This document shows positions 1 to 46,806 of a stretch of 46,806 bases of DNA, piece by piece. The stretch is from UHGV virus genome UHGV-1361067. One strand, 5' to 3'. The stretch comes from a virus. The notes beneath the pieces were generated by a model. That model was not told the DNA's origin and ran no database searches. It saw nothing but the letters and a program-made list of their open reading frames with translations. How positions within the stretch are numbered: position 1 is the stretch's first letter; the number at the start of each line of letters is the position of its first letter. The position numbers and the translations under genes were made by a program.

Positions 1-1
1 G

Positions 2-130
2 TATAGCGCTGAATTTAACCAACTCAGCAAGGCCATCGTTGATGGGGCATACAAAATGACAGACAAGACACCGAAAGAAGTGGCCGCTGTCGCCCGTGAA
101 GTCTGCCTGTCAACGGTGGGCGACAAATAA
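2..130 (+). CDS. 3' end of an upstream rightward gene (hypothetical protein, partial)
   Basis: Open frame from the window edge to TAA at 128-130 (…YSAEFNQLSKAIVDGAYKMTDKTPKEVAAVAREVCLSTVGDK*). It is followed by a terminator hairpin. Confidence 0.3.
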   Translation, partial: YSAEFNQLSKAIVDGAYKMTDKTPKEVAAVAREVCLSTVGDK

Positions 131-312
131 TGTGCCCGCTACTGATGTTTAAGGCCCGCAATCGCTACGTTAGGCTGGTGATGCGCGGAATGGATGAGCA
201 TGCAGCATGGCTGAGCGTGATGGGTGAACTTAGAGAGGTTTATTTAAATGAACAAAATAGAATGGCTTGAGTCTATGCACACCCTTCACAACAAGAAAAG
301 TAATATTTGACA

Positions 313-337
313 GAGGCCGCCATCAGGCGGCTTTCTT
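313..337 (+). terminator. Rho-independent terminator (GGCCGCC-atca-GGCGGC + TTTCTT)
   Basis: GC stem-loop followed by a T-rich run, read directly. It lies in the convergent region with the MuF-like gene. Confidence 0.4.
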
Positions 338-1267
338 GTGTGTATCCTGCCATGCTTCGCGCTGCTTATCGAGTCTTTCCTGCGTCTTCTCAAGTATCAC
401 AGGCTTGCCATCCATCACCAATGCGGGTATCTGAGCGCAGTGGCAGTTGCGGCGGTTTGCACCTTCGCTGTAGAACTCATCAATCTCTTCCGGGGTGTAA
501 TACTTTCCATGACGCGCGGCATGAGTTGCGCGGGTGGTCTTCATCAACGCCGACTGCCAGAGCATGATGGTATCCATCCCCAGCGTGACTTGCGCCTCTT
601 TCACTTCGCGCCTGTTAGCCTCGCGCAGGGTGTTGGTAATTTCAGTCTGAGCGATTGACCGCGCATAACTCCTTGACACGTCCATGCGGTTAACGATGTT
701 TTGCTCAACCACTCCAGGAGCGTCGCCATTTGCAATGCCAGCAGTGATGACCTCTGCCACCTGTTGCCGCGTGTAATCTGAAAGGCCACCCCAATCGTTA
801 TACGTGCGCGTGTACGCAAGCTGAAGTCGGTCGAGATACGGCTGAGAGTACAGTATTTCAGCAAGCGGCCTGCTGTCTTTGTATGCCGACGACAGGTCGC
901 TCAGGTCTGAGTTAGCCTTCTGCGTACCGGCGTACATGGCGTCGCTGACATAGGATGACGCCCACAATCTTCCGTGCGTGAAATCGTCACCCTCCAGCAG
1001 CTGATTATCAAGAATGCGCTGAAGTTCATCAAAGAATGTCGATGCGCGGTAGGCAGAGAAATCATAATAATAATTTCCAGCCTCAGCATTGCCGGTCGCC
1101 ACAGGAATGGTGCGGAACAGCTCGGCAACCTGCGATTTTAGCGTCATATATCTGGCGTCAACATTGCGCACCATCTTATTGACTCGACCCACTGCGCCGA
1201 GTGGGTCTGTCAGGCTCATGCTTAATTTTGGCTGCGGAAGCCGGGCATTAATTTTGAGGAGGCGCAT
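323..1267 (-). CDS. Head morphogenesis protein (Mu gpF / SPP1 gp7 family)
   Basis: 349-aa ORF on the track. It lies immediately downstream of the portal gene and looks F-like in composition and length. Likely start is the ATG at 1267 (MRLLKIN…), overlapping the portal stop. There is no clear SD, so the start is uncertain. Confidence 0.6.
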
Positions 1268-2684
1268 CGGTCTGGCCCTGCTGTTGGTCTTGCTGTTGCT
1301 GCTGACCTTCCTGTAATCCGTCAGGAAGCTGCTCCTCCAGAGGCTCCATGCCAACAATGCCGCGCATTTCATCTGCGGTCATCAGGGCCATCTGTCCTGC
1401 ATCGAATACAGATTTGTTTGCAGTGGCAAGCTTGACCAGCAGGTCTGCTTTGTTCAGCTCGGAAGGTGCAAGCAGGTCATCCCATTTGCAGTAATAACCG
1501 CTCTCTGGCGCTTTATCCAGAATGCCAAAGGAAATCATCCGGTCGATGAACACCGAAATGATGTAGTCCAGCCAGTCTTCGCGGCGCTGTTTGGCGCTCA
1601 TGGCGTCGTCGGTTTTATCCTCATCGGATGCAAGGCGGCCAGTCTGCTGACCAAACAGGATGGTGAATGGCTTCTTGATGGATGCCGCAAACTGGTTGGC
1701 CGCAATTGTCCATGTTGGCCCTGGGTCTGCTGGCGTCACCGAGAGCACTTTGACATCAGCGCCCATCGTGAACATCGCCGCGTCAATTGCCTCATTCAGA
1801 CGCGCTACATCCTCATTGAGCACATCAGCCAGTTCTTCCAGCGGCACGCCCATTTGCTGAGCCAGAGACTGAGCGGAAACGCTGTCTTTATTATAATTAA
1901 CGTTGAGCTGCCGACTGGCATTCTTCAGGAAGCCCTCAGCGCTTGAGCCGGTGACTTTCGCCATGTCGATGAGGTGGTTATACCCAGCACGAAGAAGTGG
2001 GACGCCAGAGTAAATGGAGCCATCCATCGCACCCTCGGCAAATACGATAATGCGATCGGGATGAATGCTCAGGGAGCGCGTTGGTTTTCCGTCGCTGTTG
2101 CAGGCGCCGACTACCGACTCCTGATATTCGTACATCTTCGGCTGACCATAGTCTTCGCTGGATTCGTCATTTTCCCATTCACTGACGCGGAGCTGCTCTT
2201 CCCACGCCGGAATGTAGCGGACAATGGCAGCATCCTTGATGCGTTTTGTTTTCGTGGTGTCTACCGGCTCATTCCACTGCCTTCCATCACGGATTTGCAG
2301 GATAAGGCCGGAGTAGCGGTTGATGAGGTTGCGGCGGTCTGCATCCTTGATGAACGGCGCAGCGCGCTTAAACAGCTTGTTGGCTGCTTTCTCCCACGGG
2401 GTGCTTGCTTTGTCATCGGCGCCTTCTTCGAGGATTTGCGGCGGAGTCTGCCAGCACTTATCGAGTACGCGATTGACGCCAGCGGTTGCCGGTGCATAGC
2501 GCTCATAGGCATAGCGGAACATCTCGGCGGTGATTTCTTCAGGGTAGCCACATTCGACATACAGTCTGGTGTGCTTTTGGTCTATGTTTACACCGCTAAA
2601 CTCCCGACGCTGCCGCTCGATGAGCCTGTTATTGTTCGCCACTCGCTGCTGAATATAGGCGTTTACCGCCTCTAACTTTGACAT
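1248..2684 (-). CDS. Portal protein
   Basis: 478-aa ORF upstream of the MuF-like gene in the packaging/head module. It ends with an acidic Q-rich tail. Position and size are typical of SPP1/Mu-type portals. Confidence 0.75.
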
Positions 2685-2694
2685 TTCGTCACCA

Positions 2695-2722
2695 TAAAAA
2701 ATCCCATCGCATGGATGGGATT
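2695..2722 (-). terminator. Hairpin plus T-run (attenuator) immediately upstream of the portal start
   Basis: On the minus strand: ATCCCATC-catgc-GATGGGAT followed by TTTTT. It sits about 12 nt before the portal ATG. Confidence 0.35.
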
Positions 2723-2733
2723 ATAGCATGGTA

Positions 2734-2934
2734 TCAGTCACCAAAGGCTCTCTCTTGAAGGGCCTGGTCATTGTTATGGAATATAGCAAGCTCTATTCTA
2801 TCCCCAAGAACCAAACCGCGACATTTGGCGTACAATTTATAGCGCTTTCCACTGAGTCCAGGCTTAAACCATATCTCCTCAAACCACTTCCTGCAACCAA
2901 CCGCAACATCATGAATCTGTTTTCTTGTCATCAC
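2734..2934 (-). CDS. Hypothetical small protein
   Basis: 66-aa ORF. It is the last of a chain of five small minus-strand ORFs with ATGA/TGATG overlaps between the TerL cassette and the portal gene. Confidence 0.4.
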   Translation of the reverse strand: MMTRKQIHDVAVGCRKWFEEIWFKPGLSGKRYKLYAKCRGLVLGDRIELAIFHNNDQALQERAFGD

Positions 2935-3116
2935 TTCACCTCAACGCATTGCAAATTGTCAACATTTGGACTTACATCATTCCACGTCCGCTTTTCCTCA
3001 GCGATTTTCATTGCCGTAATGGCCGCCATGCACTGCTCCATGCTTTGCATCGGCACCACCTGCATATTGGACGTGTTGCTTGTGATTACGAATATCAGGA
3101 AGAAATACGACATCAC
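2931..3116 (-). CDS. Hypothetical small protein
   Basis: 61-aa ORF. It is translationally coupled to its neighbours (ATGA overlap). Confidence 0.4.
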   Translation of the reverse strand: MMSYFFLIFVITSNTSNMQVVPMQSMEQCMAAITAMKIAEEKRTWNDVSPNVDNLQCVEVK

Positions 3117-3334
3117 TTCGCCTCATCATCAACCAGCGATCTGAACCATGCTGGCTGCAACTTCGCAGCGAGTTTATAGTCAGCACTCTGAATGTAACGT
3201 GCAGCATCATTCAGCTTGTCGGAAAGATAATAAAGTGACTTCCTTGCTCCAAGAAGCATGGCAGCGAATACCAGCATCACAATCAGGTGCGGATTGATGA
3301 TGCAGAACAGGATTGTTTTGACGGCTTTCATCAC
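3113..3334 (-). CDS. Hypothetical small membrane protein
   Basis: 73-aa ORF with a hydrophobic N-terminal segment (ILFCIINPHLIVMLVFAAMLLGA). Overlaps its neighbours (ATGA). Confidence 0.45.
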   Translation of the reverse strand: MMKAVKTILFCIINPHLIVMLVFAAMLLGARKSLYYLSDKLNDAARYIQSADYKLAAKLQPAWFRSLVDDEAK

Positions 3335-3525
3335 TCAATCTCCTCGCCATCAATCCAGCGTTGCAGGACTTCGATAAGCTGCGCGGCCTGGTGTTTGTCG
3401 ATGCCAATAAATGACTCAACACCGTAGCCATTCACTTGATACAACTCCACGACAGGAGTTCCATCCTCAAGCTCTTGCTCAGTTACGTGCATGTCATATG
3501 CGTTTTCTGTTTCTTCAATAATCAT
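3331..3525 (-). CDS. Hypothetical acidic small protein
   Basis: 64-aa ORF coupled to the flanking ORFs. Confidence 0.4.
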   Translation of the reverse strand: MIIEETENAYDMHVTEQELEDGTPVVELYQVNGYGVESFIGIDKHQAAQLIEVLQRWIDGEEIE

Positions 3526-3761
3526 AAATCACCACCCTCATCGTTATTTAGCTCAACATTCCGAAAGAAATCATTAATCGTCTTCAGGCCACTATAACCA
3601 CGACGCCGCTGCAACTCACACAGCACTTCATCATACATGCGCAGAAGAATAGCCTCATCCACATCGTACCTTTCGCACAGTGCCTCATCCGACACACCAG
3701 CTCTTGCGAGTGAGTATATTTTTTCCTTCTGCTCCCACGAAAAAGATGAGTATGCCTTCAT
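3522..3761 (-). CDS. Hypothetical protein (possible HTH)
   Basis: 79-aa ORF, the first gene of the leftward small-gene chain. The SLARAGVSDEALCERYDV segment is HTH-like. Confidence 0.45.
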   Translation of the reverse strand: MKAYSSFSWEQKEKIYSLARAGVSDEALCERYDVDEAILLRMYDEVLCELQRRRGYSGLKTINDFFRNVELNNDEGGDL

Positions 3762-3772
3762 GATGCCCCTGG

Positions 3773-3824
3773 TGATGTAGTTATGTCAATGCGCCTTGAC
3801 GTAGATTCTAGCATGGCGTAGATT
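3773..3824 (+). promoter_or_regulatory. Rightward sigma70-like promoter with three copies of the TGAYGTAGATT motif
   Basis: TTGACG (3796-3801), 17-nt spacer, TAGATT (3819-3824). Motif copies: TGATGTAGTT at 3773, TGACGTAGATT at 3797, TGGCGTAGATT at 3814. The region is divergent with the leftward small-gene operon. Confidence 0.55.
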
Positions 3825-3850
3825 AAAATGAAACCTCTCGGAGAAATCTT

Positions 3851-4141
3851 ATGAAATGTGTCATTTTCGAGCTTGATGGCGTGCTGCGCGATGCTGAGGG
3901 TAATGCCATTGCTGGCAACGTTGCGCTGGCTAAGTCGCTCTACTCTGCCGGGCACGACGTCCTAATCATGAGGGCAAAGCATGCGTATGAGTGGCTGCAT
4001 GCTAACGATGTTTTCTATGATGACATTATGGCTTCGCACCAGCAGATTGACGCTGAAAGGGTGGCAATGGCGGTCGTGTCTGATGACGTGATTTATGCTG
4101 CCATGCGAAATGCGGGGATTCATTGCTGGCTTTACAAATAA
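3851..4141 (+). CDS. Hypothetical protein with a HAD-like N-terminal motif (VIFELDGVL)
   Basis: 96-aa ORF. GGAG lies 8 nt upstream of the ATG. The N-terminus resembles HAD motif I but with Glu in place of the first Asp. Confidence 0.5.
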   Translation: MKCVIFELDGVLRDAEGNAIAGNVALAKSLYSAGHDVLIMRAKHAYEWLHANDVFYDDIMASHQQIDAERVAMAVVSDDVIYAAMRNAGIHCWLYK

Positions 4142-4154
4142 TTTATTATAAATG

Positions 4155-4183
4155 TTGACGTGGATTCATGGTTGATGTAGATT
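4155..4183 (+). promoter_or_regulatory. Rightward promoter TTGACG-N17-TAGATT
   Basis: TTGACGTGGATT at 4155 and TTGATGTAGATT at 4172. It is preceded by AT-rich ATTTATTATAAAT. Confidence 0.5.
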
Positions 4184-4227
4184 GTAGTCATTGAGGCGGC
4201 CGGGGCCGAAATGAATGAGGTGCAAAA

Positions 4228-4560
4228 ATGCAATATCAAGAACGTACTACTGAATTACAAAACTTATATGCGGTTCGCGTAATAAATATGGTTTTAATGG
4301 GGATTGAGGTTAGTAAGTCGTCATACGTTGATCGCTTTATTCACTCACTCTACAACGGCGTTAAATCTAATTGGAATGAAGATTGCACATGGACTGAGCA
4401 CTTTGTTGAAAAACTTAACGAGGAGCGTGAGTCAATAAAAAATGGCTCTTATTGGAAGATGGGGGATTTTTTTAGATTAATTGCTGCTGAAGATAAGGAG
4501 TTCTGGGAGGCGATAGGTGTCCCATTTAAAACATGGAAAAGCATTCAGCTTTGCAATTGA
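4228..4560 (+). CDS. Hypothetical protein (AT-rich, moron-like)
   Basis: 110-aa ORF with a GAGGTG SD. Its GC content is markedly lower than the flanking genes. Confidence 0.5.
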   Translation: MQYQERTTELQNLYAVRVINMVLMGIEVSKSSYVDRFIHSLYNGVKSNWNEDCTWTEHFVEKLNEERESIKNGSYWKMGDFFRLIAAEDKEFWEAIGVPFKTWKSIQLCN

Positions 4561-4568
4561 TTACAGCC

Positions 4569-4592
4569 AGGCCCCGCAACGGGGCTTTTTCT
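4569..4592 (+). terminator. Rho-independent terminator GCCCCG-caa-CGGGGC + T5
   Basis: Perfect GC hairpin and T-run. The same hairpin core recurs at 37610. Confidence 0.6.
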
Positions 4593-7126
4593 TATCTCCT
4601 GCTCCTTCTAATCCATCCAGAGCCACGCTGTACGATGTGATCGTTGCATGCATATCTGATTGCGTCAATGAAGTGGTTCCACGCATCCACAATATTTGTG
4701 AGCACGTTACCCGTCAGCTTGTCCACCTTGTAACTGTACATAGTGAACTCTTCCTGAGTCTGTGTGCAGCGGTCATGAATGATGATGCTGTCGCAACCCC
4801 TGAGCCAGGTTACACCCTCCTCCACGCTCCCGGGCCACTTATTGCATGGATGGATATCAAATCCTGCGCGTTTGATGTGACTGATTGTTTCTGGCCGAGA
4901 GCAGTCCCCATACCATCTTGCCTTCCTGGAGAGTGGGAATGATTGCTCCATCGCTGTAGGTGTGTCGGTAATCTCAAGGCCTACACGGCCGTATTCGCGC
5001 GCGACGTAAAGGTTGCGGCGGTCATCAGGAAGTTTCTCAATGTAAACCTCAACCATCGCCGTTGCGTCCTGCGAGAATCCAAAGTCGATGCCAAAGTAAG
5101 GCCCATGCCATTCCGGCTTAACCTCGAAATCAGCAACGCGCCACTTACCGCCAAATACCTGCTCATCATTACGCTTATTAAAGCGCCCACCCCACACCCA
5201 TTGATAGCGGTCGAAGTCGGTCTCTTTCATGCGTTGCATTTGGCTTGGGAGCGGAGTATCCCAGAACCACGGATTGTCTGAGTAATTACACTCCATAATC
5301 AGGTTTTCATCATCCTCATAGATGCCGCCATTTTCGCGCAATTTATTATAAAAAGGCTCAACCCATATTTTCCACGTCGGGTCATGCTCTTTATTTGGGT
5401 TGAAAGTCACCCATATCTCTGACCCTTCAGCGCGGACTGTTGGGGTGAGGATTTCCCAGCTTGTCTGGCTGACGTTTTCCGCCTCCTCGACCCAAGCTAC
5501 TGTAATGCCAGCGAAGCCTTTTACGGTCGTCTGGTTGCGATACAGGCCTTTAAAGCGGAACTTTGCTTTCGTTACCTTGTGTGTTATTTCGTTGTTGATG
5601 ACGCGAAACTCTTTTGTCTCGCCCTTCCTGTCAATCTCGTCTTTCAGCTCCTGATATGAACTATCCTCAATAGACTGCTGAATCTCACGAAAACAAGCTA
5701 TCCTGTCAGGCTTAAAGCGTGCACGCTCCGTAAGTATTGTTGTTACTGTCCTTGTTTTTCCGCTGTTGTGTGTAACCGTGCCATCAGCAAGCAGGAAAAG
5801 ATGATCGCCATCAATAGTGAACCCAGCGTATTCACCATGCCCGACATAAGACAATGACACCTCAGACATCTTTCCACGGGTTGACTTGGTTTTCTCTGCT
5901 ATCTTCCTTTTTACTCGGCATGGGATTGTATGAAGGTCACCACTAACGAACACCTCCCATACGTCCTTTTCGTATATTCTTTTCTCACCTTTATATTCAA
6001 AGGTGACATCAGTCTTTTTGATTATGCTTGACTTGAAGCCAAGCGATCTTGCCACATCCATCAAAGAGAAGGCCATTTCTTTATTTATTGATGTGAAAGA
6101 ATAGCTTTTCTTTTTCTGGTCATAATGCGAATCAGTATCCAATAGCCCAGCCAGAATCTGAAGTCTTACCTCTCTGCTGTTTTTGATATAGCAGTCAGGT
6201 ATGTGTTTATTATTAATCACCCCAAGCTGCTGCATTTTAGTTAGTAACGGGTTGGTGTTCTTCCCCATGCCAGCAGCTCGACCATTAGTTATCGCATAGA
6301 CAGGGCATCTATCATCGTCGCGAACCTTTACCTGCATCCCGTATTGGCTTGCCACGTTGTGAATGTAGTCAACTATCTCTGGATCAGGCGTGCACACTTC
6401 AACACCACGAGATGAACCATCACCTAACCATAAACCAAGAAAGTACGGGTCAACTGGGACGCTTTGGTCATTAAAATCCCATCCTGTTCGCCACCCTTTA
6501 AAGACATGGCGGAACTTTTTTGAAGTTGCGCGCGACAAATATTCTGAAACACCAATATTCAGTATTTCAGGTTCATTCGGGTAATAACGATAAATTCTTT
6601 TACCATCCGGTGTTTTTGTCTCGTCACTGATAGCAGATGGAATCTTTCGTAATGACAGTATGTGACTTGAGTTGACAGTGTAGTCATCAGCATATTTTTG
6701 ATGAACCGTATACATGTCATCAAACCCCCGACAGATGTTTAAAACATTTCGTGGTTTACTGTCTGGACCCATAACCTTATCGCCAACAACGATATCCTCT
6801 ACGCGTTTTAGGCTACCATCAAACATCCTCACCATCGTGCCGATGGCTAAGCATCCGCGCCCGCCAAACACAATCTTATTACGCTTGGGGTAAAGTAGCT
6901 TTTCCAGCTTTTCTGGTATCAGGTGATCAACGCCAATATCAGAGTCGCTAACGTCATCAACTCCGCTTTGCGTCATTTTTAGTTTGCGAACAATCTGCTT
7001 ATCTGTATTAACAACACCGAACACCGCAGATTCAGGCGCATCAATCACGCCATCGCCAATAATCTCTTCGAGTTTTTCAATTGCTGGTGCTGAGAGTCTT
7101 TTGCGTGCCATATATAGATTCCTCAT
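4592..7126 (-). CDS. Terminase large subunit, interrupted by an in-frame intein
   Basis: 844-aa ORF. The N-extein ends …KIVFGGRG, and the C-extein begins SGKTRTV…, so the junction reconstitutes the Walker A motif FGGRGSGKT. Walker B-like VAWVEEAE lies downstream. Without the intein the protein is about 481 aa. Confidence 0.8.
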   Translation of the reverse strand: MRNLYMARKRLSAPAIEKLEEIIGDGVIDAPESAVFGVVNTDKQIVRKLKMTQSGVDDVSDSDIGVDHLIPEKLEKLLYPKRNKIVFGGRGCLAIGTMVRMFDGSLKRVEDIVVGDKVMGPDSKPRNVLNICRGFDDMYTVHQKYADDYTVNSSHILSLRKIPSAISDETKTPDGKRIYRYYPNEPEILNIGVSEYLSRATSKKFRHVFKGWRTGWDFNDQSVPVDPYFLGLWLGDGSSRGVEVCTPDPEIVDYIHNVASQYGMQVKVRDDDRCPVYAITNGRAAGMGKNTNPLLTKMQQLGVINNKHIPDCYIKNSREVRLQILAGLLDTDSHYDQKKKSYSFTSINKEMAFSLMDVARSLGFKSSIIKKTDVTFEYKGEKRIYEKDVWEVFVSGDLHTIPCRVKRKIAEKTKSTRGKMSEVSLSYVGHGEYAGFTIDGDHLFLLADGTVTHNSGKTRTVTTILTERARFKPDRIACFREIQQSIEDSSYQELKDEIDRKGETKEFRVINNEITHKVTKAKFRFKGLYRNQTTVKGFAGITVAWVEEAENVSQTSWEILTPTVRAEGSEIWVTFNPNKEHDPTWKIWVEPFYNKLRENGGIYEDDENLIMECNYSDNPWFWDTPLPSQMQRMKETDFDRYQWVWGGRFNKRNDEQVFGGKWRVADFEVKPEWHGPYFGIDFGFSQDATAMVEVYIEKLPDDRRNLYVAREYGRVGLEITDTPTAMEQSFPLSRKARWYGDCSRPETISHIKRAGFDIHPCNKWPGSVEEGVTWLRGCDSIIIHDRCTQTQEEFTMYSYKVDKLTGNVLTNIVDAWNHFIDAIRYACNDHIVQRGSGWIRRSRR
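5765..6853 (-). mobile_element. Intein (363 aa) with a double-LAGLIDADG homing endonuclease, in the terminase P-loop
   Basis: Begins with Cys (CLAIGTMV…) right after GGRG. Ends …LLADGTVTHN, followed by the +1 Ser (SGKT). Internal LGLWLGDGS and LAGLLDTDS motifs match LAGLIDADG. Boundary codons were verified on the sequence (gca at 6851-6853 is Cys; gtt at 5765-5767 is Asn). Confidence 0.75.
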
Positions 7127-7210
7127 CAGGGCATCATTGAAGTGAATGCGGCAGGCGGTGATGAGTCGCTTTTCGGGTGCCCCCTAGCCGCATTGATTAT
7201 TATAAATCAG

Positions 7211-7651
7211 TTACTGTTGCTGCTCCAGTAATTTCTCCAGTCGCTCAAGGCGTGCGGCGAGCTCTGTTACTTCTTCGATATCAAGCCCAGCCTTCAGAAT
7301 GTCTGCCATCATCTTGCCAATGTCGGCTGGAACAACGCCAGTAGAGACGCCCTTGATAATCGCATCCATCTTCTGTACAGGTGTGCCGTCGGCAGGGAAA
7401 TCAAACTCAACAGGAGGCGCTACAGGTTTTGGAATTGGGTTCAGTCGCAGGAATATTTCGCGCAGCATGCCGGTAGCCTGAGCATCTTCGCATGTCATCG
7501 CCTTGTTGATGTAGTACGTGACGAATTCAATCTCATTCATCGGCGTATTTGCAGCGCGCAATGCTTCAAGAAGCACTGTTCTGTAGCTTTTTCCTCTTGG
7601 TGGCGGCTGATTACTGGATGAAAATTTGTGCTTAGGGTTCGGATTTGCCAT
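7211..7651 (-). CDS. Putative terminase small subunit
   Basis: ORF immediately upstream of TerL. Likely start is the ATG at 7651 (MANPNPKHKF…), with an AAGGAC SD 9 nt upstream. It has a basic N-terminus and an acidic coiled C-terminus. The call rests on position only. Confidence 0.45.
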   Translation of the reverse strand: MANPNPKHKFSSSNQPPPRGKSYRTVLLEALRAANTPMNEIEFVTYYINKAMTCEDAQATGMLREIFLRLNPIPKPVAPPVEFDFPADGTPVQKMDAIIKGVSTGVVPADIGKMMADILKAGLDIEEVTELAARLERLEKLLEQQQ

Positions 7652-7768
7652 TTTATATGTGTCCTTTAAGTAACTCACATAGGACATATCTTACCACATG
7701 GCGCAGATAAAAAAGAAGCCAGCGCAATGCTGGCTTAAAGGGTGGTGAGGTGATGATCGATGAAACTA

Positions 7769-8254
7769 TCATACACCATGATTATCGTGAAACCCATACT
7801 CTTCTTCTGCTTTCTTTCTTGCCAGCTCCGCATCAAGTATGTCGTTGAAATATCCAAGATGTATGAACTTCTTGTTAACCCTTATTTTTGCTTGCCACTT
7901 TCGCTTATCCTTCCTCCAGTGTACCCCAGTTACTCCACTACTATTGCTAGAGTACTTAGATTTGTTTTTTAGATTCCCTCCCCTATTTGTCAGCCTGAGA
8001 TTTTCAATCCTGTTATCACCAGGGTTATGGTTTATATGGTCAATTTCCAATCCGCCAGTTATAGGGCCATTATGCATTTCCCATATGATTCTGTGCGCAA
8101 AGTATTTTCGTCCAGAGCACCAAATAGATGTATATCCTTTTGACCCTGAGTGGCCTGCAACCTTACCTTTTCTTGCCTTGCGGCCATCATCCTCGCGCCA
8201 TATCAGGTTTCCGTTGTTGTATTCAAACAGCTCATTCCAGTCTATTCTTTTCAT
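7769..8254 (-). CDS. HNH homing endonuclease with AP2 DNA-binding domain
   Basis: HNH_3 motif EIDHINHNPGDNRIENLRL and AP2-like SGVTGVHWRKDKRKWQAKI…LGYF. Likely start is MKRIDWNELF at 8254, with GGAG upstream. It is a paralog of the genes at 16738 and 17730. Confidence 0.75.
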   Translation of the reverse strand: MKRIDWNELFEYNNGNLIWREDDGRKARKGKVAGHSGSKGYTSIWCSGRKYFAHRIIWEMHNGPITGGLEIDHINHNPGDNRIENLRLTNRGGNLKNKSKYSSNSSGVTGVHWRKDKRKWQAKIRVNKKFIHLGYFNDILDAELARKKAEEEYGFHDNHGV

Positions 8255-8411
8255 CACACTTACCGCTCCTGCACCACAAATCATTGCGTGGGGATTTAAC
8301 ATGAACCACCTCAATCGCATCAGGAAAGGCCTTGGCGATTGCTGCTATAAAGTGGTCGACGCCTTCAATCTGCGCGGACTGCCACACCTCTTGCTTTGAT
8401 TTTTGCGGCAT
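8232..8411 (-). CDS. Hypothetical small protein
   Basis: ORF on the track. Likely start is MPQKSKQ. It overlaps the HNH start by about 23 nt. Confidence 0.3.
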   Translation of the reverse strand: MPQKSKQEVWQSAQIEGVDHFIAAIAKAFPDAIEVVHVKSPRNDLWCRSGKCDEKNRLE

Positions 8412-8661
8412 CACTGATACCTCGTAGTTGAGTACATATGCCGAAGCATACTGTTATGCTCAACCACCATCATCATGCTGCCAACCTGAATTACGGCATG
8501 ATGCTTTCCGGTATCCTCATAAAGAAAATCAGCCTCTTCGCATGCTGCCTGAATATCGCTCCACAGCATAAATCACCTCACGATAAAGTAGACAGCTAAC
8601 GCAGCAGCAATCCAGAATGCCAGCAGTGATGCGGCAATCAGTCTTCGGATGATGTAGGGTT

Positions 8662-9363
8662 TCATTGTTTCCCCTCCTGCGGGGCGGCTGCAATCATCGC
8701 TCGATAAGCCGTGGGGCTATACACAGCCGCTTCACGATAGGAAGCCTGTAGCATTTCCTCCGTAGGCTCCTTCGGGACCATCACGTAACCATCCGGCACT
8801 ACCGGCGCTGGCTGCATTTCATCTTGCTCTGCGCGCAAATCCTCCAATTCCTCACCCAATTTCAAAATATACTCGATGACATGAGAGTGAATACCATGGC
8901 AGTTATCCTTGAATAGCTGCTCAGATACCCCCTCATAACATTTCACCGTGGGGTTGCTTTTGCTTTTGATGAAGGAAACGATAGCGTCAAGAGCGTTTTT
9001 GCTTCCGATATGATTTTCCACCGGCTCGCTGTCCATTGCGGCCAGCTGGCGCTCAGCCAATTCCGCGCGAGCATCGAGCGTCACGTTAGCTGCACAGAGT
9101 TTTTGCTCTGCGTCTTCCAGTTCGGCGATCCGCTGCTGCGCCTTCTCCAGTGCCTCTACCAGCGTGCCAATAACCTTTGCAGCTTGCCCGCACTCATCGA
9201 CGATAGAAACGTTGGTGCCGGTATCTCGGCCATCTACCTCAAACCGCAAATCAACGTCATCGGAGTCGATATCAGCAGGCTCAAACTGCGAGATATATTC
9301 CAGGGTAAATACAGACGCTTTAGCTTTACTGACGAGTAGCGCCAGTTCGGTGATATCAGTCAT
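8662..9363 (-). CDS. Hypothetical coiled-coil protein (Ead/Ea22-like?)
   Basis: Likely start is MTDITELALL at 9363. The central coiled coil (EALEKAQQRIAELEDAEQKL) resembles Ea22-family early proteins of enterobacterial phages. Recalled from memory. Confidence 0.4.
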   Translation of the reverse strand: MTDITELALLVSKAKASVFTLEYISQFEPADIDSDDVDLRFEVDGRDTGTNVSIVDECGQAAKVIGTLVEALEKAQQRIAELEDAEQKLCAANVTLDARAELAERQLAAMDSEPVENHIGSKNALDAIVSFIKSKSNPTVKCYEGVSEQLFKDNCHGIHSHVIEYILKLGEELEDLRAEQDEMQPAPVVPDGYVMVPKEPTEEMLQASYREAAVYSPTAYRAMIAAAPQEGKQ

Positions 9364-9802
9364 GATTAGCCCCCTCGCGCAGCTGCTTGGCGAAGTCGTC
9401 AGCAGAAAGTGCAACCCCTTTTGCTAAAGCGTCAAAAAACTGGTCATCACCAGGGATTCGAAGTTTTGCCGCGAACTTCTCAACTCCGCGCGCCTCGGCT
9501 TCGGCCATGATGCGATCGGTAGCTGGGGTTTCCGGCGCATGCATAATTGCGACAAGCATTGCATCATGCATGCAATCCGCATCAGAGCATCCAAGCGCCT
9601 CTGCTGTTTTAAACTCCCGGTACATGTTTTTGAATGCATCCGTTTTGCACCATGCGTTGATGTCCTTCAGCGCCACATTCTCCGCAGCCAGCTGCGCACA
9701 CAGCTTTGCAACATTGAGGTATTTTTCCTCTTTGATTGAGAGTTCACCACCGCTCTCAAGATTTTTAATAATTTCCTGAACTTCGTTGATTTCGATATCC
9801 AT
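9356..9802 (-). CDS. Hypothetical protein
   Basis: 148-aa ORF in the leftward early operon. Confidence 0.5.
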   Translation of the reverse strand: MDIEINEVQEIIKNLESGGELSIKEEKYLNVAKLCAQLAAENVALKDINAWCKTDAFKNMYREFKTAEALGCSDADCMHDAMLVAIMHAPETPATDRIMAEAEARGVEKFAAKLRIPGDDQFFDALAKGVALSADDFAKQLREGANHD

Positions 9803-9808
9803 AAATCC

Positions 9809-10087
9809 TCACTTAACTGCCTGCAAGCGCTCAAGCTCACGCATCAGTGCAGATACACGGCGTTGCCGCAAAGTCTCTGCATGCTCTTTTGCCTGCTGCT
9901 CATCAAGCCAGTATTCACCACGTTTAAAGTAAACATCGCCAACCACAGCAACCTGCCCATCAGCAAACAACTGTGCGCTTTCGTACTTCTGAATGCCACG
10001 GGTTAGTGCGTACTTCGTGACCCATATTGTTTCAGCGCTTGCCGCGTTAGCGATAACCAGTAAAACCACTGCCAGTAATTTATTCAT
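9809..10087 (-). CDS. Hypothetical secreted protein (signal peptide)
   Basis: N-terminus MNKLLAVVLLVIANAASA-ET is a typical Sec signal. Confidence 0.55.
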   Translation of the reverse strand: MNKLLAVVLLVIANAASAETIWVTKYALTRGIQKYESAQLFADGQVAVVGDVYFKRGEYWLDEQQAKEHAETLRQRRVSALMRELERLQAVK

Positions 10088-10102
10088 CGTTGCTAAACCG
10101 GT

Positions 10103-10288
10103 TTAGTTTCCACCAGATGACACGATAACCTGCTCAAGCACTCTCTGCTTGCCTTCGCCACTAAAAACTCGACAGACGCGCTTACCGTTGCTGTATGAAT
10201 GCATTGCCTGCGCCATCATAAAGTCTTGCGCTTTCACTGCGCCCATTTCTGGTTCCAGTTGAGTGCGCGTGTAGATTGCTTTGGTCAT
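10103..10288 (-). CDS. Hypothetical protein (first gene of the leftward early operon)
   Basis: 61-aa ORF. A GAGG SD precedes the ATG on the minus strand. Confidence 0.45.
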   Translation of the reverse strand: MTKAIYTRTQLEPEMGAVKAQDFMMAQAMHSYSNGKRVCRVFSGEGKQRVLEQVIVSSGGN

Positions 10289-10319
10289 TCTTCATCACCT
10301 CTTTGTTGTTGGTGTGGTA

Positions 10320-10348
10320 ACTATACGATGGCGCTCAATCTACGTCAA
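10320..10348 (-). promoter_or_regulatory. Leftward promoter TTGACG-N17-TATAGT containing TTGACGTAGATT
   Basis: The minus-strand sequence tattgacgtagattgagcgccatcgtatagt has the same architecture as the rightward promoter at 35399. A second GTGTAGATT copy lies at 10270-10279 on the plus strand. Confidence 0.5.
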
Positions 10349-10388
10349 TATGATGGTGAAAATAAATATAATACTGTACATTCATTCA

Positions 10389-10657
10389 GTGTTCCCACAA
10401 TTCCCAGCCGTTCCCGGACTAGTTCCCCGAATTTATTGTTATATATCAACGAGTTCCCGAGTTCCCAGCTTTTCCCTTAGAAATGAATTTTCCCAAAAAT
10501 CAGAAATTCCATTTTTAATAATAAAAACAACAACATATATTAAAGGTATATATTACTTTTTTACTAGAGGAATTCCCCGGGAACTCGGGAACTCCTCTGC
10601 AAGCCTTGGTGTGAGCGGCCTGCGAGTTCCCAAATGCGCGGGAACTCTTGGGAACTG
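10389..10657. repeat. Iteron array: GAGTTCCC / GGGAACTC direct and inverted repeats flanking an AT-rich element
   Basis: Plus orientation: GTTCCC-type copies at 10391, 10400, 10410, 10421, tandem GAGTTCCC at 10451 and 10459, and GAGTTCCC at 10624. Minus orientation: tandem GGGAACTC at 10579 and 10587, 10640, and GGGAACTG at 10650. A palindromic pair GAGTTCCC-N8-GGGAACTC lies at 10624-10647. An AT-rich stretch at about 10495-10565 lies between the arrays. Confidence 0.7.
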
Positions 10658-10717
10658 GTTAAAAAGTGACCATTGCACATATTGCGTCGATGCTGGGTGT
10701 TTATGTCGATTAAATGG

Positions 10718-10747
10718 TTTGCGTGAGTGCAGATTGTTCAGTACAAT
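10718..10747 (+). promoter_or_regulatory. Putative rightward early promoter TTGCGT-N17-TACAAT
   Basis: Hexamers at 10719-10724 and 10742-10747. It is followed by a strong AAGGAGGAAG SD for the gene at 10774. Confidence 0.4.
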
Positions 10748-10773
10748 TTGCACAACGCAAGAAGGAGGAAGTG

Positions 10774-11052
10774 ATGCACGCAGAAGGCTCAAAGATGAAG
10801 TTCGTTTATGACCACCTTGCCACCATGAATAGCGGGGAGGTGATATCCGTCCATTTCGAAAATGATTTATCAGATTCAGTGGTCAGGGGTTACAAAGAGG
10901 AGTGCGGCGTATCTGATATCCCGCCAGAGTACAGAATGAACAGAAACATGTTCCGATCTTATGCTGCAAAGATTGCCATTGCGCATAACATGAACATCAA
11001 GACCAAAAACGGCCCGATGGGTAAATTCCTGTACATCTGGAAGGTTTGCTGA
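10774..11052 (+). CDS. Hypothetical protein
   Basis: Starts at the ATG at 10774 (MHAEGSKMKF…) after an AAGGAGGAAG SD. Its stop overlaps the next start (TGATG). Confidence 0.55.
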   Translation: MHAEGSKMKFVYDHLATMNSGEVISVHFENDLSDSVVRGYKEECGVSDIPPEYRMNRNMFRSYAAKIAIAHNMNIKTKNGPMGKFLYIWKVC

Positions 11053-12701
11053 TGAATACATACGAAATTATCGCCATGAAAAAATCCGTCTGGAAATCGG
11101 ATTCATCAACAGACCCGCTCGATGAGGCTGACATTCCTGAGTTCAGGGAGAAATACAAGATTCCACCAGGATCACTTGGTGAGTTCATCCAGGAGATAGA
11201 AAAAAACTTCGAGCGCCGTGATGATGGCGAAAAGTATCGACTTGTTGGCGCGCTTGGTCTTGCTCAGATAATGGCGGGCAGATTTATTATCGGCCCCACA
11301 GGAAGTAAGTGCTCAACTGGCATTTTCCTCGTGGCGAGGTCTGGAGCAGGGAAGCAGGCTCCGGTAAATTTCATAAAGCAATATGCCGAAGCTCTCATGA
11401 TAAGTGACCGTCTTTGCACTACTACTGCGACATCACTAAAGCAAATACAGACCAGCATGATTGAAGGTGATGGCTCCCTGCTTTACGTGGTAAACGATGA
11501 CAAGCAGCACATTGACTCATGGAACGACCCGCGCAGCGCATATCTTGGAGGAACAGCTCCGTGGTATCGCGGATTATCTGATGAGGGTGGATGGGTGCCG
11601 ACAAGGACAATAATCAGGGATATTGAGGAGAATATGGCTAAAGCCATGAACCCCAAGACGATAGTTAGTGTTGCTATGGCGGAAGGCTGGATTGTTCCGC
11701 GTATTGGCGGTGCGCAGGATGGGATGATTGACTATAAAAGATTGGCGCAGATGGATCACAGTGTTGGCAGAAACCTGAAAAAAGTTATGGCTGAGCATGA
11801 ATTATGCACGCGCGATGGAGGCATTGAGAACGCGAGATTTATTCCACTCATCACTGTAACTCCGGTTCAGGGTATTGATGCAGTCAGGTCATGGCAGAAG
11901 GATGGCGGCATGGGCAGGACGTTGTTCATTCTTGGTCATGGCGATGATGAGGAAATGCCATTGCTCAAAAGAGAGCAGCCGACAGGTGAGGTAAACAGGA
12001 GGATAGTAAATGAATGGAAGCAAAGAATCCTGCGCTCAATAACCCGAGTTGAATTTGAAAGCGAAAAGGTAAACGACAGGCGTTATGAGCTTACGTGCCA
12101 CCTTGAGAAGTGTCTTGGAAATGTGGATGGTGTAATTGGAGATGTTGTCCCACGTGCCGGGCAGATGATTGTGGACCTTGCCTCGATATGCGCATTTGCA
12201 GACCTTTCGAGTCGCAATGGAATGACGCCAGTTTTGTGCGACCGGCATCTTGAATGGGCTTATATGACAGTGATAAACCACCTGCGCTCACTTCGTGATT
12301 ATATAGAAGGTGACGTTGCATTTAGTGGCCTTGAAGAGGATGAGTGGGAAAACATCATAGCCAAAATGAGAAAGGTGATGGCAGGTAAGAAATTCATTAA
12401 TAAGCCTTACACGTCTGTACTGAAAAGCGGGTTGTGCCGTGGACGAATTGAGACGATCATTAAGGCAGCAAATTCAAATCATCTACAGGTGACGCCTGAC
12501 AGGTTCATTTCTGAGGTTCTGGTTTCCATTACAGAGAACCGACACTCACCTATCGACATTGAGGCTTCTGCTGTTAACGGTGGGTCAAAAATCGTCTTCA
12601 GGGATGAGGGGTCATGGTCTGGGCTGCGAATGAATGCCTCGGTGAGAAACATACTTTCAGCCGCCGTTAACAGGATGAAATTTATGAGAGGTCTGAAATG
12701 A
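11052..12701 (+). CDS. Putative replication-associated NTPase (degenerate P-loop)
   Basis: About 549 aa from the ATG at 11052. Contains P-loop-like IGPTGSKCSTGIFLVARSGAGKQ. It lies adjacent to the iteron region and could be an initiator, helicase loader or primase-associated ATPase. The function is inferred. Confidence 0.4.
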   Translation: MNTYEIIAMKKSVWKSDSSTDPLDEADIPEFREKYKIPPGSLGEFIQEIEKNFERRDDGEKYRLVGALGLAQIMAGRFIIGPTGSKCSTGIFLVARSGAGKQAPVNFIKQYAEALMISDRLCTTTATSLKQIQTSMIEGDGSLLYVVNDDKQHIDSWNDPRSAYLGGTAPWYRGLSDEGGWVPTRTIIRDIEENMAKAMNPKTIVSVAMAEGWIVPRIGGAQDGMIDYKRLAQMDHSVGRNLKKVMAEHELCTRDGGIENARFIPLITVTPVQGIDAVRSWQKDGGMGRTLFILGHGDDEEMPLLKREQPTGEVNRRIVNEWKQRILRSITRVEFESEKVNDRRYELTCHLEKCLGNVDGVIGDVVPRAGQMIVDLASICAFADLSSRNGMTPVLCDRHLEWAYMTVINHLRSLRDYIEGDVAFSGLEEDEWENIIAKMRKVMAGKKFINKPYTSVLKSGLCRGRIETIIKAANSNHLQVTPDRFISEVLVSITENRHSPIDIEASAVNGGSKIVFRDEGSWSGLRMNASVRNILSAAVNRMKFMRGLK

Positions 12702-12751
12702 ATTTTAACACTCGCATCACTTCCACCGCCAAAAAATGCAATCTTGAGTAA

Positions 12752-12782
12752 CAAAAACCCTCCATCAGGAGGGTTTATTTTT
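12752..12782. terminator. Bidirectional terminator AACCCTCC-atca-GGAGGGTT flanked by A/T runs
   Basis: Hairpin between the convergent 11052-12701 (+) and primase (-) genes. It overlaps the primase stop. Confidence 0.55.
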
Positions 12783-13658
12783 TAGTGCTTCAAATAGCTC
12801 TTCTGGTTTATGCAGCCTTTTTCTGATGGCGCCGCTGTAACGAATATCCTGCCCGTCATCAGTAATGAGTATCGGCAGACCTGCATTCTCGGCAGCGCAT
12901 ACCTCATCGAAATTATTATTAATGATGCAACGCAGTTTAGTGCGCTGCTCATAGTTAACATTGCGCACAACTTCCCACATGTTTTCCGGCGACCAGCAAC
13001 ACCAGACATGTGCGCCGGTAAGCCTGTGTGCTCGCCAGGCATCGAAGTAATCCGCAACCAGGTATGTCCACTCTGTTTTTTCACCAATCGGTGTCACTGC
13101 GCCTCGCGTAAGTCTTCCGCGAGTGTACTCATGGCTAAAACCTGCGCGAAATGACACGCTTTCATAGTCTGCCAGAAAAGCTACATTGCATGGCGTCATG
13201 GTTCCAGCCATATAGAGCGGTATCGCCACCAGTTCACCAGTTTTACCTGTTATGGTGTCATTGCCTGCTTTTTTCATGATCGCCTCTACTTCTTCTGGAG
13301 TAAGGCAGTCCGATGCACCATTGACTTTTGGCAACTGCTTTCTAATCGCCTCAAGTTTTTCGCGTGGATGCATGTTCAGGAATCCTCCTAGCGCCTCAAG
13401 TGCTTCTGGGAAGCTCATGCCAGAGAGTTTCATCAGCCAGTTCATGCCGCTGCCGGAACCGCACTGATTGCAGATTGCGCCGCCATCGCCTTTCGTTTCG
13501 AAGTTGTCATCAAAGCGATACCTGTCTTTGCCAAGGCATGATGGGCATGGCTGGTGCTTTCCGTTGAAAACTCTGCTATCCACATTGACGATAGACATGA
13601 TGGCAGCCTGCCAATTTCCAAGCATTTTTGGCTCAATGTCTTTCCAGTCGTATCTCAT
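12765..13658 (-). CDS. DNA primase (Zn-ribbon + TOPRIM type)
   Basis: Primase Zn-ribbon motif HQPCPSCLGKDRYRF…CNQCGSG near the N-terminus. The TOPRIM-like C-terminal half includes ILITDDGQD. Likely start is MRYDWKD at 13658, with an AGGAAG SD. Confidence 0.7.
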   Translation of the reverse strand: MRYDWKDIEPKMLGNWQAAIMSIVNVDSRVFNGKHQPCPSCLGKDRYRFDDNFETKGDGGAICNQCGSGSGMNWLMKLSGMSFPEALEALGGFLNMHPREKLEAIRKQLPKVNGASDCLTPEEVEAIMKKAGNDTITGKTGELVAIPLYMAGTMTPCNVAFLADYESVSFRAGFSHEYTRGRLTRGAVTPIGEKTEWTYLVADYFDAWRAHRLTGAHVWCCWSPENMWEVVRNVNYEQRTKLRCIINNNFDEVCAAENAGLPILITDDGQDIRYSGAIRKRLHKPEELFEALKNKPS

Positions 13659-13670
13659 AAAATCTTCCTG

Positions 13671-13699
13671 TTGACGATGATGTAGATTCATTGTAATTT
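13671..13699 (+). promoter_or_regulatory. Rightward promoter TTGACG-N17-TAATTT with TGATGTAGATT in the spacer
   Basis: First element of the duplicated module; compare 17664-17692. Confidence 0.5.
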
Positions 13700-13730
13700 A
13701 CTCGTATGAAACAATCAATCGTTACTTGCA

Positions 13731-14807
13731 ATGAAACAATTAATCGTTACAATAGAGGATAAGAAATGGCTATCACCGTCAAGAAGTGCGAGGTTTGCGG
13801 AAATGAGTTTATCGGAACTGCAAAAGCAAAATGTTGCTCAGGAAAGTGCAGGGTTAAAAAATGCAGGAACCAAAAGAAAGTCACACATTTCACAGGAGAG
13901 GCTAAGGGAGGTTCTTGATTACAACCCAGATACTGGGATATTCACACGTAAGATAAAGACAGGTTCTCGTGTTAAAGTCGGAGATATTGCTGGCTGTCTT
14001 GATGTTAGTGGTTATCTGAGAATTAGCATAGATGGCAATCAATATTGGGCGCAAAGACTCGCATGGATTTATGTTAATGGAGATAATATTGGGAATGCGA
14101 AAATTGAGCACATAAACAAAAATCGCGCTGACAACAGGATATGCAACCTCAGGCTTTCAACTGAAGTTTTAAATGAGAAAATGTGCTCAAAATGCAGGTC
14201 CGTTCTTCCAGCTACAAGCGAATACTTTTATGCAGATAAAAGTATGAAACTTGGCTTTAGTTCCATATGCAAGAAGTGCTCTGGTAATAAAGGGAAGAGA
14301 GCAAGATACCTTGGTAATGGATTGAAGATTTGCTCTAAGTGTAAATCTGTTCTTGAGGCGAACGAAGAAAACTTTAATAAAAATAAATCATCTCTTGATG
14401 GACTACGTCCTGATTGCAAAAAATGTCAGGCTGAGTTCAGGAAAAATATTTATAAATTAAAAAAGGCAGAGATAAATGAAAAATCAAAACGTTATTACGA
14501 TAAAAACAAGGAAAAGCATAACGAGAAGTCAAAGCAGTGGAGACAGAAAAACAAGGGTGTTGTTAGATATCATCAGCGTAAATATAAGTATCTTAAAAGA
14601 CGGGCGATACCATCATGGTTTGAACATGAAAGGGTTTTAATTGAAAAGGTTTATGAGATGGCTGGCGTTCTTGGTATGCAGGTTGATCACATAGTGCCAA
14701 TAAATAGCAAATTGGTTTGTGGCCTTCACTGCTGGCATAACTTGCAATTACTTGCACCAAGTGAGAACAGATCTAAAAGCAACTCTTATTGGCCTGACAT
14801 GCCATAG
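13731..14807 (+). CDS. Double-HNH endonuclease (N-terminal HNH_3, two Zn-ribbon repeats, C-terminal canonical HNH)
   Basis: IEHINKNRADNRICNLRL (HNH_3), CSKCRS…CKKC twice, and C-terminal VDHIVPINSKLVCGLHCWHNLQLLAPSENRSK. The conserved body starts at about 13900. The N-terminal about 55 codons overlap the Zn-ribbon ORF in another frame, so the real start is uncertain. Confidence 0.6.
   Translation: MKQLIVTIEDKKWLSPSRSARFAEMSLSELQKQNVAQESAGLKNAGTKRKSHISQERLREVLDYNPDTGIFTRKIKTGSRVKVGDIAGCLDVSGYLRISIDGNQYWAQRLAWIYVNGDNIGNAKIEHINKNRADNRICNLRLSTEVLNEKMCSKCRSVLPATSEYFYADKSMKLGFSSICKKCSGNKGKRARYLGNGLKICSKCKSVLEANEENFNKNKSSLDGLRPDCKKCQAEFRKNIYKLKKAEINEKSKRYYDKNKEKHNEKSKQWRQKNKGVVRYHQRKYKYLKRRAIPSWFEHERVLIEKVYEMAGVLGMQVDHIVPINSKLVCGLHCWHNLQLLAPSENRSKSNSYWPDMP
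13766..13918 (+). CDS. Small zinc-ribbon protein (50 aa, CxxC…CxxxC)
   Basis: MAITVKKCEVCGNEFIGTAKAKCCSGKCR…. Has a good SD (AGAGGATAAG). Differences from the paralog at 17753 are mostly synonymous in this frame. Confidence 0.55.
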   Translation: MAITVKKCEVCGNEFIGTAKAKCCSGKCRVKKCRNQKKVTHFTGEAKGGS

Positions 14808-14815
14808 GTGATGAA

Positions 14816-16741
14816 ATGCACAAAATAGACAAAATGATTTCAGAGATTGATATAGATAGATTAAAGCAATCAATAAAAATAGGTTCCATAGAGCCGTATG
14901 ATTACCAATGGCTTGTTTACGCAAAGTGCGCTGAGGTTATTCGTAATTTTGGCAAGAAACCTGAACCAAGCTATGTTACAGCGTCTGTTTCATCAGGGAA
15001 GACCGTGATGATTTCAATGCTTTGCAGTAGATTTCAGGATATGGGGTGGGATGGCCTTGTAATCTCAAGGCAGGGCGAGATAGCTGAGCAGAATGCTGAA
15101 ATGATGTGGGAGTGTGGTGTAAAAAACTCTCTTTATAGCGCATCTCTTGGCAGGAAAAGTACAGCATACCCTATTATATGCGGTACTGAAGGATCAATCG
15201 CGAACGCACTTTTTGATAAAAAAGATGAATCAAATGGTGACGTCAAGAAAGGGGGATTGAGTAATTTTACCCCAAGATTTTGCCTGATCGATGAGTCCCA
15301 CCAAGCTCCATGGCAGGATATTATTAGTGATAATCCAACAACACAATATGGCGTAATACTTACTGAACTTAACAGGCGCTGCAAGGCAAGATATGGTCAT
15401 GAAATGATAACAATTGGATTCACCGGTAGCCCATTCCGTGGTACTGAATCAATGAAAGGTGCGTACTGGAAAAATGAAATAATAAACATTGATACAAAGT
15501 ACATGGTAGATCGCGGTTTTGTTGTGCCAACAATCTTTGGTCTTCATGATGTTGATGATTTGAAATATGACTTGCATAACTTCCATGGTTCAGATGTTGA
15601 CGGCACACAGGACTTCACTTCCGAGCAGCTCAAGCAGATGCAGAAAGAAATACTTGAGCAAGGAACACTAACGCAGAAAATCATGCTCAAGGTTATGGAG
15701 TTGACTAAAAACAGGAACGGAGTGCTGATCACATGCGCTGGTAAAAAACACTGTCAGGAAGCGGCTAAATATTTACCCGAAGGAAGTTATGCTATCGTCA
15801 CCGAGGATATGGGGCAGAAAGCCAGACGCAAGGCGTTAAAAGACGCATACACTGGCAAGATTAAATATGTTTTCCAGATTGGTTGTTTGACGACTGGCGT
15901 CAACATCCCGCTTTGGGATACAAGCGTCATATTGCGAAAAATAATGTCACTCACTCTTCTTGTGCAGCTTCTTGGTCGCGGAATGCGCCTGCTGAAGAAA
16001 GAACAAATTGATGCCGGGTATCATAAAGAAGACCATCTGGTTCTTGATTTCTCAGGCACGATGTTTGAGCTTGGTCAGCTATATGAAGACCCAATCCTTG
16101 AAGAGGCTGAAGCGCAACGTTCAAAACGCAGTGGTGAACAAGTTCCGTGCCCGAAATGCGGGGCAATGAATAGCCCATATGCGCGTCGCTGCATCGGCAA
16201 AGATGCATTGTCGCCAGATGGTCGTTGCGAGGAGTTTTTCAGTTACATTCGTTGCGGTTTCGACAAGCATGGCATCCGTATTTTTGATGATGGATGCGGC
16301 ACTAAAAACGACCCCACTGCGCGTTATTGCCGACATTGCGATCATGTTTTGCGCGACCCGAATGCGGCACTTAATGAGCGTGCGTATACCGATAATGAGT
16401 GGACTGATGTTAAAGACTTCAAGATTGAATTAACGAAAGATGAAAAGGGTGTCGTTTATCGTTATTTCATCACGAAAGAGAATGGCAAAGATGGGTGGGC
16501 TAATGAGGTCTTTTATCCTTTTGGGAGACAAGAGAAGTATCTGAAAAATCAGTTCAAGATTAAAGGTTTATTGAATCACGTATCAGACAGGAATCTAATT
16601 GATAACCTTATGAATTGCCACAGTGCAAAAGCATTCATGGCATTTACTGGACTTATTCGCGCACCTAAACGCATCACGCATCGATTTAACGATAAAGGCC
16701 GCGATATCATCCACAGAAAAGAATTCGGACAAAAAAAATGA
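14816..16741 (+). CDS. SF2 DNA helicase (DEAH-type) with C-terminal zinc fingers
   Basis: Motif I ASVSSGKT, motif II LIDESHQ, motif VI QLLGRGMR. C-terminal CPKCG…RRC and CRHCDH. Confidence 0.75.
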   Translation: MHKIDKMISEIDIDRLKQSIKIGSIEPYDYQWLVYAKCAEVIRNFGKKPEPSYVTASVSSGKTVMISMLCSRFQDMGWDGLVISRQGEIAEQNAEMMWECGVKNSLYSASLGRKSTAYPIICGTEGSIANALFDKKDESNGDVKKGGLSNFTPRFCLIDESHQAPWQDIISDNPTTQYGVILTELNRRCKARYGHEMITIGFTGSPFRGTESMKGAYWKNEIINIDTKYMVDRGFVVPTIFGLHDVDDLKYDLHNFHGSDVDGTQDFTSEQLKQMQKEILEQGTLTQKIMLKVMELTKNRNGVLITCAGKKHCQEAAKYLPEGSYAIVTEDMGQKARRKALKDAYTGKIKYVFQIGCLTTGVNIPLWDTSVILRKIMSLTLLVQLLGRGMRLLKKEQIDAGYHKEDHLVLDFSGTMFELGQLYEDPILEEAEAQRSKRSGEQVPCPKCGAMNSPYARRCIGKDALSPDGRCEEFFSYIRCGFDKHGIRIFDDGCGTKNDPTARYCRHCDHVLRDPNAALNERAYTDNEWTDVKDFKIELTKDEKGVVYRYFITKENGKDGWANEVFYPFGRQEKYLKNQFKIKGLLNHVSDRNLIDNLMNCHSAKAFMAFTGLIRAPKRITHRFNDKGRDIIHRKEFGQKK

Positions 16742-17262
16742 ACTGGCATGATTATTTTTACTATGAAAATGGCCTTCTTATATGGAAGGAAAGAGATGTT
16801 TCAACTTTTAAAACGAAGAGGTCAGCAGCCACTTGGAATACCAGGTTTGCACATAAAACGGCAGGTAACAAGTGCCCAAGGTTTGGTTATGTAATGGTCA
16901 GAATTGGCAGGGGTCTTTATCGTGCACATAGAATCATATGGGAAATGCATAACGGTCAAATACAAGGAGATATGCAGATTGATCATATCAACCATGTTCG
17001 TGATGACAATCGAATAGAAAATCTCAGGCTAGTTAATAATCTTGGGAATGGCATGAATCAAAGTATCGCAGCCAATAACACCTCTGGAGTTACTGGTGTG
17101 ACATGGAACTCAGACAGGAAGAAATGGATGGCTCAAATAAAAGTAAAGGGTAAAAACATTTATCTTGGGCTATTTGTTGATTTTAATAATGCAGCAAAAG
17201 CAAGAGCGGAAGCCGAGGTTAAGCACGGATTCCATCAAAACCACGGTAGGAGAACAAATTGA
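16738..17262 (+). CDS. HNH homing endonuclease with AP2 domain
   Basis: HRIIWEMHNGQIQGDMQIDHINHVRDDNRIENLRL plus SGVTGVTWNSDRKKWMAQIKV. ATGA overlap with the helicase stop. Confidence 0.75.
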   Translation: MNWHDYFYYENGLLIWKERDVSTFKTKRSAATWNTRFAHKTAGNKCPRFGYVMVRIGRGLYRAHRIIWEMHNGQIQGDMQIDHINHVRDDNRIENLRLVNNLGNGMNQSIAANNTSGVTGVTWNSDRKKWMAQIKVKGKNIYLGLFVDFNNAAKARAEAEVKHGFHQNHGRRTN

Positions 17263-17684
17263 AGCAGCTTGATAGTGGAATATGGGTATTTGATAGCGGT
17301 TATCGCGGAGAATGCCCAAAGGAGGAGACTGACCAGATGGGTTACGGCACATGGATGCAACACCGCTTCCCTGATGTTCTGTGGTTTCATGTACCAAACG
17401 AAACTGGCACATCAAGCATGGTGCAGTTTGTGCTGAAGCGCCAGAAGATGGGGGTTAAGGCTGGGATAGGCGATAACGTGATAATGACGCCAGGGGTAAA
17501 TCACAGTTGCGGGATGATTGAAGCAAAGCGCCGCGATAAAAGCAAAAGCAGGGTTAGCAAAGAGCAATCCGCTGTGTTAACTGAGATGTGCAGGCTTGGT
17601 CATTATGCCGCCATCGCTTACGGTCTTGATGAACTAAAAAAAGCCACACTTTTCTATTTTGGCTTGCTGAATGATGTAGATTGA
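17259..17684 (+). CDS. VRR-NUC domain nuclease
   Basis: GVKAGIGDNVIM…GMIEAKRRDKSKSRVSKEQ matches the VRR-NUC (PD-(D/E)xK) signature. TTG start with an AGGAG SD. An alternative ATG lies at 17337. Confidence 0.6.
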   Translation: MKQLDSGIWVFDSGYRGECPKEETDQMGYGTWMQHRFPDVLWFHVPNETGTSSMVQFVLKRQKMGVKAGIGDNVIMTPGVNHSCGMIEAKRRDKSKSRVSKEQSAVLTEMCRLGHYAAIAYGLDELKKATLFYFGLLNDVD

Positions 17685-17692
17685 TGTATTGT
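17664..17692 (+). promoter_or_regulatory. Rightward promoter TTGCTG-N17-TATTGT with ATGATGTAGATTGATG in the spacer
   Basis: Homologous to the promoter at 13671. Confidence 0.45.
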
Positions 17693-17729
17693 TAGTAACA
17701 AATAAAAGTTACTTGCAATGTAACGGTAA

Positions 17730-18356
17730 ATGATTACAATAGAGGTTAAGAAATGGCTATCACCGTTAAGAAGTGCGAGGTTTGCGGAAATGAGTTTATC
17801 GGAACTGCAAAAGCAAGATTTTGCTCTGGGAAATGCAGAGTCAAACACCATAGGTGGAAGAAAAAGAATACCACGTGATGTTGTTTTGGATAGCTTAAAT
17901 TACAACCATGAAACAGGGGTTTTCATTAGAAATAAGACAGGTGGAGGTGTAAAAAAGGGTAGTGTTGCTGGCAGGAAAAAACATAACGGATACATAGAGA
18001 TAAGCATAAGCAATAAAAGATACTACGCGCATCGCTTGGCATGGTTGATTTATCATGGTTTCTGGCCTGAAGGTCAAATTGATCACATTAATGGTGTGCG
18101 TGACGATAACAGGATTTGCAACTTAAGAATCGCAACAAATATGCAGAATCAGTATAACGCTAAAAAGCCAAAAAATAACACATCAGGAGTTAAAGGTGTG
18201 TATTGGCAAAAACAGGTTAAAAAGTGGCAGGCTTACTGTGATGTTAACGGGAAAAGATACCATCTTGGGTTATTCAGTGATATTGAGAGAGCGCGGTTGT
18301 CTGTGATGAAATTCAGAGAAAAGATGCATAAAGAATTCTGTAACCACGGAGAGTGA
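17730..18356 (+). CDS. HNH homing endonuclease with AP2 domain (start uncertain)
   Basis: QIDHINGVRDDNRICNLRI plus SGVKGVYWQKQVKKWQAYCDV…LGLF. The N-terminal extension overlaps the Zn-ribbon ORF. An in-frame TTG at about 17890 (LDSLNYNHETG…) is an alternative start. Confidence 0.65.
   Translation: MITIEVKKWLSPLRSARFAEMSLSELQKQDFALGNAESNTIGGRKRIPRDVVLDSLNYNHETGVFIRNKTGGGVKKGSVAGRKKHNGYIEISISNKRYYAHRLAWLIYHGFWPEGQIDHINGVRDDNRICNLRIATNMQNQYNAKKPKNNTSGVKGVYWQKQVKKWQAYCDVNGKRYHLGLFSDIERARLSVMKFREKMHKEFCNHGE
17753..17878 (+). CDS. Small zinc-ribbon protein (41 aa), paralog of 13766-13918
   Basis: MAITVKKCEVCGNEFIGTAKARFCSGKCRVKHHRWKKKNTT*. The SD is conserved. Confidence 0.5.
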   Translation: MAITVKKCEVCGNEFIGTAKARFCSGKCRVKHHRWKKKNTT

Positions 18357-19315
18357 TGATGAGAGTTTATTTCAACAATGAGTTAAGCAATCAGGATTAT
18401 CATGCTGACAAAGAGCACATTAATGGTTCTGGGTTATGGAATATACTTGACAGATGCCCGGCAGCATGGCGCTATAAAGACGAAGAAGACGAGCAGTCAA
18501 AGGCGCTTGTTTTCGGCACCGGTAGCCATACCGCTCTGCTTGAGCCTGAGCGCTTCGAAGCAGAATATGCCCGCATGCCAGTTGTCGAAGATTTTCCAAA
18601 AGACAAAGATGGCAATCGCACGGTGCTGGTGACAGCTTCCGACATGAACTCATGGGCGAAAGAGCGCGGCATTAAAGGGCTTTCAGGTAAGACTAAAGCC
18701 GAAGTGATTAAAATTATTCAGGCCACTGGCGATACAGCGCAGATTTACGATGTTATCCGTGAAGAAGCAGAGAAGGCCGCTACTGGTAAATCAATGCTGG
18801 AAGGTGATGACTATGACGCCATCATGCAGATGCGCGCCGTAATCCATGCGAACAGCTATTACAGCAGCCTTCTTTCTGGTGCTTATTCCGAGGTGTCAAT
18901 TCTCGGTGATTTGCTTGGCGAACCATCAAAGGTGCGATTTGACTGCCTTACTCGCGGTGGCGACATCATCGACTACAAAACAGCGGTGAGCGCAAAGCCT
19001 GATGAGTTTTTCCGCCATGCAGCGCAGCTAGGGTACTTTATGAAGATGGCGATGCAACACGACATGTTTGTCGAGGCTTATGGGCATGCACCTCGCTCGG
19101 TAAATCTTCTGGTGCAGGAGAAGAAATCGCCATTCATCCCTGCGTTGATTCGTCTGACTGATGAACAGTTACGCATTGGTCGCATTCAACTGCGCAGCGC
19201 GATGGAAATCTATAAGGCATGCAAAAAAGCCAATTCATGGCCAGGTTACTCAATGGGTAATCCGGTCATCGAAATGGAAACTCCGGAATGGTTCAAAAAG
19301 CAATTTAACCTGTAA
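18353..19315 (+). CDS. PD-(D/E)xK recombination exonuclease (YqaJ/lambda-Exo-like)
   Basis: GGDIIDYKT motif. Sits upstream of ERF and SSB, in the position typical of recombination modules. Three consecutive ATGs (18353, 18356, 18359) could serve as the start. Confidence 0.55.
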   Translation: MMMRVYFNNELSNQDYHADKEHINGSGLWNILDRCPAAWRYKDEEDEQSKALVFGTGSHTALLEPERFEAEYARMPVVEDFPKDKDGNRTVLVTASDMNSWAKERGIKGLSGKTKAEVIKIIQATGDTAQIYDVIREEAEKAATGKSMLEGDDYDAIMQMRAVIHANSYYSSLLSGAYSEVSILGDLLGEPSKVRFDCLTRGGDIIDYKTAVSAKPDEFFRHAAQLGYFMKMAMQHDMFVEAYGHAPRSVNLLVQEKKSPFIPALIRLTDEQLRIGRIQLRSAMEIYKACKKANSWPGYSMGNPVIEMETPEWFKKQFNL

Positions 19316-19335
19316 TTTATAGTAAATGAGGTGAA

Positions 19336-19998
19336 GTGATGAAATTTTCAGAACAGAAAGCAAACCTGATTAAGGCTCTGGTAGAAGCGCGAAAGGTGAT
19401 GAGCAGCAGCGCTAAAAAGAACGCGCAAAACCCGCACCTTAAAAGCAACTACGCTAACCTTGAGTCATTCCTGAATGCCATCAGGCCAGCGCTTGAGGCT
19501 AACGGTCTTATCATTATCCAGAACGCCATTGAGAGCGATACGGTTGATGTTTTGAAGCTGGAAACAACAATCATGCATGAGTCTGGTGAATACATGTCTT
19601 CAGTTATGCCAATGCCAGTTGCCAAGAAAGACGCACAGGGCTATGGCTCTGCAATGACTTATGCGCGCCGCTACTCTATTGCGTCTATGTTCGGTATTGC
19701 GCAGGCTGATGACGATGGCAATGCCGCGCGGAAGTCTCCTAAAGATGCGGCCGCACTCATTCGTTCAGCAGCAAACATGGATGAGCTTACTGCCATTTAT
19801 GGTGAAGAATACAAATCATTTCGTGGTGATGACGCTGCCACTCGCGTAATCGTCGGCGCATACCAGGAAATGAAAGCGAAATTCATTGCTGGCGGCAGTG
19901 ATTTTAACCCGGCCAAACTCCAGAAAGCAGATGCGCCTGTGTCATCTGCAAACGAAGAGAAGCCATCAACATCTCAACAGAACATCGAAAACTTTTAA
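19336..19998 (+). CDS. ERF-family single-strand annealing protein
   Basis: ERF signatures: KSNYANLESFLNAIRPALEANGL and MTYARRYSIASMFGI. Confidence 0.75.
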   Translation: MMKFSEQKANLIKALVEARKVMSSSAKKNAQNPHLKSNYANLESFLNAIRPALEANGLIIIQNAIESDTVDVLKLETTIMHESGEYMSSVMPMPVAKKDAQGYGSAMTYARRYSIASMFGIAQADDDGNAARKSPKDAAALIRSAANMDELTAIYGEEYKSFRGDDAATRVIVGAYQEMKAKFIAGGSDFNPAKLQKADAPVSSANEEKPSTSQQNIENF

Positions 19999-20007
19999 GG
20001 GTAAATT

Positions 20008-20481
20008 ATGGCGACTCGCGGCGTAAACGAATGCACAATTATGGGGACACTCGGTAAGGATGCCGAGTTGAAAGAAATTAATGATAAATTTAACGTTATC
20101 AGACTTTCTCTGGCAGTAAATGAAACATGGAAGGATAAGCAATCAGGTCAGGACAAAGAAAAAACAGAATGGATACCTGTAGAAATCCATAACAGAAAAG
20201 GTCTGGTTCCTTACTTGCTGCGCGGGGCAAAAATCATGGTGCGTGGGCAGTTCACTACGCGCCAGTATGAAAAAGACGGGCAGACGCACTATGCATCATG
20301 CGTTACTGTTGGCATGTATGGTGATGTGCAATTCTGTGGTGGGAACCAACAATCACAGCAACGGCAACAGTCAGGAAGTAATCAGCAATCAGGATGGGGC
20401 AAACCCCAGCAACCATCAAACACATCAAAACCACCGGCAAACGAGCCGCCGATGGATTTTGATGATGATATTCCTTTTTGA
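20008..20481 (+). CDS. ssb: Single-stranded DNA-binding protein
   Basis: OB-fold N-terminal region, a Q/G-rich linker and an acidic C-terminal tip DFDDDIPF. Confidence 0.85.
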   Translation: MATRGVNECTIMGTLGKDAELKEINDKFNVIRLSLAVNETWKDKQSGQDKEKTEWIPVEIHNRKGLVPYLLRGAKIMVRGQFTTRQYEKDGQTHYASCVTVGMYGDVQFCGGNQQSQQRQQSGSNQQSGWGKPQQPSNTSKPPANEPPMDFDDDIPF

Positions 20482-20485
20482 TGAA

Positions 20486-20510
20486 GAAAGGGCCTTGCGG
20501 CCCTTTTTAA
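20486..20510. terminator. Bidirectional terminator AAGGGCC-ttgc-GGCCCTT + T-run
   Basis: Hairpin between convergent ssb (+) and the 84-aa ORF (-). Confidence 0.6.
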
Positions 20511-20765
20511 TTATATTTCAGAAACGCCATTATCTTTTCGCAGGGCGTTTATCGACTCCAGTAATTCAGGATATCGGACGCATAAGCCCCGTATGTAGTC
20601 GTAGAAAAAATCATTTCGTCCTTTATTCTCGCCTTTTATGCTCTGGAAAGCAGAAAAAACATCATCCTTACTATTTCCAGACAAAAAAGCGGTGACAATA
20701 TCATCAACGCTGAATCCGGAGTAACCCGCTATTGGTAAAACAAAATTAATATTCATGACGTCCAC
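20511..20765 (-). CDS. Hypothetical protein (last gene of the late operon)
   Basis: 84-aa ORF downstream of the tail-fibre gene. Confidence 0.4.
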   Translation of the reverse strand: MDVMNINFVLPIAGYSGFSVDDIVTAFLSGNSKDDVFSAFQSIKGENKGRNDFFYDYIRGLCVRYPELLESINALRKDNGVSEI

Positions 20766-23017
20766 CTTGCAAAAATCTGAATAGACCGGTTTACTGCTGC
20801 CGTGAGTTTCAAAGCCGGAGCTGAGTTAGCTGGCCAAGTCATTGCCAAAGTTTCGCTAGATATGGCATGTGATGCGCTATACGCCACAACTTTCAACGCG
20901 TCAGCGGAAGCGACCGTGCCCTTTAACACCTTAGTTGAGAATTTAGTCCCTTGATAACTCGCCCCATCCGCGAGTCTTAAACCCGCGTCGATCTCAATAA
21001 CGCCATGGAAAGGGGACAAGCCACGGCTAATACCTATTTGATACGCTACACCAGGAGTGCAATTAAGCAGGATCTCAGACCACATATATGTACCTTGTGA
21101 ATAAGTAAGACCGGTGCCTAATGGGCCAGATTTTTCCCCGAAAGATAGTGTGTTAAAACGAGGTACTGATGGCCTGAAATCGTGCGATGAAATATCATTC
21201 TCAAGAGTCACCTCACCGGCAGCAAAAGACCCGCTCGCGGTAAGCTTTAAACCGGTATAAGTGCCGACGTTGCCAAGAGATAGCCGTCTAAGATCGTTTA
21301 ATCCATACTCAAAAACGCCAGCAGACGCCGGGGCGCTGTTATTTTCAACGCGGACCGCGTGAGCTTTAGTATCTGTCTGGTCGCCATGTAGGCAAAATAT
21401 CGCGCGGAAATTGGAGGCAAGGTTGCCGTTTACAGTACCAATCTCGGAGTCATACACCGAGCAAGTGGGGCCGCAAACAAAAGCATACCGGTTTCCTGAA
21501 ATAATCATAGGACCTATCTGGGTCCTTGCAAATGAGTTTTGCCCGGTATTAGCACCACTTATGTATTCGCGATTGAATCGAATAGCTTCGCGGTTATTAG
21601 CGGACTTAAGCATAAGTATACGGTTATTCTCTGACCATACAGCCATATTAAGCATATGTACCGCTGGGCCGTAAAAACCATCAATTCCGGTCACGCCAGC
21701 TAACAGCGCGTGGTTAAGGTCTTCGCAGCGCAGACCGCCAAAAGCATTCGAATTTTTGTTTACTATACGAAGGTTGTTAACGATTAAGCTGCCGTGGGTT
21801 ATCGCGGTCCCCGCCTGCTTAAACAATATAGGGTAAAACGCCTCTCGAATATCAACCTCTTTAACAACGCAAGCGGTCGGCGTCACCGAATACGTATCAT
21901 CCCTTAACTCCAAAACGTGGCTGGTAGCCGTGGCTGTAAATGCTGCATACCTTGCAGAGGGACCGGATTCATTGGAATTCGATATCGCCACACCGTCAAT
22001 CCGCACGCGAAGAGTACCGGTCGAGGTATACGTTTCAGAAACAACGCTAACCGCGTATTTTTTCCCTACAGTCAGCCCGGTTAATGTTATGCTGGCGGAT
22101 GCTTGCGCGGCAGTAGTACCAGCAAAAACAAGCGTCGACCCCGATAAAGTCACCCCATTAACCAGGTTCCATCCGGAAAATGCCGTGTCATTTAAAATCA
22201 GAGATCCGCCATAAGACATAATCTCGGCGCCACTAAAATCGATATATTTATTAGCCTCATTCTCGCTGGCCGTCTTATTCACGGTCACTGTTGCGTTGAG
22301 TGCGTACTGTCCCCTACCACCCATTGACATCCCGGCAGCGCCGCGGGTGACCATCTCATTAACACATCTCTGAAAAGCCGCGTAATCTATGGATTGCGTT
22401 AATGATGTTACAAACGGGTAATCTACCTGAGCAAGTGCAAGCGAGGCGTATCTTTCAGACAATGGATGCACCGTGCCGTCGGCAATAGCTCCGAAATCGT
22501 AAGGAGTCATCTGGAAATTCAGCTTATAACCTACGGTGCCGCGGTTAAATGCCTGTAAAATGCTGTAACCGATAAGCCCTGGCCCCGTAACCGCGGCCAT
22601 TTCCTGCCGTAGTGCTGCATCCCCTACGCTTACGAAATGCAGTGAGTCCGCGGCCCATGTTGTGGAGTTGGTGCCCGTCGTGGTGAAAGGCGGCGTGGTT
22701 GATGCATTCAGCCGCCACAATTCACCATTGTAGCGTAAGACTTGATTAATGGACGATAGCGTTATAATCCCGGAGGTATAATCCCCCATAAATTGATAAC
22801 CAGAACTCAAAATGAATTGATTAAAAGAATTCTGTTGGTTGGTCATCTGAGTTTCAAAATGATTATTCCTGCCTGTATTCGTCAGCCTCTGCGCGCTGAA
22901 TCGGTCAGTGTAGTAATCAGCACTGCCATTGACTTCTTCATCAATCTTCCCGGCGTTAAACTTCAGGTCACGCGGGTCTTCAGAAGGAATTGGATTGTTA
23001 GTTGGGGTAGTAGCCAT
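20753..23017 (-). CDS. Tail fibre / tailspike protein
   Basis: About 754 aa from the ATG at 23017 (MATTPTNNPIPSEDPRDLKFNAGK…). Conserved fibre N-terminal anchor. The G/S/T/N-rich beta-rich body is typical of receptor-binding proteins. Confidence 0.7.
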   Translation of the reverse strand: MATTPTNNPIPSEDPRDLKFNAGKIDEEVNGSADYYTDRFSAQRLTNTGRNNHFETQMTNQQNSFNQFILSSGYQFMGDYTSGIITLSSINQVLRYNGELWRLNASTTPPFTTTGTNSTTWAADSLHFVSVGDAALRQEMAAVTGPGLIGYSILQAFNRGTVGYKLNFQMTPYDFGAIADGTVHPLSERYASLALAQVDYPFVTSLTQSIDYAAFQRCVNEMVTRGAAGMSMGGRGQYALNATVTVNKTASENEANKYIDFSGAEIMSYGGSLILNDTAFSGWNLVNGVTLSGSTLVFAGTTAAQASASITLTGLTVGKKYAVSVVSETYTSTGTLRVRIDGVAISNSNESGPSARYAAFTATATSHVLELRDDTYSVTPTACVVKEVDIREAFYPILFKQAGTAITHGSLIVNNLRIVNKNSNAFGGLRCEDLNHALLAGVTGIDGFYGPAVHMLNMAVWSENNRILMLKSANNREAIRFNREYISGANTGQNSFARTQIGPMIISGNRYAFVCGPTCSVYDSEIGTVNGNLASNFRAIFCLHGDQTDTKAHAVRVENNSAPASAGVFEYGLNDLRRLSLGNVGTYTGLKLTASGSFAAGEVTLENDISSHDFRPSVPRFNTLSFGEKSGPLGTGLTYSQGTYMWSEILLNCTPGVAYQIGISRGLSPFHGVIEIDAGLRLADGASYQGTKFSTKVLKGTVASADALKVVAYSASHAISSETLAMTWPANSAPALKLTAAVNRSIQIFARWTS

Positions 23018-23055
23018 CGGCTGCAATCTCCGCAATTATTGATTGCCCTATTGTA

Positions 23056-25536
23056 TCATGCAACAGGGTTGGTGTAGGCGTACATGGCATCGCTGTATTC
23101 GGTTACGGTGAGAGAAACTGTGCCATCTGTGCCTGGAGTTTTCTGGCTGACTGTCCATAACGTTGAGTCAAGCTCAACCTCTGTGGAGATGGCATATCTT
23201 GATTCTGACTGAACATTAACACCATCAAAAATGTTTAACTCGAAGTCAGATGGTAATGCACACTCGAATGTATTCAATCCAGTAACGGTGCAAGCGAGAC
23301 GCTCTGACACACTCCCGTTTGCGCCGGTGATAACCACAAAAAGGCTACTTCCTGCCGTGAGCTGTTCACTGGTTGTAAATACGTTTCCAGACCTTGAGCG
23401 GATAACACCTGTTTGTTGTACTGAATCATAAATGTCGACAACGGAAATCATATCGCCAACGTTTACCCACTCGCCATCAGCAAGCGCCTTTATCTCCATT
23501 CCGCGACGTGAGTACATGAGGCGATTGCACTCAAGCATGGCCCGATCTGTTGCCTGATACAGATTTCGAACATATAACATGTCGAATTTTTTCGGCTTAG
23601 TCGGTTCTCCCGGTTCGATACCAGATGTTCCAACTTTATAATAAACGTAAGCCTGTTTGTTGGTGTTTGGGTCGCGGTATTGAACACTTACGCCATCATA
23701 TGACCCTGGCAAAGTCATATCATAAGACATTTTATAGCCATCGGCCTGCGTATTTCTGGTATTGAACACGGTTTCAGGAGTTGATTTTTGCTCATCCCTT
23801 GAGAAAGACAAGACGCCATCATCCCAAAACACGGTTACACGCGCTGCATCACATATGGTCTGAATTCGTTCACCGATCGATTTATCCTCATCGTCAAATG
23901 TGTAATCAAAATACCCAAGACGCTCATCAGGCAGTGCGTCAGCTATTTCATAGAGTCTTACCACGTCAATAGTGCTTTCAGGTTGACCAGCAGTAATAAT
24001 CCAGTTATGCAGCACTGAATCCGCAAAACTTCTCGATGGTCTTAACGCATAGTCGACTGCCCCCGTTGTTCTGTTATATCCAATAGTCCAGCGGGTAATC
24101 AGCGCATTATATTTGCGCTCAGTGACTGATGTGGGCTGAAGCGTGGCCTTTACCGTCACTTTAACAAGGGTGTCATCAGGATAAACCACATTCTCGCGGA
24201 TGTTGATGGCGTGCGCTGCCTGCAACGTTACGCGGTTGCCAGAGTTTGAGTTATTTGTCCTTTCAATGCTGATGGCGTACTTCGCCACCCCATAAGCTGG
24301 AGTAAACTTATACGTGCGATAGTAGGTTTTTGTTGTCTGAGTAAATGGGTTGTCAATGCTGTCTGCGAGCTGCTCCTCAGTTCCTGGAATGGCATCCCCA
24401 TTATCATCAACCGCCCATACCTTGATCAGATAATCTGCCGTGCCACTGGTAGGGCCAAGCTCAGACTGAACGTGAACCCAAACCTGCGTAGACTCCACGG
24501 CTCCAACATATGGGCCAACAACAAGCGCCTCATTATCCACAATCTGGAAATAAGTATTATTGATGGTTGCGCCGCTCAGGTTTCCAAGATTTGCGCCAGT
24601 CAGGTTATTGAAGGTGAAATTATAAAAATACTGAATATCAGGCGCAGTTCCTGTCTCAGTTTCCTCGGCGGAAATGATGTTGCCGCTAAGCTCAATGTTT
24701 TTGGTTACAGTACCTGACGTTGTGCTGTAAGTTATATTTATTGTTAATGTTACTGAATGAGGAAGAGACAGCCCCATAAAGTAATCGAAATCGGTGTTTT
24801 TTGGTATGACCATCAACAGCTGACCGCCAGCATAATCACCACTGGTAACAGATGTTGTGGTCGCTGTCTCTATCGGGGTATCTTCTGATTCGTTCAGTCC
24901 TGGAACCTCCTGACCATCAAGCCCGTCGAACTGGTAAGGCTCAATGATTTGTCCAATCACGTCACCTGGATTGTAGATGACGTGCGTCGCCCCGGGCAGA
25001 GAGCCGAGGTTGGTTTCCGCGTAGCGAACCGAAGAAATGGTGTATTTCCCAAGGCCAAAGTTCATGAACTCAGTGACGTACTTCAGATCGTCAATGTATT
25101 CAAAAAGCGATTCCTGAATCAGGTCAGGGAATGCCCTTATCTGACCGAAGTTGTCAGGTCTTGCCTCTCCATTTCGCGCAATATTGGTTTGAGATTTCAG
25201 GCTGTTATTGGGTGATTCAACCGTAGCACCAGTGCTGGTTGATGGCGTTGATGCTTTTGGCAGCAGAAAAGAAAGAACCTTAGTTACAGGCTTGAGTATC
25301 GTGCTGATAAGGTCGCCAATGGCGCCGCGAGGCTGGCAGTAAATGTTAACAATATCGTTTTGCTTTAACGATATCGACAATTCATCATCAGGGCCAAAAA
25401 TGCGGCCATTCAGTGCAATCCTGATGTCAGATGGAAGACCGGAATTCTCCAGCCATCTCCACAGATTAGTGCCAGCAGGAACATTACCCGTCTCTTTTGG
25501 AACTCCTGGCATCTTCTGAATGTGAATAACCGGCAT
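23056..25536 (-). CDS. Tail tip / host-specificity protein (lambda J-like)
   Basis: 826-aa ORF following the K/L/M-like genes in lambda order. Confidence 0.6.
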
Positions 25537-25942
25537 AAGTCAGGAACCTTAATTTTGTTGATAATTTTTCGAGTGTTTTAAGGCGGTCTGTCTTGACTGC
25601 CGTTTTCTCTCGCGCATGCAGTATTTTATCACGACCCCACCATAGCGCGACATGTACCGGGTGACTCCCGCGATAGGCAACCACCACATCGCCAGTTTTG
25701 GGATGGTCGGTGTCTTTCCAGAATGAAACTTCCCCATTGAAGCAAGTGGCAAAATCTCCGCCATTTGAATATGAATCATCATGATGGACATTAACATTCA
25801 TGCAAAGACGATAGAAAAGCACCACCAGACCCCAGCAGTCAACTGCATCAACGTGACAGCATCTGTCAACGTATGGCTTGCCAGACATCATTCTTTCAAA
25901 ATCGTCAAACGGTACGCAGTCCGGGAAATTCTGTGATGTCAT
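25484..25942 (-). CDS. Tail assembly protein K-like (NlpC/P60 peptidase)
   Basis: Catalytic Cys context [10 protein letters not shown] and a downstream His, typical of NlpC/P60. Lambda gene order L-K-J. Confidence 0.55.
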
Positions 25943-26375
25943 AAAGTTTTGCCACGTTGCCATTGATTGGGTTTTTTATAGATATGGAGACAGTTACATC
26001 AGACTGATCAAGCGTCACATCGTTAACATAAAGCGTATATGGTTTTAATGGTGTGTTTTTGTCAGTCTCGTCAAAACGCTGGTATAACGCAGTGATAGGC
26101 TCAATGCGTCCAGAACCTGACCATAACTTTAAATATTGCTTAAAGTCATTTGCCAGTCTCGCAAACTTCAGCGTGGCATTGATTACCGGCGTGTTCGATT
26201 GCTGGCTTCTGGTTACATCCATACGCACTGGCTGGTAAGTCTGACCGCCAAGTACAATATCAGAAAACTCATTGCCAACTAGCCGGACATAACCAAATGA
26301 AGAATGATAAAAGGTTATGGTGTCATACAGCTTCCAGTTTGGCCTTTTTGACTGGTATTCACGCAATGTTGGCAT
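25905..26375 (-). CDS. Minor tail protein L-like
   Basis: 156 aa, between the M-like and K-like genes. Called by position. Confidence 0.5.
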
Positions 26376-26845
26376 TATGGATACTCCGGCAAATCCCTGT
26401 TAACGACTTCATCAAGCCATGAATACCATCTCTCATCAAGCTCAACAAGCACATCATCAAACTCATCCATGGAGTTATTGAGGGTTTTACAGATGACATT
26501 TCCAGTCCATGTGACGATGCCGCCATTAATGCTTGTCTGCACGGGGTAATCAGTAAAGTGCAAAGTCTGATTCTGTAATCCGCTGCCACCAAGATCGATA
26601 TCCATCGTGAACCATTCATTGCAATGGTTTAGGTAGTTTGGGCTCCTCAACCACTGGATAAATGCTCTCTCCTGCCTGAGTGTAAGGACCCACGTAAGGC
26701 TCCATGTTACCGCGACGTCTGTCGTTAACTTTTGAAAAATCGGCGCCCCAACCGCAGGCTGATCACTGCGGAATGGGGTTTGAGTAGTCATGTTCTTGCT
26801 GGCACGCTGCGCAAGCGGTAGCCATGATGGGTAAGCTATAGCCAT
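26375..26845 (-). CDS. Minor tail protein M-like
   Basis: Immediately downstream of the tape measure (TAATG overlap). Called by position. Confidence 0.45.
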
Positions 26846-29800
26846 TATTCTGTCGCCCTTCTGGTTGCAGTGGTGTGACTGGTAATCGCGTTTGAGATCG
26901 GGCCTCCAGCCTCGATATCTGCCACAATCGTCTCAATTGTAACAGACCCGTCACCATTATCTCTCGCTGTTGATGATGCTGTTGCTCCGCTGCTGTTATT
27001 GATGACATTATTATTAATCACAATACCACCGCCGCTGCCGGTAAGGTCTTTGTTGCTGATAACCCTCCCTGAATCTCCAGGAATCATGTATTGATGTCCA
27101 TTTGAAGCCTGGAATATCTCAGGTAGGTTGTTCTCGCCAACTCTGTACATTGATCCAGCCTGCGCAGGGCCACCATTCTTTAATGCCCCGGCAACAGACA
27201 TTGCTTTAGCCACACCAACCGTAGAAGCAATACCAGCCTGAGCTGGGATTGCGTTAGCTCCAGATGTAGCAAGCGAGGTCATCGCTGCTGCTGGCGCCAT
27301 AGCCGCTGCTATTCCTGCCGCCTGAGCGGCGGTTGCGGCAGATGCTGCTGCCATTCCTGCCTGTCCCATGATTACTGATTTAAGCCACTCCACGCCCATC
27401 TGAACGAATGAGTTAATCACGGCGTTTAACACAGTGCTGCCAATTGACTGTAGCGCCTCGCTAACAGACATTGAACCAGTCAGGATGCCAGTTAAGGCAT
27501 TACTTGCAGTTTGTCCAAAAGCATCAAATGCAGCAGCAGCCGCCTGCGTAGCCGCATTCTGCTGACTCCACTCCTGCCACATGGCATCAAGGCGCTGCTG
27601 GCGGTATTGCTCCTCAATTGCTGCTCTGGCCTGCTCAACCTCCGCTATCTTTTGCGGGTAAGCTACTGCGTAAGCATTAAGCGCTGCTAAATCCTTCTGA
27701 TAGTTTGTTTCAACGGCAAACATTGGTGATGTCTGCGATTTTAATGCAGCGAATCCTTTTACAGCTTCGACCCTTTGTTTCTCCGCCTCTGCCTGAGCCT
27801 TTATCGCGTTGGCATTATCCCATGCCTTAGCCTTGTACTCTCCAGCGAGCCTTATTTGCTCCTCTGTGGCGCCTTTTCCTAATGATTGTTGTGCCTGTAG
27901 TATTGCTTGCTCTCGACTTAGCTCTCTTGTGCTATCTGCTGTTAGCAATGATTCTTGCCGCAGTTGCTCAAGTTTGTTGGCGATATTCTCCTGCTCTGTG
28001 GCGGCTTTTTGGGCCGCTGATTGAGAATCATTTTGCGCTTTTTCTCTTGCTTTCTCAGCCTCAGTTAAATCATATATCTGACCTGCAAGCTCAGCAGCTC
28101 TGGCTATCTGATTGGGGTTATCAGTTACCTTAGCTGCCTCCATTCTCGCCTTTGTTACTGCCCTTTGTCTTTCATCCTGTATTTTTAAAAGTTGGTTTTG
28201 CTCCTCAAGATTGAGGATTATCTTGTCAGCTTCTTCTGTTGGGGGCGACACTTGCAAGGATTTTGGGTTGAAGTTTTGGCCTGCCTGATTTGCTCGGTTT
28301 ATCTCATCGGCAGTCAGGCCAAATGCTCTTGCTACAGCGCCCTGCACCCTTTCAAGCGTTGATCCCTTCTCAATCAGGCTGTCATGCACACCCATAGACG
28401 TGAGCATGTTGTTTGTAAGGGTTCTGCGTGCTTCAGATGCGGCTTCCTGAGTTCTTGCTAGTTTTTCCTTGGCGTTCGCAAGGTCGCGCGATTTTTGATT
28501 CAGTTCATCAGTTTTATCTGATGCGATTTTTAGTAACCCGTTTCCTTGCTCTATTGTTGTTCCGAATAGCTTTCCTCTTGCGGTATAGTCATCAATCTCA
28601 CCTTTAAGTTTATCAATGCTGTCTTCAAGATCCCTTACATATTCCTCTTGTGCCTGAATAGACTTATTAGCGTCGGCAATTACCCCCCTTAGCTGGGTGT
28701 TATTCATCGCCTTCATTGACTCGTTAACTTGATCCAAGCTATCAGCAAAGCGAATGGATTCTTCTCTGGCCTGCTGCGCTTTTTGCCAGAAGTAGAAAAT
28801 TGCCCCCGCTGCTAACGTCGCCGCTCCTGCTGGGCCGCCTATCAATGAAAGCGCCCCTCTGGCAAGGCCAACCCCTACCGAAGCTGCTCTGGCCGCAGAT
28901 GCCGCTCTCGCTGATGCCGCGGCCTGTGCGTTTTCAGCTTGCGCCAAAGACAATGATGCGGCGCTCGCTCTGGACTTTGCAGCTATAAGAGCATCAAGAG
29001 CCAGCGCCTCGGCTGCACTGCCTTTTGCTACGTTATATTCAGCCTGGGCAAGTGCGACAGATGATAGTGCCGCCTCTTTATCAGCGAAAGCTTTTCTCTG
29101 GGTGGCATTGGCGGCAAAGAGTGCAGATTGTGCCTGCTGATTCTCAGCTATTAATTGCTGTCTTGATGCCGCTATATCTGATATTTTCGCGGCAGTGGAC
29201 ATTGCCAGCGCGCCAACATACCGACTTCCCATTATGCCAGCTACAATGATAAGGGCGCCGCTCAGCGTCTCAAGGTTCTCACTTATTGTGATGACAGAGT
29301 CTCGGAACCCTGCTGCAAATGATTTAACCGTCGAGTTTTCGCCAAAGAACTTCGTTACGTTGTTACCGGCTACCTGCAATCCCTTGGCGATTGAGACGGT
29401 GGTGTTGGCAAATTCTTTGCCGATTGCATCCCCTTGTGACAGAAGCCCCTTAACTACAACGTCTGTTGTTAGCTGCCCCTGAGCGGCCATAGCCCTCAAC
29501 TGACCGATAGAAACACCCATCGAATCAGCCAGAGCTACCATGAGGCGGCTGCCTTGCTCTGACACTGAGTTAAACTCCTCGCCGCGCAGAACGCCGGAAG
29601 CGATACCCTGTGATAGCTGAATGATTGCGTTCTCAGCTTCCTGAGCTGTTGCACCGGATACTGCAAACCCCTGGTTGATAATAGTGGTCAGGCGGACTAA
29701 ATCTTCCGCGCTGGTGTTGTACGCCCTGGTTCCTCGCTCAAGTCTGGCGTAAAGAGTCGCCGTGCCGTTAAGGGATGACTGGGTTGCTTGTGAAACATCA

Positions 29801-30126
29801 AAGATCCGCTGCATAACTTCGGTCTGCGTCTCTCCAGTACGAACCGAGTTAGCTACCTTGTTATTTAGTTCAGTCCAGGCATCGGCGTAACTCGCAACCT
29901 GTTGCACAGAAAGCGCCGCGAACAATCCCTTGGCAACGCCAGAAAGGCTGGACATTGTTCGTTCCATCGATCCAATAGAGCGCTCTGTCCTGTTTACACT
30001 GGCCTCAAGTCGCCCCATGTTCCCGCTAAGTCCATTTAGCATTGACTGCAATTCACGACTGCCAGCCACTAGCTGGGATGTGTCAATGCCAACCTCATAG
30101 ATAATGCCGCCAACTGTTTCTGCCAT
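26845..30126 (-). CDS. Tail tape measure protein
   Basis: 1093 aa, strongly A/Q/E-rich coiled coil, with a C-terminal G/S-rich region. Confidence 0.85.
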   Translation of the reverse strand: MAETVGGIIYEVGIDTSQLVAGSRELQSMLNGLSGNMGRLEASVNRTERSIGSMERTMSSLSGVAKGLFAALSVQQVASYADAWTELNNKVANSVRTGETQTEVMQRIFDVSQATQSSLNGTATLYARLERGTRAYNTSAEDLVRLTTIINQGFAVSGATAQEAENAIIQLSQGIASGVLRGEEFNSVSEQGSRLMVALADSMGVSIGQLRAMAAQGQLTTDVVVKGLLSQGDAIGKEFANTTVSIAKGLQVAGNNVTKFFGENSTVKSFAAGFRDSVITISENLETLSGALIIVAGIMGSRYVGALAMSTAAKISDIAASRQQLIAENQQAQSALFAANATQRKAFADKEAALSSVALAQAEYNVAKGSAAEALALDALIAAKSRASAASLSLAQAENAQAAASARAASAARAASVGVGLARGALSLIGGPAGAATLAAGAIFYFWQKAQQAREESIRFADSLDQVNESMKAMNNTQLRGVIADANKSIQAQEEYVRDLEDSIDKLKGEIDDYTARGKLFGTTIEQGNGLLKIASDKTDELNQKSRDLANAKEKLARTQEAASEARRTLTNNMLTSMGVHDSLIEKGSTLERVQGAVARAFGLTADEINRANQAGQNFNPKSLQVSPPTEEADKIILNLEEQNQLLKIQDERQRAVTKARMEAAKVTDNPNQIARAAELAGQIYDLTEAEKAREKAQNDSQSAAQKAATEQENIANKLEQLRQESLLTADSTRELSREQAILQAQQSLGKGATEEQIRLAGEYKAKAWDNANAIKAQAEAEKQRVEAVKGFAALKSQTSPMFAVETNYQKDLAALNAYAVAYPQKIAEVEQARAAIEEQYRQQRLDAMWQEWSQQNAATQAAAAAFDAFGQTASNALTGILTGSMSVSEALQSIGSTVLNAVINSFVQMGVEWLKSVIMGQAGMAAASAATAAQAAGIAAAMAPAAAMTSLATSGANAIPAQAGIASTVGVAKAMSVAGALKNGGPAQAGSMYRVGENNLPEIFQASNGHQYMIPGDSGRVISNKDLTGSGGGIVINNNVINNSSGATASSTARDNGDGSVTIETIVADIEAGGPISNAITSHTTATRRATE

Positions 30127-30833
30127 TATTTTGCTCCTTTGCTTTTAGCGGCCTTTCTGGCGGCTTTCTCTTTCAGTTTCTGTTTATTCAGCTTAACCCG
30201 CTCATAAGACGCATCATACTGCTCGCGCGTCATGCCTTCCGGTTCCGGGTATTTTGATTTTATCATCTGCTGATACTCGGTCATGGTCAGGTCTTCCGCT
30301 TCCTCACGGGTGATTCCGAAGTGAGTGCGAGCAGAGATGATGTAATCCGACATTCTCAACTCACTGGTTGTGCGCTTTTGGTTTTCCGAGCGCTGAGGAA
30401 CCTTGAGCGGAGACTTGCCGATGATGCCATGCTCCATCAGGTTTCGAGCAATAATAATAATGTCATTTACTGGCATTCTTCCGGTGACGTACTTTACACC
30501 GCGCGGAGTTGGCTTCCATGACCCAATGAGCACCGAGATATCATCATCGCAACAAGACTGCATGATGAGACAGGCGGCGCTGAGCACTTTCTTGCCATAA
30601 ACAGGACGTGACAGGATTTTTGCAATCTGAATCTGCGCGCCATACGGCATTGACTGAATGGCGCCGAGTATGGCAGCGTATTCATACCCATTAAGCGTAG
30701 CGTACAGCTCGACAATCTCTTTCGGTGAGCCAAGCTCATTCATCGCCGCAAATGATGGTTTGAAGAAAAAAGACTTGTCATCCAGGGAGATGCGCATCTC
30801 TCCTATTTCTGTTAGCGGTGTGCGTTGTCTCAT
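30126..30833 (-). CDS. Putative tail assembly chaperone
   Basis: 235-aa ORF immediately upstream of the TMP (overlapping stop/start). Has a basic C-terminal tail. Called by position only. Confidence 0.4.
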   Translation of the reverse strand: MRQRTPLTEIGEMRISLDDKSFFFKPSFAAMNELGSPKEIVELYATLNGYEYAAILGAIQSMPYGAQIQIAKILSRPVYGKKVLSAACLIMQSCCDDDISVLIGSWKPTPRGVKYVTGRMPVNDIIIIARNLMEHGIIGKSPLKVPQRSENQKRTTSELRMSDYIISARTHFGITREEAEDLTMTEYQQMIKSKYPEPEGMTREQYDASYERVKLNKQKLKEKAARKAAKSKGAK

Positions 30834-30868
30834 GTCTAAATCCTGTTTTCATAATGACGTAATTATAC

Positions 30869-30898
30869 CATTGACAGGTGGCGCAAAACTGACGTAGA
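30869..30898 (+). promoter_or_regulatory. Rightward promoter TTGACA-N18-TAGATT with a TGACGTAGATT motif
   Basis: A near-palindrome TAATGACGTAATTA lies upstream at 30851-30864. Confidence 0.5.
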
Positions 30899-30929
30899 TT
30901 GAAAGCATAAGGTGATTGAGGGTTTGACA

Positions 30930-31067
30930 TATGAACGAGACTGATGCTGATTTGAGGTTTTACATCGACCTTTACATTGACCAGGGATACACCTATGAAG
31001 AGGCCCGCGTAAAGGCGATTTTGTTGCTGGCTAAGATTGGCGTAGTGGTGGAGGATAAGAGATGAGC
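30930..31067 (+). CDS. Hypothetical small protein (45 aa)
   Basis: MNETDADLRFYIDLYIDQGYTYEEARVKAILLLAKIGVVVEDKR. Stop overlaps the next start. Confidence 0.35.
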
Positions 31068-31451
31068 ACTGATTACAGCAAGATGAGTGATTTTGAAATT
31101 AACAAGCTGGTATCTTTGGCCTCTGGCAAGAATATAAAATTAATCAGTGTTGATGCTGATGATAATGAGATTGGTGTAATTGTTGGGCAAAAATGCACTC
31201 GTCAGAGACTTCCATTTGACCCTTGCAACAGCCCAGCGGATGCATGGCCGATTATTGTTGGCAACAAGATTAGCATCGTATCACTCGATAACAAATGGAT
31301 TGCGGCGCCGGTTGATACAGTAATTGATGGCATCACCGGAGATTCTGAAGTTTGTTTTTATGCAAGCTCTGATGCCGTCTTTGATGTAAATCCACTCCGC
31401 GCCGCCATGATTGTCTTCCTCATGATGCAGGAGTCCAAGAATGCCAGTTAA
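31062..31451 (+). CDS. Hypothetical protein (DUF2591/NinX-like?)
   Basis: 129-aa ORF with a GGAGGATAAGAG SD. The N-terminus MSDFEINKLVSLASG resembles a phage family of unknown function. Recalled, low certainty. Confidence 0.5.
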   Translation: MSTDYSKMSDFEINKLVSLASGKNIKLISVDADDNEIGVIVGQKCTRQRLPFDPCNSPADAWPIIVGNKISIVSLDNKWIAAPVDTVIDGITGDSEVCFYASSDAVFDVNPLRAAMIVFLMMQESKNAS

Positions 31452-31596
31452 CAAAGATGACGAAGATGTGATATCTGCATATGCAGGCCAGCGCATAGAC
31501 ATAAACTATGCGATAGCAATTCACCTGAGACGATCTGAGTTTGTTGCCAATCTGATTTTGTGGGGCATCAAGAACAAGACGAGGAAGGCGTGATGA
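31441..31596 (+). CDS. Hypothetical small protein (51 aa)
   Basis: An AGGAG SD precedes ATGCCAGTT. Overlaps both neighbours. Confidence 0.35.
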
Positions 31597-31829
31597 CAAG
31601 GAGGAAATATAAAAAATATGAATTCTGGTTTTGCGGAAACAAAATGTACAGCTGCGAAACATTAAAGCGCGTGAGATGGTACAACAAACTGTTTTATCTT
31701 TCTTCGCACATTATCTTGTGGCGATGCTCGATTGTTACCGATCTCGGATATGATGAAGCTATTGAGATGGCAAAATGCTATCTTAATGAAGATGGGTTTT
31801 ATGAGCAAATCATGGGACAGAAATTATAA
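31593..31829 (+). CDS. Hypothetical Cys-containing small protein
   Basis: Starts at MTRRKYKKYEFWFCGN after an AGGAAGG SD. 78 aa. Confidence 0.45.
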   Translation: MTRRKYKKYEFWFCGNKMYSCETLKRVRWYNKLFYLSSHIILWRCSIVTDLGYDEAIEMAKCYLNEDGFYEQIMGQKL

Positions 31830-31853
31830 ACCCCCTTTCGGGGGTTTTTTTAT
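31828..31853. terminator. Bidirectional terminator AAACCCCC-tttc-GGGGG + T7
   Basis: Perfect hairpin between the rightward cassette and the minus-strand major tail gene. Confidence 0.65.
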
Positions 31854-32605
31854 TGCGTGACGGTAACAACACACTTGGTGGAGTCAACGTAATCAGGACT
31901 GGTTGCCGAATCCATCACTCGGCAGAAGTACGTACCAGCATCACCTGCGGCAGCATCGTCCTTGGTGAACGTGTCGGTAGTAGCACTGCCGATCGGCGTG
32001 GTGCCTTTATACCATTGGTAGGTATAAGGCTTGACACCGCCAGCTGCAACTACCGGGCCGAGCGTCAGAGCGTCGTTAGTGGCAACGCTTTTGTCTTTAC
32101 TGATATCAGTAGTCAGCGTCAAATCTTCGATGCTGGACACGTCAACAGTAGAGCCATCATAAGGCTTGAATTCAACTGAGCCGGTGATAATGTCGTTGGT
32201 GCCGCCATCGTAGCTCAGAGCGGTAATGTTGCAGTAGGCAACAACAACGGTATTACCGGTGGTCTGACGCACCCACAGCGAAGGCTGACGACGAGCTTTT
32301 ACTTCGGTGACAAAGTATTTGATGAGATTATGCACGCCATACTCATCAGCCTTGTCAGCCTTACGAACTTCAAAATCACCGGAAATGGTGAGGTCTGCGG
32401 TAGTGACCAGCGTCGCGACAAAGCCATCGCCATCATCAGCCTCTGAGGTAGTGGTGCTTGGGCTGAAGTCGACGCCTTTTGAGGTCATGGGAGCAAAAAA
32501 CTTCCAGTCTTCCTCTGCTGGCACAGCATCCCAGCAGCCATCAGCCAGCTCGATGAGCGACTGGCGACCTGTGATGATGCCGTTATCATTTGCACAAATA
32601 GCCAT
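31850..32605 (-). CDS. Major tail (tube) protein with C-terminal Ig-like domain (lambda V-like)
   Basis: 251 aa. The C-terminal segment DAGTYFCRVMDS…TVTQ is Ig/Big_2-like. Position matches the tube gene. Confidence 0.6.
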   Translation of the reverse strand: MAICANDNGIITGRQSLIELADGCWDAVPAEEDWKFFAPMTSKGVDFSPSTTTSEADDGDGFVATLVTTADLTISGDFEVRKADKADEYGVHNLIKYFVTEVKARRQPSLWVRQTTGNTVVVAYCNITALSYDGGTNDIITGSVEFKPYDGSTVDVSSIEDLTLTTDISKDKSVATNDALTLGPVVAAGGVKPYTYQWYKGTTPIGSATTDTFTKDDAAAGDAGTYFCRVMDSATSPDYVDSTKCVVTVTQ

Positions 32606-32650
32606 GTTTAGAATCCTCTCTGTTTAGCTAAACAATCGCATTATATCATG

Positions 32651-32679
32651 TTGACAGGTTTTGATTGGTGGTGTAGATT
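32651..32679 (+). promoter_or_regulatory. Rightward promoter TTGACA-N17-TAGATT (GTGTAGATT variant)
   Basis: Hexamers at 32651-32656 and 32674-32679. Confidence 0.5.
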
Positions 32680-33107
32680 AAATGGCAGATAGTTTTCGTA
32701 AGCGACTTTGCGGGTTTTTAGAAACTGACCACAAAGATAAATGCAAACGAAGAAATGTATCTGGCAGTAGCCTAACGGCCAAACACCAGCAAGGTCTTCC
32801 GACTCCTTGTCAATGAATTCGGCGCACTGGCCCGGTGTGATTAATAATGGGCACACAACAGGTAAGAGCATTGTCAGGTAGCTTCAGGGGACACGCCCGC
32901 ACTGGTGACGACCTATGCGCAAAAGTACGTGTGGTAAGTCCTGGAGTGCTCTTTCCGTTGTGGTAATGCGGCTATGCGCACGTGGCAAGGTAGAAATATG
33001 CTCCTTTTGTGGGTATGCCTGCTGGATTTACCGACCAGCAACCTGGAGGCACCAGGGCCACAACAATAATTCGAATCCTGTCGCGGGAACCATATTCGGT
33101 GAGCGCA

Positions 33108-33293
33108 ATGATACAAATCCAAAAAATCCACGATGATTACTGGCGCATAGCTGACAAAAATAACAGCAGGATTGCTGGTATATCAAAGGTCGGGAAGTGG
33201 TATGTTGTCGCAAATGCTAATGGGCGATATGATGCCCGATTCGAATATCTTGGCGATGCCATTGATTATTTATTATGTAGTAATGACTACTAA
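33108..33293 (+). CDS. Hypothetical small protein (61 aa)
   Basis: MIQIQKIHDDYWRIADK…. Sits about 430 nt downstream of the promoter and is followed by a terminator. An alternative longer frame begins at 33009. Confidence 0.4.
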   Translation: MIQIQKIHDDYWRIADKNNSRIAGISKVGKWYVVANANGRYDARFEYLGDAIDYLLCSNDY

Positions 33294-33318
33294 AAGCCGC
33301 TCATCAGCGGCCTTTTCT
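33293..33318 (+). terminator. Rho-independent terminator GCCGCT-catc-AGCGGC + CTTTTCT
   Basis: Hairpin directly after the small ORF. Confidence 0.5.
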
Positions 33319-33700
33319 ATTCACCAAAAACAACCCTCAGCAACAATTCATAAACCGGTCTCTGCTCCGTTGTGAGCGTCGGGCGTCCAAGCGGAGCCTG
33401 CAACTGAATCATGCCAATGCAACTATCAACGGGATGCTCCTTGATATATGAGATGACATCAAGCGCTTTTGCTTTTGTCTCCTCGATGTTGTACTGACCC
33501 TGTTGGCCGACAACATAGAGCGAAAAATAATAATCATTGCTGAGGTCTTTGCTTACGTTCGTACCGCCATTGGATTGCAGCACCATAAACCGGTCTGTGC
33601 CAACTTCGGTATCGTTCCAGAACTCAAGCTGAGAAGTCCACCCATCATAAAGACCGGCATCGCTAAGGTACTGGTCAACAAGCTCAAGCATATCTCTCAT
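33317..33700 (-). CDS. Tail terminator / tail completion protein (lambda U-like position)
   Basis: 127 aa, between the gp10-like gene and the tube gene. Called by position. Confidence 0.4.
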   Translation of the reverse strand: MRDMLELVDQYLSDAGLYDGWTSQLEFWNDTEVGTDRFMVLQSNGGTNVSKDLSNDYYFSLYVVGQQGQYNIEETKAKALDVISYIKEHPVDSCIGMIQLQAPLGRPTLTTEQRPVYELLLRVVFGE

Positions 33701-34113
33701 TTTAGCGTCATCTCTTTTTTGATTACCTGATCGACAAGCTCGCGTGTGTTTTCGCCAGCCTTGAGAAGGAATTTAGGCTCGCCGCTCTTATCCCATACAT
33801 TTCCCTTTCCTTTAAGTCTCCCTGTGCGCGGAGTATTCGTGCCAAGCAATTTACCTGGTGCATTATGGACATACAGGGCGTAATTAGCGGAATACCCAAT
33901 CTTGCCAGTTATGCGAGTGCCATTAACCTCAACGGTGTCATACTGGCTATTTATCAGCGTTGACGTGGCTACTGGCGTCATGGAGGCCGATTCAGTCCTG
34001 ATGATGTGGTTGGCGGCTTTTATTGCTGATACCGCCTTCTCACCAGTAATCTCACCGACTATCTGCTGGGTACGCTTAATCGCCTGCTGGATACCTCTCA
34101 TTTTGGCGGCCAT
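33697..34113 (-). CDS. HK97 gp10-like head-tail joining protein
   Basis: 138 aa. Motif GKGNVWDKSGEPKFLLKAG is typical of the HK97 gp10 family. Confidence 0.5.
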   Translation of the reverse strand: MAAKMRGIQQAIKRTQQIVGEITGEKAVSAIKAANHIIRTESASMTPVATSTLINSQYDTVEVNGTRITGKIGYSANYALYVHNAPGKLLGTNTPRTGRLKGKGNVWDKSGEPKFLLKAGENTRELVDQVIKKEMTLK

Positions 34114-34116
34114 ACA

Positions 34117-34461
34117 TTACCCCGTTACCAGCGCAAAATCAGGAAGGTCGTTGCGATTTAGTGTATTGCCGTAATTCACGACGCTTCTAATCTGGTCAGC
34201 TCCGGCAGCCAAAGGGTCAGCACTGGTAATGGTGCCAAGCATGATGAAGTCGCCAACAGACGCATCCTGGTATTCCGTCCAGAATGTGTTTTTCTGTGCA
34301 ATCTCATTGCCAGCTGTGCCGGTGGTCAGATTCTTATCGAAGCCATAATCACACATGATGGGCTCTGGCGCGGCGAATGTTGGCTTGCCATACTTATCCT
34401 TGCCAGTAAGCCGCCAGATTGTGCATGGCTGCGTATAGCTCCATCTCGCTATCGCTGACAT
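34117..34461 (-). CDS. Head closure / head-tail adaptor protein
   Basis: 114 aa in the connector-gene series. Called by position. Confidence 0.4.
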   Translation of the reverse strand: MSAIARWSYTQPCTIWRLTGKDKYGKPTFAAPEPIMCDYGFDKNLTTGTAGNEIAQKNTFWTEYQDASVGDFIMLGTITSADPLAAGADQIRSVVNYGNTLNRNDLPDFALVTG

Positions 34462-34579
34462 GGTGCGGCCTCAAGAGTATAAATCCAGCGCGGAACAGGA
34501 AGGCGCAGCAATACCAGAATAACCAGCAGCGGCATGCACCATTTACGGATTGCGATATTTACAGTTAATGTTGACGTTT

Positions 34580-34972
34580 TCATCTGCACTTACTCCCGGT
34601 GACAACACGAAACCACGGCTTTGCTGCCCCATCAGGCTCTTCCACAAGGTCGCCTGTGCAGTCTGCCGTATCGAGTAGCTTCATCTGATTGTAAAGGGCC
34701 ATCCACGGCTTACTGCCATAGCCAAATGACTGCGACGCACCAGATGGCGCCCGGTGGCTGGTTATGTATCTTCCGGCTGTATTTGAGGCGATAAGGATTG
34801 AGGCCCATAGCAGAATTGCATCCTGCCTACATGTGTCTTCAGGGTAATTAAGCTCAAGACACTCTGTGATGCTCGCCACCAGACACAGGATTCCCGTTGC
34901 GTCTGCTGTGGTGATAGTCACGCCTCTTGACGCCATGGCGGCGACAAGTTCACTTGCTGTCGGTGCTGCCAT
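34580..34972 (-). CDS. Head-tail connector protein (gp6-like)
   Basis: Likely start is MAAPTASELVAAMA at 34972. About 130 aa. Confidence 0.4.
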   Translation of the reverse strand: MAAPTASELVAAMASRGVTITTADATGILCLVASITECLELNYPEDTCRQDAILLWASILIASNTAGRYITSHRAPSGASQSFGYGSKPWMALYNQMKLLDTADCTGDLVEEPDGAAKPWFRVVTGSKCR

Positions 34973-35237
34973 TCTTTTTGCTCTCCCGAATCTTCCACCA
35001 CATCTCAAAAAGGTTTTTTGCCACCAGTGACAGCGCGCCAAGTATAGAGGCTACCGCTGCCCACTCGGTAATCGAATGGGGGATCATTGAGGCAATGTAT
35101 GATTGTGCGACCGGCGTCTGCTCTGCCACCTTCAGGCCAAGACCCGTGCCGATGGAGGTATAACCGGCTTTGTCGATTACCTGGCCGACAGTGCCACTAA
35201 TTATCTGGTTTGCGGCGTGCTGAAGCGCGTCTCTCAT
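34950..35237 (-). CDS. Hypothetical small membrane protein
   Basis: 95 aa with a hydrophobic segment WAAVASILGALSLVAKNLF. Confidence 0.4.
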   Translation of the reverse strand: MRDALQHAANQIISGTVGQVIDKAGYTSIGTGLGLKVAEQTPVAQSYIASMIPHSITEWAAVASILGALSLVAKNLFEMWWKIRESKKNGSTDSK

Positions 35238-35398
35238 TAATTATTCTCCGAATGATGAACTTCCAGCATCTGTACACCTGAACCAGCGAAAGCGCCATGA
35301 CGATAACGCCGATTGCTATATCCAATTTCGCCGCCTTACGTTTTTCAGCACGGAACAGCGCGGGTTGAGTGTTGTTGGTTTAATTTTATCATAAAGTG

Positions 35399-35427
35399 TT
35401 GACGTAGATTGAGGGTGTCGCTATAGT
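35399..35427 (+). promoter_or_regulatory. Strong rightward promoter TTGACG-N17-TATAGT with TTGACGTAGATT
   Basis: A second TGACGTAGAAA copy lies at 35429-35439, around +1. Confidence 0.6.
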
Positions 35428-35467
35428 GATGACGTAGAAACAACAATAAATGTTAGAGGTGATGAGG

Positions 35468-35761
35468 ATGAATGAATTCAAAGGTACGCCGGGGCCGTGG
35501 TTTGGAGATAACAGCAGGGCAATAGGGCCAAAATCAACAGATGACGACCAGTCTTATGGAGTGATTATTCCTGTCGGCTGGGTTGAGTTTGACCCTGAAG
35601 TTGAGGTTCAAGTTGCCAACCAACGAATGATGGCCGCTGCGCCGGAATTGCTGGAGGCTCTGGAGATGCTTGTAGTCTTCACTACGCCAACAAAAAGGAA
35701 TGCCACTGCCTTGAGCAAGGCCTATGCCGCAATCGCAAAAGCACTCGGAGAACCCCAATGA
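35468..35761 (+). CDS. Hypothetical protein
   Basis: Start ATG at 35468 (MNEFKGTPGPW…) after a GAGGTGATGAGG SD. Confidence 0.5.
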   Translation: MNEFKGTPGPWFGDNSRAIGPKSTDDDQSYGVIIPVGWVEFDPEVEVQVANQRMMAAAPELLEALEMLVVFTTPTKRNATALSKAYAAIAKALGEPQ

Positions 35762-35881
35762 TCCGCCACGAAATACGAAAAGAAGACCTGAAGGCGTGGG
35801 GCAAGTTCAAAATCAAGCTGGCATTAATTGTTATCGGATTCGCTATTGCCAGTGCAATCTGTTTATCAAAGTGAGGAAAAG

Positions 35882-36697
35882 ATGACATCTCTCGGAAAAA
35901 TTTACTCAGACAAAGAAACTCGCGGCGGAATCGTGGTCAACAAAGGTTATCAGGTTCCTGTCGATCAGCTTTATCTTGAGCCGGGATACAACATCCGCGA
36001 AGCCGATGAGCAGCACGTTGAATACTTCGCGCAGTGCTGGGAATCAGGCCAACCAATCCCGGCGTTAACTGTTATTCCTGATGCTGACGGAAAGAGAATC
36101 AAGATTCTTGACGGCCAGCATCGTTATCTTGGCGCACTGCGCGCCATTGAGCGCGGCGTACCAATTGTGCGCATTGAGTGCAAAGACTTCACCGGCGATG
36201 AAGCGGATAAAATCGCCTTCATGGTGTCATCCAGTCAGGGTAAGCAACTCGACCCGCTTGAGCGTGCAAAGGCTTATGTGCGCCTGAAGGGGTTCGGATG
36301 GACGAATGAAGAAATCGCCAAAAAAGTAGGCCGCTCAGTTTCTGATGTGCAGATGCATCTGTCACTTGGTGATGTGCCTGATGCTATCAAGCAACGCATC
36401 AATGCAGGCCAAATCAGCTATGCCAACGCCGTTGCAGTCGCACGTGAGCATGGCGATGATGCCGTTAACGTTATTGATGCTGCTGTTGAGGAAGCGAAAG
36501 CGCAGGGCAAAGATAAGGTGACGGCGAAAACGCTCAAGGCCAAAAAAGTTAAGCCGATTGACCGCCTGATTCAGTTGCTGAAAGAAGCAGATCACATGGT
36601 TGTTGCTGAGGGTCACGTGGCACAGGAAACAGAAGAATTTTTGCGCCTTCCCTCTGCTGAACTGAATGAAGTGCTGGCGATTCTGGAGAAGCTGTGA
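35882..36697 (+). CDS. ParB-like protein (ParB/Srx N-terminal domain + HTH)
   Basis: KILDGQHRYLGALRA (ParB GxxR box) and an HTH TNEEIAKKVGRSVSDVQMHLSL. GAGGAAAAG SD. Confidence 0.65.
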   Translation: MTSLGKIYSDKETRGGIVVNKGYQVPVDQLYLEPGYNIREADEQHVEYFAQCWESGQPIPALTVIPDADGKRIKILDGQHRYLGALRAIERGVPIVRIECKDFTGDEADKIAFMVSSSQGKQLDPLERAKAYVRLKGFGWTNEEIAKKVGRSVSDVQMHLSLGDVPDAIKQRINAGQISYANAVAVAREHGDDAVNVIDAAVEEAKAQGKDKVTAKTLKAKKVKPIDRLIQLLKEADHMVVAEGHVAQETEEFLRLPSAELNEVLAILEKL

Positions 36698-36891
36698 TGA
36701 TTACAATTGGCACTGTTGCAAAAAACATAAAAGAAGGCGATCACATCCTAATGCGAGACGGCGTGGCTCGCCAGGTGGAGAAAATTCACTATCAGGAGGA
36801 CATAATCGCATTTGAAATGAAGCGTTACGAAGAAAAAACAAGGCATTTCTTATTTTATGATGAATGCGCAAATGTGGTGGAGAGTTGGTAA
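36694..36891 (+). CDS. Hypothetical small protein
   Basis: 65-aa ORF coupled to its neighbours (ATGA / TAATG). Confidence 0.4.
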   Translation: MMITIGTVAKNIKEGDHILMRDGVARQVEKIHYQEDIIAFEMKRYEEKTRHFLFYDECANVVESW

Positions 36892-37064
36892 TGAAACCCG
36901 AGCAATTCATAGAGAAAAACCTGCGCGAAAAACTGCCAGGCATCGACAACTCGGCTATAGAGGCCGCAATTACCCACTACAGGAGCAACCAGAGTGAAAA
37001 GAATGGCAAGATTTTCGATGAATGCCTGAAGGTTGCAAAACAACACATGATAAAGGTGAAGTGA
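36891..37064 (+). CDS. Hypothetical small protein
   Basis: 57 aa, MKPEQFIEKNLREKL…. TAATG overlap upstream and TGATG overlap downstream. Confidence 0.4.
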   Translation: MKPEQFIEKNLREKLPGIDNSAIEAAITHYRSNQSEKNGKIFDECLKVAKQHMIKVK

Positions 37065-37600
37065 TGAAACTAAAAATCAGCAAACTATTACTTGAATCAG
37101 CGTTAATATTTCAGGCGCGCAATGATGTTCGTTACTACCTGAACGGTATCTGCTTTATGCCAGATGGTCGCATTACATCAACTGACGGTCATCGAGCATT
37201 CATTGGTGGCAATCATGAAAATAAGTTGACGGAAAATGTGATCATCAAGATTGGCAAACCTCCAACAAAACGCTATGACTACGCCATCATTGATACCAAG
37301 TCGAAAATTGCAACGTATCATGATGAAGCTGGCGTGATGGTTGGCGCTGGCATCTGCGAAGAGATTGACGGCAGATTCCCTGACATTGACTGCGTGATAC
37401 CAAAGGAAATGAAAGCAGCAGAGGAAATTGGCTTCAATGCTGGCTATCTGGTTGACGTTGAGAAAGTGGCCAGGCTGTTTAATCCTAAATTCTGTGGCGT
37501 TAAGTTTGAATTGAATGGGAATACAAATGCCGCAGTTTGCTGTCTTAGTGCGCCATCTGGCGAGAATGCGAAGATTGTTGTTATGCCTATGCGTCTGTAG
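37064..37600 (+). CDS. Truncated beta sliding-clamp (DnaN)-like protein: domain II plus C-terminal strands
   Basis: 178 aa. DnaN motifs seen in order: DVRYYLNG, TDGHRA, DGRFPD, EIGFNAGYLVDV, and C-terminal IVVMPMRL*. E. coli DnaN ends …YVVMPMRL (recalled from memory). AGGTGA SD. Confidence 0.7.
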   Translation: MKLKISKLLLESALIFQARNDVRYYLNGICFMPDGRITSTDGHRAFIGGNHENKLTENVIIKIGKPPTKRYDYAIIDTKSKIATYHDEAGVMVGAGICEEIDGRFPDIDCVIPKEMKAAEEIGFNAGYLVDVEKVARLFNPKFCGVKFELNGNTNAAVCCLSAPSGENAKIVVMPMRL

Positions 37601-37605
37601 AAATC

Positions 37606-37634
37606 AAAAGCCCCGCAACGGGGTTTTTCTTTTA
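37606..37634 (+). terminator. Rho-independent terminator GCCCCG-caa-CGGGG + T-run
   Basis: Same hairpin core as the terminator at 4571. Confidence 0.6.
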
Positions 37635-37656
37635 TCTTACAGCCATAGAAACCCCC

Positions 37657-37690
37657 AATAAAAAACCCGCATAATGCGGGTTTAGTTTAC
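37657..37690. terminator. Bidirectional terminator A6-CCCGCA-taa-TGCGGG-TTTAGTTT
   Basis: Lies between the rightward cassette and the minus-strand 65-aa gene downstream of the MCP gene. Confidence 0.5.
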
Positions 37691-37884
37691 TCTGCTTTCT
37701 TTTTCTTTGTCGTCTTTTCTTGCGGGGTTGCGACTTCGAAAGACTTTTCCAGTTCTGGCATGACGCGCAGTTTTGACATCAGATGTTCAGCAGGTTCCGT
37801 GATAACCTCGCCAAGCTGCAATTCACGAATCTTGCCTTTCTCTTTAACAAAGATTCCGCGTGCGATGACTTCGTACTTAGCCAT
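37687..37884 (-). CDS. Hypothetical small protein (downstream of MCP)
   Basis: 65-aa ORF with a lysine-rich C-terminus. Confidence 0.4.
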   Translation of the reverse strand: MAKYEVIARGIFVKEKGKIRELQLGEVITEPAEHLMSKLRVMPELEKSFEVATPQEKTTKKKKAE

Positions 37885-37900
37885 TATTCACCTCAAATTC

Positions 37901-37926
37901 ACAAAGGGGCTTTCGCCCCTTTCTAT
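37901..37926. terminator. Bidirectional hairpin AAAGGGGC-tttc-GCCCCTTT
   Basis: Perfect palindrome immediately 3' of the major capsid gene. Confidence 0.55.
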
Positions 37927-38996
37927 TACAGCGGAGTTTGTGTGCCGTAGCCGTTGAACACTCTGGACTTGCCGGTAGCATCCTTACGAATCTGCAGACC
38001 AAAAGCAGACCACACGAGGAAGTTAAAGTTATCGTGCGGGTTGGTGCGGGCTGCCGCATAGGTGGAAACAGGCTGAGCAACACGCGGACGGATGTACATG
38101 TCGTTGCGAACGTAGCCAACGAAATGGTTACCAGTCAGCAGGAAGTTGGTGCCAATCTTGCCGATACGACCATTGCCGAACTGCGTGATGTACTGCTCAA
38201 CCGTGCCGCCTTTGAAACCTGCCGCATCAGAATACGGACGCATGAAACTACGGCGCACTGCCGGGGAAACCCACAGAGTCACTTGCTCAAATACGTTCTG
38301 CGCATCCAGAATAGCCTGGAAATCCTGATTGAAGAACTTCACGATTTTGTCTGGCGTTGCGGTTTGCAGGTCGATATTCAGGCCATCGGAATCGTTCAGG
38401 TTAACCTGAACAGTGTTCGGGTGGTTAGTGATACCGTAGCCAGTGTAAACGCCGTTCACGTTCAGAGTCTGGTCGCCAGTCAGCAGATACTGCGCCATAT
38501 CGGAACGCAGGTTGAAGGTGACGTTAGCCTGATCGTCCAGCAGTGGGTCAAAACCTTCGGACTGCATACCCAGCAGTTCGCGCCATTCGCGGCTGTAGCC
38601 AGTTTTGAAGATTGGAATCACATCGCCAGTGTAATCGTAGCGAGTTTTATCCAAATCTTCCGGCTCCTGACCAGACAGGGTGCGGACAACCTTACCAGCA
38701 TCAGAAGCAATGCGGCTGATTGCCACAGTCTTACCGATATTGATGTTTGCCGCAATGCCCATCAGGTCAGCCATCATATCCTGACCAGCTTCGTTGCGGA
38801 AAACGCGGGTGGTGACGTTATCCACGTCGCGCCAGTAATCTTTCGTTACCAGTGCGGTGGCGTTCACACCGTATGTTTTCGCCAGTTCAGCTTCTGCGTT
38901 GCAGAACACCTTACGGTCGATGGTCAGATGTTTCCACTGGTCAGCCACTACTGCGGAGTTGGCTACCAAATCTTTGGTAAAAATAATCTTTTCCAT
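37926..38996 (-). CDS. Major capsid protein
   Basis: 356 aa. Sits after the scaffold and decoration genes and is followed by a strong terminator. Size and composition are typical of HK97-fold MCPs. Confidence 0.7.
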   Translation of the reverse strand: MEKIIFTKDLVANSAVVADQWKHLTIDRKVFCNAEAELAKTYGVNATALVTKDYWRDVDNVTTRVFRNEAGQDMMADLMGIAANINIGKTVAISRIASDAGKVVRTLSGQEPEDLDKTRYDYTGDVIPIFKTGYSREWRELLGMQSEGFDPLLDDQANVTFNLRSDMAQYLLTGDQTLNVNGVYTGYGITNHPNTVQVNLNDSDGLNIDLQTATPDKIVKFFNQDFQAILDAQNVFEQVTLWVSPAVRRSFMRPYSDAAGFKGGTVEQYITQFGNGRIGKIGTNFLLTGNHFVGYVRNDMYIRPRVAQPVSTYAAARTNPHDNFNFLVWSAFGLQIRKDATGKSRVFNGYGTQTPL

Positions 38997-39469
38997 TACA
39001 GTTCTCCAGCAGGCATGGAAGCATTGCCAGCGCGACGAACTGCAACCAGCTCAGCGCCATCAGAGGCAACGGTATAAGTTTCATCGGAATAGAACAGGAT
39101 ATTTTCCTTATTAGCGGCAACTTTCAGCGCACCAGTGCCATCACTTGCCAGCGGAGTGCCTTTCTTCAGTTCGGAAGATTTAGCAACCAGTGCGTGATAG
39201 GTGACGCCAAATTCACACTGCACAGCCATGCCAGTAGCGCCAGCGGGAACATCTTCAGATACATCACCACCACCGAGGTAGTTATGCTGGAGCACATAAG
39301 GGAAACCCTGACCACCATCGGTAGCGTGTGCGATGATTTTGTCATCGGCAGTATCGAAGTCAACCAGTGCGCCCGGCTTCAACGCTGCCTTCATGATGCC
39401 TTCACGAATCTGCGGGTCATTTTTGCGGGCCGGGCCGCCGATGATGGTGCCATAACGGATAGTAGCCAT
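38996..39469 (-). CDS. Head decoration / accessory capsid protein
   Basis: 157 aa, G-rich, between the scaffold and MCP genes. Confidence 0.4.
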
Positions 39470-40743
39470 TATTCAGGTGCCTCCATATCAAAATCTTCTT
39501 CGGCGCGGTTCGGCTGGAACCCGCCGGAAATCGGAGCCGCTTTACTGGTGAGTGCATAGGTTTCACGCAGTGCTTCGCCAGTCAGCGCATTAACAGCAGA
39601 TTCCGGCAACTTCAACTCAGCCATAATGGCGGCGCGCATTGCGGTCTCTTCTTGCGCAGCATTGGCTTGCAGCTGGTCGCGTAGGGTTTTGTTTTGCGCC
39701 TCCACATCGGCCAGTTTCTGGTTGACTGCGGTCAACGATTCCTGAACCGGTTTGAGGGCTTCAGCGAGTACCGCCTGTAATTCCTCGTTCGTCATTGAGA
39801 TTTCCCCTTGAGTTGTTTTTACCGGTTCAAGCTCTGTCTTATAAACAGCCTTAACCCGTTCACCGACTAATTCTACCATATCCTCACGGACGATGTAGGA
39901 CTGCATATAAATGGTGCCGTCAATCTCAACGCCGAAGTAATTATCATAAACGGCGACGATATAAGGCCACGAGTCGGCTGGCATCTCGGCCTTGATGATA
40001 TTGCGGAGCTGCTCGGTAATATCGGTGAATGACAGTTGATTGCCAGTCAGGCGATTGATGGCGCGCTGCCACCATTTGATTTTGTTTGCACTTTCGTCTG
40101 GAATAGCCGATTCCTCAAGGTTAACCACGACGCGCTCAATGTCTTCGCCATTGGTGGCAAAAATGCCAACACCATCTTCTGGTGTTCCAGCCCCTGGCAC
40201 GCCCGGAGGAAGAATGGCGAGGTGATCCCATTCCATATTCCTGGCAATCCACGTGTATTTCTTGCCTTTGCTTGTTCCTTCCGCTGCTTCACGGTTAAGC
40301 AATAGGCCAGTGGATACATGAATTGGCTCTGCACTATCGGCAGAATTCATTAGCGCCTCAATGCGACCAAGTAACTCCCGACCTTTCTCTGAGCGACCAG
40401 CGATAACTTTGTTTACCTTTAGGTCAACAAGCACCTTTCCGCCATCGTGTGACGCGTTCTCGATCCATGAGCCGACATGGTACTGGTTCACGGCGCGAAT
40501 ATTGTGAGCGGACACATAAGAACCGTCTACCACCGGGTGATTGTACGGCGCCGGATTTCCATTCAGACCATTATATGACTTCTTGATTTCGTCAGATGGA
40601 TACATCCCGCCATTCATCACTACATCATCGACAAGAGGAACAACATTCTTTATAATGTAATGCATGTCTCCATCAATAACCTGCTCGCTAATGTTGCTTG
40701 CGCTATTGATGGTGGTCAAGACGTTAACTTGTAACCTTTTCAT
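39469..40743 (-). CDS. Prohead protease / scaffolding protein (DUF2213-like)
   Basis: 424 aa with a C-terminal coiled coil ([38 protein letters not shown]) and an acidic tail. Position upstream of decoration and MCP. Confidence 0.5.
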
Positions 40744-40769
40744 GTTAACTCCGAGTGTTTTTTTGATAT

Positions 40770-42179
40770 GTGGATTATATCATGCCGAAGAAGATGACGA
40801 TTGATGAACTCAAAGAAAAGCTGCGTAGCGTTCATGGCGAGACGTATGAGTATGATTTTTATACCTTCCATGGCTGCCACTCACCAATGAAAATAGTATG
40901 CAAAAAGCATGGGGAATTCTGGCAAAAGCCATCCAAACACCTTCATGGTCAGGGGTGTGCAAAGTGCCAAAAGGGCGTCATTTCTGTCGATGATTTTAAA
41001 TCAATGGCTTCCGCTGTTCACAGAGGAAAATATGACTATAGCAAGGTTTTTTTTGAAACGTTTTCTCGGGAAAAGGTAACAATCGGATGCCCGATCCATG
41101 GGTGGTTTGAGCAAGGAGCCTACATTCACCTGAAACGTGGTAATGGATGCCCAAGGTGCGGGGATGAGAGTTCGAGGAAAGCAAAGATCAAAATGTTCGG
41201 TGATTTTGTTGATGATGCGAAATGCATCCATGGAGATAAATATGAGTATTCACCGAATGGGTTTACTGGTTCCCGAGGCAAGATTAATATCTTATGCCCT
41301 GTGCATGGGGAGTTTACTCAGGGTGCAGCAAATCATCTTGCTGGGAATGGGTGCCCATCGTGCGCTGGAGTAATGTCAAACGCAGAAGCCGATATCCTTG
41401 CATTTGTTAAGTCACTAGACCCATATGCAATCAGTAGGGATAGAGCGACGATAGCGCCATATGAACTTGATATAGTCTCAAAATCCAAATCATTAGCCAT
41501 AGAGGTAAACGGCGTGTACTGGCACTCGGAGAAGGTCGGGAAAGATAGGCTTTATCACAGAATGAAGAGGGAGAGGGTTGAAGCGTCTGGAATGAGATTA
41601 ATAAGCATAAGAAGCGATATCTGGAGAGATAAAGAAGATTTGGTCAAATTAATAATAATGAATGCCATGGGCTGTAGGCCTAATGAAAACATAAACGCAA
41701 GAGAATGCGTCGTTAAAGAAGTATCAAGTCGTGATTCTAGGGATTTTCTTGATGCACATCACGTGATGGGTGGAAAGAACGCCAGCAGGCATTTCGGGCT
41801 GTTCAATGGTGATGATTTAGTTTCAGTTATGACTTTCACGATAAAATCAGGCGCAACAGAGCTTGTGAGGTTTGCGTCGAAGTGCAACGTTAGAGGCGGG
41901 CTTACCAAGATGCTAAAAAACTGCTCTTCAATCATCGGGTTTGACAGGTGCTTTAGTTATGTTGATCTTGATTTGTTTACTGGCAAGTCATACATAGCGG
42001 CAGGATTTAAACCAGTTAGCATAAAGCCAGGATTTGGCATAGTTAATGGCAGTAATGTAGAGTCAAGACAGAAATGGAACAAGGCGCCGAAAGGTATGAC
42101 CCAAACAGAATGGTACGAATCTGAGGGTGTTAGCAGGATATGGGACAGCGGACAGATGAGAATAGAGTGGAGTAGATAA
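40770..42179 (+). CDS. Homing-endonuclease-like protein: four tandem zinc-ribbon repeats + Vsr/DUF559-like PD-(D/E)xK nuclease domain
   Basis: Repeats of C-x2-HG-x-F…G-x-GC-x2-C, four times (CKKHGEFW…GCAKCQ; CPIHGWFE…GCPRCG; CIHGDK…; CPVHGEFT…GCPSCA). Then DIVSKSKSLAIEVNGVYWHSE, like Vsr-type AIFIDGCFWHGH. Confidence 0.5.
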   Translation: MDYIMPKKMTIDELKEKLRSVHGETYEYDFYTFHGCHSPMKIVCKKHGEFWQKPSKHLHGQGCAKCQKGVISVDDFKSMASAVHRGKYDYSKVFFETFSREKVTIGCPIHGWFEQGAYIHLKRGNGCPRCGDESSRKAKIKMFGDFVDDAKCIHGDKYEYSPNGFTGSRGKINILCPVHGEFTQGAANHLAGNGCPSCAGVMSNAEADILAFVKSLDPYAISRDRATIAPYELDIVSKSKSLAIEVNGVYWHSEKVGKDRLYHRMKRERVEASGMRLISIRSDIWRDKEDLVKLIIMNAMGCRPNENINARECVVKEVSSRDSRDFLDAHHVMGGKNASRHFGLFNGDDLVSVMTFTIKSGATELVRFASKCNVRGGLTKMLKNCSSIIGFDRCFSYVDLDLFTGKSYIAAGFKPVSIKPGFGIVNGSNVESRQKWNKAPKGMTQTEWYESEGVSRIWDSGQMRIEWSR

Positions 42180-42181
42180 AC

Positions 42182-42212
42182 AAATAAAAGGCGTCATGTG
42201 GCGCCTTTTTTA
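42182..42212 (+). terminator. Rho-independent terminator AAGGCG-tcatgtgg-CGCCTT + T6
   Basis: Lies after the gene at 40770-42179. Confidence 0.5.
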
Positions 42213-42316
42213 TATCTAGCAGCAATAAAGCACCACGAAACGGACGCAAGAAGGTAAAGCGGAGATGCGGTAAAAGCGAAAAGAGTAGCAAAGAATGATA
42301 TCAGTATGATTGGCAT
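42194..42316 (-). CDS. Small hydrophobic peptide (40 aa, single TM + basic tail)
   Basis: AGGAGG SD 6 nt before the ATG. MPIILISFFATLFAFTASPLYLLASVSWCFIAARYKKGAT. A 10-bp inverted repeat GGCTGCTACC/GGTAGCAGCC spans the RBS and start. Confidence 0.35.
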   Translation of the reverse strand: MPIILISFFATLFAFTASPLYLLASVSWCFIAARYKKGAT

Positions 42317-42360
42317 GGCTGCTACCTCCTGAATGCAAGGTAGCAGCCAATGATGAAGAT

Positions 42361-42705
42361 TTATTGAGGACTATTCTTATTTAGCATTCCGCAGTTAATT
42401 TTTGCGCGGTTTACTGCATCCATGAATTTCCCGATGGGCATCGTTTTGCGGATTTCAGCCAGAATAGCGCCGTGCAACATTCTTTCCTCACCGTAGTAGA
42501 GCTTATCAAGACGGGTGCGAACCAGCGCGCGGGTGCGCTGCATATGTCCCTTCGCCTTCATGGCCTTCTCTTTCCATACCCTGCCTGCATCATGATTCCC
42601 GGAGAGCTGGCGCTCGATAGCTTCGATTTCAAAGGCAAGCATCATATCCCATGAGTCAAGCTCGCTAATTGTTGCTTCCATGATTTCGTTAAGTTGTAGT
42701 TTCAT
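42361..42705 (-). CDS. Hypothetical protein
   Basis: 114-aa ORF. Confidence 0.45.
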   Translation of the reverse strand: MKLQLNEIMEATISELDSWDMMLAFEIEAIERQLSGNHDAGRVWKEKAMKAKGHMQRTRALVRTRLDKLYYGEERMLHGAILAEIRKTMPIGKFMDAVNRAKINCGMLNKNSPQ

Positions 42706-42996
42706 TTACGACTCCACATCCAAATGTTTGACTTCGCCATCTTTGTATAACCTCCAGGGGATGCAAACGATGCATCCACCAATATTCATTTCAATGGAGT
42801 GCTCACCCTCTCTGAATGAATCTGCATGCCACTGGCTAACTGTGTCGTCGTGCCATGTAATTTTAATTAATGCGCTTTTTGGTTTGCTCACATTCACCTC
42901 CTCCACTATCCATCCCATCTCTCTACGATTATTGGCTGTGCGTTCACAGTTGGTGACAAACAGCACGGTTCCTGATTTATGCTTTACCGCCCACAT
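42706..42996 (-). CDS. Hypothetical protein
   Basis: 96-aa ORF. Confidence 0.45.
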   Translation of the reverse strand: MWAVKHKSGTVLFVTNCERTANNRREMGWIVEEVNVSKPKSALIKITWHDDTVSQWHADSFREGEHSIEMNIGGCIVCIPWRLYKDGEVKHLDVES

Positions 42997-43454
42997 GACT
43001 GGCGCGCCCCGGCAAGCAACTTTTCAAACATCATCCTGTCACGGCTCATGCCAAACGGGATGATCTCCTGCCAGTAATATTTCCATGCGCCGCCGGGAAG
43101 CATTTCACGATCAACCTGACCAATGCTTGCCAGGTAGCGCATGCGTGCCTTGAGGATGGTGTAGTTGACGCCGACAGCCTCCGCTATCTGCTTGCTCTTG
43201 CGCCCGGGATTCGCCTCAAGATAGGTCTGAATTGCCAGGTCAAGCGCAGTATTATCGGGATTGAGGAAATACTTAAAGCAGCGCCTGCCATGGCTTACGC
43301 TTTCCTCTTTAATAATAAATCCCATGCCCTCAAGCTCAATCAGATAACCAGTAACGCTGGCTCGGTTTGTCATGCCAGTCTGCTTGCGTATCATGGCATT
43401 GGTTGCGCCGCCGCAGCGCTCTATCACCGTGAGTATTTGCGTTTTAAAGTCCAT
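42984..43454 (-). CDS. Putative DNA-binding protein with two winged-helix domains
   Basis: Likely start is MDFKTQIL at 43454. Two wHTH-like segments: ILTVIERCGGATNAMIRKQTGMTNRASVTGYLIELEGMGFI and IQTYLEANPGRKSKQIAEAVGVNYTILKARMRYLASIGQV. Confidence 0.45.
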   Translation of the reverse strand: MDFKTQILTVIERCGGATNAMIRKQTGMTNRASVTGYLIELEGMGFIIKEESVSHGRRCFKYFLNPDNTALDLAIQTYLEANPGRKSKQIAEAVGVNYTILKARMRYLASIGQVDREMLPGGAWKYYWQEIIPFGMSRDRMMFEKLLAGARQSCGR

Positions 43455-43680
43455 TTGCGCGCTCCATTGCATCCCGTTTGTAGTCGTCAGCGGTGTAGAG
43501 ATGGCCATTTCTGGTATTCCATCTCCTGCGCATCAATTCGTCATTTCGATATTCTGCCGTTCGCATTTCACATTCGCCGCATTCAATGTATCGCCACCCA
43601 TCATCAGTTTCAATTCCGACATCCATCGAGCCGCAGTGGGCGCACTCCAGCAACCCCTCATCATTCATCATTGGCTTCAT
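43444..43680 (-). CDS. Lar-family (restriction alleviation-like) zinc-ribbon protein
   Basis: LECAHCGS…YIECGECEMRTAEYRNDELMRRRWNTR matches the Lar family pattern (CxxCG…C..C…WNTR). Confidence 0.55.
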   Translation of the reverse strand: MKPMMNDEGLLECAHCGSMDVGIETDDGWRYIECGECEMRTAEYRNDELMRRRWNTRNGHLYTADDYKRDAMERANGL

Positions 43681-43912
43681 TTATCGCCTCCTTAATCATA
43701 AATTTCATCTGAATACCACATAGTTTAAGCAACACCTTATCCCTGCGATAATCTCGCTTTCTGTTTGGCCTTCTGCGCTTAGGATGTAGCTTTTGCTTCA
43801 ATGTTCGGCGGTCAGGCTGGTTTCGCTGCCATCTGGCCCTTGCGTTGTTTTCCCTGATATCAGCCATGATTAACTGATGCAGGGTGCTGGCCTTGCTCAT
43901 TTCGCCACCCAT
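43661..43912 (-). CDS. Hypothetical basic protein
   Basis: 83-aa ORF, Arg/Lys-rich. Confidence 0.4.
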   Translation of the reverse strand: MGGEMSKASTLHQLIMADIRENNARARWQRNQPDRRTLKQKLHPKRRRPNRKRDYRRDKVLLKLCGIQMKFMIKEAINEANDE

Positions 43913-44088
43913 TCACCAATATTGCTGAAATGCGGGCGCCCTTCGCGCCACTCGATAATTTCGCGGTTAACCTGCCGCTGCATGCGGTTGCGAACTTCGC
44001 GCAATTCGCTTTCAACCCAGGCGCGAGTACGGTCGAGTTCCTCCAGCTTGTTCAACAACTCTTTTTCGTACACCTGATCAGTATTCAT
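43897..44088 (-). CDS. Hypothetical coiled-coil protein
   Basis: 63-aa ORF. Confidence 0.4.
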   Translation of the reverse strand: MNTDQVYEKELLNKLEELDRTRAWVESELREVRNRMQRQVNREIIEWREGRPHFSNIGEWVAK

Positions 44089-44254
44089 TTTTTCTCTCCA
44101 TCAGCACTTTGTAGTGAACGCCATAATATTTGAGCACCTGACTATGGTTGTGCAGATACCCGTCATCATCTTCAATCGGTAGTCTTACCACAATGTAAAA
44201 CGCCCGGTAGAGTTCTGTCCATCCATGACAACATTTGCGCTTCCTCGGCTTCAT
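44078..44254 (-). CDS. Hypothetical small protein
   Basis: 58 aa from MKPRKRK…. It overlaps the upstream gene by about 80 nt in another frame, so confidence is low. Confidence 0.25.
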   Translation of the reverse strand: MKPRKRKCCHGWTELYRAFYIVVRLPIEDDDGYLHNHSQVLKYYGVHYKVLMERKNEY

Positions 44255-44387
44255 GGGCGGCCTCCATAGCAGCCAGATCAATGCGCTGCTCGATAGATTT
44301 AATGATTGACTCTGGCACATTAAGCATTTGCAGAGTCTCCCGGCAATCGCGCTTATGAACCTCTGTCACCTCCTGCCATTTCTTCAT
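44172..44387 (-). CDS. Hypothetical protein (first gene of the leftward operon)
   Basis: Start MKKWQEV at 44387, with a GAGGAG SD. Confidence 0.45.
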   Translation of the reverse strand: MKKWQEVTEVHKRDCRETLQMLNVPESIIKSIEQRIDLAAMEAAHEAEEAQMLSWMDRTLPGVLHCGKTTD

Positions 44388-44433
44388 TCCACACCACTCC
44401 TCATCACTGTGATATAATCTACACCATCTAGTA

Positions 44434-44459
44434 TTGACTAATTGACGTAGATTAGTCAA
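44434..44459. promoter_or_regulatory. 26-bp palindromic operator TTGACTAAT-TGACGTAG-ATTAGTCAA in a divergent promoter region
   Basis: Perfect 9-bp inverted arms around an ACGT core. It contains the TTGACGTAGATT motif. A TATAAT lies at 44413-44418, and GTGTAGATT sits on the minus strand at 44416-44424. Confidence 0.6.
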
Positions 44460-44483
44460 GATGGTTTTCACAGGAGAGCGACA

Positions 44484-44684
44484 ATGGCGAGACAACGCAA
44501 AGAACCACTGGAAGTACTGACTGAGATTATCGCTAAGCGCCAGCCGTTAAGCCTGCGAGATGTCAGATATTACGCGCACTGCTATGTAGCAATGCGGGAA
44601 TGGAGCGCTGAAGAAATGTATGCGTTTGTGCGTGAGCACTTCAGCGTGGATGAGAAAAACAAAGTTACGTTGAGGGTGGAGTGA
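44484..44684 (+). CDS. Hypothetical protein
   Basis: 66-aa ORF with a GGAGAG SD. Confidence 0.5.
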   Translation: MARQRKEPLEVLTEIIAKRQPLSLRDVRYYAHCYVAMREWSAEEMYAFVREHFSVDEKNKVTLRVE

Positions 44685-45154
44685 TGAAATACAAATACCT
44701 GAAAGGAAGTGCTGATTATTTTAATGGTCATGAAGATGCCGTTCTTGCTGTGAAGTCAGCAACCAGTGGCAAAATCCACTACCTCAGTGCGGATTATGCA
44801 GGGCGAGATAAGGATATCGAAAAGGCTGGCGATATTGTTATCGCCCATCGTGAGCCAGTAACTGATGATGACTTGAATTGGCGCACCATCTCAACAGAAG
44901 CCCTCATCACCGAGCGCGGCAACCGTTATGGCAAATTCAAAGACGGCGCAGAAATCATGCGATCTCTGAAACGAGTTATGCATGACGCGGAGGGCTGGAA
45001 TAACCTGACGGCGAGCCAGAAGGAAGCGCTCGACATGATTCAGCATAAAATTGGTCGCATCCTGAATGGCGACCCGACATACGACGATAGCTGGAAAGAC
45101 ATCGCTGGCTATGCAACATTAATTGTTAATGAACTGAATGGGGAGGTGAAGTGA
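44681..45154 (+). CDS. Hypothetical protein (possibly MazG/DUF550-like)
   Basis: 157-aa ORF. ATGA overlap with the upstream gene. Confidence 0.45.
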   Translation: MMKYKYLKGSADYFNGHEDAVLAVKSATSGKIHYLSADYAGRDKDIEKAGDIVIAHREPVTDDDLNWRTISTEALITERGNRYGKFKDGAEIMRSLKRVMHDAEGWNNLTASQKEALDMIQHKIGRILNGDPTYDDSWKDIAGYATLIVNELNGEVK

Positions 45155-45366
45155 TGCCAATACAAGACCCCGTGCCACGCATTGAAATCGACATGGTGGA
45201 GTTACACGAACCTGCCCGGCGCGATTATCATGTCCCGAGGCTTGGAGAACCAGCAGCCTACATCATCACCAGCAATCGTGGTCGCCGTTATCTGGCATTT
45301 GCTGGTAGTGTTGAGCATCAGAATGCGACCATGTTTGGGTACAAAATGGAGGCGCTTTATGCGTGA
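45151..45366 (+). CDS. Hypothetical protein
   Basis: 71-aa ORF. ATGA overlap. Confidence 0.4.
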   Translation: MMPIQDPVPRIEIDMVELHEPARRDYHVPRLGEPAAYIITSNRGRRYLAFAGSVEHQNATMFGYKMEALYA

Positions 45367-45386
45367 GATTGACCTTGGCATTTTCT

Positions 45387-45417
45387 AAAACAAAGCCCCT
45401 TACGGGGCTTTTTTATT
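45387..45417. terminator. Bidirectional terminator AAAGCCCC-ttac-GGGGCTTTTTT
   Basis: Hairpin between the rightward 3-gene cassette and the convergent lysis cassette. Confidence 0.6.
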
Positions 45418-45658
45418 GGAAGTTATCGCGATACCAATCCTGCCAGTCGTAAATCGTCATCTTTCTTTTTGTGGCGCACTCCGTGTTCTGGTTCTCCATA
45501 ACGATACTTTCGTCGCTATTTTTTGGCGCCACTTTCGATAATTCGCACACCTGACCTAGCATCTCTGCTGACGGAGGCGTCGGCGTCGAGTGATTGTTGG
45601 CGCAACCGCTGATAGTTGTCATCAAAAACACACACATTACGATTCGGGTCGGAGACAT
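45413..45658 (-). CDS. o-spanin (Rz1-like outer-membrane lipoprotein)
   Basis: Lipobox …TISG|C. Pro-rich (TPTPPS) mature region. Lies in the +1 frame overlapping the 3' part of the i-spanin gene. Confidence 0.65.
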   Translation of the reverse strand: MSPTRIVMCVFLMTTISGCANNHSTPTPPSAEMLGQVCELSKVAPKNSDESIVMENQNTECATKRKMTIYDWQDWYRDNFQ

Positions 45659-45896
45659 ATTTCACCACGTCGCGGTAAATGGTTTTGTATTTGGTTTCAG
45701 TCACAACGCGCACCTGCTGAGATTGCTCCGTGGACTTAGCCTGCTTGCTTTGCACCTCCTGCCTGCGCTTTTCTGCGTCACGATTAACTTTTTCGCTGTG
45801 CGCATACCATCCCTTCATGTATCCAGCGCCATAACCAGATGCAGCAATGATTACCGCGACGCCTATGGCGATTAGAATTAACTTAATTCTGGTCAT
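45516..45896 (-). CDS. i-spanin (Rz-like)
   Basis: N-terminal TM (LILIAIGVAVIIAASGYGAG), then a charged coiled coil. Confidence 0.65.
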   Translation of the reverse strand: MTRIKLILIAIGVAVIIAASGYGAGYMKGWYAHSEKVNRDAEKRRQEVQSKQAKSTEQSQQVRVVTETKYKTIYRDVVKYVSDPNRNVCVFDDNYQRLRQQSLDADASVSRDARSGVRIIESGAKK

Positions 45897-46116
45897 TTTT
45901 CAGCGCCTTAATCTCTTTCTTCATGTCGTGCATTTTTCCAAACAGCGAGGCAAGAAGGATGCTGTAGCTGATCGCCTTTACCGCAATCGGCGGAATGGCA
46001 GACCTGAGGTCTTCAGGCATGAAAGCCCACACATGAACCATGGCGTCAGGCCAGAGCTGAATCAGCGAGCAGAATGATGCCCAAATGCCGATAAGCCAGT
46101 TACTGATGCGCTTCAT
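45883..46116 (-). CDS. Putative holin (2 TMDs)
   Basis: Start MKRISNWL at 46116 (ATGA overlap with the endolysin stop). Two hydrophobic helices and a charged C-terminus. Confidence 0.45.
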   Translation of the reverse strand: MKRISNWLIGIWASFCSLIQLWPDAMVHVWAFMPEDLRSAIPPIAVKAISYSILLASLFGKMHDMKKEIKALKNDQN

Positions 46117-46547
46117 GACATGTAGACCTGACGTTCTGCCGCCCTGCGCTTGGTCAGTCCGTTCATGACTTTGCCATTGGCGCGATTCCATACCCGGAAC
46201 TGGTCGGCGGCGCAGGTGTAGCAGCGGGCATTATGCTTTTTCAGCAGAGTTGATTTGCCAAAGTTACCAAGGCCAATGTTGTAGGCCAGCGACACCATTG
46301 CATCAAACTGGCCCTGAGTGGTTGGGGCAGTGACGAGTGACGAGACGCCGCTTTCAAACTTTGCCACGTCGTCACGCAGCATCTTTTCAGCTTTCTCTGC
46401 GGTGATAACCATGCCTGGCTTAACGCCATTGGTTGTGCCATATCCGATAGTCCACGGCGCTCCGCCAGTTGCCGGGTCTGGATATGCCTTCGAGCTGTAA
46501 CCCTCGAATTGTTTAATTAAATCAATGCCACGCTGCGATAGTTTCAT
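46113..46547 (-). CDS. Endolysin (GH24 lysozyme, T4 E / lambda R family)
   Basis: GIDLIKQFEGYSSKAYPDPATGGAPWTIGYGTT is the classic GH24 catalytic region. GGAGG SD. Confidence 0.85.
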   Translation of the reverse strand: MKLSQRGIDLIKQFEGYSSKAYPDPATGGAPWTIGYGTTNGVKPGMVITAEKAEKMLRDDVAKFESGVSSLVTAPTTQGQFDAMVSLAYNIGLGNFGKSTLLKKHNARCYTCAADQFRVWNRANGKVMNGLTKRRAAERQVYMS

Positions 46548-46587
46548 TTTTACCTCCGGTGATGCAGATTATTTTATCACAATAGTC

Positions 46588-46623
46588 TTGACGTAGATTG
46601 AATCGTAAGCGATGATGTAGATA
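46588..46623 (+). promoter_or_regulatory. Rightward promoter region with TTGACGTAGATT + TGATGTAGATA
   Basis: Motif copies lie 24 bp apart. The same segment on the minus strand probably carries the lysis-cassette promoter (TTCAAT…TGATAAAAT). Confidence 0.45.
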
Positions 46624-46645
46624 CACAAACACAGGAGAGTAAAAA

Positions 46646-46806
46646 ATGAAAAAATTAATCGCAGCAGCAGTATTCGCAATGGCTTCATTTGGTGCGTCGG
46701 CTGGCGAGTTTTGCAATGCAGTTGGTGAGTTCGGTGAAGCGGCAGCAGAAGCCCGTGATGCTGGCGTATCAAAGCAGCTAGCGCTGATTGTTTCTTTTGG
46801 AGGCCA
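46646..46806 (+). CDS. Secreted protein (signal peptide), 5' partial
   Basis: CAGGAGAG SD. MKKLIAAAVFAMASFGASA-GEF… Continues beyond the window. Confidence 0.5.
   Translation, partial: MKKLIAAAVFAMASFGASAGEFCNAVGEFGEAAAEARDAGVSKQLALIVSFGG

Follow-up and report, generated by a model that had tools for sequence, protein, structure and literature searches.

The window, here the whole stretch of 46,806 nucleotides of virus genome UHGV-1361067, is a Roufvirus-like Klebsiella siphophage. Scattered over it are promoter regions (P1 to P10) that share an 11-bp word, TGAYGTAGATT, and an ORF with a Shine-Dalgarno sequence lies ∼20-80 nt downstream of nearly every site. The regions are organized as follows:

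3773..3824, plus strand: P1, three direct 11-mers at 3773 (TGATGTAGTTA, copy a), 3797 (TGACGTAGATT, copy b) and 3814 (TGGCGTAGATT, copy c); hexamers TTGACG (3796)-N17-TAGATT (3819-3824); drives a 96-aa gene (3851-4141). TGCTAGAAT on the minus strand (3813-3805) may be a leftward extended -10; the reverse complement of copy b overlaps it
4155..4183, plus strand: P2, 17-bp tandem of TTGACGTGGATT (supplying the -35) and TTGATGTAGATT (supplying the -10); drives gene 4228-4560
10320..10348, minus strand: P3, TTGACGTAGATT-N11-TATAGT, the first 6 nt of the 17-nt spacer being TAGATT; head of the leftward operon 10288 to 7211, which continues toward the terminase gene
13671..13699, plus strand: P4, TTGACG-a-TGATGTAGATT-cattg-TAATTT, 11-mer inside the 17-nt spacer; drives an HNH endonuclease gene (13731-14807) followed by the replication genes
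17664..17692, plus strand: P5, TTGCTG-aa-TGATGTAGATT-gatg-TATTGT, 11-mer inside the spacer; drives an HNH gene (17730-18356) followed by exo VIII, Erf and SSB
30855..30900, plus strand: P6, TTGACA (30871)-N18-TAGATT with TGACG directly before the -10, 11-mer at 30890-30900; drives cassette 30931-31829
32651..32679, plus strand: P7, TTGACA-N17-TAGATT with TGGTG preceding TAGATT, 11-mer at 32669-32679; drives region 32700-33300, where relatives hold tRNA genes
35399..35440, plus strand: P8, TTGACGTAGATT-N11-TATAGT, second copy TGACGTAGAAA at ∼+1 (35430-35440); drives module 35450-37600 (ParB-like and RusA-like genes)
44410..44462, both strands: P9 switch region, two divergent, fully overlapping promoters
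44434..44462, rightward: P9R, TTGACT (44434-44439)-N17-CAAGAT (44457-44462)
44459..44430, leftward: P9L, TTGACT (44459-44454)-N18-AATACT (44435-44430)
46560..46623, plus strand: P10, three direct copies at 46560 (TGATGCAGATT, copy a, 12 nt upstream of the leftward endolysin start codon), 46589 (TGACGTAGATT, copy b) and 46613 (TGATGTAGATA); TTGACG-N17-GATGAT drives a gene starting near 46650

In P9, one 11-mer (44443-44453) occupies the spacer common to P9R and P9L; a second one, on the minus strand (44426-44416), is found at ∼+1 of P9L, where it shares bases with a rightward TGATATAAT (44410-44418).

When one mismatch was allowed, TGAYGTAGATT matched the whole window 17 times, against 1.7 ± 1.4 expected from the shuffled background. 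The exact 12-mer TTGACGTAGATT was found five times (3796+, 10337-, 35399+, 44442+ and 46588+) rather than at the four sites claimed by an earlier note on this DNA, with an expected count of 0.0056 for a 12-mer (Poisson P = 4e-14); the exact 11-mer TGACGTAGATT is present six times once CTGACGTAGATT at 30889 is added to these. At up to two mismatches, there were 15 matches versus 3.3 ± 1.9 in dinucleotide shuffles, none of 100 shuffles reaching 15, and the motif ranks first in over-representation among the 10-, 11- and 12-mers of the window. Placement is equally skewed: 14 of the 17 matches are intergenic, although intergenic sequence makes up 7.0% of the window (binomial P = 3.5e-14), and two further ones straddle gene ends. 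All strong sites lie in promoter regions; the sole pair inside a gene (9231/9249) is degenerate. TGRYG precedes 12 of the window's 25 TAGATT hexamers, where ∼0.1 would be expected. Rfam had no match at the sites, and the motif was not found in a phage context in the literature searched.

The motif is bounded sharply at 11 bp, the leading T and the flanks carrying little information, which narrows the 11-12 nt assigned to it before; it is non-palindromic and lacks dyad symmetry. Nearly all copies point in the direction of transcription, and their spacings of 17, 24 and 29-30 bp agree with those noted previously (17, 24 and 29 bp), as do the coordinates to within 1-2 nt (3773, 3797, 3814, 4155/4172, 13677, 17671, 32669-32671, 35399/35429, 44416 on the minus strand, 44442 and 46560/46588/46612). 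The copy placed at 30853 is also present, at 30855-30865 within P6, if only in a form degenerated by a one-base deletion (TGACGTAATTA). What did not hold is that every rightward promoter or plus-strand cassette carries the motif: the HEG cassette 40770-42179 (plus strand) has its own promoter without it (TCGACA-N17-TATAAT at 40628-40656), and no motif promoter was found upstream of the helicase operon that begins at 10714.

The word is not confined to this genome. Segzyvirus, Macdonaldcampvirus, Cedarrivervirus and Bas81 contain 13-19 matches each, versus ∼1.8 expected, and Akiravirus contains 18 (a raw count, without shuffle control); in phage Jersey, the outgroup, there are none. Together, shuffles and outgroup rule out chance or low complexity as the source of the motif, and the conserved promoter/operator word postulated by the earlier note is real: enriched, mostly intergenic and shared by related genera. 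In IMG/VR, it appears confined to this clade: its 17-bp tandem form was recovered from 65 stretches, nearly all of them on contigs of 44-51 kb, which is the genome size of the clade (the rest being shorter fragments). None of 185,579 bacterial genomes contains the tandem form; no annotated relative encodes an integrase. Across phages of Klebsiella, Salmonella, Escherichia and Shigella, the word is invariant.

Individual promoters are conserved as well. The P1 arrangement recurs in three relatives (L001, L002 and L009), and P4 is conserved in three others (L004, L005 and L008), in which P5 has a second copy 10 bp downstream that gives TAGATT as the -10. The P3 orthologue of other genera is a 17-bp tandem of two 11-mers, both copies in P8 are conserved in all genera while the remaining spacer varies, and the P9 architecture is conserved in L005 and L008. 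Inverted copies are found in P9L and also in lysis-region promoters of other genera. When orthologous promoters were compared between genera with a protein identity of 35-80%, conservation was limited to the hexamers and the remainder of the 11-mer, and the other spacer bases varied. That only the 11-mer part of the spacers is conserved fits an asymmetric operator. Recent copy-paste of a single promoter is ruled out by the uninformative flanks together with the conservation of sites across genera.

The promoters themselves are of a familiar kind. P1, P2, P3, P6, P7, P8 and P10 match the sigma70 consensus at 9-10 of 12 positions (10 for P3), with spacers of 17-18 nt. In most promoters, the partner hexamer is exactly 17 nt away, a spacing that recurs in five genera, which indicates that the sigma70 holoenzyme is the polymerase. 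Host sigma70 RNA polymerase would thus read the hexamers, with TTGACG doubling as -35 and TAGATT as -10. The position of the 11-mer relative to these hexamers, however, is not fixed. It overlaps the -35 in P1b, P2a, P3, P8 and P10b, lies wholly within the spacer in P4, P5 and P9R (and, inverted, in P9L), and overlaps the -10 in P1c, P2b, P6 and P7; four more copies, at 35430, 44416, 3773 and 46560, are found at +1 or upstream without a hexamer partner. An operator accounts for all of these registers, which a single RNA polymerase contact cannot. As the earlier note had held, the conservation goes beyond what sigma70 needs.

Conceivably, though this appears doubtful to us, no separate factor is involved and the 11/12-mer is a clade-specific, optimized sigma70 module in which a -35 half is fused to a -10 half; it would spread by duplication, its halves being kept because host RNA polymerase uses, or recently used, each of them. 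TTGACG and TAGATT are indeed good hexamers, and the 17-bp tandem yields exactly TTGACG-N17-TAGATT. A conserved host RNA polymerase would account for an identical motif in all genera, and early promoters of phage T4 are likewise conserved beyond the host consensus. The hexamer halves not in use are also slightly more degenerate than those in use (TAGAAT, TAGATA and TGGATT after a -35; TGGCG and TGGTG before a -10). Given that one half of the word is a perfect -35-like element and the other a good -10-like one, plain promoter selection accounts for part of its conservation. However, no known RNA polymerase contact reads TAGATT at -29 to -24 or TGAYG at -17 to -13, and TGAYG as an extended -10 is ruled out, its TG lying 2 bp out of register. 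Moreover, the copies without partner in spacers, at +1 (35430 and 44416) and upstream (3773 and 46560) are still conserved across genera, and the frequency with which TGRYG sits on TAGATT is accompanied by flanks without any trace of recent duplication.

A second alternative, that the word is a box of the T4 MotA type at which a phage factor recruits RNA polymerase to middle promoters by activation or sigma appropriation, is very unlikely. The MotA box of T4 is centered at -30; in P1b, P2a, P3, P8 and P10b, the 11-mer spans approximately -34 to -24 (center -29) with the -10 element 11 bp downstream, and P9R, P9L and P10 have weak hexamer partners. Among textbook systems, T4 MotA and phi29 p4 also place a phage box beside a sigma70 -10, divergent early and late promoters share sites, and late promoters do without a -35. 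Here, in contrast, the 11-mer shifts in register between -34 and +1, and activation could not work from the positions at the -10, in the spacer or at +1; a consensus -35 is retained in most promoters, which, being near-consensus (10/12), should need no activator. No homologue of MotA, AsiA or p4 was found, and the early proteins had no MotA or AsiA family match in Pfam or PHROGs.

From the registers and the conservation of the word we infer that a protein binds it and that the effect of binding is repression. At least one copy lies between -35 and +10 in every motif promoter, so that a bound factor would occlude RNA polymerase and, thereby, would act as a global repressor. We consider it somewhat better than an even bet (a probability of roughly 55%) that TGAYGTAGATT is the asymmetric operator of one sequence-specific factor that globally represses essentially all non-structural promoters. 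The units placed under its control would comprise the early divergent region, the replication and recombination genes, the ParB/RusA module, morons and homing endonucleases, and repression would provide feedback on, or shut-off of, near-consensus promoters. Against an occluding repressor speaks the co-orientation of the copies with transcription, which occlusion does not require.

The regulatory principle would not be new but a further case of a known type of phage control, exemplified by L5 stoperators, P1 C1 operators and T1 repeats. In mycobacteriophages, dispersed asymmetric operators are read by a monomeric two-domain repressor (PMC9283540). The Cluster A phages among them (L5, TipsytheTRex; PMC9283540) likewise possess a short asymmetric word at ∼15-30 sites, promoters included, which is mostly oriented with transcription, as here; it measures 13-14 bp instead of 11 bp, and asymmetry in either case points to a monomeric or two-domain reader. 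In contrast to this clade with its lack of integrase and of tandem-composite matches in bacterial genomes, Cluster A phages are temperate, and their repressor confers immunity. Many of their sites also lie inside operons, where they stop elongation, whereas those described here are confined to promoters and fused to the -35 and -10 hexamers. The Cluster A repressor gp71 has no homologue in this phage, and the sole two-domain winged helix-turn-helix (wHTH) protein is dispensable in phage Akira (see below).

Closer in lifestyle are the T1-like lytic siphophages (T1, Stevie), which have a 22-bp asymmetric, oriented intergenic repeat of unknown role and binder (PMC4319613). With this clade, they share being lytic enterobacterial siphophages of 45-50 kb with 16-20 copies of an asymmetric, intergenic, transcription-oriented element. 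The T1-like repeat (VWATAGCAYKWWTTGYTAAAAV) is, however, unrelated in sequence, which makes the analogy one of kind, not of homology; it occurs in a different phage family (Drexlerviridae) and, unlike the 11-mer, is not reported to provide -35 as well as -10 hexamers. Among textbook cases, C1 of phage P1 is one regulator of scattered operons that binds asymmetric 17-bp operators overlapping promoters, and many promoters are similarly concerned here; P1 is temperate, though, its operator sequence is unrelated, and no homologue of the 283-aa C1 was detected. KorB of plasmid RK2, a ParB family protein with 12 OB operators, also reads one word at many promoters, and a ParB/KorB-like HTH protein is encoded in this genome too, but OB is a 13-bp palindrome as opposed to the asymmetric word here.

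Three proteins encoded in the window were considered as binder:

42984..43454, minus strand: tandem-wHTH protein, 156 aa, two tandem wHTH domains
35828..36697, plus strand: ParB/KorB-like HTH protein, ∼81% identical across genera, HTH invariant
44484..44684, plus strand: 66-aa protein, candidate regulator, first gene of P9R, present in 10/10 clade genomes

The tandem-wHTH protein is the candidate binder that the earlier note had named for its one-factor regulon, with a host factor as the alternative. Its identity across genera is 32-43%, whereas the DNA word is unchanged, and its predicted structure (AF2 pLDDT 76) showed only generic MarR/PadR and tandem winged-helix similarity in Foldseek. 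The gene is deleted in the Salmonella phages Akira and 64795_sal3; Akira, the one of the two scanned, keeps a full complement of 18 sites. This candidate is thus weakened, short of being excluded, while the clade-specific promoter/operator family that defines a regulon stands. The ParB/KorB-like protein was downgraded for similar reasons: phage VLCpiS13d has lost the gene but for a 25-aa remnant and retains 17 sites, and the word is not palindromic. A separate search for parS gave as only conserved 14-bp palindrome GAGATGCGCATCTC at 30787, which is uninformative, being situated in conserved coding sequence. That both annotated DNA-binding candidates are missing from viable relatives that keep the sites counts against the operator reading; it is as predicted if there were no phage factor, as in the sigma70 module, or if the factor came from the host.

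Six small proteins are encoded in every clade genome, none with a confident DNA-binding annotation. The predicted fold of the 66-aa protein (pLDDT 86), whose third helix is acidic, resembles a small winged helix, with Foldseek TM scores of 0.6-0.69 to winged-helix domains at non-significant E-values; by the model, it may be regarded as a positional candidate only. Most likely, the binder is either a small clade-wide protein, the 66-aa product being the best placed, or a host protein. Reading the 11-mer as the site of a conserved Enterobacteriaceae DNA-binding protein that ties the non-structural genes to host physiology would explain the invariance of the word in phages of four host genera despite their own regulators differing or missing, and also the lack of a clade-wide phage protein confidently annotated as DNA binding. 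Yet, a comparison by eye with known transcription-factor consensus sequences of E. coli or Salmonella (MetJ, FNR, DnaA, IHF, NarL and MarA) gave no convincing match, and the tandem composite is absent from the bacterial genomes searched, which renders this explanation improbable.

The structural genes appear to be expressed differently. The perfect extended -10 TGnTATAAT has five exact matches in the window (1.4 expected), and four of them precede the portal, head, major-tail and tail operons, at positions kept in 8/8 clade genomes scanned:

2720..2728, minus strand: late promoter of the portal gene, TGCTATAAT, perfect extended -10
30862..30870, minus strand: late promoter of the tail/tape-measure operon, TGGTATAAT, back-to-back with P6 and overlapping its degenerate 11-mer
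32640..32648, minus strand: late promoter of the major tail gene, TGATATAAT, 2 nt from the P7 -35, the predicted start sites being ∼53 bp apart
40774..40782, minus strand: late promoter of the head operon (39469-40743), TGATATAAT

Judged by sequence, the four structural operons probably use these conserved extended -10 promoters, which have no usable -35, instead of the 11-mer. At P6 and P7, a promoter with the 11-mer is placed back-to-back with, and overlapping, a -35-independent extended -10 promoter of the tail genes, and repression there could simultaneously free the late promoter. At P9, the same factor would decide between two fully overlapping divergent promoters. Extending the operator reading in this way, it may tentatively be proposed that a small phage or host protein constitutes a one-component temporal switch that occludes the non-structural promoters, frees those of the tail and arbitrates P9; we hold this to be possible rather than probable. 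It also counts against the operator reading that no strictly lytic siphophage of enterobacteria is known to offer an obvious precedent for one repressor governing every early and middle promoter.

Roufvirus- and Skatevirus-like phages are isolated widely, as candidates for therapy against Klebsiella, Salmonella and E. coli; a literature search on the clade retrieved neither transcriptome nor 5′ end data. The 11-mer and the four extended -10 promoters together amount to a near-complete, testable transcription map, from which one can read the co-regulated genes, the points at which morons and homing endonucleases join the circuit and the predicted starts of late transcription. In the annotation of ∼200 sequenced genomes, the word can serve as a reliable promoter marker. 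It is also a clean biochemical bait for the regulator, and Akira and VLCpiS13d, with their natural deletions, offer ready-made genetic controls. If the switch indeed operates as proposed, this strictly lytic clade of enterobacterial siphophages would possess an early-off/late-on circuit that works by promoter competition.

The 12-mer TTGACGTAGATT is found exactly at 3796, 10337 (minus strand), 35399, 44442 and 46588 of the window, against a random 12-mer expectation of 0.0056 (P = 4e-14), and the exact 11-mer form TGACGTAGATT additionally at 30890. When up to two mismatches were allowed, 15 matches were obtained versus 3.3 in shuffled sequences; TGAYGTAGATT (the 11-mer), the most over-represented 10-12-mer of the window, matched 17 times with at most one mismatch versus 1.7 in shuffles. 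When 104 non-redundant sites of eight genomes were aligned, the flanks proved nearly uninformative; the unit therefore comprises 11 bp. Although intergenic DNA makes up 7% of the window, it contains 14 of the 17 matches (P = 3.5e-14), and two others straddle gene ends; TGRYG lies directly 5′ of 12 of the 25 TAGATT hexamers. The earlier note had described a recurrent promoter word with tandem copies 17, 24 or 29 bp apart; its coordinates and spacings (17, 24 and 29-30 bp) proved correct on re-check, and the counts against shuffles, together with the intergenic placement, confirmed the observation itself. Inside ORF 8662-9414 there is a degenerate 18-bp tandem (ATGACGTTGATT … TTGAGGTAGATG; 9231-9260, minus strand), kept in the relative pYD38-A, which could act as an internal promoter or be a relic.

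Megablast placed the window among Roufvirus-like Klebsiella siphophages (pYD38-A, ZX4, MK54, BUCT541 and others; roughly 88-94% identity over 50-88% of each half). It shares the gene order of their annotated genomes: the long structural operons, read leftward, are broken by short rightward cassettes, and the replication genes form a block read rightward between about 10.7 and 20.5 kb. The large terminase ORF (4592-7126, minus strand) encodes 844 aa in the window and in pYD38-A; the protein of relatives has about 474 aa, of which only about 390 can be aligned, and in some of them a separate HNH gene lies upstream, which suggests an insertion, intein or fusion. Between this gene and that of a 158-aa protein, int-alpA RNA (RF02996) was matched in Rfam at 7131-7194 (minus strand; 42.6 bits, above the gathering score).

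Enrichment of the 11-mer equal to that of the window was observed in Segzyvirus LPSTLL, Macdonaldcampvirus Vi-II E1, Cedarrivervirus Sf11 and BASEL phage Bas81 (13-19 matches versus about 1.8), and Akiravirus Akira contains 18 matches (counted without shuffle control). Between these related phages and the window, many proteins have just 35-80% identity. The outgroup phage Jersey gave no match. The 17-bp tandem form was present in 65 IMG/VR stretches, nearly all on contigs of 44-51 kb, the genome size of the window's clade, and otherwise on shorter fragments; in 185,579 species-representative bacterial genomes it was not found. Because of this distribution across related genera, Jersey, IMG/VR and bacteria, the 11-mer is a hallmark of one lytic phage clade and, as far as the tandem form shows, neither a host element nor present in prophages. 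In the literature searched, it was not found in a phage context.

The sites belong to sigma70-type promoters (P1 to P10; a to c, successive 11-mer copies; R and L, rightward and leftward), and the best intergenic consensus matches are exactly the motif-bearing ones. These best matches contain TTGACG or TTGACA, 17-18 nt, and then TATAGT or TAGATT, and agree with the consensus at 9-10 of 12 positions; the 17-nt spacing is seen again in every genus. The register of the 11-mer relative to the hexamers is not constant.

Registers of the 11-mer in the promoters of the window
Over the -35: P1b (in P1, 3773-3824), P2a (in P2, 4155-4183), P3 (10320-10348, minus strand), P8 (35399-35440) and P10b (in P10, 46560-46623); TTGACG is the -35 and TAGATT occupies spacer positions 1-6
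Wholly within the spacer: P4 (13671-13699), P5 (17664-17692) and P9R
Over the -10: P1c, P2b, P6 and P7; TAGATT is the -10, with TGRYG 5′ of it
At about +1, without hexamer partner: 35430, and 44416 (for P9L)
About 25-30 bp upstream of the -35, without hexamer partner: 3773 and 46560

When orthologous promoters were aligned across genera, conservation within the spacers was confined to the hexamers and the rest of the 11-mer; all other spacer bases varied freely. At 44410-44462, P9R (TTGACT-N17-CAAGAT) and P9L (TTGACT-N18-AATACT), which lie on opposite strands, overlap in full and have one 11-mer in common, within their joint spacer; a second lies at +1 of P9L, and this architecture is kept in Vi-II E1 and Bas81. 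The HNH homing-endonuclease paralogues at 13731-14807 and 17730-18356 have in common their N-termini (…KKWLSP.RSARFAEMSLSELQKQ…), 5′ leaders and spacer-type 11-mer promoters. P7 drives 32680-33300, where relatives have tRNA genes (for Arg and Met in pYD38-A, for Ser and Arg in Sf11) but ARAGORN detected none in the window; over the first ∼60 nt of the transcript, conservation extends to Sf11 and Bas81.

Conservation at -34, -27, -17 and +1, in both orientations, cannot be accounted for by a single RNA polymerase contact; an operator read by a sequence-specific protein can explain the variable register. In each 11-mer promoter a copy lies somewhere from -35 to +10, and most of these promoters come close to the consensus. 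As such promoters should need no activator, and the copy lies within these bounds everywhere, repression by occlusion would be the most economical reading. The promoter/operator regulon proposed in the earlier note is retained; its universality and its suggested binder are not.

That binder, the 156-aa protein encoded at 42984-43454, does consist of two tandem winged-helix domains, as had been stated. Its identity across genera is just 32-43%, versus an invariant DNA word, and in the Salmonella phage Akira, which has 18 sites at homologous promoters, the gene is cut down to its first ∼23 codons; the same deletion junction occurs in the independently isolated 64795_sal3. A ParB/KorB-like protein (35828-36697) is far better conserved (about 81% identity across genera, HTH invariant). 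Against it count the non-palindromic word and the Klebsiella phage VLCpiS13d, in which the gene is reduced to 25 codons and 17 sites remain.

Natural deletions of candidate binder genes
Akira (L075), 31225-31293: tandem winged-helix gene; full 11-mer set kept
VLCpiS13d (L009), 15149-15223: ParB-like gene, apparently deleted also in VLCpiS13a; full 11-mer set in VLCpiS13d

As sites could persist for a time after the loss of their binder, neither deletion is proof, but both candidates lose weight. Six small non-structural proteins are encoded in all ten clade genomes examined.

Universal small proteins (10 of 10 clade genomes)
44484-44684: 66-aa product, first gene of P9R
3522-3761
42361-42705
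43897-44088
10103-10288
Lar-like protein

The position of the 66-aa product is Cro-like. It was modelled with a helix-strand-helix-helix-strand-strand topology (AF2, pLDDT 86), and Foldseek aligned it to winged-helix domains with TM scores of 0.6-0.69, albeit at E-values that were not significant; its third helix is acidic. The binder may thus be a universal small phage protein or a host protein; that there is no binder at all appears less likely.

The regulon has limits. The claim that every rightward promoter carries the motif fails at the plus-strand cassette 40770-42179, a homing endonuclease absent from close relatives, whose promoter (TCGACA-N17-TATAAT, 40628-40656) is without 11-mer, and at the helicase operon starting at 10714, for which no motif promoter could be recognised. 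The non-coding gap of 425 bp that separates P3 from this operon holds, at 10391-10655, 10 of the 15 GTTCCC/GGGAAC hexamers of the window, which flank a stretch of 69% A+T; GAGTTCCC (three copies) and GGGAACT (four) occur nowhere else in the window. This region is likely the replication origin.

All four structural operons are headed by a perfect extended -10 (TGnTATAAT) without -35.

Extended -10 elements heading the structural operons
2720-2728, minus strand: portal
30862-30870, minus strand: tail/tape measure
32640-32648, minus strand: major tail
40774-40782, minus strand: head

Exact TGnTATAAT occurs five times in the window versus 1.4 expected, and these four are kept at the same positions in all eight clade genomes scanned; they probably constitute a late promoter class. 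Two stand back-to-back with 11-mer promoters: the late -10 is just 2 nt from the -35 of P7 (32640-32679) and abuts that of P6 (30862-30900). Because the predicted start sites of each pair are about 50 bp apart, the polymerases should exclude one another. The late promoter would then gain from repression of its 11-mer neighbour, and a repression-driven early/late switch at P6 and P7 is plausible. Extended -10 elements with one mismatch (3813-3805, 35391-35383, 46579-46571) lie ahead of other leftward units, with inverted 11-mers overlapping or abutting them; since matches of this class show no genome-wide enrichment, they are only suggestive.

A terminator hairpin (AATCCCATCCATGCGATGGGATT, then a T-run; 2700-2728, minus strand) coincides in part, by its 5′ arm, with the portal promoter TGCTATAAT, an arrangement kept in all genera; upstream transcripts would end exactly where the late portal transcript starts. 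Another conserved hairpin (GGCTGCTACC…GGTAGCAGCC; 42300-42345, minus strand) separates the leftward early operon from the head late promoter. In the place that lambda Q takes stands the final gene of this early operon (42361-42705, minus strand); its product, a 114-aa protein among the universal ones, has an arginine-rich helix (…HMQRTRALVRTRLDKLYYGEERM…) and may be a late regulator. The 12-mer GGTGAAGTGATG (within GAGGTGAAGTGATGA), found at four gene junctions (2929, 19330, 37055, 45145), unites a Shine-Dalgarno sequence with overlapping stop and start, a translational-coupling cassette. The perfect 14-bp palindrome GAGATGCGCATCTC (30787-30800), kept in all clade genomes, lies in conserved N-terminal coding sequence of gene 30126-30833 and may reflect plain coding constraint.

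Among known systems, a KorB-type model fails because the 11-mer is asymmetric and VLCpiS13d keeps its sites without the ParB-like gene, and a MotA-type model because the register is variable. In presumed mode of action, the closest match is the operator/stoperator system of Cluster A mycobacteriophages, where more than 20 copies of an asymmetric 13-14-mer are recognised by a repressor that is monomeric and has two DNA-binding domains (PMC9283540). The operator network of P1 C1 is alike in the same respect. Unlike both, the clade is not temperate, has no homologous repressor, and restricts its sites to promoters. In kind, the closest match is the 22-bp asymmetric, oriented intergenic repeat of lytic T1-like phages (PMC4319613). 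The 11-mer system, which is cleanly testable, belongs to an already known kind of phage control.

Follow-up and report, generated by a model that had tools for sequence, protein, structure and literature searches.

A tmRNA-like RNA with a tag frame among the opposite-strand units of a Roufvirus-like Klebsiella phage

Comparison at the sequence level indicates that a conserved, structured RNA with a tag frame in the style of tmRNA, and without the tRNA-like half, occurs, without annotation, in hundreds of unrelated enterobacterial phages. We found it in one of the units that run against the head and tail genes in the window, by which we mean the whole 46,806-nt stretch analysed here (UHGV virus genome UHGV-1361067). 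The window shares 95-96% nucleotide identity with Klebsiella phages ZX4, KpV2811 and BUCT541, and its relative pYD38-A is placed in Roufvirus. No lysogeny module was seen in an unsystematic look at the ORFs annotated here. The window is the genome of a Roufvirus-like, apparently virulent Klebsiella siphophage.

The tmRNA-like RNA of slot 3

The first-pass annotation described the third rightward cassette (C3) as a long leader plus a 61-aa ORF. The supposed leader consists of conserved structured noncoding RNAs, among them the tmRNA-like coding domain (Table 1), and relatives match it at 92-100% identity as far as position 32873. A consensus promoter lies ahead of the AGUUUUCG block in Roufvirus-like and Felix O1-like phages and ends about 10-20 nt short of it. 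Further downstream, the arms CACAACAGGUAAGAGCAUUG and AGUGCUCUUUCCGUUGUG border different, shuffled modules in other phages, and the second structured module, homologous to GUUGUGGUGAAUGCGCAGGCUGAUGCGC...CCGGAGUUCAGCACCGGCCACCACAAC elsewhere, has a tRNA-like outline without CCA on inspection and in a single-sequence fold. There is no intact tRNA in the window; relatives carry intact tRNA-Arg(UCU) and tRNA-Met at the position of the tRNA-Met remnant. A 44-aa ORF in the leader was rejected, an indel among relatives ruling out coding.

Homologues recognizable at the nucleotide level were detected in 782 phage records, and 819 of 5,426 E. coli genomes contain them as well; nearly all are unannotated. 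The phage carriers belong to unrelated families (P1, P22-like, Felix O1-like, Vi1-like, T5-like and N4-like), and the element is 70-93% identical across phage families that have almost nothing else in common. A covariance model built from 28 sequences detected the RNA once in the window and not at all in phage Jersey, and it recovered sequences on which it had not been trained: an EHEC prophage (84 bits), a T5-like phage (68), N4-like G17 (51.5) and P1 (40 bits, E 9e-7).

Across 22 base pairs, 95.8% of the cells hold standard pairs, compared to 31-52% once the 3' partners have been shifted by 1-3 columns. Double-change cells number 52 against 17.9 in shuffles, none of 500 shuffles reaching the observed value; because the aligned sequences are related to each other, these counts overstate the independent events. 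Compensatory changes affect three helices and the pseudoknot, where CCGA:UCGG, CCAA:UUGG and CCAG:CUGG all occur, and the P7 hairpin has stems that differ in sequence around a near-invariant loop. The frame is intact in all 18 tag alleles, which encode 10 peptides. Variable sites at codon positions 1, 2 and 3 number 2, 3 and 8 and are mostly synonymous; every allele has 10 codons and keeps a stop, which may be TAA, TAG or TGA.

Relation to known tmRNAs

The phage RNA shares several traits with one-piece tmRNA (SsrA; RF00023): a GCA resume codon with U(-5)A(-4) ahead of it, a tag of 10 codons (A-N-D/E-x-x-F/Y-L-A-V-A in phages, ANDENYALAA in E. coli), a stop codon that falls in the loop of the following hairpin, and a pseudoknot downstream. 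Unlike SsrA, the phage RNA lacks the acceptor stem, T-arm and CCA, has a single downstream pseudoknot among those found, and ends its tag in AVA (VAA or MAA in the P1 and EHEC types) instead of LAA. An upstream pseudoknot (PK1) was not established, the candidate helix CUUUG/CAAAG being without covariation. Neither ARAGORN nor Rfam found the tRNA-like domain of tmRNA, and the RNA reached the gathering score of no Rfam family; the tmRNA models gave 24.9 and 10.1 bits, far below the gathering score of 47. The best, weak match (24.9 bits) is two-piece, permuted tmRNA (RF04321), in which coding and acceptor parts can be separate molecules. There, one permuted gene gives rise to both, and the acceptor piece, which carries CCA, pairs with its coding counterpart, whereas no acceptor piece or pairing partner was found for the phage RNA. 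Against the E. coli ssrA sequence, no nucleotide similarity extended beyond 13 nt of the tag, and complementarity to host tmRNA showed no excess. A literature search turned up no description of this RNA.

Bxz1-like mycobacteriophages carry complete tmRNAs and mycobacteriophage DS6A a TLD-only fragment; a molecule similar to the DS6A TLD strongly inhibits tmRNA, perhaps via SmpB titration, and a 2014 survey of 543 bacterial virus RefSeq genomes found no tmRNA in enterobacterial phages (PMC4131195). DS6A and the window both carry tmRNA-related genes, DS6A retaining only the tRNA-like half of the molecule and the window RNA the coding half. The species 1 and 2 RNAs of phage T4 are unexplained stable, structured RNAs within the phage tRNA operon; their likeness to the window RNA is one of setting, and no tag frame is known in them.

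We consider it unlikely that the RNA is a decoy that mimics the coding region of host tmRNA and titrates SmpB, ribosomal protein S1, RNase R or a defence nuclease, such that host trans-translation is blocked or protected and the tag is never translated. The missing tRNA-like domain and the inhibitory precedent of fragmentary phage tmRNA (PMC4131195) are in accord with such a role, as is the location in tRNA arrays, which certain authors view as anti-defence loci (PMC12803027). However, because the tag variation is mostly synonymous and the length and stop are kept, the alleles fit selection on the peptide and not on RNA shape alone.

Rightward and leftward transcription units

The four rightward cassettes reported earlier are all present at the coordinates given, each with a predicted promoter and a predicted hairpin/T-run terminator. 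"Four places" is nevertheless an undercount: additional units at 40770-42179, 44442-45411 and from 46588 to about 334 bring the total to at least seven. All promoters, terminators and 5' ends given here are predictions from consensus matches, and it is in this sense that the cassettes appear to be self-contained. Most of the cassette ORFs tested strongly match established phage protein families (ParB, 1e-87; phrog_3007, 8e-62; phrog_19403, 7e-49; NinX, 3e-35). GC skew changes sign within the cassettes, and the GC content of C2 is somewhat lower (0.44 vs 0.48-0.52).

Table 1. Features of the window, in positions of the whole stretch
Feature	Position	Strand	Details
Extended -10 element	2720-2728	-	TGCTATAAT, a TGNTATAAT site; upstream of portal gene (start 2684)
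Sigma-70-like promoter	3760-3789	-	TTGACA-18-CATCAT; back to back with first C1 promoter
C1, whole	3796-4587	+	two promoters, two ORFs, one terminator
C1 promoters	3796-3824, 4155-4183	+	both TTGACG-17-TAGATT
C1 ORF, 96 aa	3851-4141	+	partial match to phrog_415, annotated polynucleotide kinase
C1 ORF, 110 aa	4228-4560	+	phrog_19403
C1 terminator	4569-4587	+	contains GCCCCGCAACGGGG
Extended -10 element	30862-30870	-	TGGTATAAT, a TGNTATAAT site; 29 nt upstream of chaperone/tape-measure operon start (30833); adjoins C2 -35
C2, whole	30871-31847	+	promoter, four ORFs, terminator
C2 promoter	30871-30900	+	TTGACA-18-TAGATT; -10 supplied by CTGACGTAGATT
C2 ORF	30931-31065	+	phrog_17424
C2 NinX	31062-31451	+	PF10765
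C2 ORF	31441-31593	+	
C2 ORF	31593-31829	+	phrog_10786
C2 terminator	31828-31847	+	flagged on both strands
Extended -10 element	32640-32648	-	TGATATAAT, a TGNTATAAT site; upstream of major tail protein gene (start 32605); overlaps C3 promoter; identical in ZX4, pIS4-A, SCNJ1-C
C3 promoter	32651-32679	+	TTGACA-17-TAGATT; conserved in four phages
tmRNA-like structured RNA, ~165 nt	32691-32853	+	resembles mRNA-like domain of tmRNA
5' conserved block	within 32691-32853	+	AGUUUUCG; part of tmRNA-like RNA
Resume context	within 32691-32853	+	GAUAAAU; tmRNA-like
Tag frame	32743-32775	+	GCA AAC GAA GAA AUG UAU CUG GCA GUA GCC UAA; ANEEMYLAVA*, 10 codons
Helix-5-like hairpin	32761-32789	+	stop codon in its loop
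Pseudoknot hairpin	32790-32809	+	loop CCGA (32799-32802) pairs with UCGG (32819-32822)
Hairpin with near-invariant loop	32830-32852	+	loop GGUGUGAUUAAUAAU
Long hairpin	32854-32962	+	arms CACAACAGGUAAGAGCAUUG, AGUGCUCUUUCCGUUGUG around variable module
Second structured module	32957-33069	+	closed by GUUGUGG/CCACAAC; hairpins beside both closing strands
tRNA-Met 3' remnant	33070-33092	+	T-loop, 3' acceptor strand, ACCA
C3 small ORF, 61 aa	33108-33293	+	phrog_35112
C3 terminator	33296-33311	+	hairpin/T-run
Extended -10-like element	35383-35391	-	TGATAAAAT; leftward connector/tail-completion segment (first gene start 35237); 8 bp from C4 -35
C4, whole	35399-37683	+	promoter, four ORFs, terminator, second hairpin
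C4 promoter	35399-35427	+	TTGACG-17-TATAGT; TTGACGTAGATT...TATAGT
C4 ORF	35450-35761	+	phrog_1273
C4 ParB/KorB-like gene	35828-36697	+	family match
C4 ORF	36694-36891	+	
C4 beta-clamp fragment	37022-37600	+	
C4 terminator	37606-37628	+	contains GCCCCGCAACGGGG
C4 second hairpin	37663-37683	both	bidirectional
Fifth rightward unit	40628-42209	+	promoter 40628-40656
Fifth unit HNH homing endonuclease	40770-42179	+	phrog_559
Extended -10 element	40774-40782	-	TGATATAAT, a TGNTATAAT site; serves leftward capsid-assembly operon
Fifth unit terminator	42186-42209	both	bidirectional
Sixth rightward unit	44442-45411	+	TTGACGTAGATT at 44442; ORFs 44484-45366; terminator 45392-45411
Divergent promoter node	46571-46806	both	minus TGATAAAAT 46571-46579; plus TTGACGTAGATT 46588
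Seventh rightward unit	from 46588, crosses window end	+	terminator at 313-334

Allowing up to 2 mismatches, TTGACGTAGATT has 15 matches in place of 3.3 expected, a number reached in 0 of 100 shuffles, and CGTAGATT has 7 exact matches in place of 0.8. The assertion that all cassettes use TTGACGTAGATT stands in part: C3 has only the TAGATT -10 in common, and in C2 the motif forms the -10 and not the -35. Because the motif also occurs at a leftward unit (10348) and, in a variant form, at replication genes (13677, 17671), we regard it as a genus-wide promoter family and not as a mark of cassettes. ZX4, pIS4-A and SCNJ1-C keep it at homologous sites, and it is absent from phage Jersey. Terminators described as often bidirectional are flagged on both strands in C2, at the second C4 hairpin, at 12755-12776 and at 42186-42209, but not in C1 or C3.

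On the minus strand, almost every leftward segment has its own predicted extended -10 promoter (TGNTA[T/A]AAT) overlapping a rightward promoter, and leftward late transcription is therefore not required to read through the cassettes, as had been supposed. The motif TGNTATAAT has 5 matches versus 1.5 expected; the 4 on the minus strand each lie about 29-36 nt upstream of the start of a leftward structural gene. For TGNTAWAAT, 9 of 10 matches (4.4 expected) are on the minus strand. The enrichment is modest, the observed counts being reached in 1 of 100 shuffles for TGNTATAAT and in 3 of 100 for TGNTAWAAT.

Fixed slots and exchangeable cargo

Slots C2, C3 and C4 are filled in every Roufvirus-like relative examined (775-1426 bp, 537-1319 bp and 2688-4065 bp, respectively), these three slots recur in ZX4, pIS4-A and SCNJ1-C, and every locus with a measurable C4 slot has the ParB-like gene. 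Similarity to relatives breaks at 30902, where the C2 -10 element ends, at terminators (31820-31826, 33302-33321 and 37623-37636) and at gene boundaries; the cassette ends thus appear to behave as exchange junctions, in agreement with the shuffling proposed by the first-pass annotation. The hairpin GCCCCGCAACGGGG that it had noted in two terminators is exactly repeated at 4571-4584 and 37610-37623, with similar T-rich tails.

The term moron does not hold in its strict sense: comparison with relatives revealed filled slots with partly variable cargo and no presence/absence insertions. Because the slots are always filled and cargo is swapped at promoter, terminator and RNA-element boundaries, we interpret them as fixed exchange slots and not as sporadic morons. 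Each moron of the lambdoid phages HK97 and HK022 reportedly also consists of one gene or a few, flanked by a promoter and a terminator of its own and located inside a late operon, with ends that coincide with mosaic boundaries (Juhala et al. 2000; Hendrix et al. 2000). In contrast, no close relative of the window has an empty slot, and the slots include conserved core genes; the units of the window use the phage's own early-type promoter family, run against the late genes and are each paired with an overlapping leftward promoter. Phage Jersey (KF148055) has the same style of organisation, with Jersey_03, Jersey_05 and Jersey_22-25 antisense to structural genes, but differs in its cargo and lacks the slot-3 RNA.

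It seems quite improbable that each cassette is a recent, independent foreign insertion between once-adjacent genes, kept for the benefit of host or phage. The predicted promoter and terminator of each cassette, the cargo that differs among relatives (slot 2 of pIS4-A has a superinfection-immunity gene and an HNH endonuclease), the lack of counterparts of slots 3 and 4 at equivalent positions in Jersey and the GC content of C2 would all suit such insertions, whereas the full occupancy, the constant ParB-like gene, the promoters shared with replication genes and the lack of an evident lysogeny module among the annotated ORFs argue against them. A decaying remnant of an ancestral complete phage tmRNA, hitch-hiking with tRNA arrays and devoid of present function, is a very improbable source of the slot-3 RNA: the slot does hold a decay product, the tRNA-Met remnant, and neighbouring modules are shuffled and variable, yet the RNA keeps its identity across families, its compensatory changes and its frame. 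That the plus-strand ORFs and promoters are spurious and the region a single leftward late operon is scarcely credible, since, even though all the signals are consensus matches and the promoter-like total between 28000 and 46806 is no higher than in shuffles (28 vs 24.4), most tested ORFs match established families, cassette ORFs are annotated in relatives, GC skew flips within cassettes and the slot-3 tRNA genes of relatives lie on the plus strand.

Discussion

Taken together, these results make it fairly probable that the window combines a chain of leftward operons, rightward units at fixed slots and a slot-3 operon with a tmRNA-like RNA. Under this model, short leftward operons and at least seven rightward units would alternate along the packaging, head and tail region, in place of a single leftward late operon with foreign inserts. 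Each slot would run from a compact node, where divergent promoters overlap, to a convergent terminator node. The rightward promoter of a node would be sigma-70-like and belong to the TTGACG/TAGATT genus-wide family that probably also drives the replication genes, and the leftward one would be an extended -10 element with no need of a -35 element. Because RNA polymerase presumably cannot occupy both promoters of a node simultaneously, the nodes could switch transcription from early (rightward) to late (leftward). The conserved sites, namely promoters, terminators and RNA elements, may act as recombination joints at which cargo is swapped. That cargo is mixed: the ParB/KorB-like protein and the beta-clamp fragment are conserved core genes, small accessory genes are exchangeable, homing endonucleases also occur, and slot 3 carries a noncoding RNA operon.

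The slot-3 operon would first yield a structured, roughly 165-nt RNA that imitates the coding half of tmRNA. Stalled ribosomes may read it by a route resembling trans-translation, with a partner supplying the tRNA-like function that the phage RNA lacks, and the added tag would keep the N-terminal A-N-D/E...F/Y of the host SsrA tag and alter the C-terminal LAA. The opposite-strand units among the head and tail genes are genuine, though unremarkable for this phage group; the slot-3 RNA is the exception.

Results

A conserved, tag-encoding RNA in the third cassette

In the third of the rightward cassettes (C3, occupying slot 3), the first-pass annotation had placed a long leader ahead of a 61-aa ORF. 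We found instead an operon of conserved noncoding RNA: when aligned with the phages ZX4, pIS4-A and SCNJ1-C, the leader is nearly invariant up to position 32873. Its only sizeable ORF (44 aa, 32682-32816) was rejected as a gene because it uses a frame different from that of the tag and carries a frameshifting indel in SCNJ1-C.

The core of this RNA contains the frame GCA AAC GAA GAA AUG UAU CUG GCA GUA GCC UAA, which specifies the 10-codon peptide ANEEMYLAVA and opens at a tmRNA-style resume site, AUAAAU directly followed by GCA, with invariant upstream A/U positions. An alanine resume codon, its sequence context and a short tag ORF, the components of an mRNA-like domain, are all present. Across 65 distinct sequences, 18 tag alleles specify ten peptides, all of 10 codons, ANDEQFLAVA, ANDNVFLAVA, ANDNTFLAVA and ANEEVYLAVA among them; tags read by eye are ANDDLMMVAA in P1, ANDDVVLMAA in an EHEC prophage, ANDNQYLAVA in a T5-like phage and ANEEAYLMVA in G17. 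The SsrA tag of E. coli is ANDENYALAA. Variable sites in the tag number 2, 3 and 8 at the first, second and third codon positions, respectively, and the stop codon varies between TAA, TAG and TGA; this third-position bias argues that the tag is translated.

The structure 3' of the tag is well supported. A helix-5-like hairpin (CUGG...CCAG plus an inner stem) has the stop codon within its loop; pairing reaches 100% in its outer and 87% in its inner stem, with compensatory changes in both. The second hairpin occurs as GCAAGG/CCUUGU, GUGAGG/CCUCAU and GCGAGG/CCUCGU, and its loop forms a downstream pseudoknot that is 100% paired and covaries as CCGA:UCGG, CCAA:UUGG and CCAG:CUGG; P1 and G17 have another sequence at this place, where, by inspection, GUCG:CGAC could pair likewise. 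The third hairpin combines a near-invariant loop of 15 nt with stems that differ (GCCC/GGGC, GCCCAC/GUGGGC, GGCGGGAG/CUCCCGCC and GCCCUGA/UCAGGGC). For 22 pairs in an alignment of 40 sequences, 95.8% of the cells are standard pairs, compared to 31-52% when the 3' partners are slid by 1-3 columns, and 52 cells show double changes compared to 17.9 in shuffles, none of 500 shuffles reaching the observed value.

We trained a covariance model of the 96-nt core on 28 sequences; it detects exactly one copy in the window (116.6 bits) and none in phage Jersey. It also recovers, at full length, sequences on which it was not trained, from the EHEC prophage (84.3 bits), the T5-like phage (68.1), G17 (51.5) and P1 (40.0, E 9e-7). 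In a scan of Rfam by E-value, the permuted tmRNA family RF04321 scores 24.9 bits and the tmRNA family RF00023 10.1 bits, both aligning over AUAAAUGCAAACGA... and neither reaching the gathering score of 47; at gathering and E-value thresholds alike, slot 3 yields nothing beyond these sub-threshold tmRNA matches.

Absence of a tRNA-like half

ARAGORN and Rfam detect no tRNA-like domain (acceptor stem with G3:U70, T-arm and 3' CCA) in the window. ARAGORN makes no tRNA call there, and its tmRNA search of the window, the prophage leaders and about 100 related loci was negative; its calls at relaxed thresholds were discarded as low-confidence noise, one of them having joined the ANEEMYLAVA frame to a false acceptor inside a tail gene. 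The sole CCA-bearing element in the window is a 3' remnant of tRNA-Met with no 5' partner. It was rejected as part of a tRNA-like domain because the only candidate partner, UUUUGUG, makes four G:U pairs and the T-stem is interrupted. The window also has no separate acceptor piece with CCA, as a two-piece tmRNA would require, and no upstream pseudoknot PK1 was found; a CUUUG/CAAAG 5' helix and an AGUUUU/AGAAACU helix were dismissed as PK1 because neither covaries and the partner is missing from the Felix O1-type sequences.

Compared to tmRNA, the slot-3 RNA resembles the coding half but has no tRNA-like domain and stays below the Rfam score. In all features tested, it would act as a tmRNA coding half does; the tRNA-like domain and the Rfam score place it outside the tmRNA family. 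Recent capture of the host ssrA gene is contradicted by a match of only 13 nt, with a score within the range of shuffles, and by the blastn search of 5,426 E. coli genomes, which hits prophages and phage-plasmids and never ssrA. Base-pairing with the host tmRNA was likewise rejected, the duplex energy being no better than that of shuffles by a method that is crude for long RNAs.

In the Felix O1-like loci, the element immediately 3' of the tmRNA-like RNA is an ordinary tRNA-Arg(UCU) in one half and a tRNA-like RNA devoid of a D-arm in the other. The latter, found at 2165-2246 of the Escherichia phage EC6 locus (L005) and in 12 other Felix O1-like loci, has a G3:U70 pair, which is the alanine identity pair, an anticodon-like loop CUUCUAA (UCU) and an encoded CCA, and is not called by ARAGORN; its anticodon-like stem shows a compensatory change (GCUGU/ACAGC versus GCGGU/ACCGC). 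Vi1-like phages possess a tRNA-like element with, by eye, a G3·A70 mismatch. Such neighbors are suggestive, although they are not universal and are absent from the window.

Distribution of the element

A sensitive blastn search with 32640-33110 matched 782 phage records, which include not only Roufvirus-like and related siphophages but also Felixounavirus, Vi1-like Kuttervirus, Sashavirus-like, N4-like (G17, KP8) and T5-like phages as well as P1, at 70-93% identity over 60-190 nt and almost always with no annotated feature underneath. Among complete E. coli genomes, 819 of 5,426 carry the element by blastn, at 730 places on plasmids and 150 on chromosomes; from the plasmid sizes, we infer that the former are P1-like and SSU5-like phage-plasmids. 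A scan of genome contigs with an 18-mer gave a single genuine hit among at least 120 matches, the others being chance matches in GC-rich genomes.

The genomic setting varies. Felix O1-like phages carry the element within the tRNA array, preceded by its own consensus promoter, and P1 carries it between dmt and tRNA-Asn. Both chromosomal prophages examined, which are lambdoid/P22-like and from E. coli (L109, at 3230-4215, and L108), have it in the late leader that separates the Q antiterminator gene from the holin gene. There, the untranslated late leader of about 1 kb consists wholly of RNA modules, namely the tmRNA-like core and conserved-arm hairpins. These modules lie 3' of a tR'-like terminator hairpin and would, therefore, be made only after Q-mediated antitermination. 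Klebsiella phage Kpn BU9 (L233) has an RNA array at 1116-2137, between the major head and head-closure genes, with the core at 1543-1638; the array is covered by four opposite-strand "hypothetical protein" CDS that are probably spurious, and similar records exist.

Modular organization of slot 3

The 3' side of the core is occupied by a 109-nt hairpin with conserved arms, CACAACAGGUAAGAGCAUUG and AGUGCUCUUUCCGUUGUG, and an interior that varies from phage to phage. Temperate relatives carry these arms around a number of distinct interiors, placed on either side of the core and often containing T-arm-like hairpins (GGUUCGAAUCC). Compared to its relatives, the window loses similarity exactly at 32873, where the 5' arm has its last base, or regains it at 33070, in the tRNA-Met remnant. 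By this pattern, the arms look like module boundaries, and they may serve both as processing punctuation and as recombination joints. The arm AGUGCUCUUUCC was considered as an rrn-type boxA (UGCUCUUU) and set aside, given that the P1 version GCGUCCUUUCC keeps the pairing and loses the boxA sequence. Where the relatives close slot 3 with tRNA-Arg(UCU) and tRNA-Met, all that is left in the window is the final 23 nt of tRNA-Met (33070-33092).

Rightward cassettes as fixed exchange slots

By megablast, ZX4, KpV2811 and BUCT541 are 95-96% identical to the window over 30000-38000, and pYD38-A and pIS4-A, which are classified in Roufvirus, about 92% identical; several hundred records of Salmonella phages, presumed to be Jersey-like, show weaker similarity. 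Judging by these matches, the window is one of the Klebsiella siphophages. The gene order, assigned from PHROG and Pfam matches, is given in the table together with the rightward units and the predicted promoters.

Features of the window (-, leftward; +, rightward)
Feature	Coordinates	Strand	Basis or remark
Portal and head morphogenesis	2684-323	-	PHROG/Pfam
Small genes	3761-2998	-	PHROG/Pfam
phrog_9747 gene and intein-bearing large terminase	7687-4592	-	PHROG/Pfam
Early-looking leftward block	10288-7769	-	PHROG/Pfam
Replication and recombination genes	10714-20481	mostly +	PHROG/Pfam
Chaperone, tape measure, tail tip	30833-20753	-	PHROG/Pfam
Major tail protein	32605-31850	-	PHROG/Pfam
Connector and tail-completion genes	35237-33317	-	PHROG/Pfam
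Capsid-assembly block	40743-37687	-	PHROG/Pfam
Small genes	44495-42361	-	PHROG/Pfam
Lysis genes	46547-45516	-	PHROG/Pfam
Cassette C1	promoters 3796-3824, 4155-4183; terminator 4569-4587	+	predicted sites
Cassette C2	promoter 30871-30900; terminator 31828-31847	+	predicted sites
Cassette C3	promoter 32651-32679; terminator 33296-33311	+	predicted sites
Cassette C4	promoter 35399-35427; terminator 37606-37628	+	predicted sites
Module closed by GUUGUGG/CCACAAC, tRNA-like outline, no CCA	32957-33069	+	
61-aa ORF phrog_35112, then terminator	3' end of slot 3	+	
Free-standing HNH homing endonuclease, 469 aa, phrog_559	40770-42179 (unit 40628-42209)	+	own promoter, bidirectional terminator
Three-gene unit	44442-45411	+	
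Further unit	46588 across the window ends to terminator 313-334	+	
TGNTATAAT for portal	2720-2728	-	
TGNTATAAT for chaperone and tape measure	30862-30870	-	
TGNTATAAT for major tail protein	32640-32648	-	
TGNTATAAT for capsid-assembly operon	40774-40782	-	
TGATAAAAT before connector genes	35383-35391	-	relaxed pattern TGNTAWAAT
TGATAAAAT before lysis genes	46571-46579	-	relaxed pattern TGNTAWAAT
Promoter TTGACA-18-CATCAT serving the segment left of C1	3789-3760	-	predicted

Four moron-style rightward cassettes, each with its own promoter and terminator, had been proposed to interrupt the leftward structural operons. All four were recovered, each with a promoter-like start and a hairpin/T-run end, the bracketing being predicted from consensus sites. 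Four is, however, an undercount, three further rightward units being present in the window. One of these, the homing endonuclease unit, is inserted beside the capsid-assembly operon at a place where ZX4 has nothing. The terminators, said to be often bidirectional, are so only in part, others being flagged on one strand. The hairpin reported as identical in two cassette terminators was confirmed as the 14-mer GCCCCGCAACGGGG, common to C1 and C4, which also have much of the T-rich tail in common.

Nine of the ten cassette ORFs tested match protein families, including NinX and several conserved PHROG families, and most are, by these matches, real genes. The ParB/KorB-like protein of C4 belongs to phrog_1033 (E 1e-87). 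The DnaN fragment claimed for the same cassette was verified as a beta-sliding-clamp match, the 192-aa product of 37022-37600 (+) aligning with residues 135-289 of E. coli DnaN (E 1.5e-10). The homologues in relatives are labeled "RusA-like Holliday junction resolvase" in RefSeq and "DNA polymerase III beta subunit" in GenBank; the match to DnaN makes the RefSeq label doubtful.

To compare the slots, the conserved flanking genes were located by tblastn in 25 related loci. In the Roufvirus-like loci, slot sizes range from 775 to 1426 bp for C2, from 537 to 1319 bp for C3 and from 2688 to 4065 bp for C4, and none of these three tail/head-region slots is empty, that is, has its flanking genes adjacent; slots 3 and 4 are missing only from the distant phage Jersey. 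The ParB-like gene is present in every locus with a measurable slot 4. The cargo differs: slot 2 of pIS4-A holds a superinfection-immunity gene and an HNH endonuclease, and slot 4 of ZX4 additionally holds a cytosine methylase and endonuclease VII. Similarity breaks off where the C2 -10 element ends (30902), at terminators (31820-31826, 33302-33321 and 37623-37636) and at gene boundaries (31005, 31064, 36700 and 36890). At 1-kb resolution, the bin of C2 has a GC content of 0.443 compared to 0.476-0.52 nearby, and C4 (0.485-0.491) does not differ from its surroundings. The moron-style description thus holds for the anatomy and the mosaic ends but not for presence or absence within the genus: in the suggested comparison of relatives, the slots are always filled and it is the cargo that varies. 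On this comparative evidence, the units are better described as fixed exchange slots.

The large terminase (4592-7126, -) has 844 aa, about twice the usual length, its N-terminal and C-terminal parts being split by an intein that carries a homing endonuclease (Pfam Hom_end_hint at residues 92-178, Hom_end/LAGLIDADG at 309-375). The only above-threshold Rfam match in the window, the int-alpA RNA motif RF02996 (7131-7194, -; 42.6 bits), sits within the 84 nt that separate the phrog_9747 gene from the start codon of the terminase; in the IMG/VR locus L012, this motif lies a few hundred nt 3' of the tmRNA-like RNA.

Predicted overlapping divergent promoters

The first-pass annotation held that leftward late transcription must pass through the cassettes or be attenuated there. 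The sequence points to a different picture, given that the leftward segments have predicted promoters of their own. The extended -10 element TGNTATAAT occurs five times compared to 1.5 expected, a count reached by only one of 100 shuffles. All copies but one lie on the minus strand, where each precedes a leftward structural segment by some 29-36 nt. The relaxed pattern TGNTAWAAT has nine of its ten matches on the minus strand. At the starts of C2, C3 and C4 and at the 46571/46588 node, 0-8 bp separate the minus-strand -10 from the plus-strand -35 element, so that the two promoters of a node overlap almost completely; we infer that they exclude each other. A factor binding the conserved motif TTGACGTAGATT could flip such a node from rightward to leftward transcription. 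At C1, read-through would be possible because the terminator has no minus-strand T-run. Overall, the late region is probably made as many short units from overlapping divergent promoters. The small-gene unit ends in a minus-strand terminator hairpin (2722-2700) that partly coincides with the extended -10 promoter serving the portal gene (2728-2720), and transcripts started at this promoter would lack the full hairpin.

The promoters of C1-C4 are predicted sigma-70-like sites with hexamers spaced within the range of 16-18 bp and 9-10 of 12 consensus matches, located upstream of the genes they serve and conserved at homologous positions in relatives. The motif TTGACGTAGATT is clearly non-random, with 15 matches at up to two mismatches compared to 3.3 expected and seven exact matches of its core CGTAGATT compared to 0.8. 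The claim that all cassettes use it holds in part: in C2 it forms the -10 element, and C3 has only TAGATT in common with it. Nor is the motif specific to cassettes: an exact copy drives, by prediction, the leftward unit at 10348, and variant copies lie in the replication-gene promoters at 13677 and 17671. ZX4, pIS4-A and SCNJ1-C have kept it at the homologous sites and phage Jersey lacks it, which makes it a genus-wide promoter family.

Partial copies also occur just 3' of the -10 region, as GATGACGTAGAAA after the C4 promoter (35399-35440) and GATGATGTAGATA after the 46588 promoter (46588-46623); in both C1 promoters, a second copy, CGTAGATT/TGTAGATT, is the -10 element itself. These recurring copies look like repeated binding sites of a regulator. 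At 44432-44459, an 8-bp inverted repeat, TTGACTAA...TTAGTCAA, surrounds a TTGACGTAGA core and coincides with a leftward TTGACT -35 element and the plus-strand TGATATAAT at 44410-44418; this arrangement makes for a dense divergent control region.

Discussion

The fixed-slot architecture is real and conserved in Roufvirus-like and Jersey-like genomes, phage Jersey similarly having antisense units at the terminase/portal and portal/head morphogenesis junctions and amid its tail genes. It is already visible in published genome maps, and its interest lies mainly in the nodes of overlapping divergent promoters. It marks where cargo can be swapped, and its value lies chiefly in annotation and in the engineering of therapeutic Klebsiella phages.

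The tmRNA-like RNA matters more and is the substantive result. It is unannotated in the RefSeq E. coli genomes and in the phage records, and was not reported in the 2014 survey of tmRNA in 543 bacterial virus genomes from RefSeq (PMC4131195). The literature on phage and viral tmRNA that we found, of which our coverage is incomplete so that an earlier description is possible, comprises only the mycobacteriophage cases and routine mentions of ARAGORN and does not describe this RNA. In addition, the RNA shows that the "hypothetical protein" calls over this region in some records, such as Kpn BU9, are probably spurious.

tmRNA is regarded as a single, or permuted two-piece, molecule in which a tRNA-like half and an mRNA-like half work jointly. 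An RNA that is conserved, covaries, encodes a tag and has no tRNA-like half fits no known form of it. It is conceivable, and in our judgment rather unlikely, that slot 3 represents an undescribed class of phage RNA, a tmRNA coding half that has spread horizontally and retags rescued proteins. The spread would have been among P1, P22-like/lambdoid prophages and Felix O1-like, Vi1-like, T5-like, N4-like and Roufvirus-like phages. Stalled ribosomes would be directed onto the slot-3 template via the host tmRNA and SmpB or via a tRNA-like partner from the same RNA array, and the rescued proteins would receive a phage-specified tag, ...(F/Y)LAVA, which would keep SspB-type N-terminal determinants and alter the ClpX-type C-terminal ones. 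The main rival explanation is that the tmRNA-like RNA acts as a decoy.

The RNA spans phage tRNA arrays and late leaders across many families, including P1 and P22-like prophages, and raises the question of whether phages rewrite trans-translation tags or block ribosome rescue. If the retagging model is true, the phage would, in effect, reprogram ribosome rescue and protein quality control.

Follow-up and report, generated by a model that had tools for sequence, protein, structure and literature searches.

Inteins located in the P-loop of the large terminase (TerL) of phages have already been documented. In mycobacteriophages, splicing of such inteins and cleavage of the intein-less allele have been shown by experiment (Kelley et al. 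2016; PMC5050341), splicing was quick in a reporter, and the terminases involved were exclusively Terminase_1 and Terminase_6-like proteins (PMC5050341). TerL1-a and TerL1-b, which are found in actinobacteriophages, interrupt the Walker A motif of Terminase_1 proteins and are distributed sporadically among related phages. TerL1-a separates Lys from Thr (GK|T, where the bar marks the insertion point) and TerL1-b is one residue off. A further point of comparison is PI-SceI, the Saccharomyces cerevisiae VMA1 intein, in which the Hint domain is interrupted by a double-LAGLIDADG endonuclease. The host protein of PI-SceI, the V-ATPase A subunit, is also a P-loop ATPase, and the residue that follows the intein (+1) is Cys.

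The intein described here, which is unannotated and itself new, also interrupts Walker A of a phage TerL and is likewise sporadic among related phages, but its host is a Klebsiella-type enterobacterial siphophage, its TerL is of the Terminase_3/PBSX type and it lies three residues upstream of the TerL1-a position, at G|SGKT. We consider it very likely that this is a PI-SceI-type class 1 (Cys1/Ser+1) intein with a double-LAGLIDADG endonuclease, inserted in frame at GGRG|SGKT of a PBSX/Terminase_3 TerL, and that it splices and homes. Its anatomy, exact insertion point, catalytic residue conservation, fold and mosaic distribution among relatives are matters of direct observation. The features of the locus are:

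4592–7111, minus strand: TerL precursor gene, 839 codons plus stop, with the intein inside it; the ORF is open from 7126
6854–7111, minus strand: N-extein, 86 aa, ending ...KIVFGGRG, which includes the first half of Walker A (GGRG codons at 6854–6865)
5765–6853, minus strand: class 1 intein, 363 aa, from Cys1 to His362-Asn363, followed by Ser+1
6458–6853, minus strand: N-terminal Hint (splicing) part, intein aa 1–132; Hom_end_hint matches aa 1–87 and PI-SceI is aligned on aa 1–55
6851–6853, minus strand: Cys1 of block A, directly after FGGRG
within 6659–6673, minus strand: block B, N61-S-S-H64
5954–6457, minus strand: double-LAGLIDADG homing endonuclease domain, intein aa ~133–300, matching Hom_end and LAGLIDADG_3
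6413–6439, minus strand: LAGLIDADG motif 1, LGLWLGDGS, with catalytic D145 at 6419–6421
6206–6208, minus strand: endonuclease residue K216
6128–6154, minus strand: LAGLIDADG motif 2, LAGLLDTDS, with catalytic D241 at 6131–6133
5765–5953, minus strand: C-terminal Hint part, intein aa 301–363, with blocks F/G ...YAGFTIDGDHLFLLADGTVTHN
5765–5770, minus strand: His362-Asn363, the end of ...TVTHN, followed by SGKT
4592–5764, minus strand: C-extein, 390 aa plus stop, opening with Ser-Gly-Lys-Thr (5753–5764), the second half of Walker A
5474–5500, minus strand: Walker B, VAWVEEAEN, in the C-extein ahead of the RNaseH-like nuclease domain

A preliminary description of this DNA had reported a 363-aa insertion that starts with Cys after FGGRG and ends with His-Asn before Ser-Gly-Lys-Thr, and this is exact at 5765–6853 in the minus-strand protein. 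That description gave no strand. Read on the plus strand, 5765–6853 is full of stops, and the feature therefore belongs to the minus strand. The minus-strand ORF from 7126 to 4592 translates to 844 aa, but translation likely begins at the ATG at 7111 (MARKRL), which has the Shine-Dalgarno-like GAGGA 8 nt upstream and corresponds to the annotated start of all relatives. The anatomy given earlier stands, but with this start codon the N-extein is 86 aa long instead of 91 aa. The calculated masses of the spliced TerL and the intein (55.3 and 41.1 kDa; 96.4 kDa for the precursor) agree with the ~55 and ~41 kDa estimated previously. The GC content of the intein is 0.43, compared with 0.49 in the C-extein.

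The host gene has the features of a PBSX/Terminase_3 TerL, namely an N-terminal ATPase with Walker A and Walker B and a C-terminal RNaseH-like nuclease. The precursor matched Terminase_3 (E = 1.7e-31), Terminase_3C (1e-13) and TIGR01547, the PBSX-family TerL profile (1.4e-36), and the TIGR01547 score on TerL was 126.8 bits against a cutoff of 105. When the intein was removed in silico, the Terminase_3 score rose from 109.8 to 126.7 bits and the match now reached profile position 3 (E = 1.1e-36, positions 3–201 of 201; Terminase_3C, 5e-14). The loop of the protein without the intein is GGRGSGKT, which fits GxxxxGKT, so that excision rejoins a canonical P-loop as had been proposed.

Comparison with intein-less TerL homologues, suggested in the preliminary description, revealed a gap located exactly at the P-loop. 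All 13 of the intein-less homologues aligned (47–91% identity) have an exact 363-residue gap, from GGRG to SxKT. GGRG is invariant in the 14 aligned TerLs, as is Ser+1 (14/14, with or without the intein), and both GGRGSGKT and VAWVEEAEN are conserved among the aligned proteins. The TerL of KP591P1 is intein-less, with a C-extein that is 97.7% identical. When the exteins were used as the query in a protein search, the TerL homologues listed were about 446–558 aa long, with most at ~474 aa; the exceptions were two fragments and a protein of 831 aa that contains the same intein. A ~360-aa region forming a conserved domain of the homologues, which would have counted against an intein, was absent among those listed. 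The closest TerLs (91–99%) were missing from this listing, presumably due to different scoring of split and clustered entries, and their sequences were taken from the phage collection.

The same split TerL is found in the cultured phages pIS4-A, pYD38-A, KpV2811, Segz_1 and ST44/46/65. GenBank has the same sequence in 11 independent records, and IMG/VR has it in 12 contigs. In the GenBank records the whole ORF is labelled simply 'terminase large subunit', and no report of this particular intein in pIS4-A, pYD38-A, KpV2811, Segz_1 or Klebsiella siphophages was found in the open-access literature searched. Neither a second TerL nor a second intein was detected by tblastn in the window, i.e. the whole 46.8 kb stretch of DNA analysed. 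As no other TerL was found in the window and the cultured phages share the split allele, the functional TerL would have to come from splicing. The earlier view of an ATPase that becomes functional only once spliced is thus a sound inference, with Walker A split by 363 residues.

The insertion has the hallmarks of a class 1 intein: Cys1, block B, a terminal His-Asn followed by Ser, the Hint fold and an in-frame position that has no counterpart in orthologues. Block B is of the (T/N)xxH form, and its NxxH variant is also used by PI-SceI. Across 56 related inteins, C1, H64, D145, D241 and N363 do not vary, and N61, K216 and H362 are at least 90% conserved. Hint and LAGLIDADG domains, which the preliminary description had predicted, were detected with Pfam (Hom_end_hint, E = 1e-20; Hom_end, 2e-10; LAGLIDADG_3, 6e-8), and a search of PDB sequences returned PI-SceI (E = 1.8e-20) in an alignment that spans residue 1 to the terminal HN. 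The domain matches of the insertion are far beyond chance. NCBIfam intein models gave weak or partial matches, and only intein_Cterm (TIGR01443) reached its cutoff of 15.6, with 16.2 bits on the precursor and 14.8 on the intein alone. For this intein, Pfam and PDB searches were far more informative than the NCBIfam models. An AlphaFold model of the intein (pLDDT 93.4, pTM 0.90) had PI-SceI as its best PDB fold match (E = 1.4e-27, TM 0.74), and next came the Tli/Pho VMA inteins, PI-PfuI and I-DmoI; the Prp8 mini-inteins had TM values of 0.78–0.83 when normalised by target length.

The intein shares with PI-SceI, in addition to its general architecture, Cys1, a YxGF-type block F and the terminal HN. 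However, the two are only ~22% identical, the +1 residue here is Ser, and this intein is 91 aa shorter (363 versus 454 aa), mostly at the DNA-recognition region of the PI-SceI Hint domain. In the alignment, D145, D241 and K216 fall on D218, D326 and K301 of PI-SceI. The motifs LGLWLGDGS and LAGLLDTDS, already recognised in the preliminary description as those of a LAGLIDADG endonuclease, correspond to two helices, each with a terminal catalytic acidic residue. The predicted secondary structure of the endonuclease (H136-145, E, H, E, E, then H227-238, E, E, H, E, E, E) is that of the alpha-beta-beta-alpha-beta-beta-alpha pseudo-dimer fold, and the match to I-DmoI had E~1e-5 and TM 0.55–0.66 on the target.

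Outside TerL, the closest inteins in the phage collection are those in SF2 helicases of Jersey-like Salmonella phages, Klebsiella phage JD001, Pseudomonas phage Touem01 and Vibrio phage PS65A.1. They are 37–39% identical over the full length and have the same architecture, the same C-terminal FTVTHN and a Walker A insertion, but the host protein is a helicase and the insertion is at the classic P-loop site, GGGK|T. Inteins of the same clade in the metagenomic proteins P0125–P0232 are 34–43% identical. In several PhoH-like proteins, helicases and uncharacterised NTPases, inteins of this clade have the identical register (e.g. EGLWG|SGKT, SLPTG|SGKT and VGSSG|SGKS), whereas in other Terminase_3 TerLs among P0125–P0232 the intein is at GGRGSGK|S, GGRGGSK|S or GGAGSSK|S. 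The G|SGKT register is mildly unusual, with GK|T in the closest relatives.

The flanks of the intein are mosaic, and two tracts appear to have moved with it:

6854–7280, minus strand: upstream tract, a putative co-conversion tract with an approximate upper boundary
5525–5764, minus strand: downstream tract, the first ~240 nt of the C-extein, with an approximate lower boundary

The upstream tract runs through the N-extein and the intergenic region into an upstream 158-aa gene, probably the small terminase, of which it takes in the last ~70 nt. Identity to the intein-less KP591P1 is 94–98% at 7700–7400 and only 50–56% at 7300–6900, while identity to Segz_1 is 98–100% at 7200–6900 and only 76–88% farther upstream. 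Downstream of the intein, dS in the first 80 C-extein codons is 0.08 relative to Segz_1 and 0.64–0.96 relative to pIS4-A and KpV2811, and in the remainder of the C-extein it is 2.5 relative to Segz_1 and 0.04–0.07 relative to pIS4-A and KpV2811. For the N-extein and the intein, dS relative to Segz_1 is 0.07 and 0.18, respectively. By identities calculated per 60 nt, the shared block extends downstream for ~120 nt in pIS4-A and KpV2811 and for ~240 nt in this phage. With a near-identical intein and short flanks in TerLs that are otherwise synonymously saturated, the comparison of relatives suggests homing; the block boundaries differ between phages as those of co-conversion tracts would, and the intein is apparently still mobile.

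The terminase genes of this phage group are reported to be exchanged horizontally and in modular fashion (PMC11769527), and the mosaic at the small-terminase/TerL junction could come partly from such ordinary exchange and not from intein-driven co-conversion. We considered whether the low N-extein identity to KP591P1 reflects plain module shuffling, but the high-identity block shared with Segz_1 is centred on the intein, which argues for linkage to it, though shuffling may have contributed upstream.

When the reconstituted 120 nt junction was compared with the phage collection, the best intein-less alleles were only 70–75% identical to it, and the exact 24-mer empty junction had 0 matches in IMG/VR. 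Neither the phage collection nor IMG/VR thus yielded an empty allele with these flanks that could be a present-day homing target. This, together with the presence of the intein in every sequenced genome that has these flanks, would suit an intein that still splices but whose endonuclease is inactive or out of targets, making it a fixed vertical passenger and the mosaic a result of ordinary recombination, and horizontal exchange of terminases has been reported in this phage group anyway (PMC11769527). We regard such a history as unlikely, given that the two catalytic Asp residues are intact, as is the Lys, with all three conserved throughout the clade, and that dN/dS values of 0.10–0.27 for the intein and 0.13–0.25 for its endonuclease part, calculated from few substitutions (6–19 non-synonymous), point to purifying selection. 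The near-identity block is also centred on the intein, with ends that vary among phages, and the intein in P0067 (78.5% identical) is better conserved than the exteins (44% and 65%).

For an intein that both splices and homes, we infer the following course of splicing, endonuclease activity and homing. The 96 kDa precursor would be translated with a split ATP-binding loop, and an N-S acyl shift at Cys1 would be followed by attack of Ser+1 on the thioester to form a branched intermediate. Cyclisation of Asn363 would then free the intein and an O-N shift would link Gly to Ser, yielding the 55 kDa TerL with GGRGSGKT intact and the free 41 kDa intein. In a mixed infection, the free intein or the precursor would act as a site-specific endonuclease that cuts the empty site of an intein-less TerL, and repair from an intein-bearing genome would copy the intein and variable lengths of flanking TerL.

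Before splicing, the P-loop would be unusable, and Cys1 inteins in other P-loop proteins, such as DnaB and RadA, are reported to be conditional in their splicing (PMC6195587, PMC4513877, PMC7360933). Conditional splicing, e.g. redox- or metal-sensitive via Cys1, might have been recruited to time or switch DNA packaging at the post-translational level, in line with the earlier idea that packaging depends on the rate of splicing. We think this improbable: no sensor is evident in the sequence, close relatives such as KP591P1 manage without the intein, five mycobacteriophage TerL inteins tested spliced fast (PMC5050341), and the sporadic distribution suits a selfish element better than a regulator. 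That the insert is a permanent extra domain (Hint or endonuclease) kept in the mature TerL, for which only the GenBank labelling of the whole ORF speaks, or is an assembly artefact, is highly improbable, as it splits GxxxxGKT with all splice-junction residues present, is lacking from nearly all listed homologues and recurs in the independent GenBank records and IMG/VR contigs mentioned above.

General knowledge of inteins is unchanged by this example, but it bears on how this phage group is described. TerL is mis-sized in current annotations, at 839 aa, and distortion is to be expected in TerL-based phylogenies or taxonomy built with the intein and its co-converted flanks left in. Discordant TerL trees have been noted for the group, with the intein unmentioned (PMC11769527). 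The near-identical intein-containing genomes, together with the 94%-similar, intein-less TerL backbone of KP591P1, constitute a convenient natural system that would serve for measuring both homing and co-conversion in Klebsiella and Salmonella phages that are culturable and relevant to therapy. Our broader proposal, which we make only tentatively, is that homing of this intein, with tracts of ~120–450 nt either side, drives terminase mosaicism in Roufvirus/Segzyvirus-like siphophages (Klebsiella, Salmonella, Aeromonas, Vibrio), and does so from the G|SGKT register, not previously described for terminases. If this is true, it is the intein that keeps overwriting the small-terminase gene at its end, together with the N-terminus of TerL and the first part of the ATPase domain, in phages whose hosts belong to different genera.

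The large terminase (TerL) gene lies on the minus strand and is interrupted at exactly 5765-6853, where the preliminary description had placed an intein, with FGGRGC and HNSGKT located in the minus-strand protein. A plus-strand reading of the interval was rejected, as its translation is full of stops. The 363-aa insert begins with Cys, ends with His-Asn and is followed by Ser-Gly-Lys-Thr; its deletion joins GGRG to SGKT, and GGRGSGKT matches the Walker A pattern GxxxxGKT. It contains both of the LAGLIDADG-type motifs named previously. Translation of TerL most likely begins from an ATG at 7111 (MARKRL...), which has GAGGA 8 nt 5' of it and is the start in every annotated relative. Because the start is placed there, the part of TerL before the intein (N-extein) is 86 aa.

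Features of the split TerL gene and its predicted products
7126..4592, minus strand: TerL ORF, 844 aa
N-extein: 86 aa
5765-6853, minus strand: intein, 363 aa, 41.1 kDa (calculated)
6413-6439, minus strand: LGLWLGDGS, LAGLIDADG-type motif
6128-6154, minus strand: LAGLLDTDS, LAGLIDADG-type motif
C-extein (TerL after the intein): 390 aa
Spliced TerL: 476 aa, 55.3 kDa (calculated)
TerL precursor: 96.4 kDa (calculated)

The outer parts of TerL match Pfam Terminase_3 (E = 1.7e-31) and Terminase_3C (1e-13), and NCBIfam assigns the protein to the PBSX-family large terminases (126.8 bits; cutoff 105). Deleting the insert in silico raised the Terminase_3 score, 109.8 bits with the insert in place, to 126.7 bits and carried the match to profile position 3, spanning the rejoined P-loop. 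Hint and LAGLIDADG domains, as had been proposed, were detected in the insert (Pfam Hom_end_hint, 1e-20; Hom_end, 2e-10; LAGLIDADG_3, 6e-8). Among solved structures its closest relative is PI-SceI, the VMA1 intein of yeast (E = 1.8e-20); the alignment runs from the first residue to the final HN and pairs PI-SceI D218, D326 and K301 with D145, D241 and K216 of the insert. An AlphaFold model built with 56 related sequences was confident (mean pLDDT 93.4, pTM 0.90), and its top fold match in the PDB was again PI-SceI (E = 1.4e-27, TM 0.74), followed by the Thermococcus and Pyrococcus VMA inteins, PI-PfuI, the Prp8 mini-inteins (matching the Hint part) and I-DmoI (matching the endonuclease part). 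In the alignment of the 56 sequences C1, H64, D145, D241 and N363 are invariant, and conservation is at least 90% at N61, K216 and H362; the insert therefore has every residue required for class-1 splicing and LAGLIDADG catalysis.

The window, a Klebsiella-type siphophage genome, is kin to the Roufvirus and Segzyvirus group. It matches no record exactly; across the structural genes its identity to the nearest ones is approximately 92-94%. The entire split gene was found at 90-98% identity in 11 records representing seven phages: Aeromonas phage pIS4-A, Vibrio phage pYD38-A, Klebsiella virus KpV2811 and Salmonella phages Segz_1, ST44, ST46 and ST65. All seven label it only as terminase, and the intein is unannotated in public records. 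A further 12 IMG/VR contigs include the split gene, at least nine of them at 98.7-99.8% identity to the window. Contigs L012, L013, L015-L017 and L019-L021, mostly from metagenome 3300045988, have TerL-plus-intein sequences in that identity range; the many distinct split-TerL viral contigs (~46-48 kb) in this one metagenome suggest a diverse co-occurring population of intein-bearing phages.

The closest intein-less relative, Klebsiella phage KP591P1, has a 476 aa TerL with a 97.7% identical C-extein that lacks exactly these 363 residues and reads FGGRG|SSKT. Together with 12 further homologues (47-74% identity), it shows the gap precisely at the P-loop that the preliminary description had proposed looking for, and the first C-extein residue (Ser+1) is invariant in all of them. 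Apart from fragments, the best 120 extein homologues in a large protein collection measured approximately 446-558 aa, most of them ~474 aa, with one exception: the 831 aa P0067 has this intein at the identical position. The refuting scenario of the preliminary description, in which homologues share the region as a conserved structural domain, is excluded. The exact gap, the domains, the fold and the conserved residues all support the original interpretation, and we conclude that the insert belongs to a well-known class, the class-1 inteins that carry a LAGLIDADG homing endonuclease and sit in the P-loop of phage terminases, and is an ordinary and well-preserved member of it.

Walker A position 6 is variable in this family (GGRGSxKT, where x is G, S, A or M, among 14 aligned TerLs), and one member has KS instead of KT. 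In the second half of the motif (5753-5764, minus strand) all intein-bearing alleles have the canonical Gly and KP591P1 has Ser; the Ser+1 codon is TCA in KP591P1 versus AGC in intein-bearing alleles. These differences might affect endonuclease recognition.

A Walker A loop with a 363-residue interruption cannot bind ATP normally. As neither a second TerL homologue nor a second intein was found in the 46.8-kb window, and several carriers of the split allele are cultured, plaque-forming phages, we infer from the split motif, the single TerL and the cultured carriers that mature TerL must arise by splicing and that, as had been claimed, the ATPase depends on it. The accompanying suggestion that splicing rate sets the timing of packaging finds no support here, and some precedent stands against it.

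Several independent signs agree in pointing to homing. Distribution of the intein is sporadic, with presence or absence among very close backbones. Its GC content is 0.43 (C-extein 0.49, genome 0.47) and its GC3 0.42 versus 0.56 in the C-extein. The P0067 intein is 78.5% identical to that in the window, the exteins 44% and 65%. Relative to Segz_1, dS is 0.07 in the N-extein, 0.18 in the intein, 0.08 in the first 80 C-extein codons and 2.5 (saturated) in the rest of TerL, so an intein-centred block is common to otherwise very different TerLs. The KP591P1 backbone is 93-98% identical to the window on both sides of this tract; identity falls to 50-56% from ~7300 to 6854 and is 63% over the first 60 nt past the insertion point, then recovers gradually. 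The downstream end of the block differs among carriers, with KP591P1-type sequence resuming ~120 nt past the intein in pIS4-A and KpV2811 and ~240 nt past it in the window, exactly as variable co-conversion tracts of repeated homing events would predict. Ordinary modular exchange of terminase genes, which has been reported for this phage group, could account for part of the mosaic at the small-terminase/TerL junction and is a caveat to the homing interpretation. A further caveat is that searches of the phage collection (120-nt junction) and IMG/VR (exact 24-mer) turned up no empty site flanked by matching sequence. The dN/dS values, from small substitution counts, are 0.10-0.27 for the intein and 0.13-0.25 for its endonuclease part, and point to purifying selection on both. 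On these comparisons, the intein is probably still mobile.

Three ORFs lie near TerL.

ORFs near TerL
7769-8320, minus strand: 183 aa, HNH_3 endonuclease domain (E = 1.7e-18), directly upstream of the probable small-terminase gene
7211-7687, minus strand: 158 aa, no Pfam match, immediately upstream of TerL in the small-terminase position
4228-4560, plus strand: 110 aa, no Pfam match, opposite in strand to TerL and situated between it and the portal gene region

The first resembles a free-standing homing endonuclease gene that has inserted beside the terminase genes: pIS4-A and KP591P1 lack ~550 nt (about 8330-7780) at the corresponding place, and both match the window at 91-98% identity on either side of it. 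The last ~70 nt of the 158-aa ORF fall within the stretch foreign relative to KP591P1, and the intein-linked tract may also rewrite the C-terminus of that protein. Directly downstream of TerL, ~400 nt (roughly 4600-4200) are missing in pIS4-A and replaced by unrelated sequence in KP591P1, which makes this a variable spot. ARAGORN found no tRNA genes in the window; pIS4-A has tRNA-Met and tRNA-Arg annotated in the region matched by 20000-44000.

The intein falls in a large PI-SceI-like clade spread over many P-loop NTPases (thymidine kinase, DnaB, PhoH, ABC ATPases, RecA, AAA proteins, SF2 helicases and Terminase_3). Its closest non-TerL relatives in the phage collection are helicase inteins (37-39% identity) of Jersey-like Salmonella phages, Klebsiella phage JD001, Pseudomonas phage Touem01 and Vibrio phage PS65A.1, which are inserted at GGGK|T rather than G|SGKT. 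Jersey-like Salmonella phages, as in PIZ SAE-01E2 (L005, 1-1309 and 2402-4867), have one annotated intein in DNA polymerase and another in helicase, the latter 37% identical to the TerL intein. The 120 clade members compared use either of two registers: GK|[ST], the common one, or G|[ST]GK[ST]. The latter, somewhat unusual register is the one used here; PhoH-like proteins, certain helicases and a set of uncharacterised NTPases share it, whereas other Terminase_3 TerLs among the 120 have the intein at K|S.

Terminases have been described as a common intein target among phages (PMC4760082), and the P-loop has been described as a 'classic' insertion place. The mycobacteriophage inteins TerL1-a and TerL1-b are inserted in the Walker A loop; they splice efficiently and cut partner alleles that lack the intein (PMC5050341). 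Among mycobacteriophages, that study found inteins confined to Terminase_1 and Terminase_6-like proteins (PMC5050341), whereas here the host protein is a Terminase_3 member from enterobacterial siphophages, with the insertion three residues upstream of the mycobacteriophage K|T position. No published report of this intein in these phages was found in the open-access library searched. Recognizing it yields, as a by-product, a corrected annotation and phylogeny of TerL for these phages. The metagenome 3300045988 population would be a promising source of empty sites and recombinants, and the intein-plus and intein-minus phages form a tractable natural pair for studying homing.

Follow-up and report, generated by a model that had tools for sequence, protein, structure and literature searches.

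The repeat array and its genetic context

The DNA analysed here, a stretch of 46.8 kb referred to below as the window, comprises essentially the complete genome of a siphophage of Klebsiella, with BUCT541 and KpnS_VR6602 as close relatives. At 10389-10657 it carries an array of short repeats around an AT-rich tract, and the genes that follow the array (a P-loop protein gene, a primase gene and a further helicase gene) lie where an earlier note on this DNA had placed them. The features surrounding the array are the following:

10320..10348, minus strand: sigma-70-like promoter of the DUF7540 operon, directed leftwards (TTGACG, 17 nt, TATAGT), found by a promoter scan
10369..12701, plus strand: exchangeable replication cassette, made up of the repeat/AT region, the 92-aa gene and the 549-aa helicase gene, as delimited by the similarity break in relatives
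10719..10747, plus strand: putative rightward promoter (TTGCGT, 17 nt, TACAAT), read by eye and under the scan threshold
10774..11052, plus strand: gene of a 92-aa protein, overlapping the helicase start (TGATG) and translationally coupled to it
11052..12701, plus strand: gene of a 549-aa MCM-like AAA+ helicase (SF6, DUF3987-related), the presumed initiator, assigned from its model fold and from intermediate sequences
12765-13691, minus strand: primase of the DnaG/T7 type, from protein family scans
14816-16741: SF2 helicase, from protein family scans

These scans covered part of the window's proteins, and no polymerase was noticed among the proteins scanned.

With bases 9800-11300 as the query, 52 related phage records were retrieved, 3 of which cover at least 80% of the query. 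KpnS_VR6602 (95%) and BUCT541 (93%) match over its full length, whereas in about 50 other records (KpV2811, ZX4, BUCT610, ZCKP8, Tbat1_6 and others) the match is confined to the first 568 query bases, that is, to about 10368. The genes adjoining the repeat array are unnamed in all of the relatives' annotations examined: BUCT541, KpV2811, ZX4, BUCT610 and KpnS_VR6602 label the two, helicase and small protein alike, as 'hypothetical', and in BUCT541 an annotated CDS (2679..3014) runs across the repeat region. The genome papers of BUCT541 and BUCT610 make no mention of a replication origin.

Two arms of convergent sites bracket the most AT-rich tract of the genome

Within the array, the following elements were distinguished:

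10389..10427, plus strand: four left outer iterons, GTGTTCCC at 10389, CAATTCCC at 10398, CCGTTCCC at 10408 and TAGTTCCC at 10420, from a mismatch scan
10451..10466, plus strand: left inner tandem pair GAGTTCCC-GAGTTCCC (starts 10451 and 10459), exact copies that are invariant in all 8 sequences aligned
10467..10569, no strand: AT-rich tract, the presumed DNA-unwinding element, from the lowest-GC windows of a GC scan
10570 and 10579-10594: right inner sites, GAATTCCC on the plus strand at 10570, head-to-head with the tandem pair GGGAACTC-GGGAACTC on the minus strand (starts 10579 and 10587), nearly invariant in the 8 sequences
10595..10608, plus strand: asymmetric marker CTCTGCAAGCCTTG (CTCTGCAAGCC at 10595-10605), adjoining the right inner pair
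10624..10657, both strands: right outer sites, GAGTTCCC on the plus strand at 10624, N8, GGGAACTC on the minus strand at 10640, TT, and GGGAACTG on the minus strand at 10650, conserved

On both strands of the 46.8-kb window, the exact word GAGTTCCC is present in six copies, against 0.69 expected from a dinucleotide-preserving shuffle (0 of 100 shuffles reach six), and all of them fall within the 197 bp from 10451 to 10647. When one mismatch is allowed, 11 of the 22 matches in the window lie inside 10389-10657; similarly, 10 of the 15 occurrences of the hexamer GTTCCC lie inside 10391-10655. The array is the strongest 7- or 8-mer cluster of the window, no other 300-bp segment of which is comparable. 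With degenerate copies included, there are 12 conserved sites in 10389-10657, six to the left and six to the right of the AT tract. The iteron unit is 8 bp long, with GAGTTCCC as its consensus and TTCCC as its core.

The two arms of the array are oriented towards each other. All sites to the left of the AT tract point rightwards, including the four outer iterons, which are spaced by 9, 10 and 12 bp and are all directed at the tract; the right inner tandem pair is directed back at it. Indeed, the two inner tandem pairs are the arms of a perfect 16-nt inverted repeat, GAGTTCCCGAGTTCCC / GGGAACTCGGGAACTC (10451-10466 / 10579-10594), which converge across the AT tract and bracket it with 112 bp between them. 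The tract itself has a GC content of 15-22% in 40-bp windows and contains the lowest-GC stretches of the whole 46.8 kb, whether measured over 60 bp (13.3%, from 10504), over 80 bp (17.5%, from 10482) or over 100 bp.

The elements described in the earlier note can largely be recognized in this layout. Its roughly 70-bp low-GC stretch corresponds to the AT tract, and its palindromic pair GAGTTCCC-N8-GGGAACTC is present at 10624-10647. Its count of at least seven clear 8-mers has to be corrected to six exact copies, seven or more being reached only when one mismatch is allowed. It had also listed four degenerate TTCCC copies; degenerate copies do belong to the 12 sites, but two of those four, the TTTTCCC copies within the AT tract (10470-10476 and 10488-10494), mutate freely among the 8 sequences aligned and are probably not genuine sites.

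Neither a DnaA box nor an IHF consensus was found in 10250-10800, nor was there any GATC; none of these is required for an origin of the self-loading-helicase kind. A search for structured RNA with Rfam gave chance-level matches only (E 0.6-0.9, far under the gathering scores).

The sites are under purifying selection in a non-coding region

To examine conservation, 8 distinct phage and viral-contig sequences with the word in common were aligned (the window, BUCT541, VR6602 and L013-L017). Across the 12 sites, 93% of the TTCCC-core columns show no variation, compared to 59% of the non-motif columns (Fisher p = 1e-7), and the difference is larger in the left arm alone (93% versus 44%). In the left outer iterons, the core is essentially invariant, with two single-base exceptions, while the spacers vary. 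The sites are non-random and under purifying selection. The AT tract is not uniform in this respect, its left half being variable and its right half invariant; at its right end lies a block of 38 nt, TTAAAGGTATATATTACTTTTTTACTAGAGGAATTCCC (10540-10577), that is the same in all 8 related sequences.

In the window, an open frame (10281-10811) runs across the region, with a stop-free stretch of 145 codons. This frame contains 7 stops in L013 and 7 in L016, and single-base indels break it in L016 and L017; the region is therefore non-coding.

The repeats belong to an exchangeable cassette and change word with it

Similarity to the left flank, which amounts to about 95% identity in the listed relatives, stops at about 10368 in most of the 52 records, just past the leftward promoter, and returns at the primase gene. 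The flanks are thus kept in phages whose cassettes are unrelated: the ZX4 counterpart of the DUF7540 protein has 95% identity to it, the BUCT610 primase has 96% identity to that of the window, and in the protein encoded between the conserved flanks of those phages BLASTP finds no similarity to the 549-aa helicase.

At this position, the repeat word is particular to each cassette type. The words are of the GGGG/ACCC type in KpV2811, ZX4 and BUCT610, TAAAGTC along with G9 tracts in VLCpiS13c, and AACCCA along with TTATCCAA in Tbat1_6. The repeats travel with the cassette proteins and change word with them. Since each cassette type has its own word while the flanks stay conserved, the reader of GAGTTCCC must be encoded within the cassette and not in these flanks.

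The cassette encodes a predicted MCM-like helicase and a small coupled protein

The 549-aa protein has no Pfam, NCBIfam or PDB-sequence match and stays under every Pfam threshold, including the gathering score of PF13148 (DUF3987). It does match the helicase part of phrog_3022, and an exhaustive profile search of 1.8 billion representatives recovered 41 relatives at E < 1e-3, several of which match Pfam DUF3987 or have a PrimPol / NrS-1-type primase domain before the matching region. The link to PF13148 is transitive: profile A1 matches P0026 (E = 3e-7) and P0021 (E = 1e-10), which in turn score 35.3 bits (above the cut-off) and 25.8 bits, respectively, against PF13148. Comparison by hhalign of a shallow profile of the 549-aa protein with the DUF3987 protein of ZX4 gave no match. 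In a search for more diverse relatives, none were present in 185,579 species genomes, and scans of viral and metagenome sequences returned mostly the known classes described below, plus one new class, D.

The protein was modelled with AlphaFold2 from an alignment of 29 sequences (pLDDT 87.6); a model from 6 sequences (pLDDT 49.9) was unusable. The former, confident model has an MCM-type AAA+ fold. G100 and K101, in the Walker A motif, are invariant, as are R289 and R368; from their position, we infer that the two arginines are the arginine finger and sensor 2. Within the C-terminal 100 residues, the stretch from about 452 to 520 follows a helix-helix-helix-hairpin order in the model, and on the basis of this secondary-structure order the region may be described as winged-helix-like. 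Considering its fold and the intermediate sequences, the 549-aa protein appears to be a rare, divergent branch of the DUF3987 / SF6 helicases.

The proteins found at the same position in other cassettes are clear DUF3987 proteins in ZX4 and BUCT610 (E = 2e-35) and a PrimPol-PriCT2-DUF3987 fusion in VLCpiS13c. The literature places DUF3987 proteins in SF6, as MCM-like helicases predicted to act in replication; they have a C-terminal wHTH and often a DnaG or AEP primase as partner (PMC4889955). One member is a proven helicase (PMC11724360). [quoted passage not shown]

As for the 92-aa protein, no match was found in Pfam, PHROG, NCBIfam or PDB profiles. A homologue is encoded upstream of every homologous helicase, and what two other cassette types encode in its place is a DNA-binding domain (AP2 in ZX4, a Cro/YdaS HTH in VLCpiS13c). 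Candidate roles for the protein are those of accessory origin-binding protein, loader and autoregulator.

Sister cassettes display diverging words, and the window's core is inverted relative to theirs

Loci with homologous helicases and a homologous small protein were grouped into classes, listed here with the identity of their helicase to that of the window and with their repeat word:

Class A (window, BUCT541, VR6602, L013-L017): helicase 90-99% identical; GAGTTCCC
Class B (L008, L009, L019-L021): helicase 53%; GAGTTACCGG
Class C (L012, L018): helicase 57-58%; TTTACCGG
Class C (L011): helicase 42%; TTTACCGG
Class D (L030): helicase about 47%; GAGTTAGTGG / AGTTATCGG

The same layout is kept in all homologous cassettes: outer sites, an inner pair, an AT spacer, an inner tandem pair and again outer sites, with about 105-115 bp between the inner pairs (about 76-80 bp in L011). 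Class B also has a conserved head-to-head pair, GAGTTACCGG-TCGA-CCGGTAACTT, of the same type as GAGTTCCC-N8-GGGAACTC.

The order of the sites is mirrored between the window and its sisters, while the genes stay collinear. The marker is mirrored as well: the element found at 10595-10608 in the window is present in the sisters as its reverse complement (GGCTTGCAGAG..., with GGCTTGCAGAGGAG beside the inner pair) on the other side of the AT tract. When aligned with the sister origins, the reverse complement of the window core scores 35-42, compared to a shuffle mean of 19-20 (sd 2-3, maximum 25-30). By contrast, the forward core scores 21-30 and rises above the shuffle maximum at L012 alone (30 versus 27), an excess that comes from a match in the AT tract and not from the iteron core. 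Because site order and marker are mirrored and the reverse complement aligns best, we conclude that the core has been inverted in the GAGTTCCC lineage between collinear flanking genes. These comparisons suggest that the core is tolerated in either orientation relative to the flanking genes. Such an inversion fits readily with an origin but poorly with promoter-specific operators.

Candidate readers of the repeats

The drift of the word appears to follow the cassette proteins, and either of the two could be the one that is followed. L012 allows the helicase domains to be tracked separately. Its ATPase core is closer to the window (65%) than to class B (50%), whereas its C-terminal domain is closer to class B (63-65%) than to the window (45-52%), and its iteron core, TTACCGG, is the class-B core. 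Since the C-terminal domain and the iteron core of L012 are both class-B-like, the C-terminal domain of the helicase is the reader that we tentatively favour. This domain tracking consists of a single informative comparison.

The 92-aa protein is a less likely, though possible, reader or co-reader. Its highest similarity between classes is that of A with B (47%), both of whose words have a GAGTT half. As its equivalents in two other cassette types are DNA-binding domains, it could be the reader in place of the helicase, or the sites could have a regulatory function in addition. A left-flank protein was also considered as the repeat binder and was rejected, the DUF7540 protein being 95% identical in phages with different words.

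A two-part initiator, in which the 92-aa protein would read the conserved GAGTT half and the C-terminal domain of the helicase the variable half (CCC, ACCGG, AGTGG), seems rather unlikely. The idea comes from two similarity patterns: the small proteins resemble each other most between the GAGTT-sharing classes A and B, and the helicase C-terminal domains between class B and L012 (63%), which share TTACCGG. If it did exist, specificity could evolve stepwise and whole ori-initiator cassettes would be exchangeable, even flipped, between near-identical phages; the swaps would then possibly represent an escape from replication-targeting interference or incompatibility.

The region is a probable replication origin

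Considering the two-arm array, the selection acting on its sites, the behaviour of the cassette, the co-variation of the word and the inversion of the core, the region 10389-10657 is probably an iteron and AT-rich replication origin served by a cassette-encoded helicase-initiator, akin to the Rep/ori systems of the SaPIs. This supports the iteron-type origin proposed in the earlier note. From the sequence features, we infer binding of the repeats, melting, origin firing and the identity of the reader.

The process could be as follows. The initiator, that is, the 549-aa MCM-like helicase, would bind the iterons of both arms, probably via its winged-helix-like C-terminal domain; the co-translated 92-aa protein may help it in DNA recognition or replace it there. 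Oligomers would assemble in opposite orientation on either side and melt the AT tract, upon which the helicase would load itself. The separate DnaG/T7-type primase (12765-13691) and the host polymerase would then take over.

As established by experiment, SaPI origins comprise 6-12 short iterons and an AT-rich centre, with at least two iterons on each side in opposite directions (PMC9371898). The iterons are read by a self-loading helicase (SF3 or SF6) through its winged-helix CTD, and two hexamers are proposed to load on either side; specificity varies between elements, and the primase is either separate or fused (PMC9371898). The window resembles these origins, especially those of the SF6/MCM-like Rep2/SaPIbov1 type, in its 6 + 6 sites, in its inner tandem pairs that converge on the AT tract, in the MCM-like AAA+ helicase gene that the array adjoins and in its cassette-specific words, four or five of which occur within one helicase family. 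It differs in the host and the kind of element, in its longer iterons and in the extra small protein. Moreover, the SaPI ori lies immediately downstream of rep, whereas the array of the window is upstream of the operon of the 92-aa protein and the helicase; in this, the VLCpiS13c cassette, with its array downstream of the operon, differs from the window.

Octameric iterons are also found in the ori of satellite P4, where copies of the type I iteron TGTTCACC face either way and the helicase-initiator alpha, an SF3 helicase fused to its primase, binds them through its C-terminal winged-helix domain. P4 replication also depends on crr, another cis site at a distance of about 4.5 kb; unlike P4, the window is without a second (crr-like) cluster of GAGTTCCC. 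Iteron plasmids (pPS10, RK2, F, R6K) have direct repeats of 17-22 bp read by a WH1-WH2 Rep, and lambda uses its O protein, within whose gene the lambda ori lies; in these systems the host DnaB is recruited and DnaA boxes are usual. What the window shares with them is an initiator-specific array adjoining an AT-rich unwinding element, and the exchange of origin and initiator as a unit. Unlike them, it has convergent 8-bp repeats, its own helicase, no DnaA box and no Rep- or O-like protein.

Other readings of the array

The earlier note had described the region as an early control hub as well as an origin, and this part of its reading is weakly supported: of the two promoters, one was found by the scan and one by eye, and the repeats overlap neither. 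The leftward promoter has its -35 at 10343-10348, in the conserved left flank and outside the cassette. The putative rightward promoter is conserved among the class-A sequences and is followed on its 3' side by a Shine-Dalgarno sequence, AAGGAGG (10762-10768). In between, none of the 12 sites overlaps or abuts the -35 or -10 of either promoter; the nearest site is upstream in both cases, at a distance of about 40 bp from the leftward -35 and of about 60 bp from the putative rightward one (10719).

The earlier note had also proposed a check by cumulative GC skew. Over the whole window, the global minimum falls at 10605, in agreement with an origin but also at the switch in transcription direction, and with this confounding it is not independent support for an origin.

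The positions of the promoters bear on an unlikely reading of the array, in which it would be a set of operators or enhancers for a cassette transcription factor, e.g. the 92-aa protein, that controls the divergent early promoters, and would have no role as an origin. The repeats do sit between the leftward promoter and the putative rightward one. The small upstream protein is a DNA-binding domain in other cassettes (AP2, Cro/YdaS-like HTH), and the co-variation of word and cassette would suit a regulator no less than an initiator; ORF56 of plasmid pRN1, which is small and cotranscribed with the helicase-primase, is a copy-control repressor (PMC4234260). However, besides the distance of the sites from both promoters, 12 sites that spread across 270 bp, with the genome's most AT-rich tract in their midst, do not have the layout of an operator. 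In this lineage, the core as a whole has been turned around with respect to both promoters with gene order unchanged, and the leftward promoter and its first genes are constant in relatives whatever word adjoins them. Finally, in VLCpiS13c the PrimPol-DUF3987 operon is followed, on its downstream side, by the analogous repeats, which are separated from its own promoter by about 3 kb and are therefore not its operators.

A dual role, with the origin also serving in autoregulation of the helicase operon and the head-to-head pair at 10624-10657 as the regulatory site, is quite unlikely. The existence of head-to-head pairs such as GAGTTCCC-N8-GGGAACTC on the promoter-proximal side is what suggests it, along with the autorepression of Rep via inverted half-iterons in iteron plasmids (established knowledge; reviewed in PMC4980987). 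The corresponding class-B pair, GAGTTACCGG-TCGA-CCGGTAACTT, is conserved, with the AT tract lying between it and the replication operon's promoter, as the core inversion predicts. Yet the pair of the window overlaps neither the putative -35 nor the putative -10, and its place near the rightward promoter here, but near the leftward promoter in sister cassettes, argues against a fixed regulatory role.

The records of KpV2811, ZCKP8, ZC2, ZCKp20p and XY3 begin or end in this intergenic region, and some pac sites, such as that of P1, are short repeats flanking the cleavage region. The repeats could on these grounds be terminase-binding sites of a packaging (pac) site or genome terminus, which is nevertheless very improbable. 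KpV2811 is 95.7% identical over positions 3000-10367 of the window, including the large terminase subunit (27% of the query aligned, in 6 pieces), and yet has a completely different word; since it shares the terminase flank and differs in word, it is the helicase cassette, rather than the terminase, that the repeats accompany. PhageTerm analysis of the relative ZCKp20p indicated a headful, terminally redundant, partly circularly permuted genome (PMC9901506), and, as this phage packages by headful with permuted ends, the record starts are arbitrary. The two ends of the window share no repeat. A pac or cos site, or physical genome ends, was therefore rejected: the terminase flank is 95-96% identical across different words and a relative is permuted.

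Least credible of all is a protein-coding region whose repeats reflect a repetitive peptide, as the 145-codon open frame of the window and the BUCT541 CDS (2679..3014) might suggest: the frame is broken by stops or indels in L013, L016 and L017, copies lie on both strands, and conservation tracks the motif, not codon positions.

Significance of the candidate origin

The principle of iterons and an AT-rich element beside a helicase-initiator is already well known. What this locus adds is a natural series of diverging words, together with an inverted core, within one rare family of MCM-like helicases. Placing the origin and its probable initiator would provide a testable replication module for phages under therapy development, and reading the region as a cassette would explain a mosaic hot spot in these phage genomes. 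A series of close origins with four or five words would also be suited to the study of recognition by MCM-like self-loading helicases and of the evolution of their specificity.

Conserved elements in and beside the AT-rich tract

Among the eight class-A sequences, which share the repeat word of the window, the left half of the AT tract is variable, unlike a 38-nt block, TTAAAGGTATATATTACTTTTTTACTAGAGGAATTCCC, that lies at the right edge of the tract (window 10540-10577) and is invariant in all eight. This block may be the point at which loading or melting starts, or else a promoter; a promoter scan found none at the block.

A second element, resembling GCGGCTTGC(A/G)GAG, adjoins the inner iteron pair, i.e. 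the copies nearest the tract, in classes A, C and D. It was located as follows:

window, 10595-10608
L012 (class C), ~262-283
L018 (class C), ~1512-1533
L011 (class C), ~2585-2603
L006 (VLCpiS13c), ~3740-3760
L002 (related locus), ~4625-4640

A 14-nt string, ATGACGCGGCTTGC, is common to L012 and the repeat region of VLCpiS13c, two otherwise unrelated sequences, and KpV2811 contains GCGCAAGCCTTG. The element could be a shared start site, a primase site or a host-factor site.

In the GenBank record of BUCT541, a hypothetical-protein CDS (2679-3014, equivalent to window ~10350-10685) spans the whole iteron and AT-rich region. It is probably spurious, because its reading frame is not maintained among relatives.

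Variation in cassette content

Class-C cassettes are characterized by two small genes preceding the helicase gene, at the following positions:

L012, 665-913 and 921-1211, small genes upstream of helicase
L018, ~1923-2150, small gene upstream of helicase

The extra class-C protein (82 aa) appears to be distantly paralogous to the 92-aa protein: the two have in common a GS-K/N-L..VY start and a ...R/K-V end.

The Tbat1_6 cassette (L007 ~3806-3900) contains three copies of TTATCCAA, two direct and one inverted, which are similar to DnaA boxes (TTATCCACA), along with AACCCA repeats. This is a hint that DnaA of the host may be recruited by certain types of cassette.

In VLCpiS13c (L031/L006), the replication module is reversed and lies on the minus strand, where it comprises the following genes:

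minus strand, Cro/YdaS-like HTH protein, 80 aa
minus strand, PrimPol-PriCT2-DUF3987 fusion, 772 aa
minus strand, 125-aa protein

These genes are followed by a terminator-like hairpin and then a T run, both recognized by eye, and the repeat region (five TAAAGTC copies and two G9 tracts) is found downstream of the operon, past this hairpin. The recombination set of VLCpiS13c also differs, consisting of Sak4, Gam and SSB.

Homing endonucleases and a terminase intein

Dispersed within the replication and recombination gene cluster of the window are three HNH homing-endonuclease genes, two of which encode AP2 domains:

13731-14807, plus strand, HNH homing endonuclease
16738-17262, plus strand, HNH homing endonuclease
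17730-18356, plus strand, HNH homing endonuclease

Of these, the gene lying between the primase and SF2 helicase genes also occurs in the class-B locus L009 but is missing from the class-B locus L008.

The large terminase of the window is intein-bearing:

4592-7126, minus strand, large terminase ORF, 844 aa

This length compares with 473-474 aa in relatives. Within the ORF, a Hint domain spans residues 92-178 and is followed by a LAGLIDADG homing endonuclease at ~residues 309-375; both are N-terminal to the Terminase_3 match (residues 454-648).

Distribution of the helicase family

The records of Vibrio phage pYD38-A and Aeromonas phage pIS4-A show 91-96% identity to the window over many kilobases within positions 3000-20000, an odd match to a Klebsiella phage given the stated hosts, which may be mis-assigned. 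Relatives of the 549-aa helicase numbered zero in 185,579 bacterial and archaeal species (one genome each) and only 41 among 1.8 billion protein representatives. The family appears to be limited to a narrow phage group, encountered in the retrieved records from the gut and from other metagenomes and sequencing runs.

Follow-up and report, generated by a model that had tools for sequence, protein, structure and literature searches.

Two HNH endonuclease genes in the virus genome UHGV-1361067 are preceded by closely similar sequence, and each copy of this leader is, on balance, the front end of a mobile homing-endonuclease cassette composed of a promoter, a gene for a small zinc-ribbon protein (ZnR), and a nuclease gene with a nested, Shine-Dalgarno (SD)-led start in the +1 frame. 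Substitution patterns and comparisons with relatives show that both reading frames behave as coding sequence and that the leader is common to unrelated nuclease bodies. Translation of the endonuclease most probably begins at a separate ATG, situated out of frame within the ZnR gene, and does not depend on frameshifting. Positions refer to the window, the whole stretch of 46,806 nucleotides that was analyzed (Table 1).

Table 1. Features of the two cassettes and their flanks in the window
Feature	Position	Strand	Description
Backbone promoter-like motif	13672-13700	+	TTGACG-16-TAATTT; contains GTAGATTCA at 13682-13690; left flank of the cassette, outside the mobile unit
Upstream dyad, copy 1	13708-13725	+	GAAACA-N6-CGTTAC; adjoins -35; arm complementarity 4/6; candidate operator 2
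Promoter, copy 1	13726-13753	+	Sigma-70 type (consensus scan), TTGCAA-16-TACAAT; dyad GAAACA-N6-CGTTAC at 13733-13750 in spacer/-10; ATG 13731 inside
ZnR ORF, copy 1	13766-13918	+	50 aa; C8-x2-C11...C24-x3-C28; basic helix; GAGG at 13755-13758; from the ORF list
Nested start, copy 1	13790-13805	+	GAGG 13790-13793, 9 nt, ATG 13803-13805; +1 frame inside the ZnR ORF
Endonuclease ORF, copy 1	13803-14807	+	334 aa from the putative nested ATG; Pfam HNH_3, phrog_99, phrog_1035
Proposed frameshift site	13904-13918	+	AAGGGAGG-T-TCT-TGA; HNH codons L-R-E-V-L-D plus the ZnR stop
Upstream dyad, copy 2	17695-17712	+	GTAACA-N6-AGTTAC; 5/6 arm pairs
Promoter, copy 2	17713-17740	+	TTGCAA-16-TACAAT; dyad GTAACG-N6-GATTAC at 17720-17737
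ZnR ORF, copy 2	17753-17878	+	41 aa; DUF2116 treble clef, E 0.0017, under the curated cutoff
Nested start, copy 2	ATG 17790	+	GAGG 17777-17780; 9-nt spacing; +1 frame
Endonuclease ORF, copy 2	17790-18356	+	From the putative nested ATG; HNH_3 + AP2

A duplicated leader encodes a zinc-ribbon protein

The initial annotation described a duplication of about 150 nt and about 90% identity, covering a promoter, an SD, an ATG, and a zinc-ribbon mini-ORF, that heads two different HNH genes as an overlapping leader. This repeat is real, with 87% identity and no gaps between positions 13710-13858 and 17697-17845, and with 123 of 138 positions (89%) matching from the -35 hexamer onward (13721-13858 versus 17708-17845). 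The family has just these two copies in the window, each containing TTGCAA-16-TACAAT, GAGG-N7-ATG, and the CxxC...CxxxC mini-ORF, and both HNH_3 domains are located in the +1 frame, as had been reported.

Across ZnR codons 1 to 31, the two copies differ at eight sites. Six of these differences are synonymous and two nonsynonymous in the ZnR frame, and all eight are nonsynonymous when read in the +1 frame, in line with the earlier estimate of six synonymous changes among about ten and nearly none in the other frame. The purifying selection on the ZnR frame that had been deduced from these few sites is borne out in both of the leader families to which a codon-level test on relatives was applied. 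With 0.20 as the expected synonymous fraction, variants in the ZnR core number 19 synonymous to 7 nonsynonymous among 21 window-type sequences and 19 to 8 among 11 Klebsiella-type sequences (p about 1e-8 in each); the +1-frame counts are 0/26 and 3/24, respectively. The four zinc ligands are retained down to about 50% identity, and the ZnR ORF is intact in two relatives (Bas81 and L033) in which the HNH gene has decayed.

The protein encoded in this frame, which includes the peptide CEVCGNEFIGTAK, has 539 domain relatives, recovered by profile search, with the same CxxCG..F...CSxxCR signature. Its scores against DUF2116 (12.3 and 18.7 bits) are below the curated threshold of 26.8. An AF2 model built from a five-sequence alignment (pLDDT, 78) contains strands at residues 4 to 7 and 14 to 17 and a helix at residues 26 to 42. 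The ORF is most likely to encode a genuine treble-clef zinc-ribbon protein of 41 to 50 amino acids with a basic helix.

The closest PDB matches of this model are to YacG (4tma and 1lv3), which binds GyrB and not DNA, and YacG Pfam matches occur in 3 of 149 domain relatives. ZnR could accordingly be a YacG-like protein-binding zinc finger, such as an inhibitor of a host enzyme, that shares a promoter with the nuclease and plays no part in its regulation or targeting. We consider this decidedly unlikely. The structural matches are not significant (E 0.33-2; TM 0.46-0.56), the ZnR ORF overlaps the downstream body gene in every leader lineage examined (an HNH nuclease in all but one), and the cassette-specific palindrome in the promoter calls for a DNA binder encoded by the cassette. 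Moreover, the ZnR domain is joined in cis to HNH domains elsewhere (P0034, P0101, and L023), although such fusions are confined to distant proteins, with no in-frame ZnR-HNH fusion among about 45 loci in close relatives.

Promoter, ZnR, and nuclease gene move together

The cassette at locus 1 lies between primase and helicase genes and that at locus 2 between VRR-NUC and exoVIII genes. Both sites are empty in relatives: in SCNJ1-C, primase and helicase are separated by 74 nt, and in Vi II-E1, VRR-NUC and exoVIII are separated by 25 nt, with promoter, ZnR, and HNH all missing in each case. The Vi II-E1 site delimits the insertion as the whole unit 17689-18352, and locus 1 is occupied by different bodies in other relatives. 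These comparisons show promoter, ZnR, and nuclease gene behaving as one mobile cassette. With a nuclease domain and a presence/absence polymorphism at the same intergenic site, the elements have the properties of free-standing HNH homing endonucleases. That ZnR is instead a backbone gene invaded by endonucleases can be rejected, since it is absent from the empty sites. A scan of bacterial genomes returned no copy of the module.

At least 10 different bodies occur behind the leader, among them several HNH_3 types, a type with zinc repeats and a C-terminal HNH, an unknown family, and, in a Vibrio phage, a phrog_953 HNH; all of them are in the +1 frame. In the window, the HNH_3 domains score above the curated cutoff (E 3.6e-9 in copy 1 and 1.8e-16 in copy 2), and both proteins match phrog_99 (E 1e-46 and 5e-68). 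The copy 1 protein consists of an unconstrained N-terminal extension, an HNH_3 module, CxxC repeats, and a second, C-terminal HNH/EndoVII-like module. As judged by pN/pS, which ranges from 0.07 to 0.28 overall (0.18 to 0.24 for copy 1 and 0.16 to 0.28 for copy 2), both HNH bodies are themselves under purifying selection.

The endonuclease probably starts inside the ZnR gene

The initial annotation held that copy 1 has no ordinary start codon in the HNH frame. This is incorrect, as an ATG preceded at 9 nt by GAGG occurs at position 13803, and its counterpart in copy 2 is at position 17790. Each lies 37 nt inside the ZnR ORF, and the two genes overlap by 89 to 116 nt. The ATG equivalent to 13803 is the annotated start in the records of Skate, HC6, VLCpiS13a, KpnS_VR6602, 64795_sal3, and Vibrio 1.236.O. 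Copy 1 has a further HNH-frame ATG at 13731, inside the promoter.

The nested start and its SD shift position together between leader families. Window-type leaders form the ATG from N13-E14 with GAGG 9 nt upstream, Klebsiella-type leaders form it three codons later (H/Y16-G17) with GGAG 8 nt upstream, and in L061 the start is a GTG preceded at 6 nt by AGAGG. Ahead of the nested start, +1-frame stops are found repeatedly (in L002, L017, and all K types), and after it they are never found. In 8 of 10 leader lineages, which carry unrelated nuclease bodies, a +1 start with an SD leads into an open +1 frame. When the ZnR protein was held fixed and its synonymous codons were resampled, such a configuration arose with P values of 0.03 to 0.27 per lineage; the tail probability is 1.6e-8 for 8 of 10 lineages and 3.6e-6 for a conservative count of 6 of 8, values that are optimistic because the lineages tested are related. 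The nested start is thus statistically nonrandom. L038 is the sole lineage whose ZnR sequence forces +1 stops, and it has instead a proximal TTG with a GAGGA SD. Counting against the nested start, L022 has an intact body although its nested ATG is lost (ATA).

We infer from these comparisons which AUG the ribosomes use. The nuclease would be translated as a second, overlapping gene from the SD-led ATG at 13803 or 17790, reading through about 30 codons without amino acid constraint before reaching the conserved HNH N terminus. In the stretch from the nested ATG to the HNH N terminus, no amino acid conservation in the +1 frame was detected among the relatives compared, and the extension would therefore have to be a passive linker. 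Since the conserved leader would contain the promoter, the ribosome-binding site, and the start codon alike, every nuclease body behind it would have to be in the +1 frame, and the constant phase would thereby be explained without frameshifting. The two starts, 37 nt apart, might compete for ribosomes and keep nuclease output low.

In another assignment, the long ORFs are the genes, with the nuclease translated from the ATG at 13731 or 17730 and the ZnR frame not translated. In its favor, the window has an open +1 frame from positions 13710 and 17730 onward, and a 17730-type start is annotated in the Bas78 record. We regard it as extremely unlikely, as the first base of the ATG at 13731 is also the last base of the -35 hexamer and the ATG at 17730 lies just 5' of the -10 hexamer, and L002, L017, and every K-type leader have +1 stops between this ATG and the nested one. 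Nor would an untranslated ZnR frame account for substitutions that fall at ZnR third positions and are nonsynonymous in the +1 frame, or for zinc ligands that survive such extensive divergence.

Frameshifting and reinitiation at the ZnR stop

The ZnR stop of copy 1 is, as the initial annotation noted, in the context AAGGGAGG-T-TCT-TGA-T (13904-13919), and prfB-like +1 frameshifting had been proposed there. Frameshifting here or at another point in the Lys-rich tail would yield a nuclease with an N-terminal zinc ribbon, as would transcriptional slippage. Such a product would resemble the single-chain (ZnR)n-HNH proteins found elsewhere (P0034 and P0101); the +1 phase is invariant at all leader-body junctions, an SD-like GGAGG directly precedes TCT_TGA in types A and K1, and A-rich runs are present in every ZnR tail. 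As in prfB, the A site holds an in-frame UGA (TCT TGA at 13913-13918 in the ZnR frame). The prfB shift codon is CUU_U, with its SD-like element 3 nt upstream. Here, the P-site codon is UCU followed by U, and by textbook codon rules the +1 codon CUU mismatches tRNA-Ser at the first position, making re-pairing poor; the GGAGG is separated from TCT by a single T.

Comparison among leaders also argues against a shift at this site. The stop context differs among eight leader types (ACG_TGA, CCA_TGA, CAC_TAG, AAG_TGA, GCA_TGA, TCC_TGA, and GAT_TGA occur elsewhere), so that the site is not conserved, and in K1 and B relatives, its AGG is replaced by an in-frame ATG (M-E-x-L-D/E-Y-N). In type A relatives, the codon five codons upstream of the ZnR stop varies among AGG, CGA, and CGG, always Arg in the HNH frame, and specifies E/A plus A/I/V in the ZnR frame; these Arg-synonymous changes indicate that reading of the HNH frame is already under way before the proposed site. 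No conserved RNA structure that might stimulate frameshifting or hide the ribosome-binding site was found (minimum free energy z scores of -0.7 and -0.6), and a 12-sequence alignment gave nine weak pairs with no compensatory change or covariation. Slippage was rejected on the grounds that A runs are only 4 to 7 nt long and are not conserved in position. The constant phase is not independent evidence for recoding, since a start codon in the shared leader predicts the same phase, and a frameshift predicts neither the conserved SD-led +1 start nor the open +1 frame across the ZnR core nor the proximal TTG with an SD in L038. We therefore judge frameshifting or slippage to be improbable. Literature searches returned no description of this arrangement of ZnR and nuclease genes or of recoding in homing-endonuclease genes.

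The two genes might alternatively be coupled at the ZnR stop, with reinitiation at a proximal start, namely, TTG 17886 in copy 2 and a noncanonical codon such as ATT 13887 in copy 1. The copy 2 TTG had been placed 9 nt after the zinc-ribbon stop; it is present, but the distance to its first base from the end of the stop is 8 nt. Proximal starts also occur in relatives of types K1, B, and K2, which have an ATG four codons before L-D/E-Y-N that overlaps the ZnR stop by 14 nt, and in L038, with its TTG and SD. Against coupling, no canonical HNH-frame start (ATG, GTG, or TTG) is found near the ZnR stop and the HNH N terminus in copy 1 (type A) or in types C, G, H, and L040, and the copy 2 TTG lacks an SD and is replaced by TTA in L022, a relative with an intact body. 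Type C, moreover, requires residues (CSRC) that are encoded well upstream of the ZnR stop, and coupling leaves the constant +1 phase with unrelated bodies unexplained. Reinitiation consequently has about as little probability as frameshifting, and initiation at the nested ATG remains the preferred reading.

A palindrome in the cassette promoter

The arrangement of -35, -10, and dyad is kept in nine leader lineages, across which the palindrome GTAACG-N6-CGTTAC has conserved arms (6/6 to 3/6 pairs) and a variable N6 center. Its right arm overlaps the -10 hexamer, and in both window copies a second dyad adjoins the -35 hexamer. The pattern GWAAC-N8-GTTAC has four matches in the window, versus 0.06 expected, all of which are within the two modules.

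All cassettes have a single product in common, ZnR, which, to go by this motif, may be an autorepressor acting via the promoter palindrome. As a DNA-binding protein, it might repress the cassette promoter through GTAACG-N6-CGTTAC, help the nuclease find DNA, or both. The -10 hexamer ends merely 12 nt before the ZnR ATG, and transcripts from the cassette's own promoter therefore probably do not include the ZnR SD; expression of ZnR may need an upstream backbone promoter or read-through.

A more far-reaching possibility, which we hold only tentatively, is that the leader amounts to a self-contained and portable expression cassette, in which a promoter with paired palindromic operators is combined with a treble-clef ZnR repressor that binds them as a dimer and with a start codon nested out of frame in the repressor gene. 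If so, the same stretch of roughly 150 nt would drive the transcription and translation of any body recombined behind it and would also throttle its output, and homing endonucleases would have a previously undescribed means of taking their regulation with them from one phage to another, unrelated one (Enterobacteria, Vibrio, and environmental lineages).

The backbone has a promoter-like motif of its own. GTRGATTSA occurs seven times in the window, versus 1.9 expected, five times in TTGACGTAGATTGA promoter-like intergenic contexts, and the motif is also found at the empty site of SCNJ1-C. Both cassettes begin directly after ATGATGTAGATT. This 12-nt identity upstream of both copies was considered as a homing target or as part of the duplicated unit and was largely rejected, as it is part of the recurrent TTGACGTAGATTGA motif.

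Implications for annotation

The conserved ZnR gene is absent from almost all of the 69 or more public phage records that carry the leader; among the records inspected, it is listed in LPST10 only. Records also disagree on where the overlapping endonuclease gene begins, and three different starts have been annotated. The cassette illustrates how free-standing homing endonucleases may bring along a promoter, a candidate regulator, and a start codon of their own as they move, with nuclease bodies exchanged behind a constant leader. It also calls for caution, in that an out-of-frame gene pair with an SD-like element by the stop can mimic recoding when comparative data favor an ordinary nested start.

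Comparison with known systems

The resemblance to prfB (RF2) consists of an in-frame UGA after an SD-like, G-rich element and a downstream protein in the +1 frame. The leader differs from prfB in its P-site codon and spacing and in the lack of conservation of the site among homologous leaders, as well as in having an ordinary start codon available and a downstream frame that is under selection upstream of the stop. With YacG, DUF2116, and FCS-type treble clefs, ZnR has in common a size of about 40 to 60 amino acids, the CxxC...(F)CSxxCR signature, and, according to the AF2 model, a probable beta-hairpin plus helix, but all of its scores against YacG and DUF2116 are below curated or significance thresholds.

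Small zinc-ribbon proteins adjoining "Group 4" phage HNH endonucleases have been described and proposed to act as a transcription regulator or a mini-specificity subunit (Xu & Gupta 2013, NAR 41:378; PMC3592412). As here, a separate small Cys4 zinc-ribbon ORF immediately adjoins the HNH gene, and some relatives combine the two in a single chain. The Group 4 genes are situated by cos/terminase and encode packaging-type HNH proteins, whereas the present pair forms a free-standing, homing-type cassette in the replication module, in which the genes overlap, the nuclease start appears to be nested out of frame, and the leader is common to unrelated bodies. We regard the pair as a variant of this association, already known, between small zinc-ribbon proteins and HNH endonucleases.

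The possible regulation by ZnR has a parallel in I-TevI, a homing endonuclease that reportedly represses its own synthesis by binding an operator overlapping its promoter. Both are homing-endonuclease cassettes whose promoter has a specific protein-binding site (a candidate site in the present case) and whose nuclease expression is, or would be, low and controlled. In I-TevI, the repressor is the nuclease's own DNA-binding domain, whereas the candidate here is a separate ZnR protein of 41 to 50 amino acids whose binding is suggested by the palindrome. The promoter-early-stem-loop (PeSL) elements of T4-type phages, which are said to be mobile regulatory cassettes, likewise place a conserved 5' regulatory module beside variable cargo, an arrangement that probably promotes shuffling by homologous recombination. 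PeSL elements are noncoding, comprising a promoter and a stem-loop, whereas the present leader encodes a protein and probably supplies the start codon of its cargo.

Duplicated cassettes in the replication module

The genome, that of a siphophage (~47 kb), is most closely related to Salmonella phages LPSTLL, Skate, and Vi II-E1 and Shigella phage DS8, the last of which is 100% identical to the window in the module region. Its sole direct-repeat family comprises two ungapped copies with 87% identity (123/138, or 89%, counted from the -35 hexamer onward), both within the replication module. Each copy contains a TTGCAA-16-TACAAT promoter, a GAGG-N7-ATG start, and a CxxC...CxxxC open reading frame, ZnR, of 50 codons in copy 1 and 41 in copy 2, followed by an HNH_3 domain in the +1 frame. 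The initial annotation had described this duplication as about 90% identical and had placed the HNH domains in the +1 frame, and both descriptions are confirmed.

Coordinates of features in the window
Feature	Coordinates	Strand	Remark
GTRGATTSA copies	4160, 10335(-), 13682, 17676, 30894, 35404, 46593		
Primase	12765-13691	minus	before cassette 1
Backbone promoter-like element	13672-13699		TTGACG-16-TAATTT
Leftward promoter-like site	13690-13718	minus	TTGATT-17-TACAAT
Palindromes abutting -35	13708-13725; 17695-17712		copies 1; 2
Direct repeat	13710-13858; 17697-17845		copies 1; 2
ZnR SD	13755-13758		copy 1
ZnR	13766-13918; 17753-17878		copies 1; 2
Nested ATG	13803; 17790		copies 1; 2
Copy 1 nuclease	13803-14807		
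Helicase	14816-16741		between cassette 1 and third HNH gene
Third HNH gene	16738-17262		no leader; between helicase and VRR-NUC
VRR-NUC	17259-17684		directly before cassette 2
Exonuclease VIII	18353-19315		directly after cassette 2

Selection on both frames

Comparison of the two copies over ZnR codons 1 to 31 shows 8 differences; 6 of these are synonymous and 2 nonsynonymous in the ZnR frame, in agreement with the earlier count of six, and all 8 are nonsynonymous in the +1 frame. We gathered ~45 leader-bearing loci from a phage database, IMG/VR, and metagenomes, representing 32 distinct promoter-plus-ZnR sequences. These fall into two leader families, window type and Klebsiella/Saltre type, which are ~70% identical at the DNA level; lineages further off are L038, L040, L042 (a Vibrio phage), L053, L055, and L061. 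The proposal that the zinc-ribbon frame is under purifying selection is borne out by codon comparison of these homologs: variable sites in the ZnR core are concentrated at third positions, with 19 synonymous and 7 nonsynonymous changes in window-type leaders and 19 and 8 in Klebsiella-type leaders (expected synonymous fraction, 0.20; P ~1e-8 for each). Scored in the +1 frame, these changes give 0 synonymous and 26 nonsynonymous and 3 synonymous and 24 nonsynonymous, respectively. The four zinc ligands are retained to ~50% identity, decay of the nuclease in Bas81 and L033 has left ZnR intact, and nuclease bodies have pN/pS values of 0.07 to 0.28. Judged from these substitution patterns, both reading frames encode something real.

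The decayed cassette of Escherichia phage Bas81 (L002; 2493-3172) retains a whole ZnR, but its HNH body is interrupted by a stop codon and a change of frame, and this 680-nt stretch carries no annotated gene in its record.

Relatives of ZnR

A profile search returned 539 proteins with the signature CxxCG..F......(F)CSxxCR, among them stand-alone proteins of 40 to 52 amino acids, tandem arrays, and HNH-containing chains (P0034, P0101, and L023/24). The AF2 model (pLDDT 78) is a zinc-knuckle hairpin with a basic helix; its top matches to solved structures, YacG, were not significant, and matches to Pfam DUF2116 fell below threshold. On the metagenomic viral contigs L023 and L024, the ORF of a 225-amino-acid HNH endonuclease bearing two ZnR repeats at its C terminus (2054-2731) lies wholly inside the terminase-large-subunit ORF (588-2930) in a different frame. 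There the terminase ORF reads intein-like (CIAEG...SNC) and may include an intein, its homing nuclease being encoded by a distinct gene that overlaps it.

A probable nuclease start nested in ZnR

Copy 1 had been thought to lack an ordinary start codon for the nuclease, but its HNH frame contains two ATGs. The first, at 13731, falls within the promoter and is ruled out as a conserved start by +1-frame stops that recur upstream of the second (L002, L017, and all K-types) and never downstream of it. The second is the nested ATG, separated by 9 nt from a preceding GAGG; an equivalent pair is present in copy 2. This GAGG-9 nt-ATG arrangement is built from E9-V10 and N13-E14 of ZnR in window-type leaders, and a GGAG-8 nt-ATG is built three codons later from G12-R13 and H/Y16-G17 in Klebsiella-type leaders; L061 has AGAGG-6 nt-GTG at codon 6, and L042, L053, and L055 have equivalent pairs. 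With the ZnR protein fixed in each lineage and synonymous codons redrawn by phage codon usage, the chance of an SD-led +1 start with an open frame is 0.03 to 0.27 per lineage. Such starts occur in 8 of 10 lineages (tail, 1.6e-8), or in 6 of 8 after merging related lineages (3.6e-6), both values being optimistic given kinship. The ZnR sequence of L038 makes +1 stops unavoidable, and this lineage instead has a proximal TTG with a GAGGA SD, a complementary pattern that fits independent initiation, not recoding.

The nested ATG is already the annotated nuclease start in six inspected records (Skate, VLCpiS13a, KpnS_VR6602, 64795_sal3, HC6, and Vibrio 1.236.O); among the records inspected, ZnR is annotated in LPST10 only, and the small zinc-ribbon gene of the cassette has otherwise been overlooked. 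The best reading of these sequences is an overlapping gene pair with a nested +1 start in a portable homing-endonuclease cassette.

Frameshifting and re-initiation

A prfB-like +1 frameshift at TCT_TGA, as initially proposed, is unsupported by the chemistry of the site, by its conservation, or by reading upstream of the stop. In prfB, the SD-like element lies 3 nt from the P-site codon; here the spacing is 1 nt, UCU to CUU re-pairs poorly, and the context of the ZnR stop varies between leader types. Within the "SD" region, K1 and B types have an in-frame ATG (M-E-x-L-D/E-Y-N), and AAGGGAGG of the window looks like this ATG mutated to AGG. Five codons before the ZnR stop, type-A relatives have AGG, CGA, or CGG for Arg; these changes are silent for HNH but not for ZnR, indicating that the HNH frame is read ahead of the proposed shift site. 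A runs are short and unconserved, and no conserved RNA structure was found. Re-initiation at the copy 2 TTG is likewise unsupported: the TTG lacks an SD and is TTA in L022 despite an intact body, and near the nuclease N terminus a canonical start is missing altogether from types A, C, G, H, and L040. What had been observed (the repeat, the ZnR frame, and the +1 HNH frame) largely stands; the missing start does not, and the recoding interpretation is unsupported.

Promoter and candidate operator

All lineages have a -35 of TTGACA or TTGCAA, a spacer of 16 to 17 nt, and a -10 of TACAAT, TAATAT, or TACATT. The spacer holds a palindrome (consensus GTAACG-N6-CGTTAC) with conserved arms and a variable center, its right arm overlapping the -10; arm pairing is perfect in L061, 5/6 in L042, L053, and L038, and 4/6 in both window copies, each of which has a second palindrome abutting the -35. 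Within the window, the pattern is confined to the modules (4 matches versus 0.06 expected). ZnR is the obvious candidate binder because it is the sole product common to all cassettes, and such binding, which we infer only, would render the cassette self-repressing. The cassette is of moderate interest, and of more should ZnR be its repressor.

In the window, the -10 ends 12 nt ahead of the ZnR ATG, so that the ZnR SD is probably upstream of the cassette's own transcription start. ZnR may be translated from transcripts of the backbone promoter-like element or, at locus 2, from read-through; alternatively, a near-leaderless mRNA may be translated. The -10 of L040 is a mere 6 nt from the ATG.

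The motif GTRGATTSA occurs 7 times in the window (1.9 expected), with 5 copies in intergenic TTGACGTAGATTGA-N(9-10)-TATAGT-like promoter contexts. Each cassette starts directly downstream of a copy, and the motif is present once or twice at the empty sites of SCNJ1-C and Vi II-E1. It may represent the promoter consensus of the phage itself and possibly serve as an insertion target as well.

As listed, the primase ORF begins at 13691 (MNLHHRQQEDF...). Its SCNJ1-C counterpart begins at a position matching the second Met (MRYDWKD..., window ~13658); hence, the stretch 13659-13691 is probably noncoding and belongs to intergenic promoter DNA. A consensus scan places the -35 of the leftward promoter-like site inside the upstream dyad of copy 1, which could therefore, in principle, also act on primase transcription.

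Mobility and relation to known systems

Vi II-E1 has 25 nt between VRR-NUC and exonuclease VIII at locus 2, and SCNJ1-C has 74 nt between primase and helicase at locus 1. Promoter, ZnR, and nuclease are all absent from these sites, which indicates that ZnR moves with the nuclease and rules it out as a backbone gene; by this comparison, the cassette is one mobile unit. In many relatives, the first ~150 nt are 97 to 99% identical before switching to another nuclease body. The bodies are unrelated (HNH_3 types, a Zn-repeat/HNH type, phrog_953 HNH, and an unknown family) and all +1, a constant phase that would follow directly from a start codon within the shared leader.

The copy 1 nuclease is a composite of two nuclease modules in one chain, an HNH_3 module inserted in frame into a type-C-like protein; type A' relatives have the HNH_3 module alone, and type-C relatives have CxxC...CxxC repeats and a C-terminal HNH/endonuclease VII-like domain without it. 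The third endonuclease gene (HNH_3+AP2) lacks a ZnR leader and overlaps both neighbors: its ATG with the stop of the helicase gene (ATGA, 16738-16741) and its stop with the TTG start of VRR-NUC.

Small zinc-ribbon proteins adjoining HNH endonucleases, some of them fused and their function untested, were already described by Xu & Gupta (PMC3592412), and the cassette is a new variant of this known arrangement.
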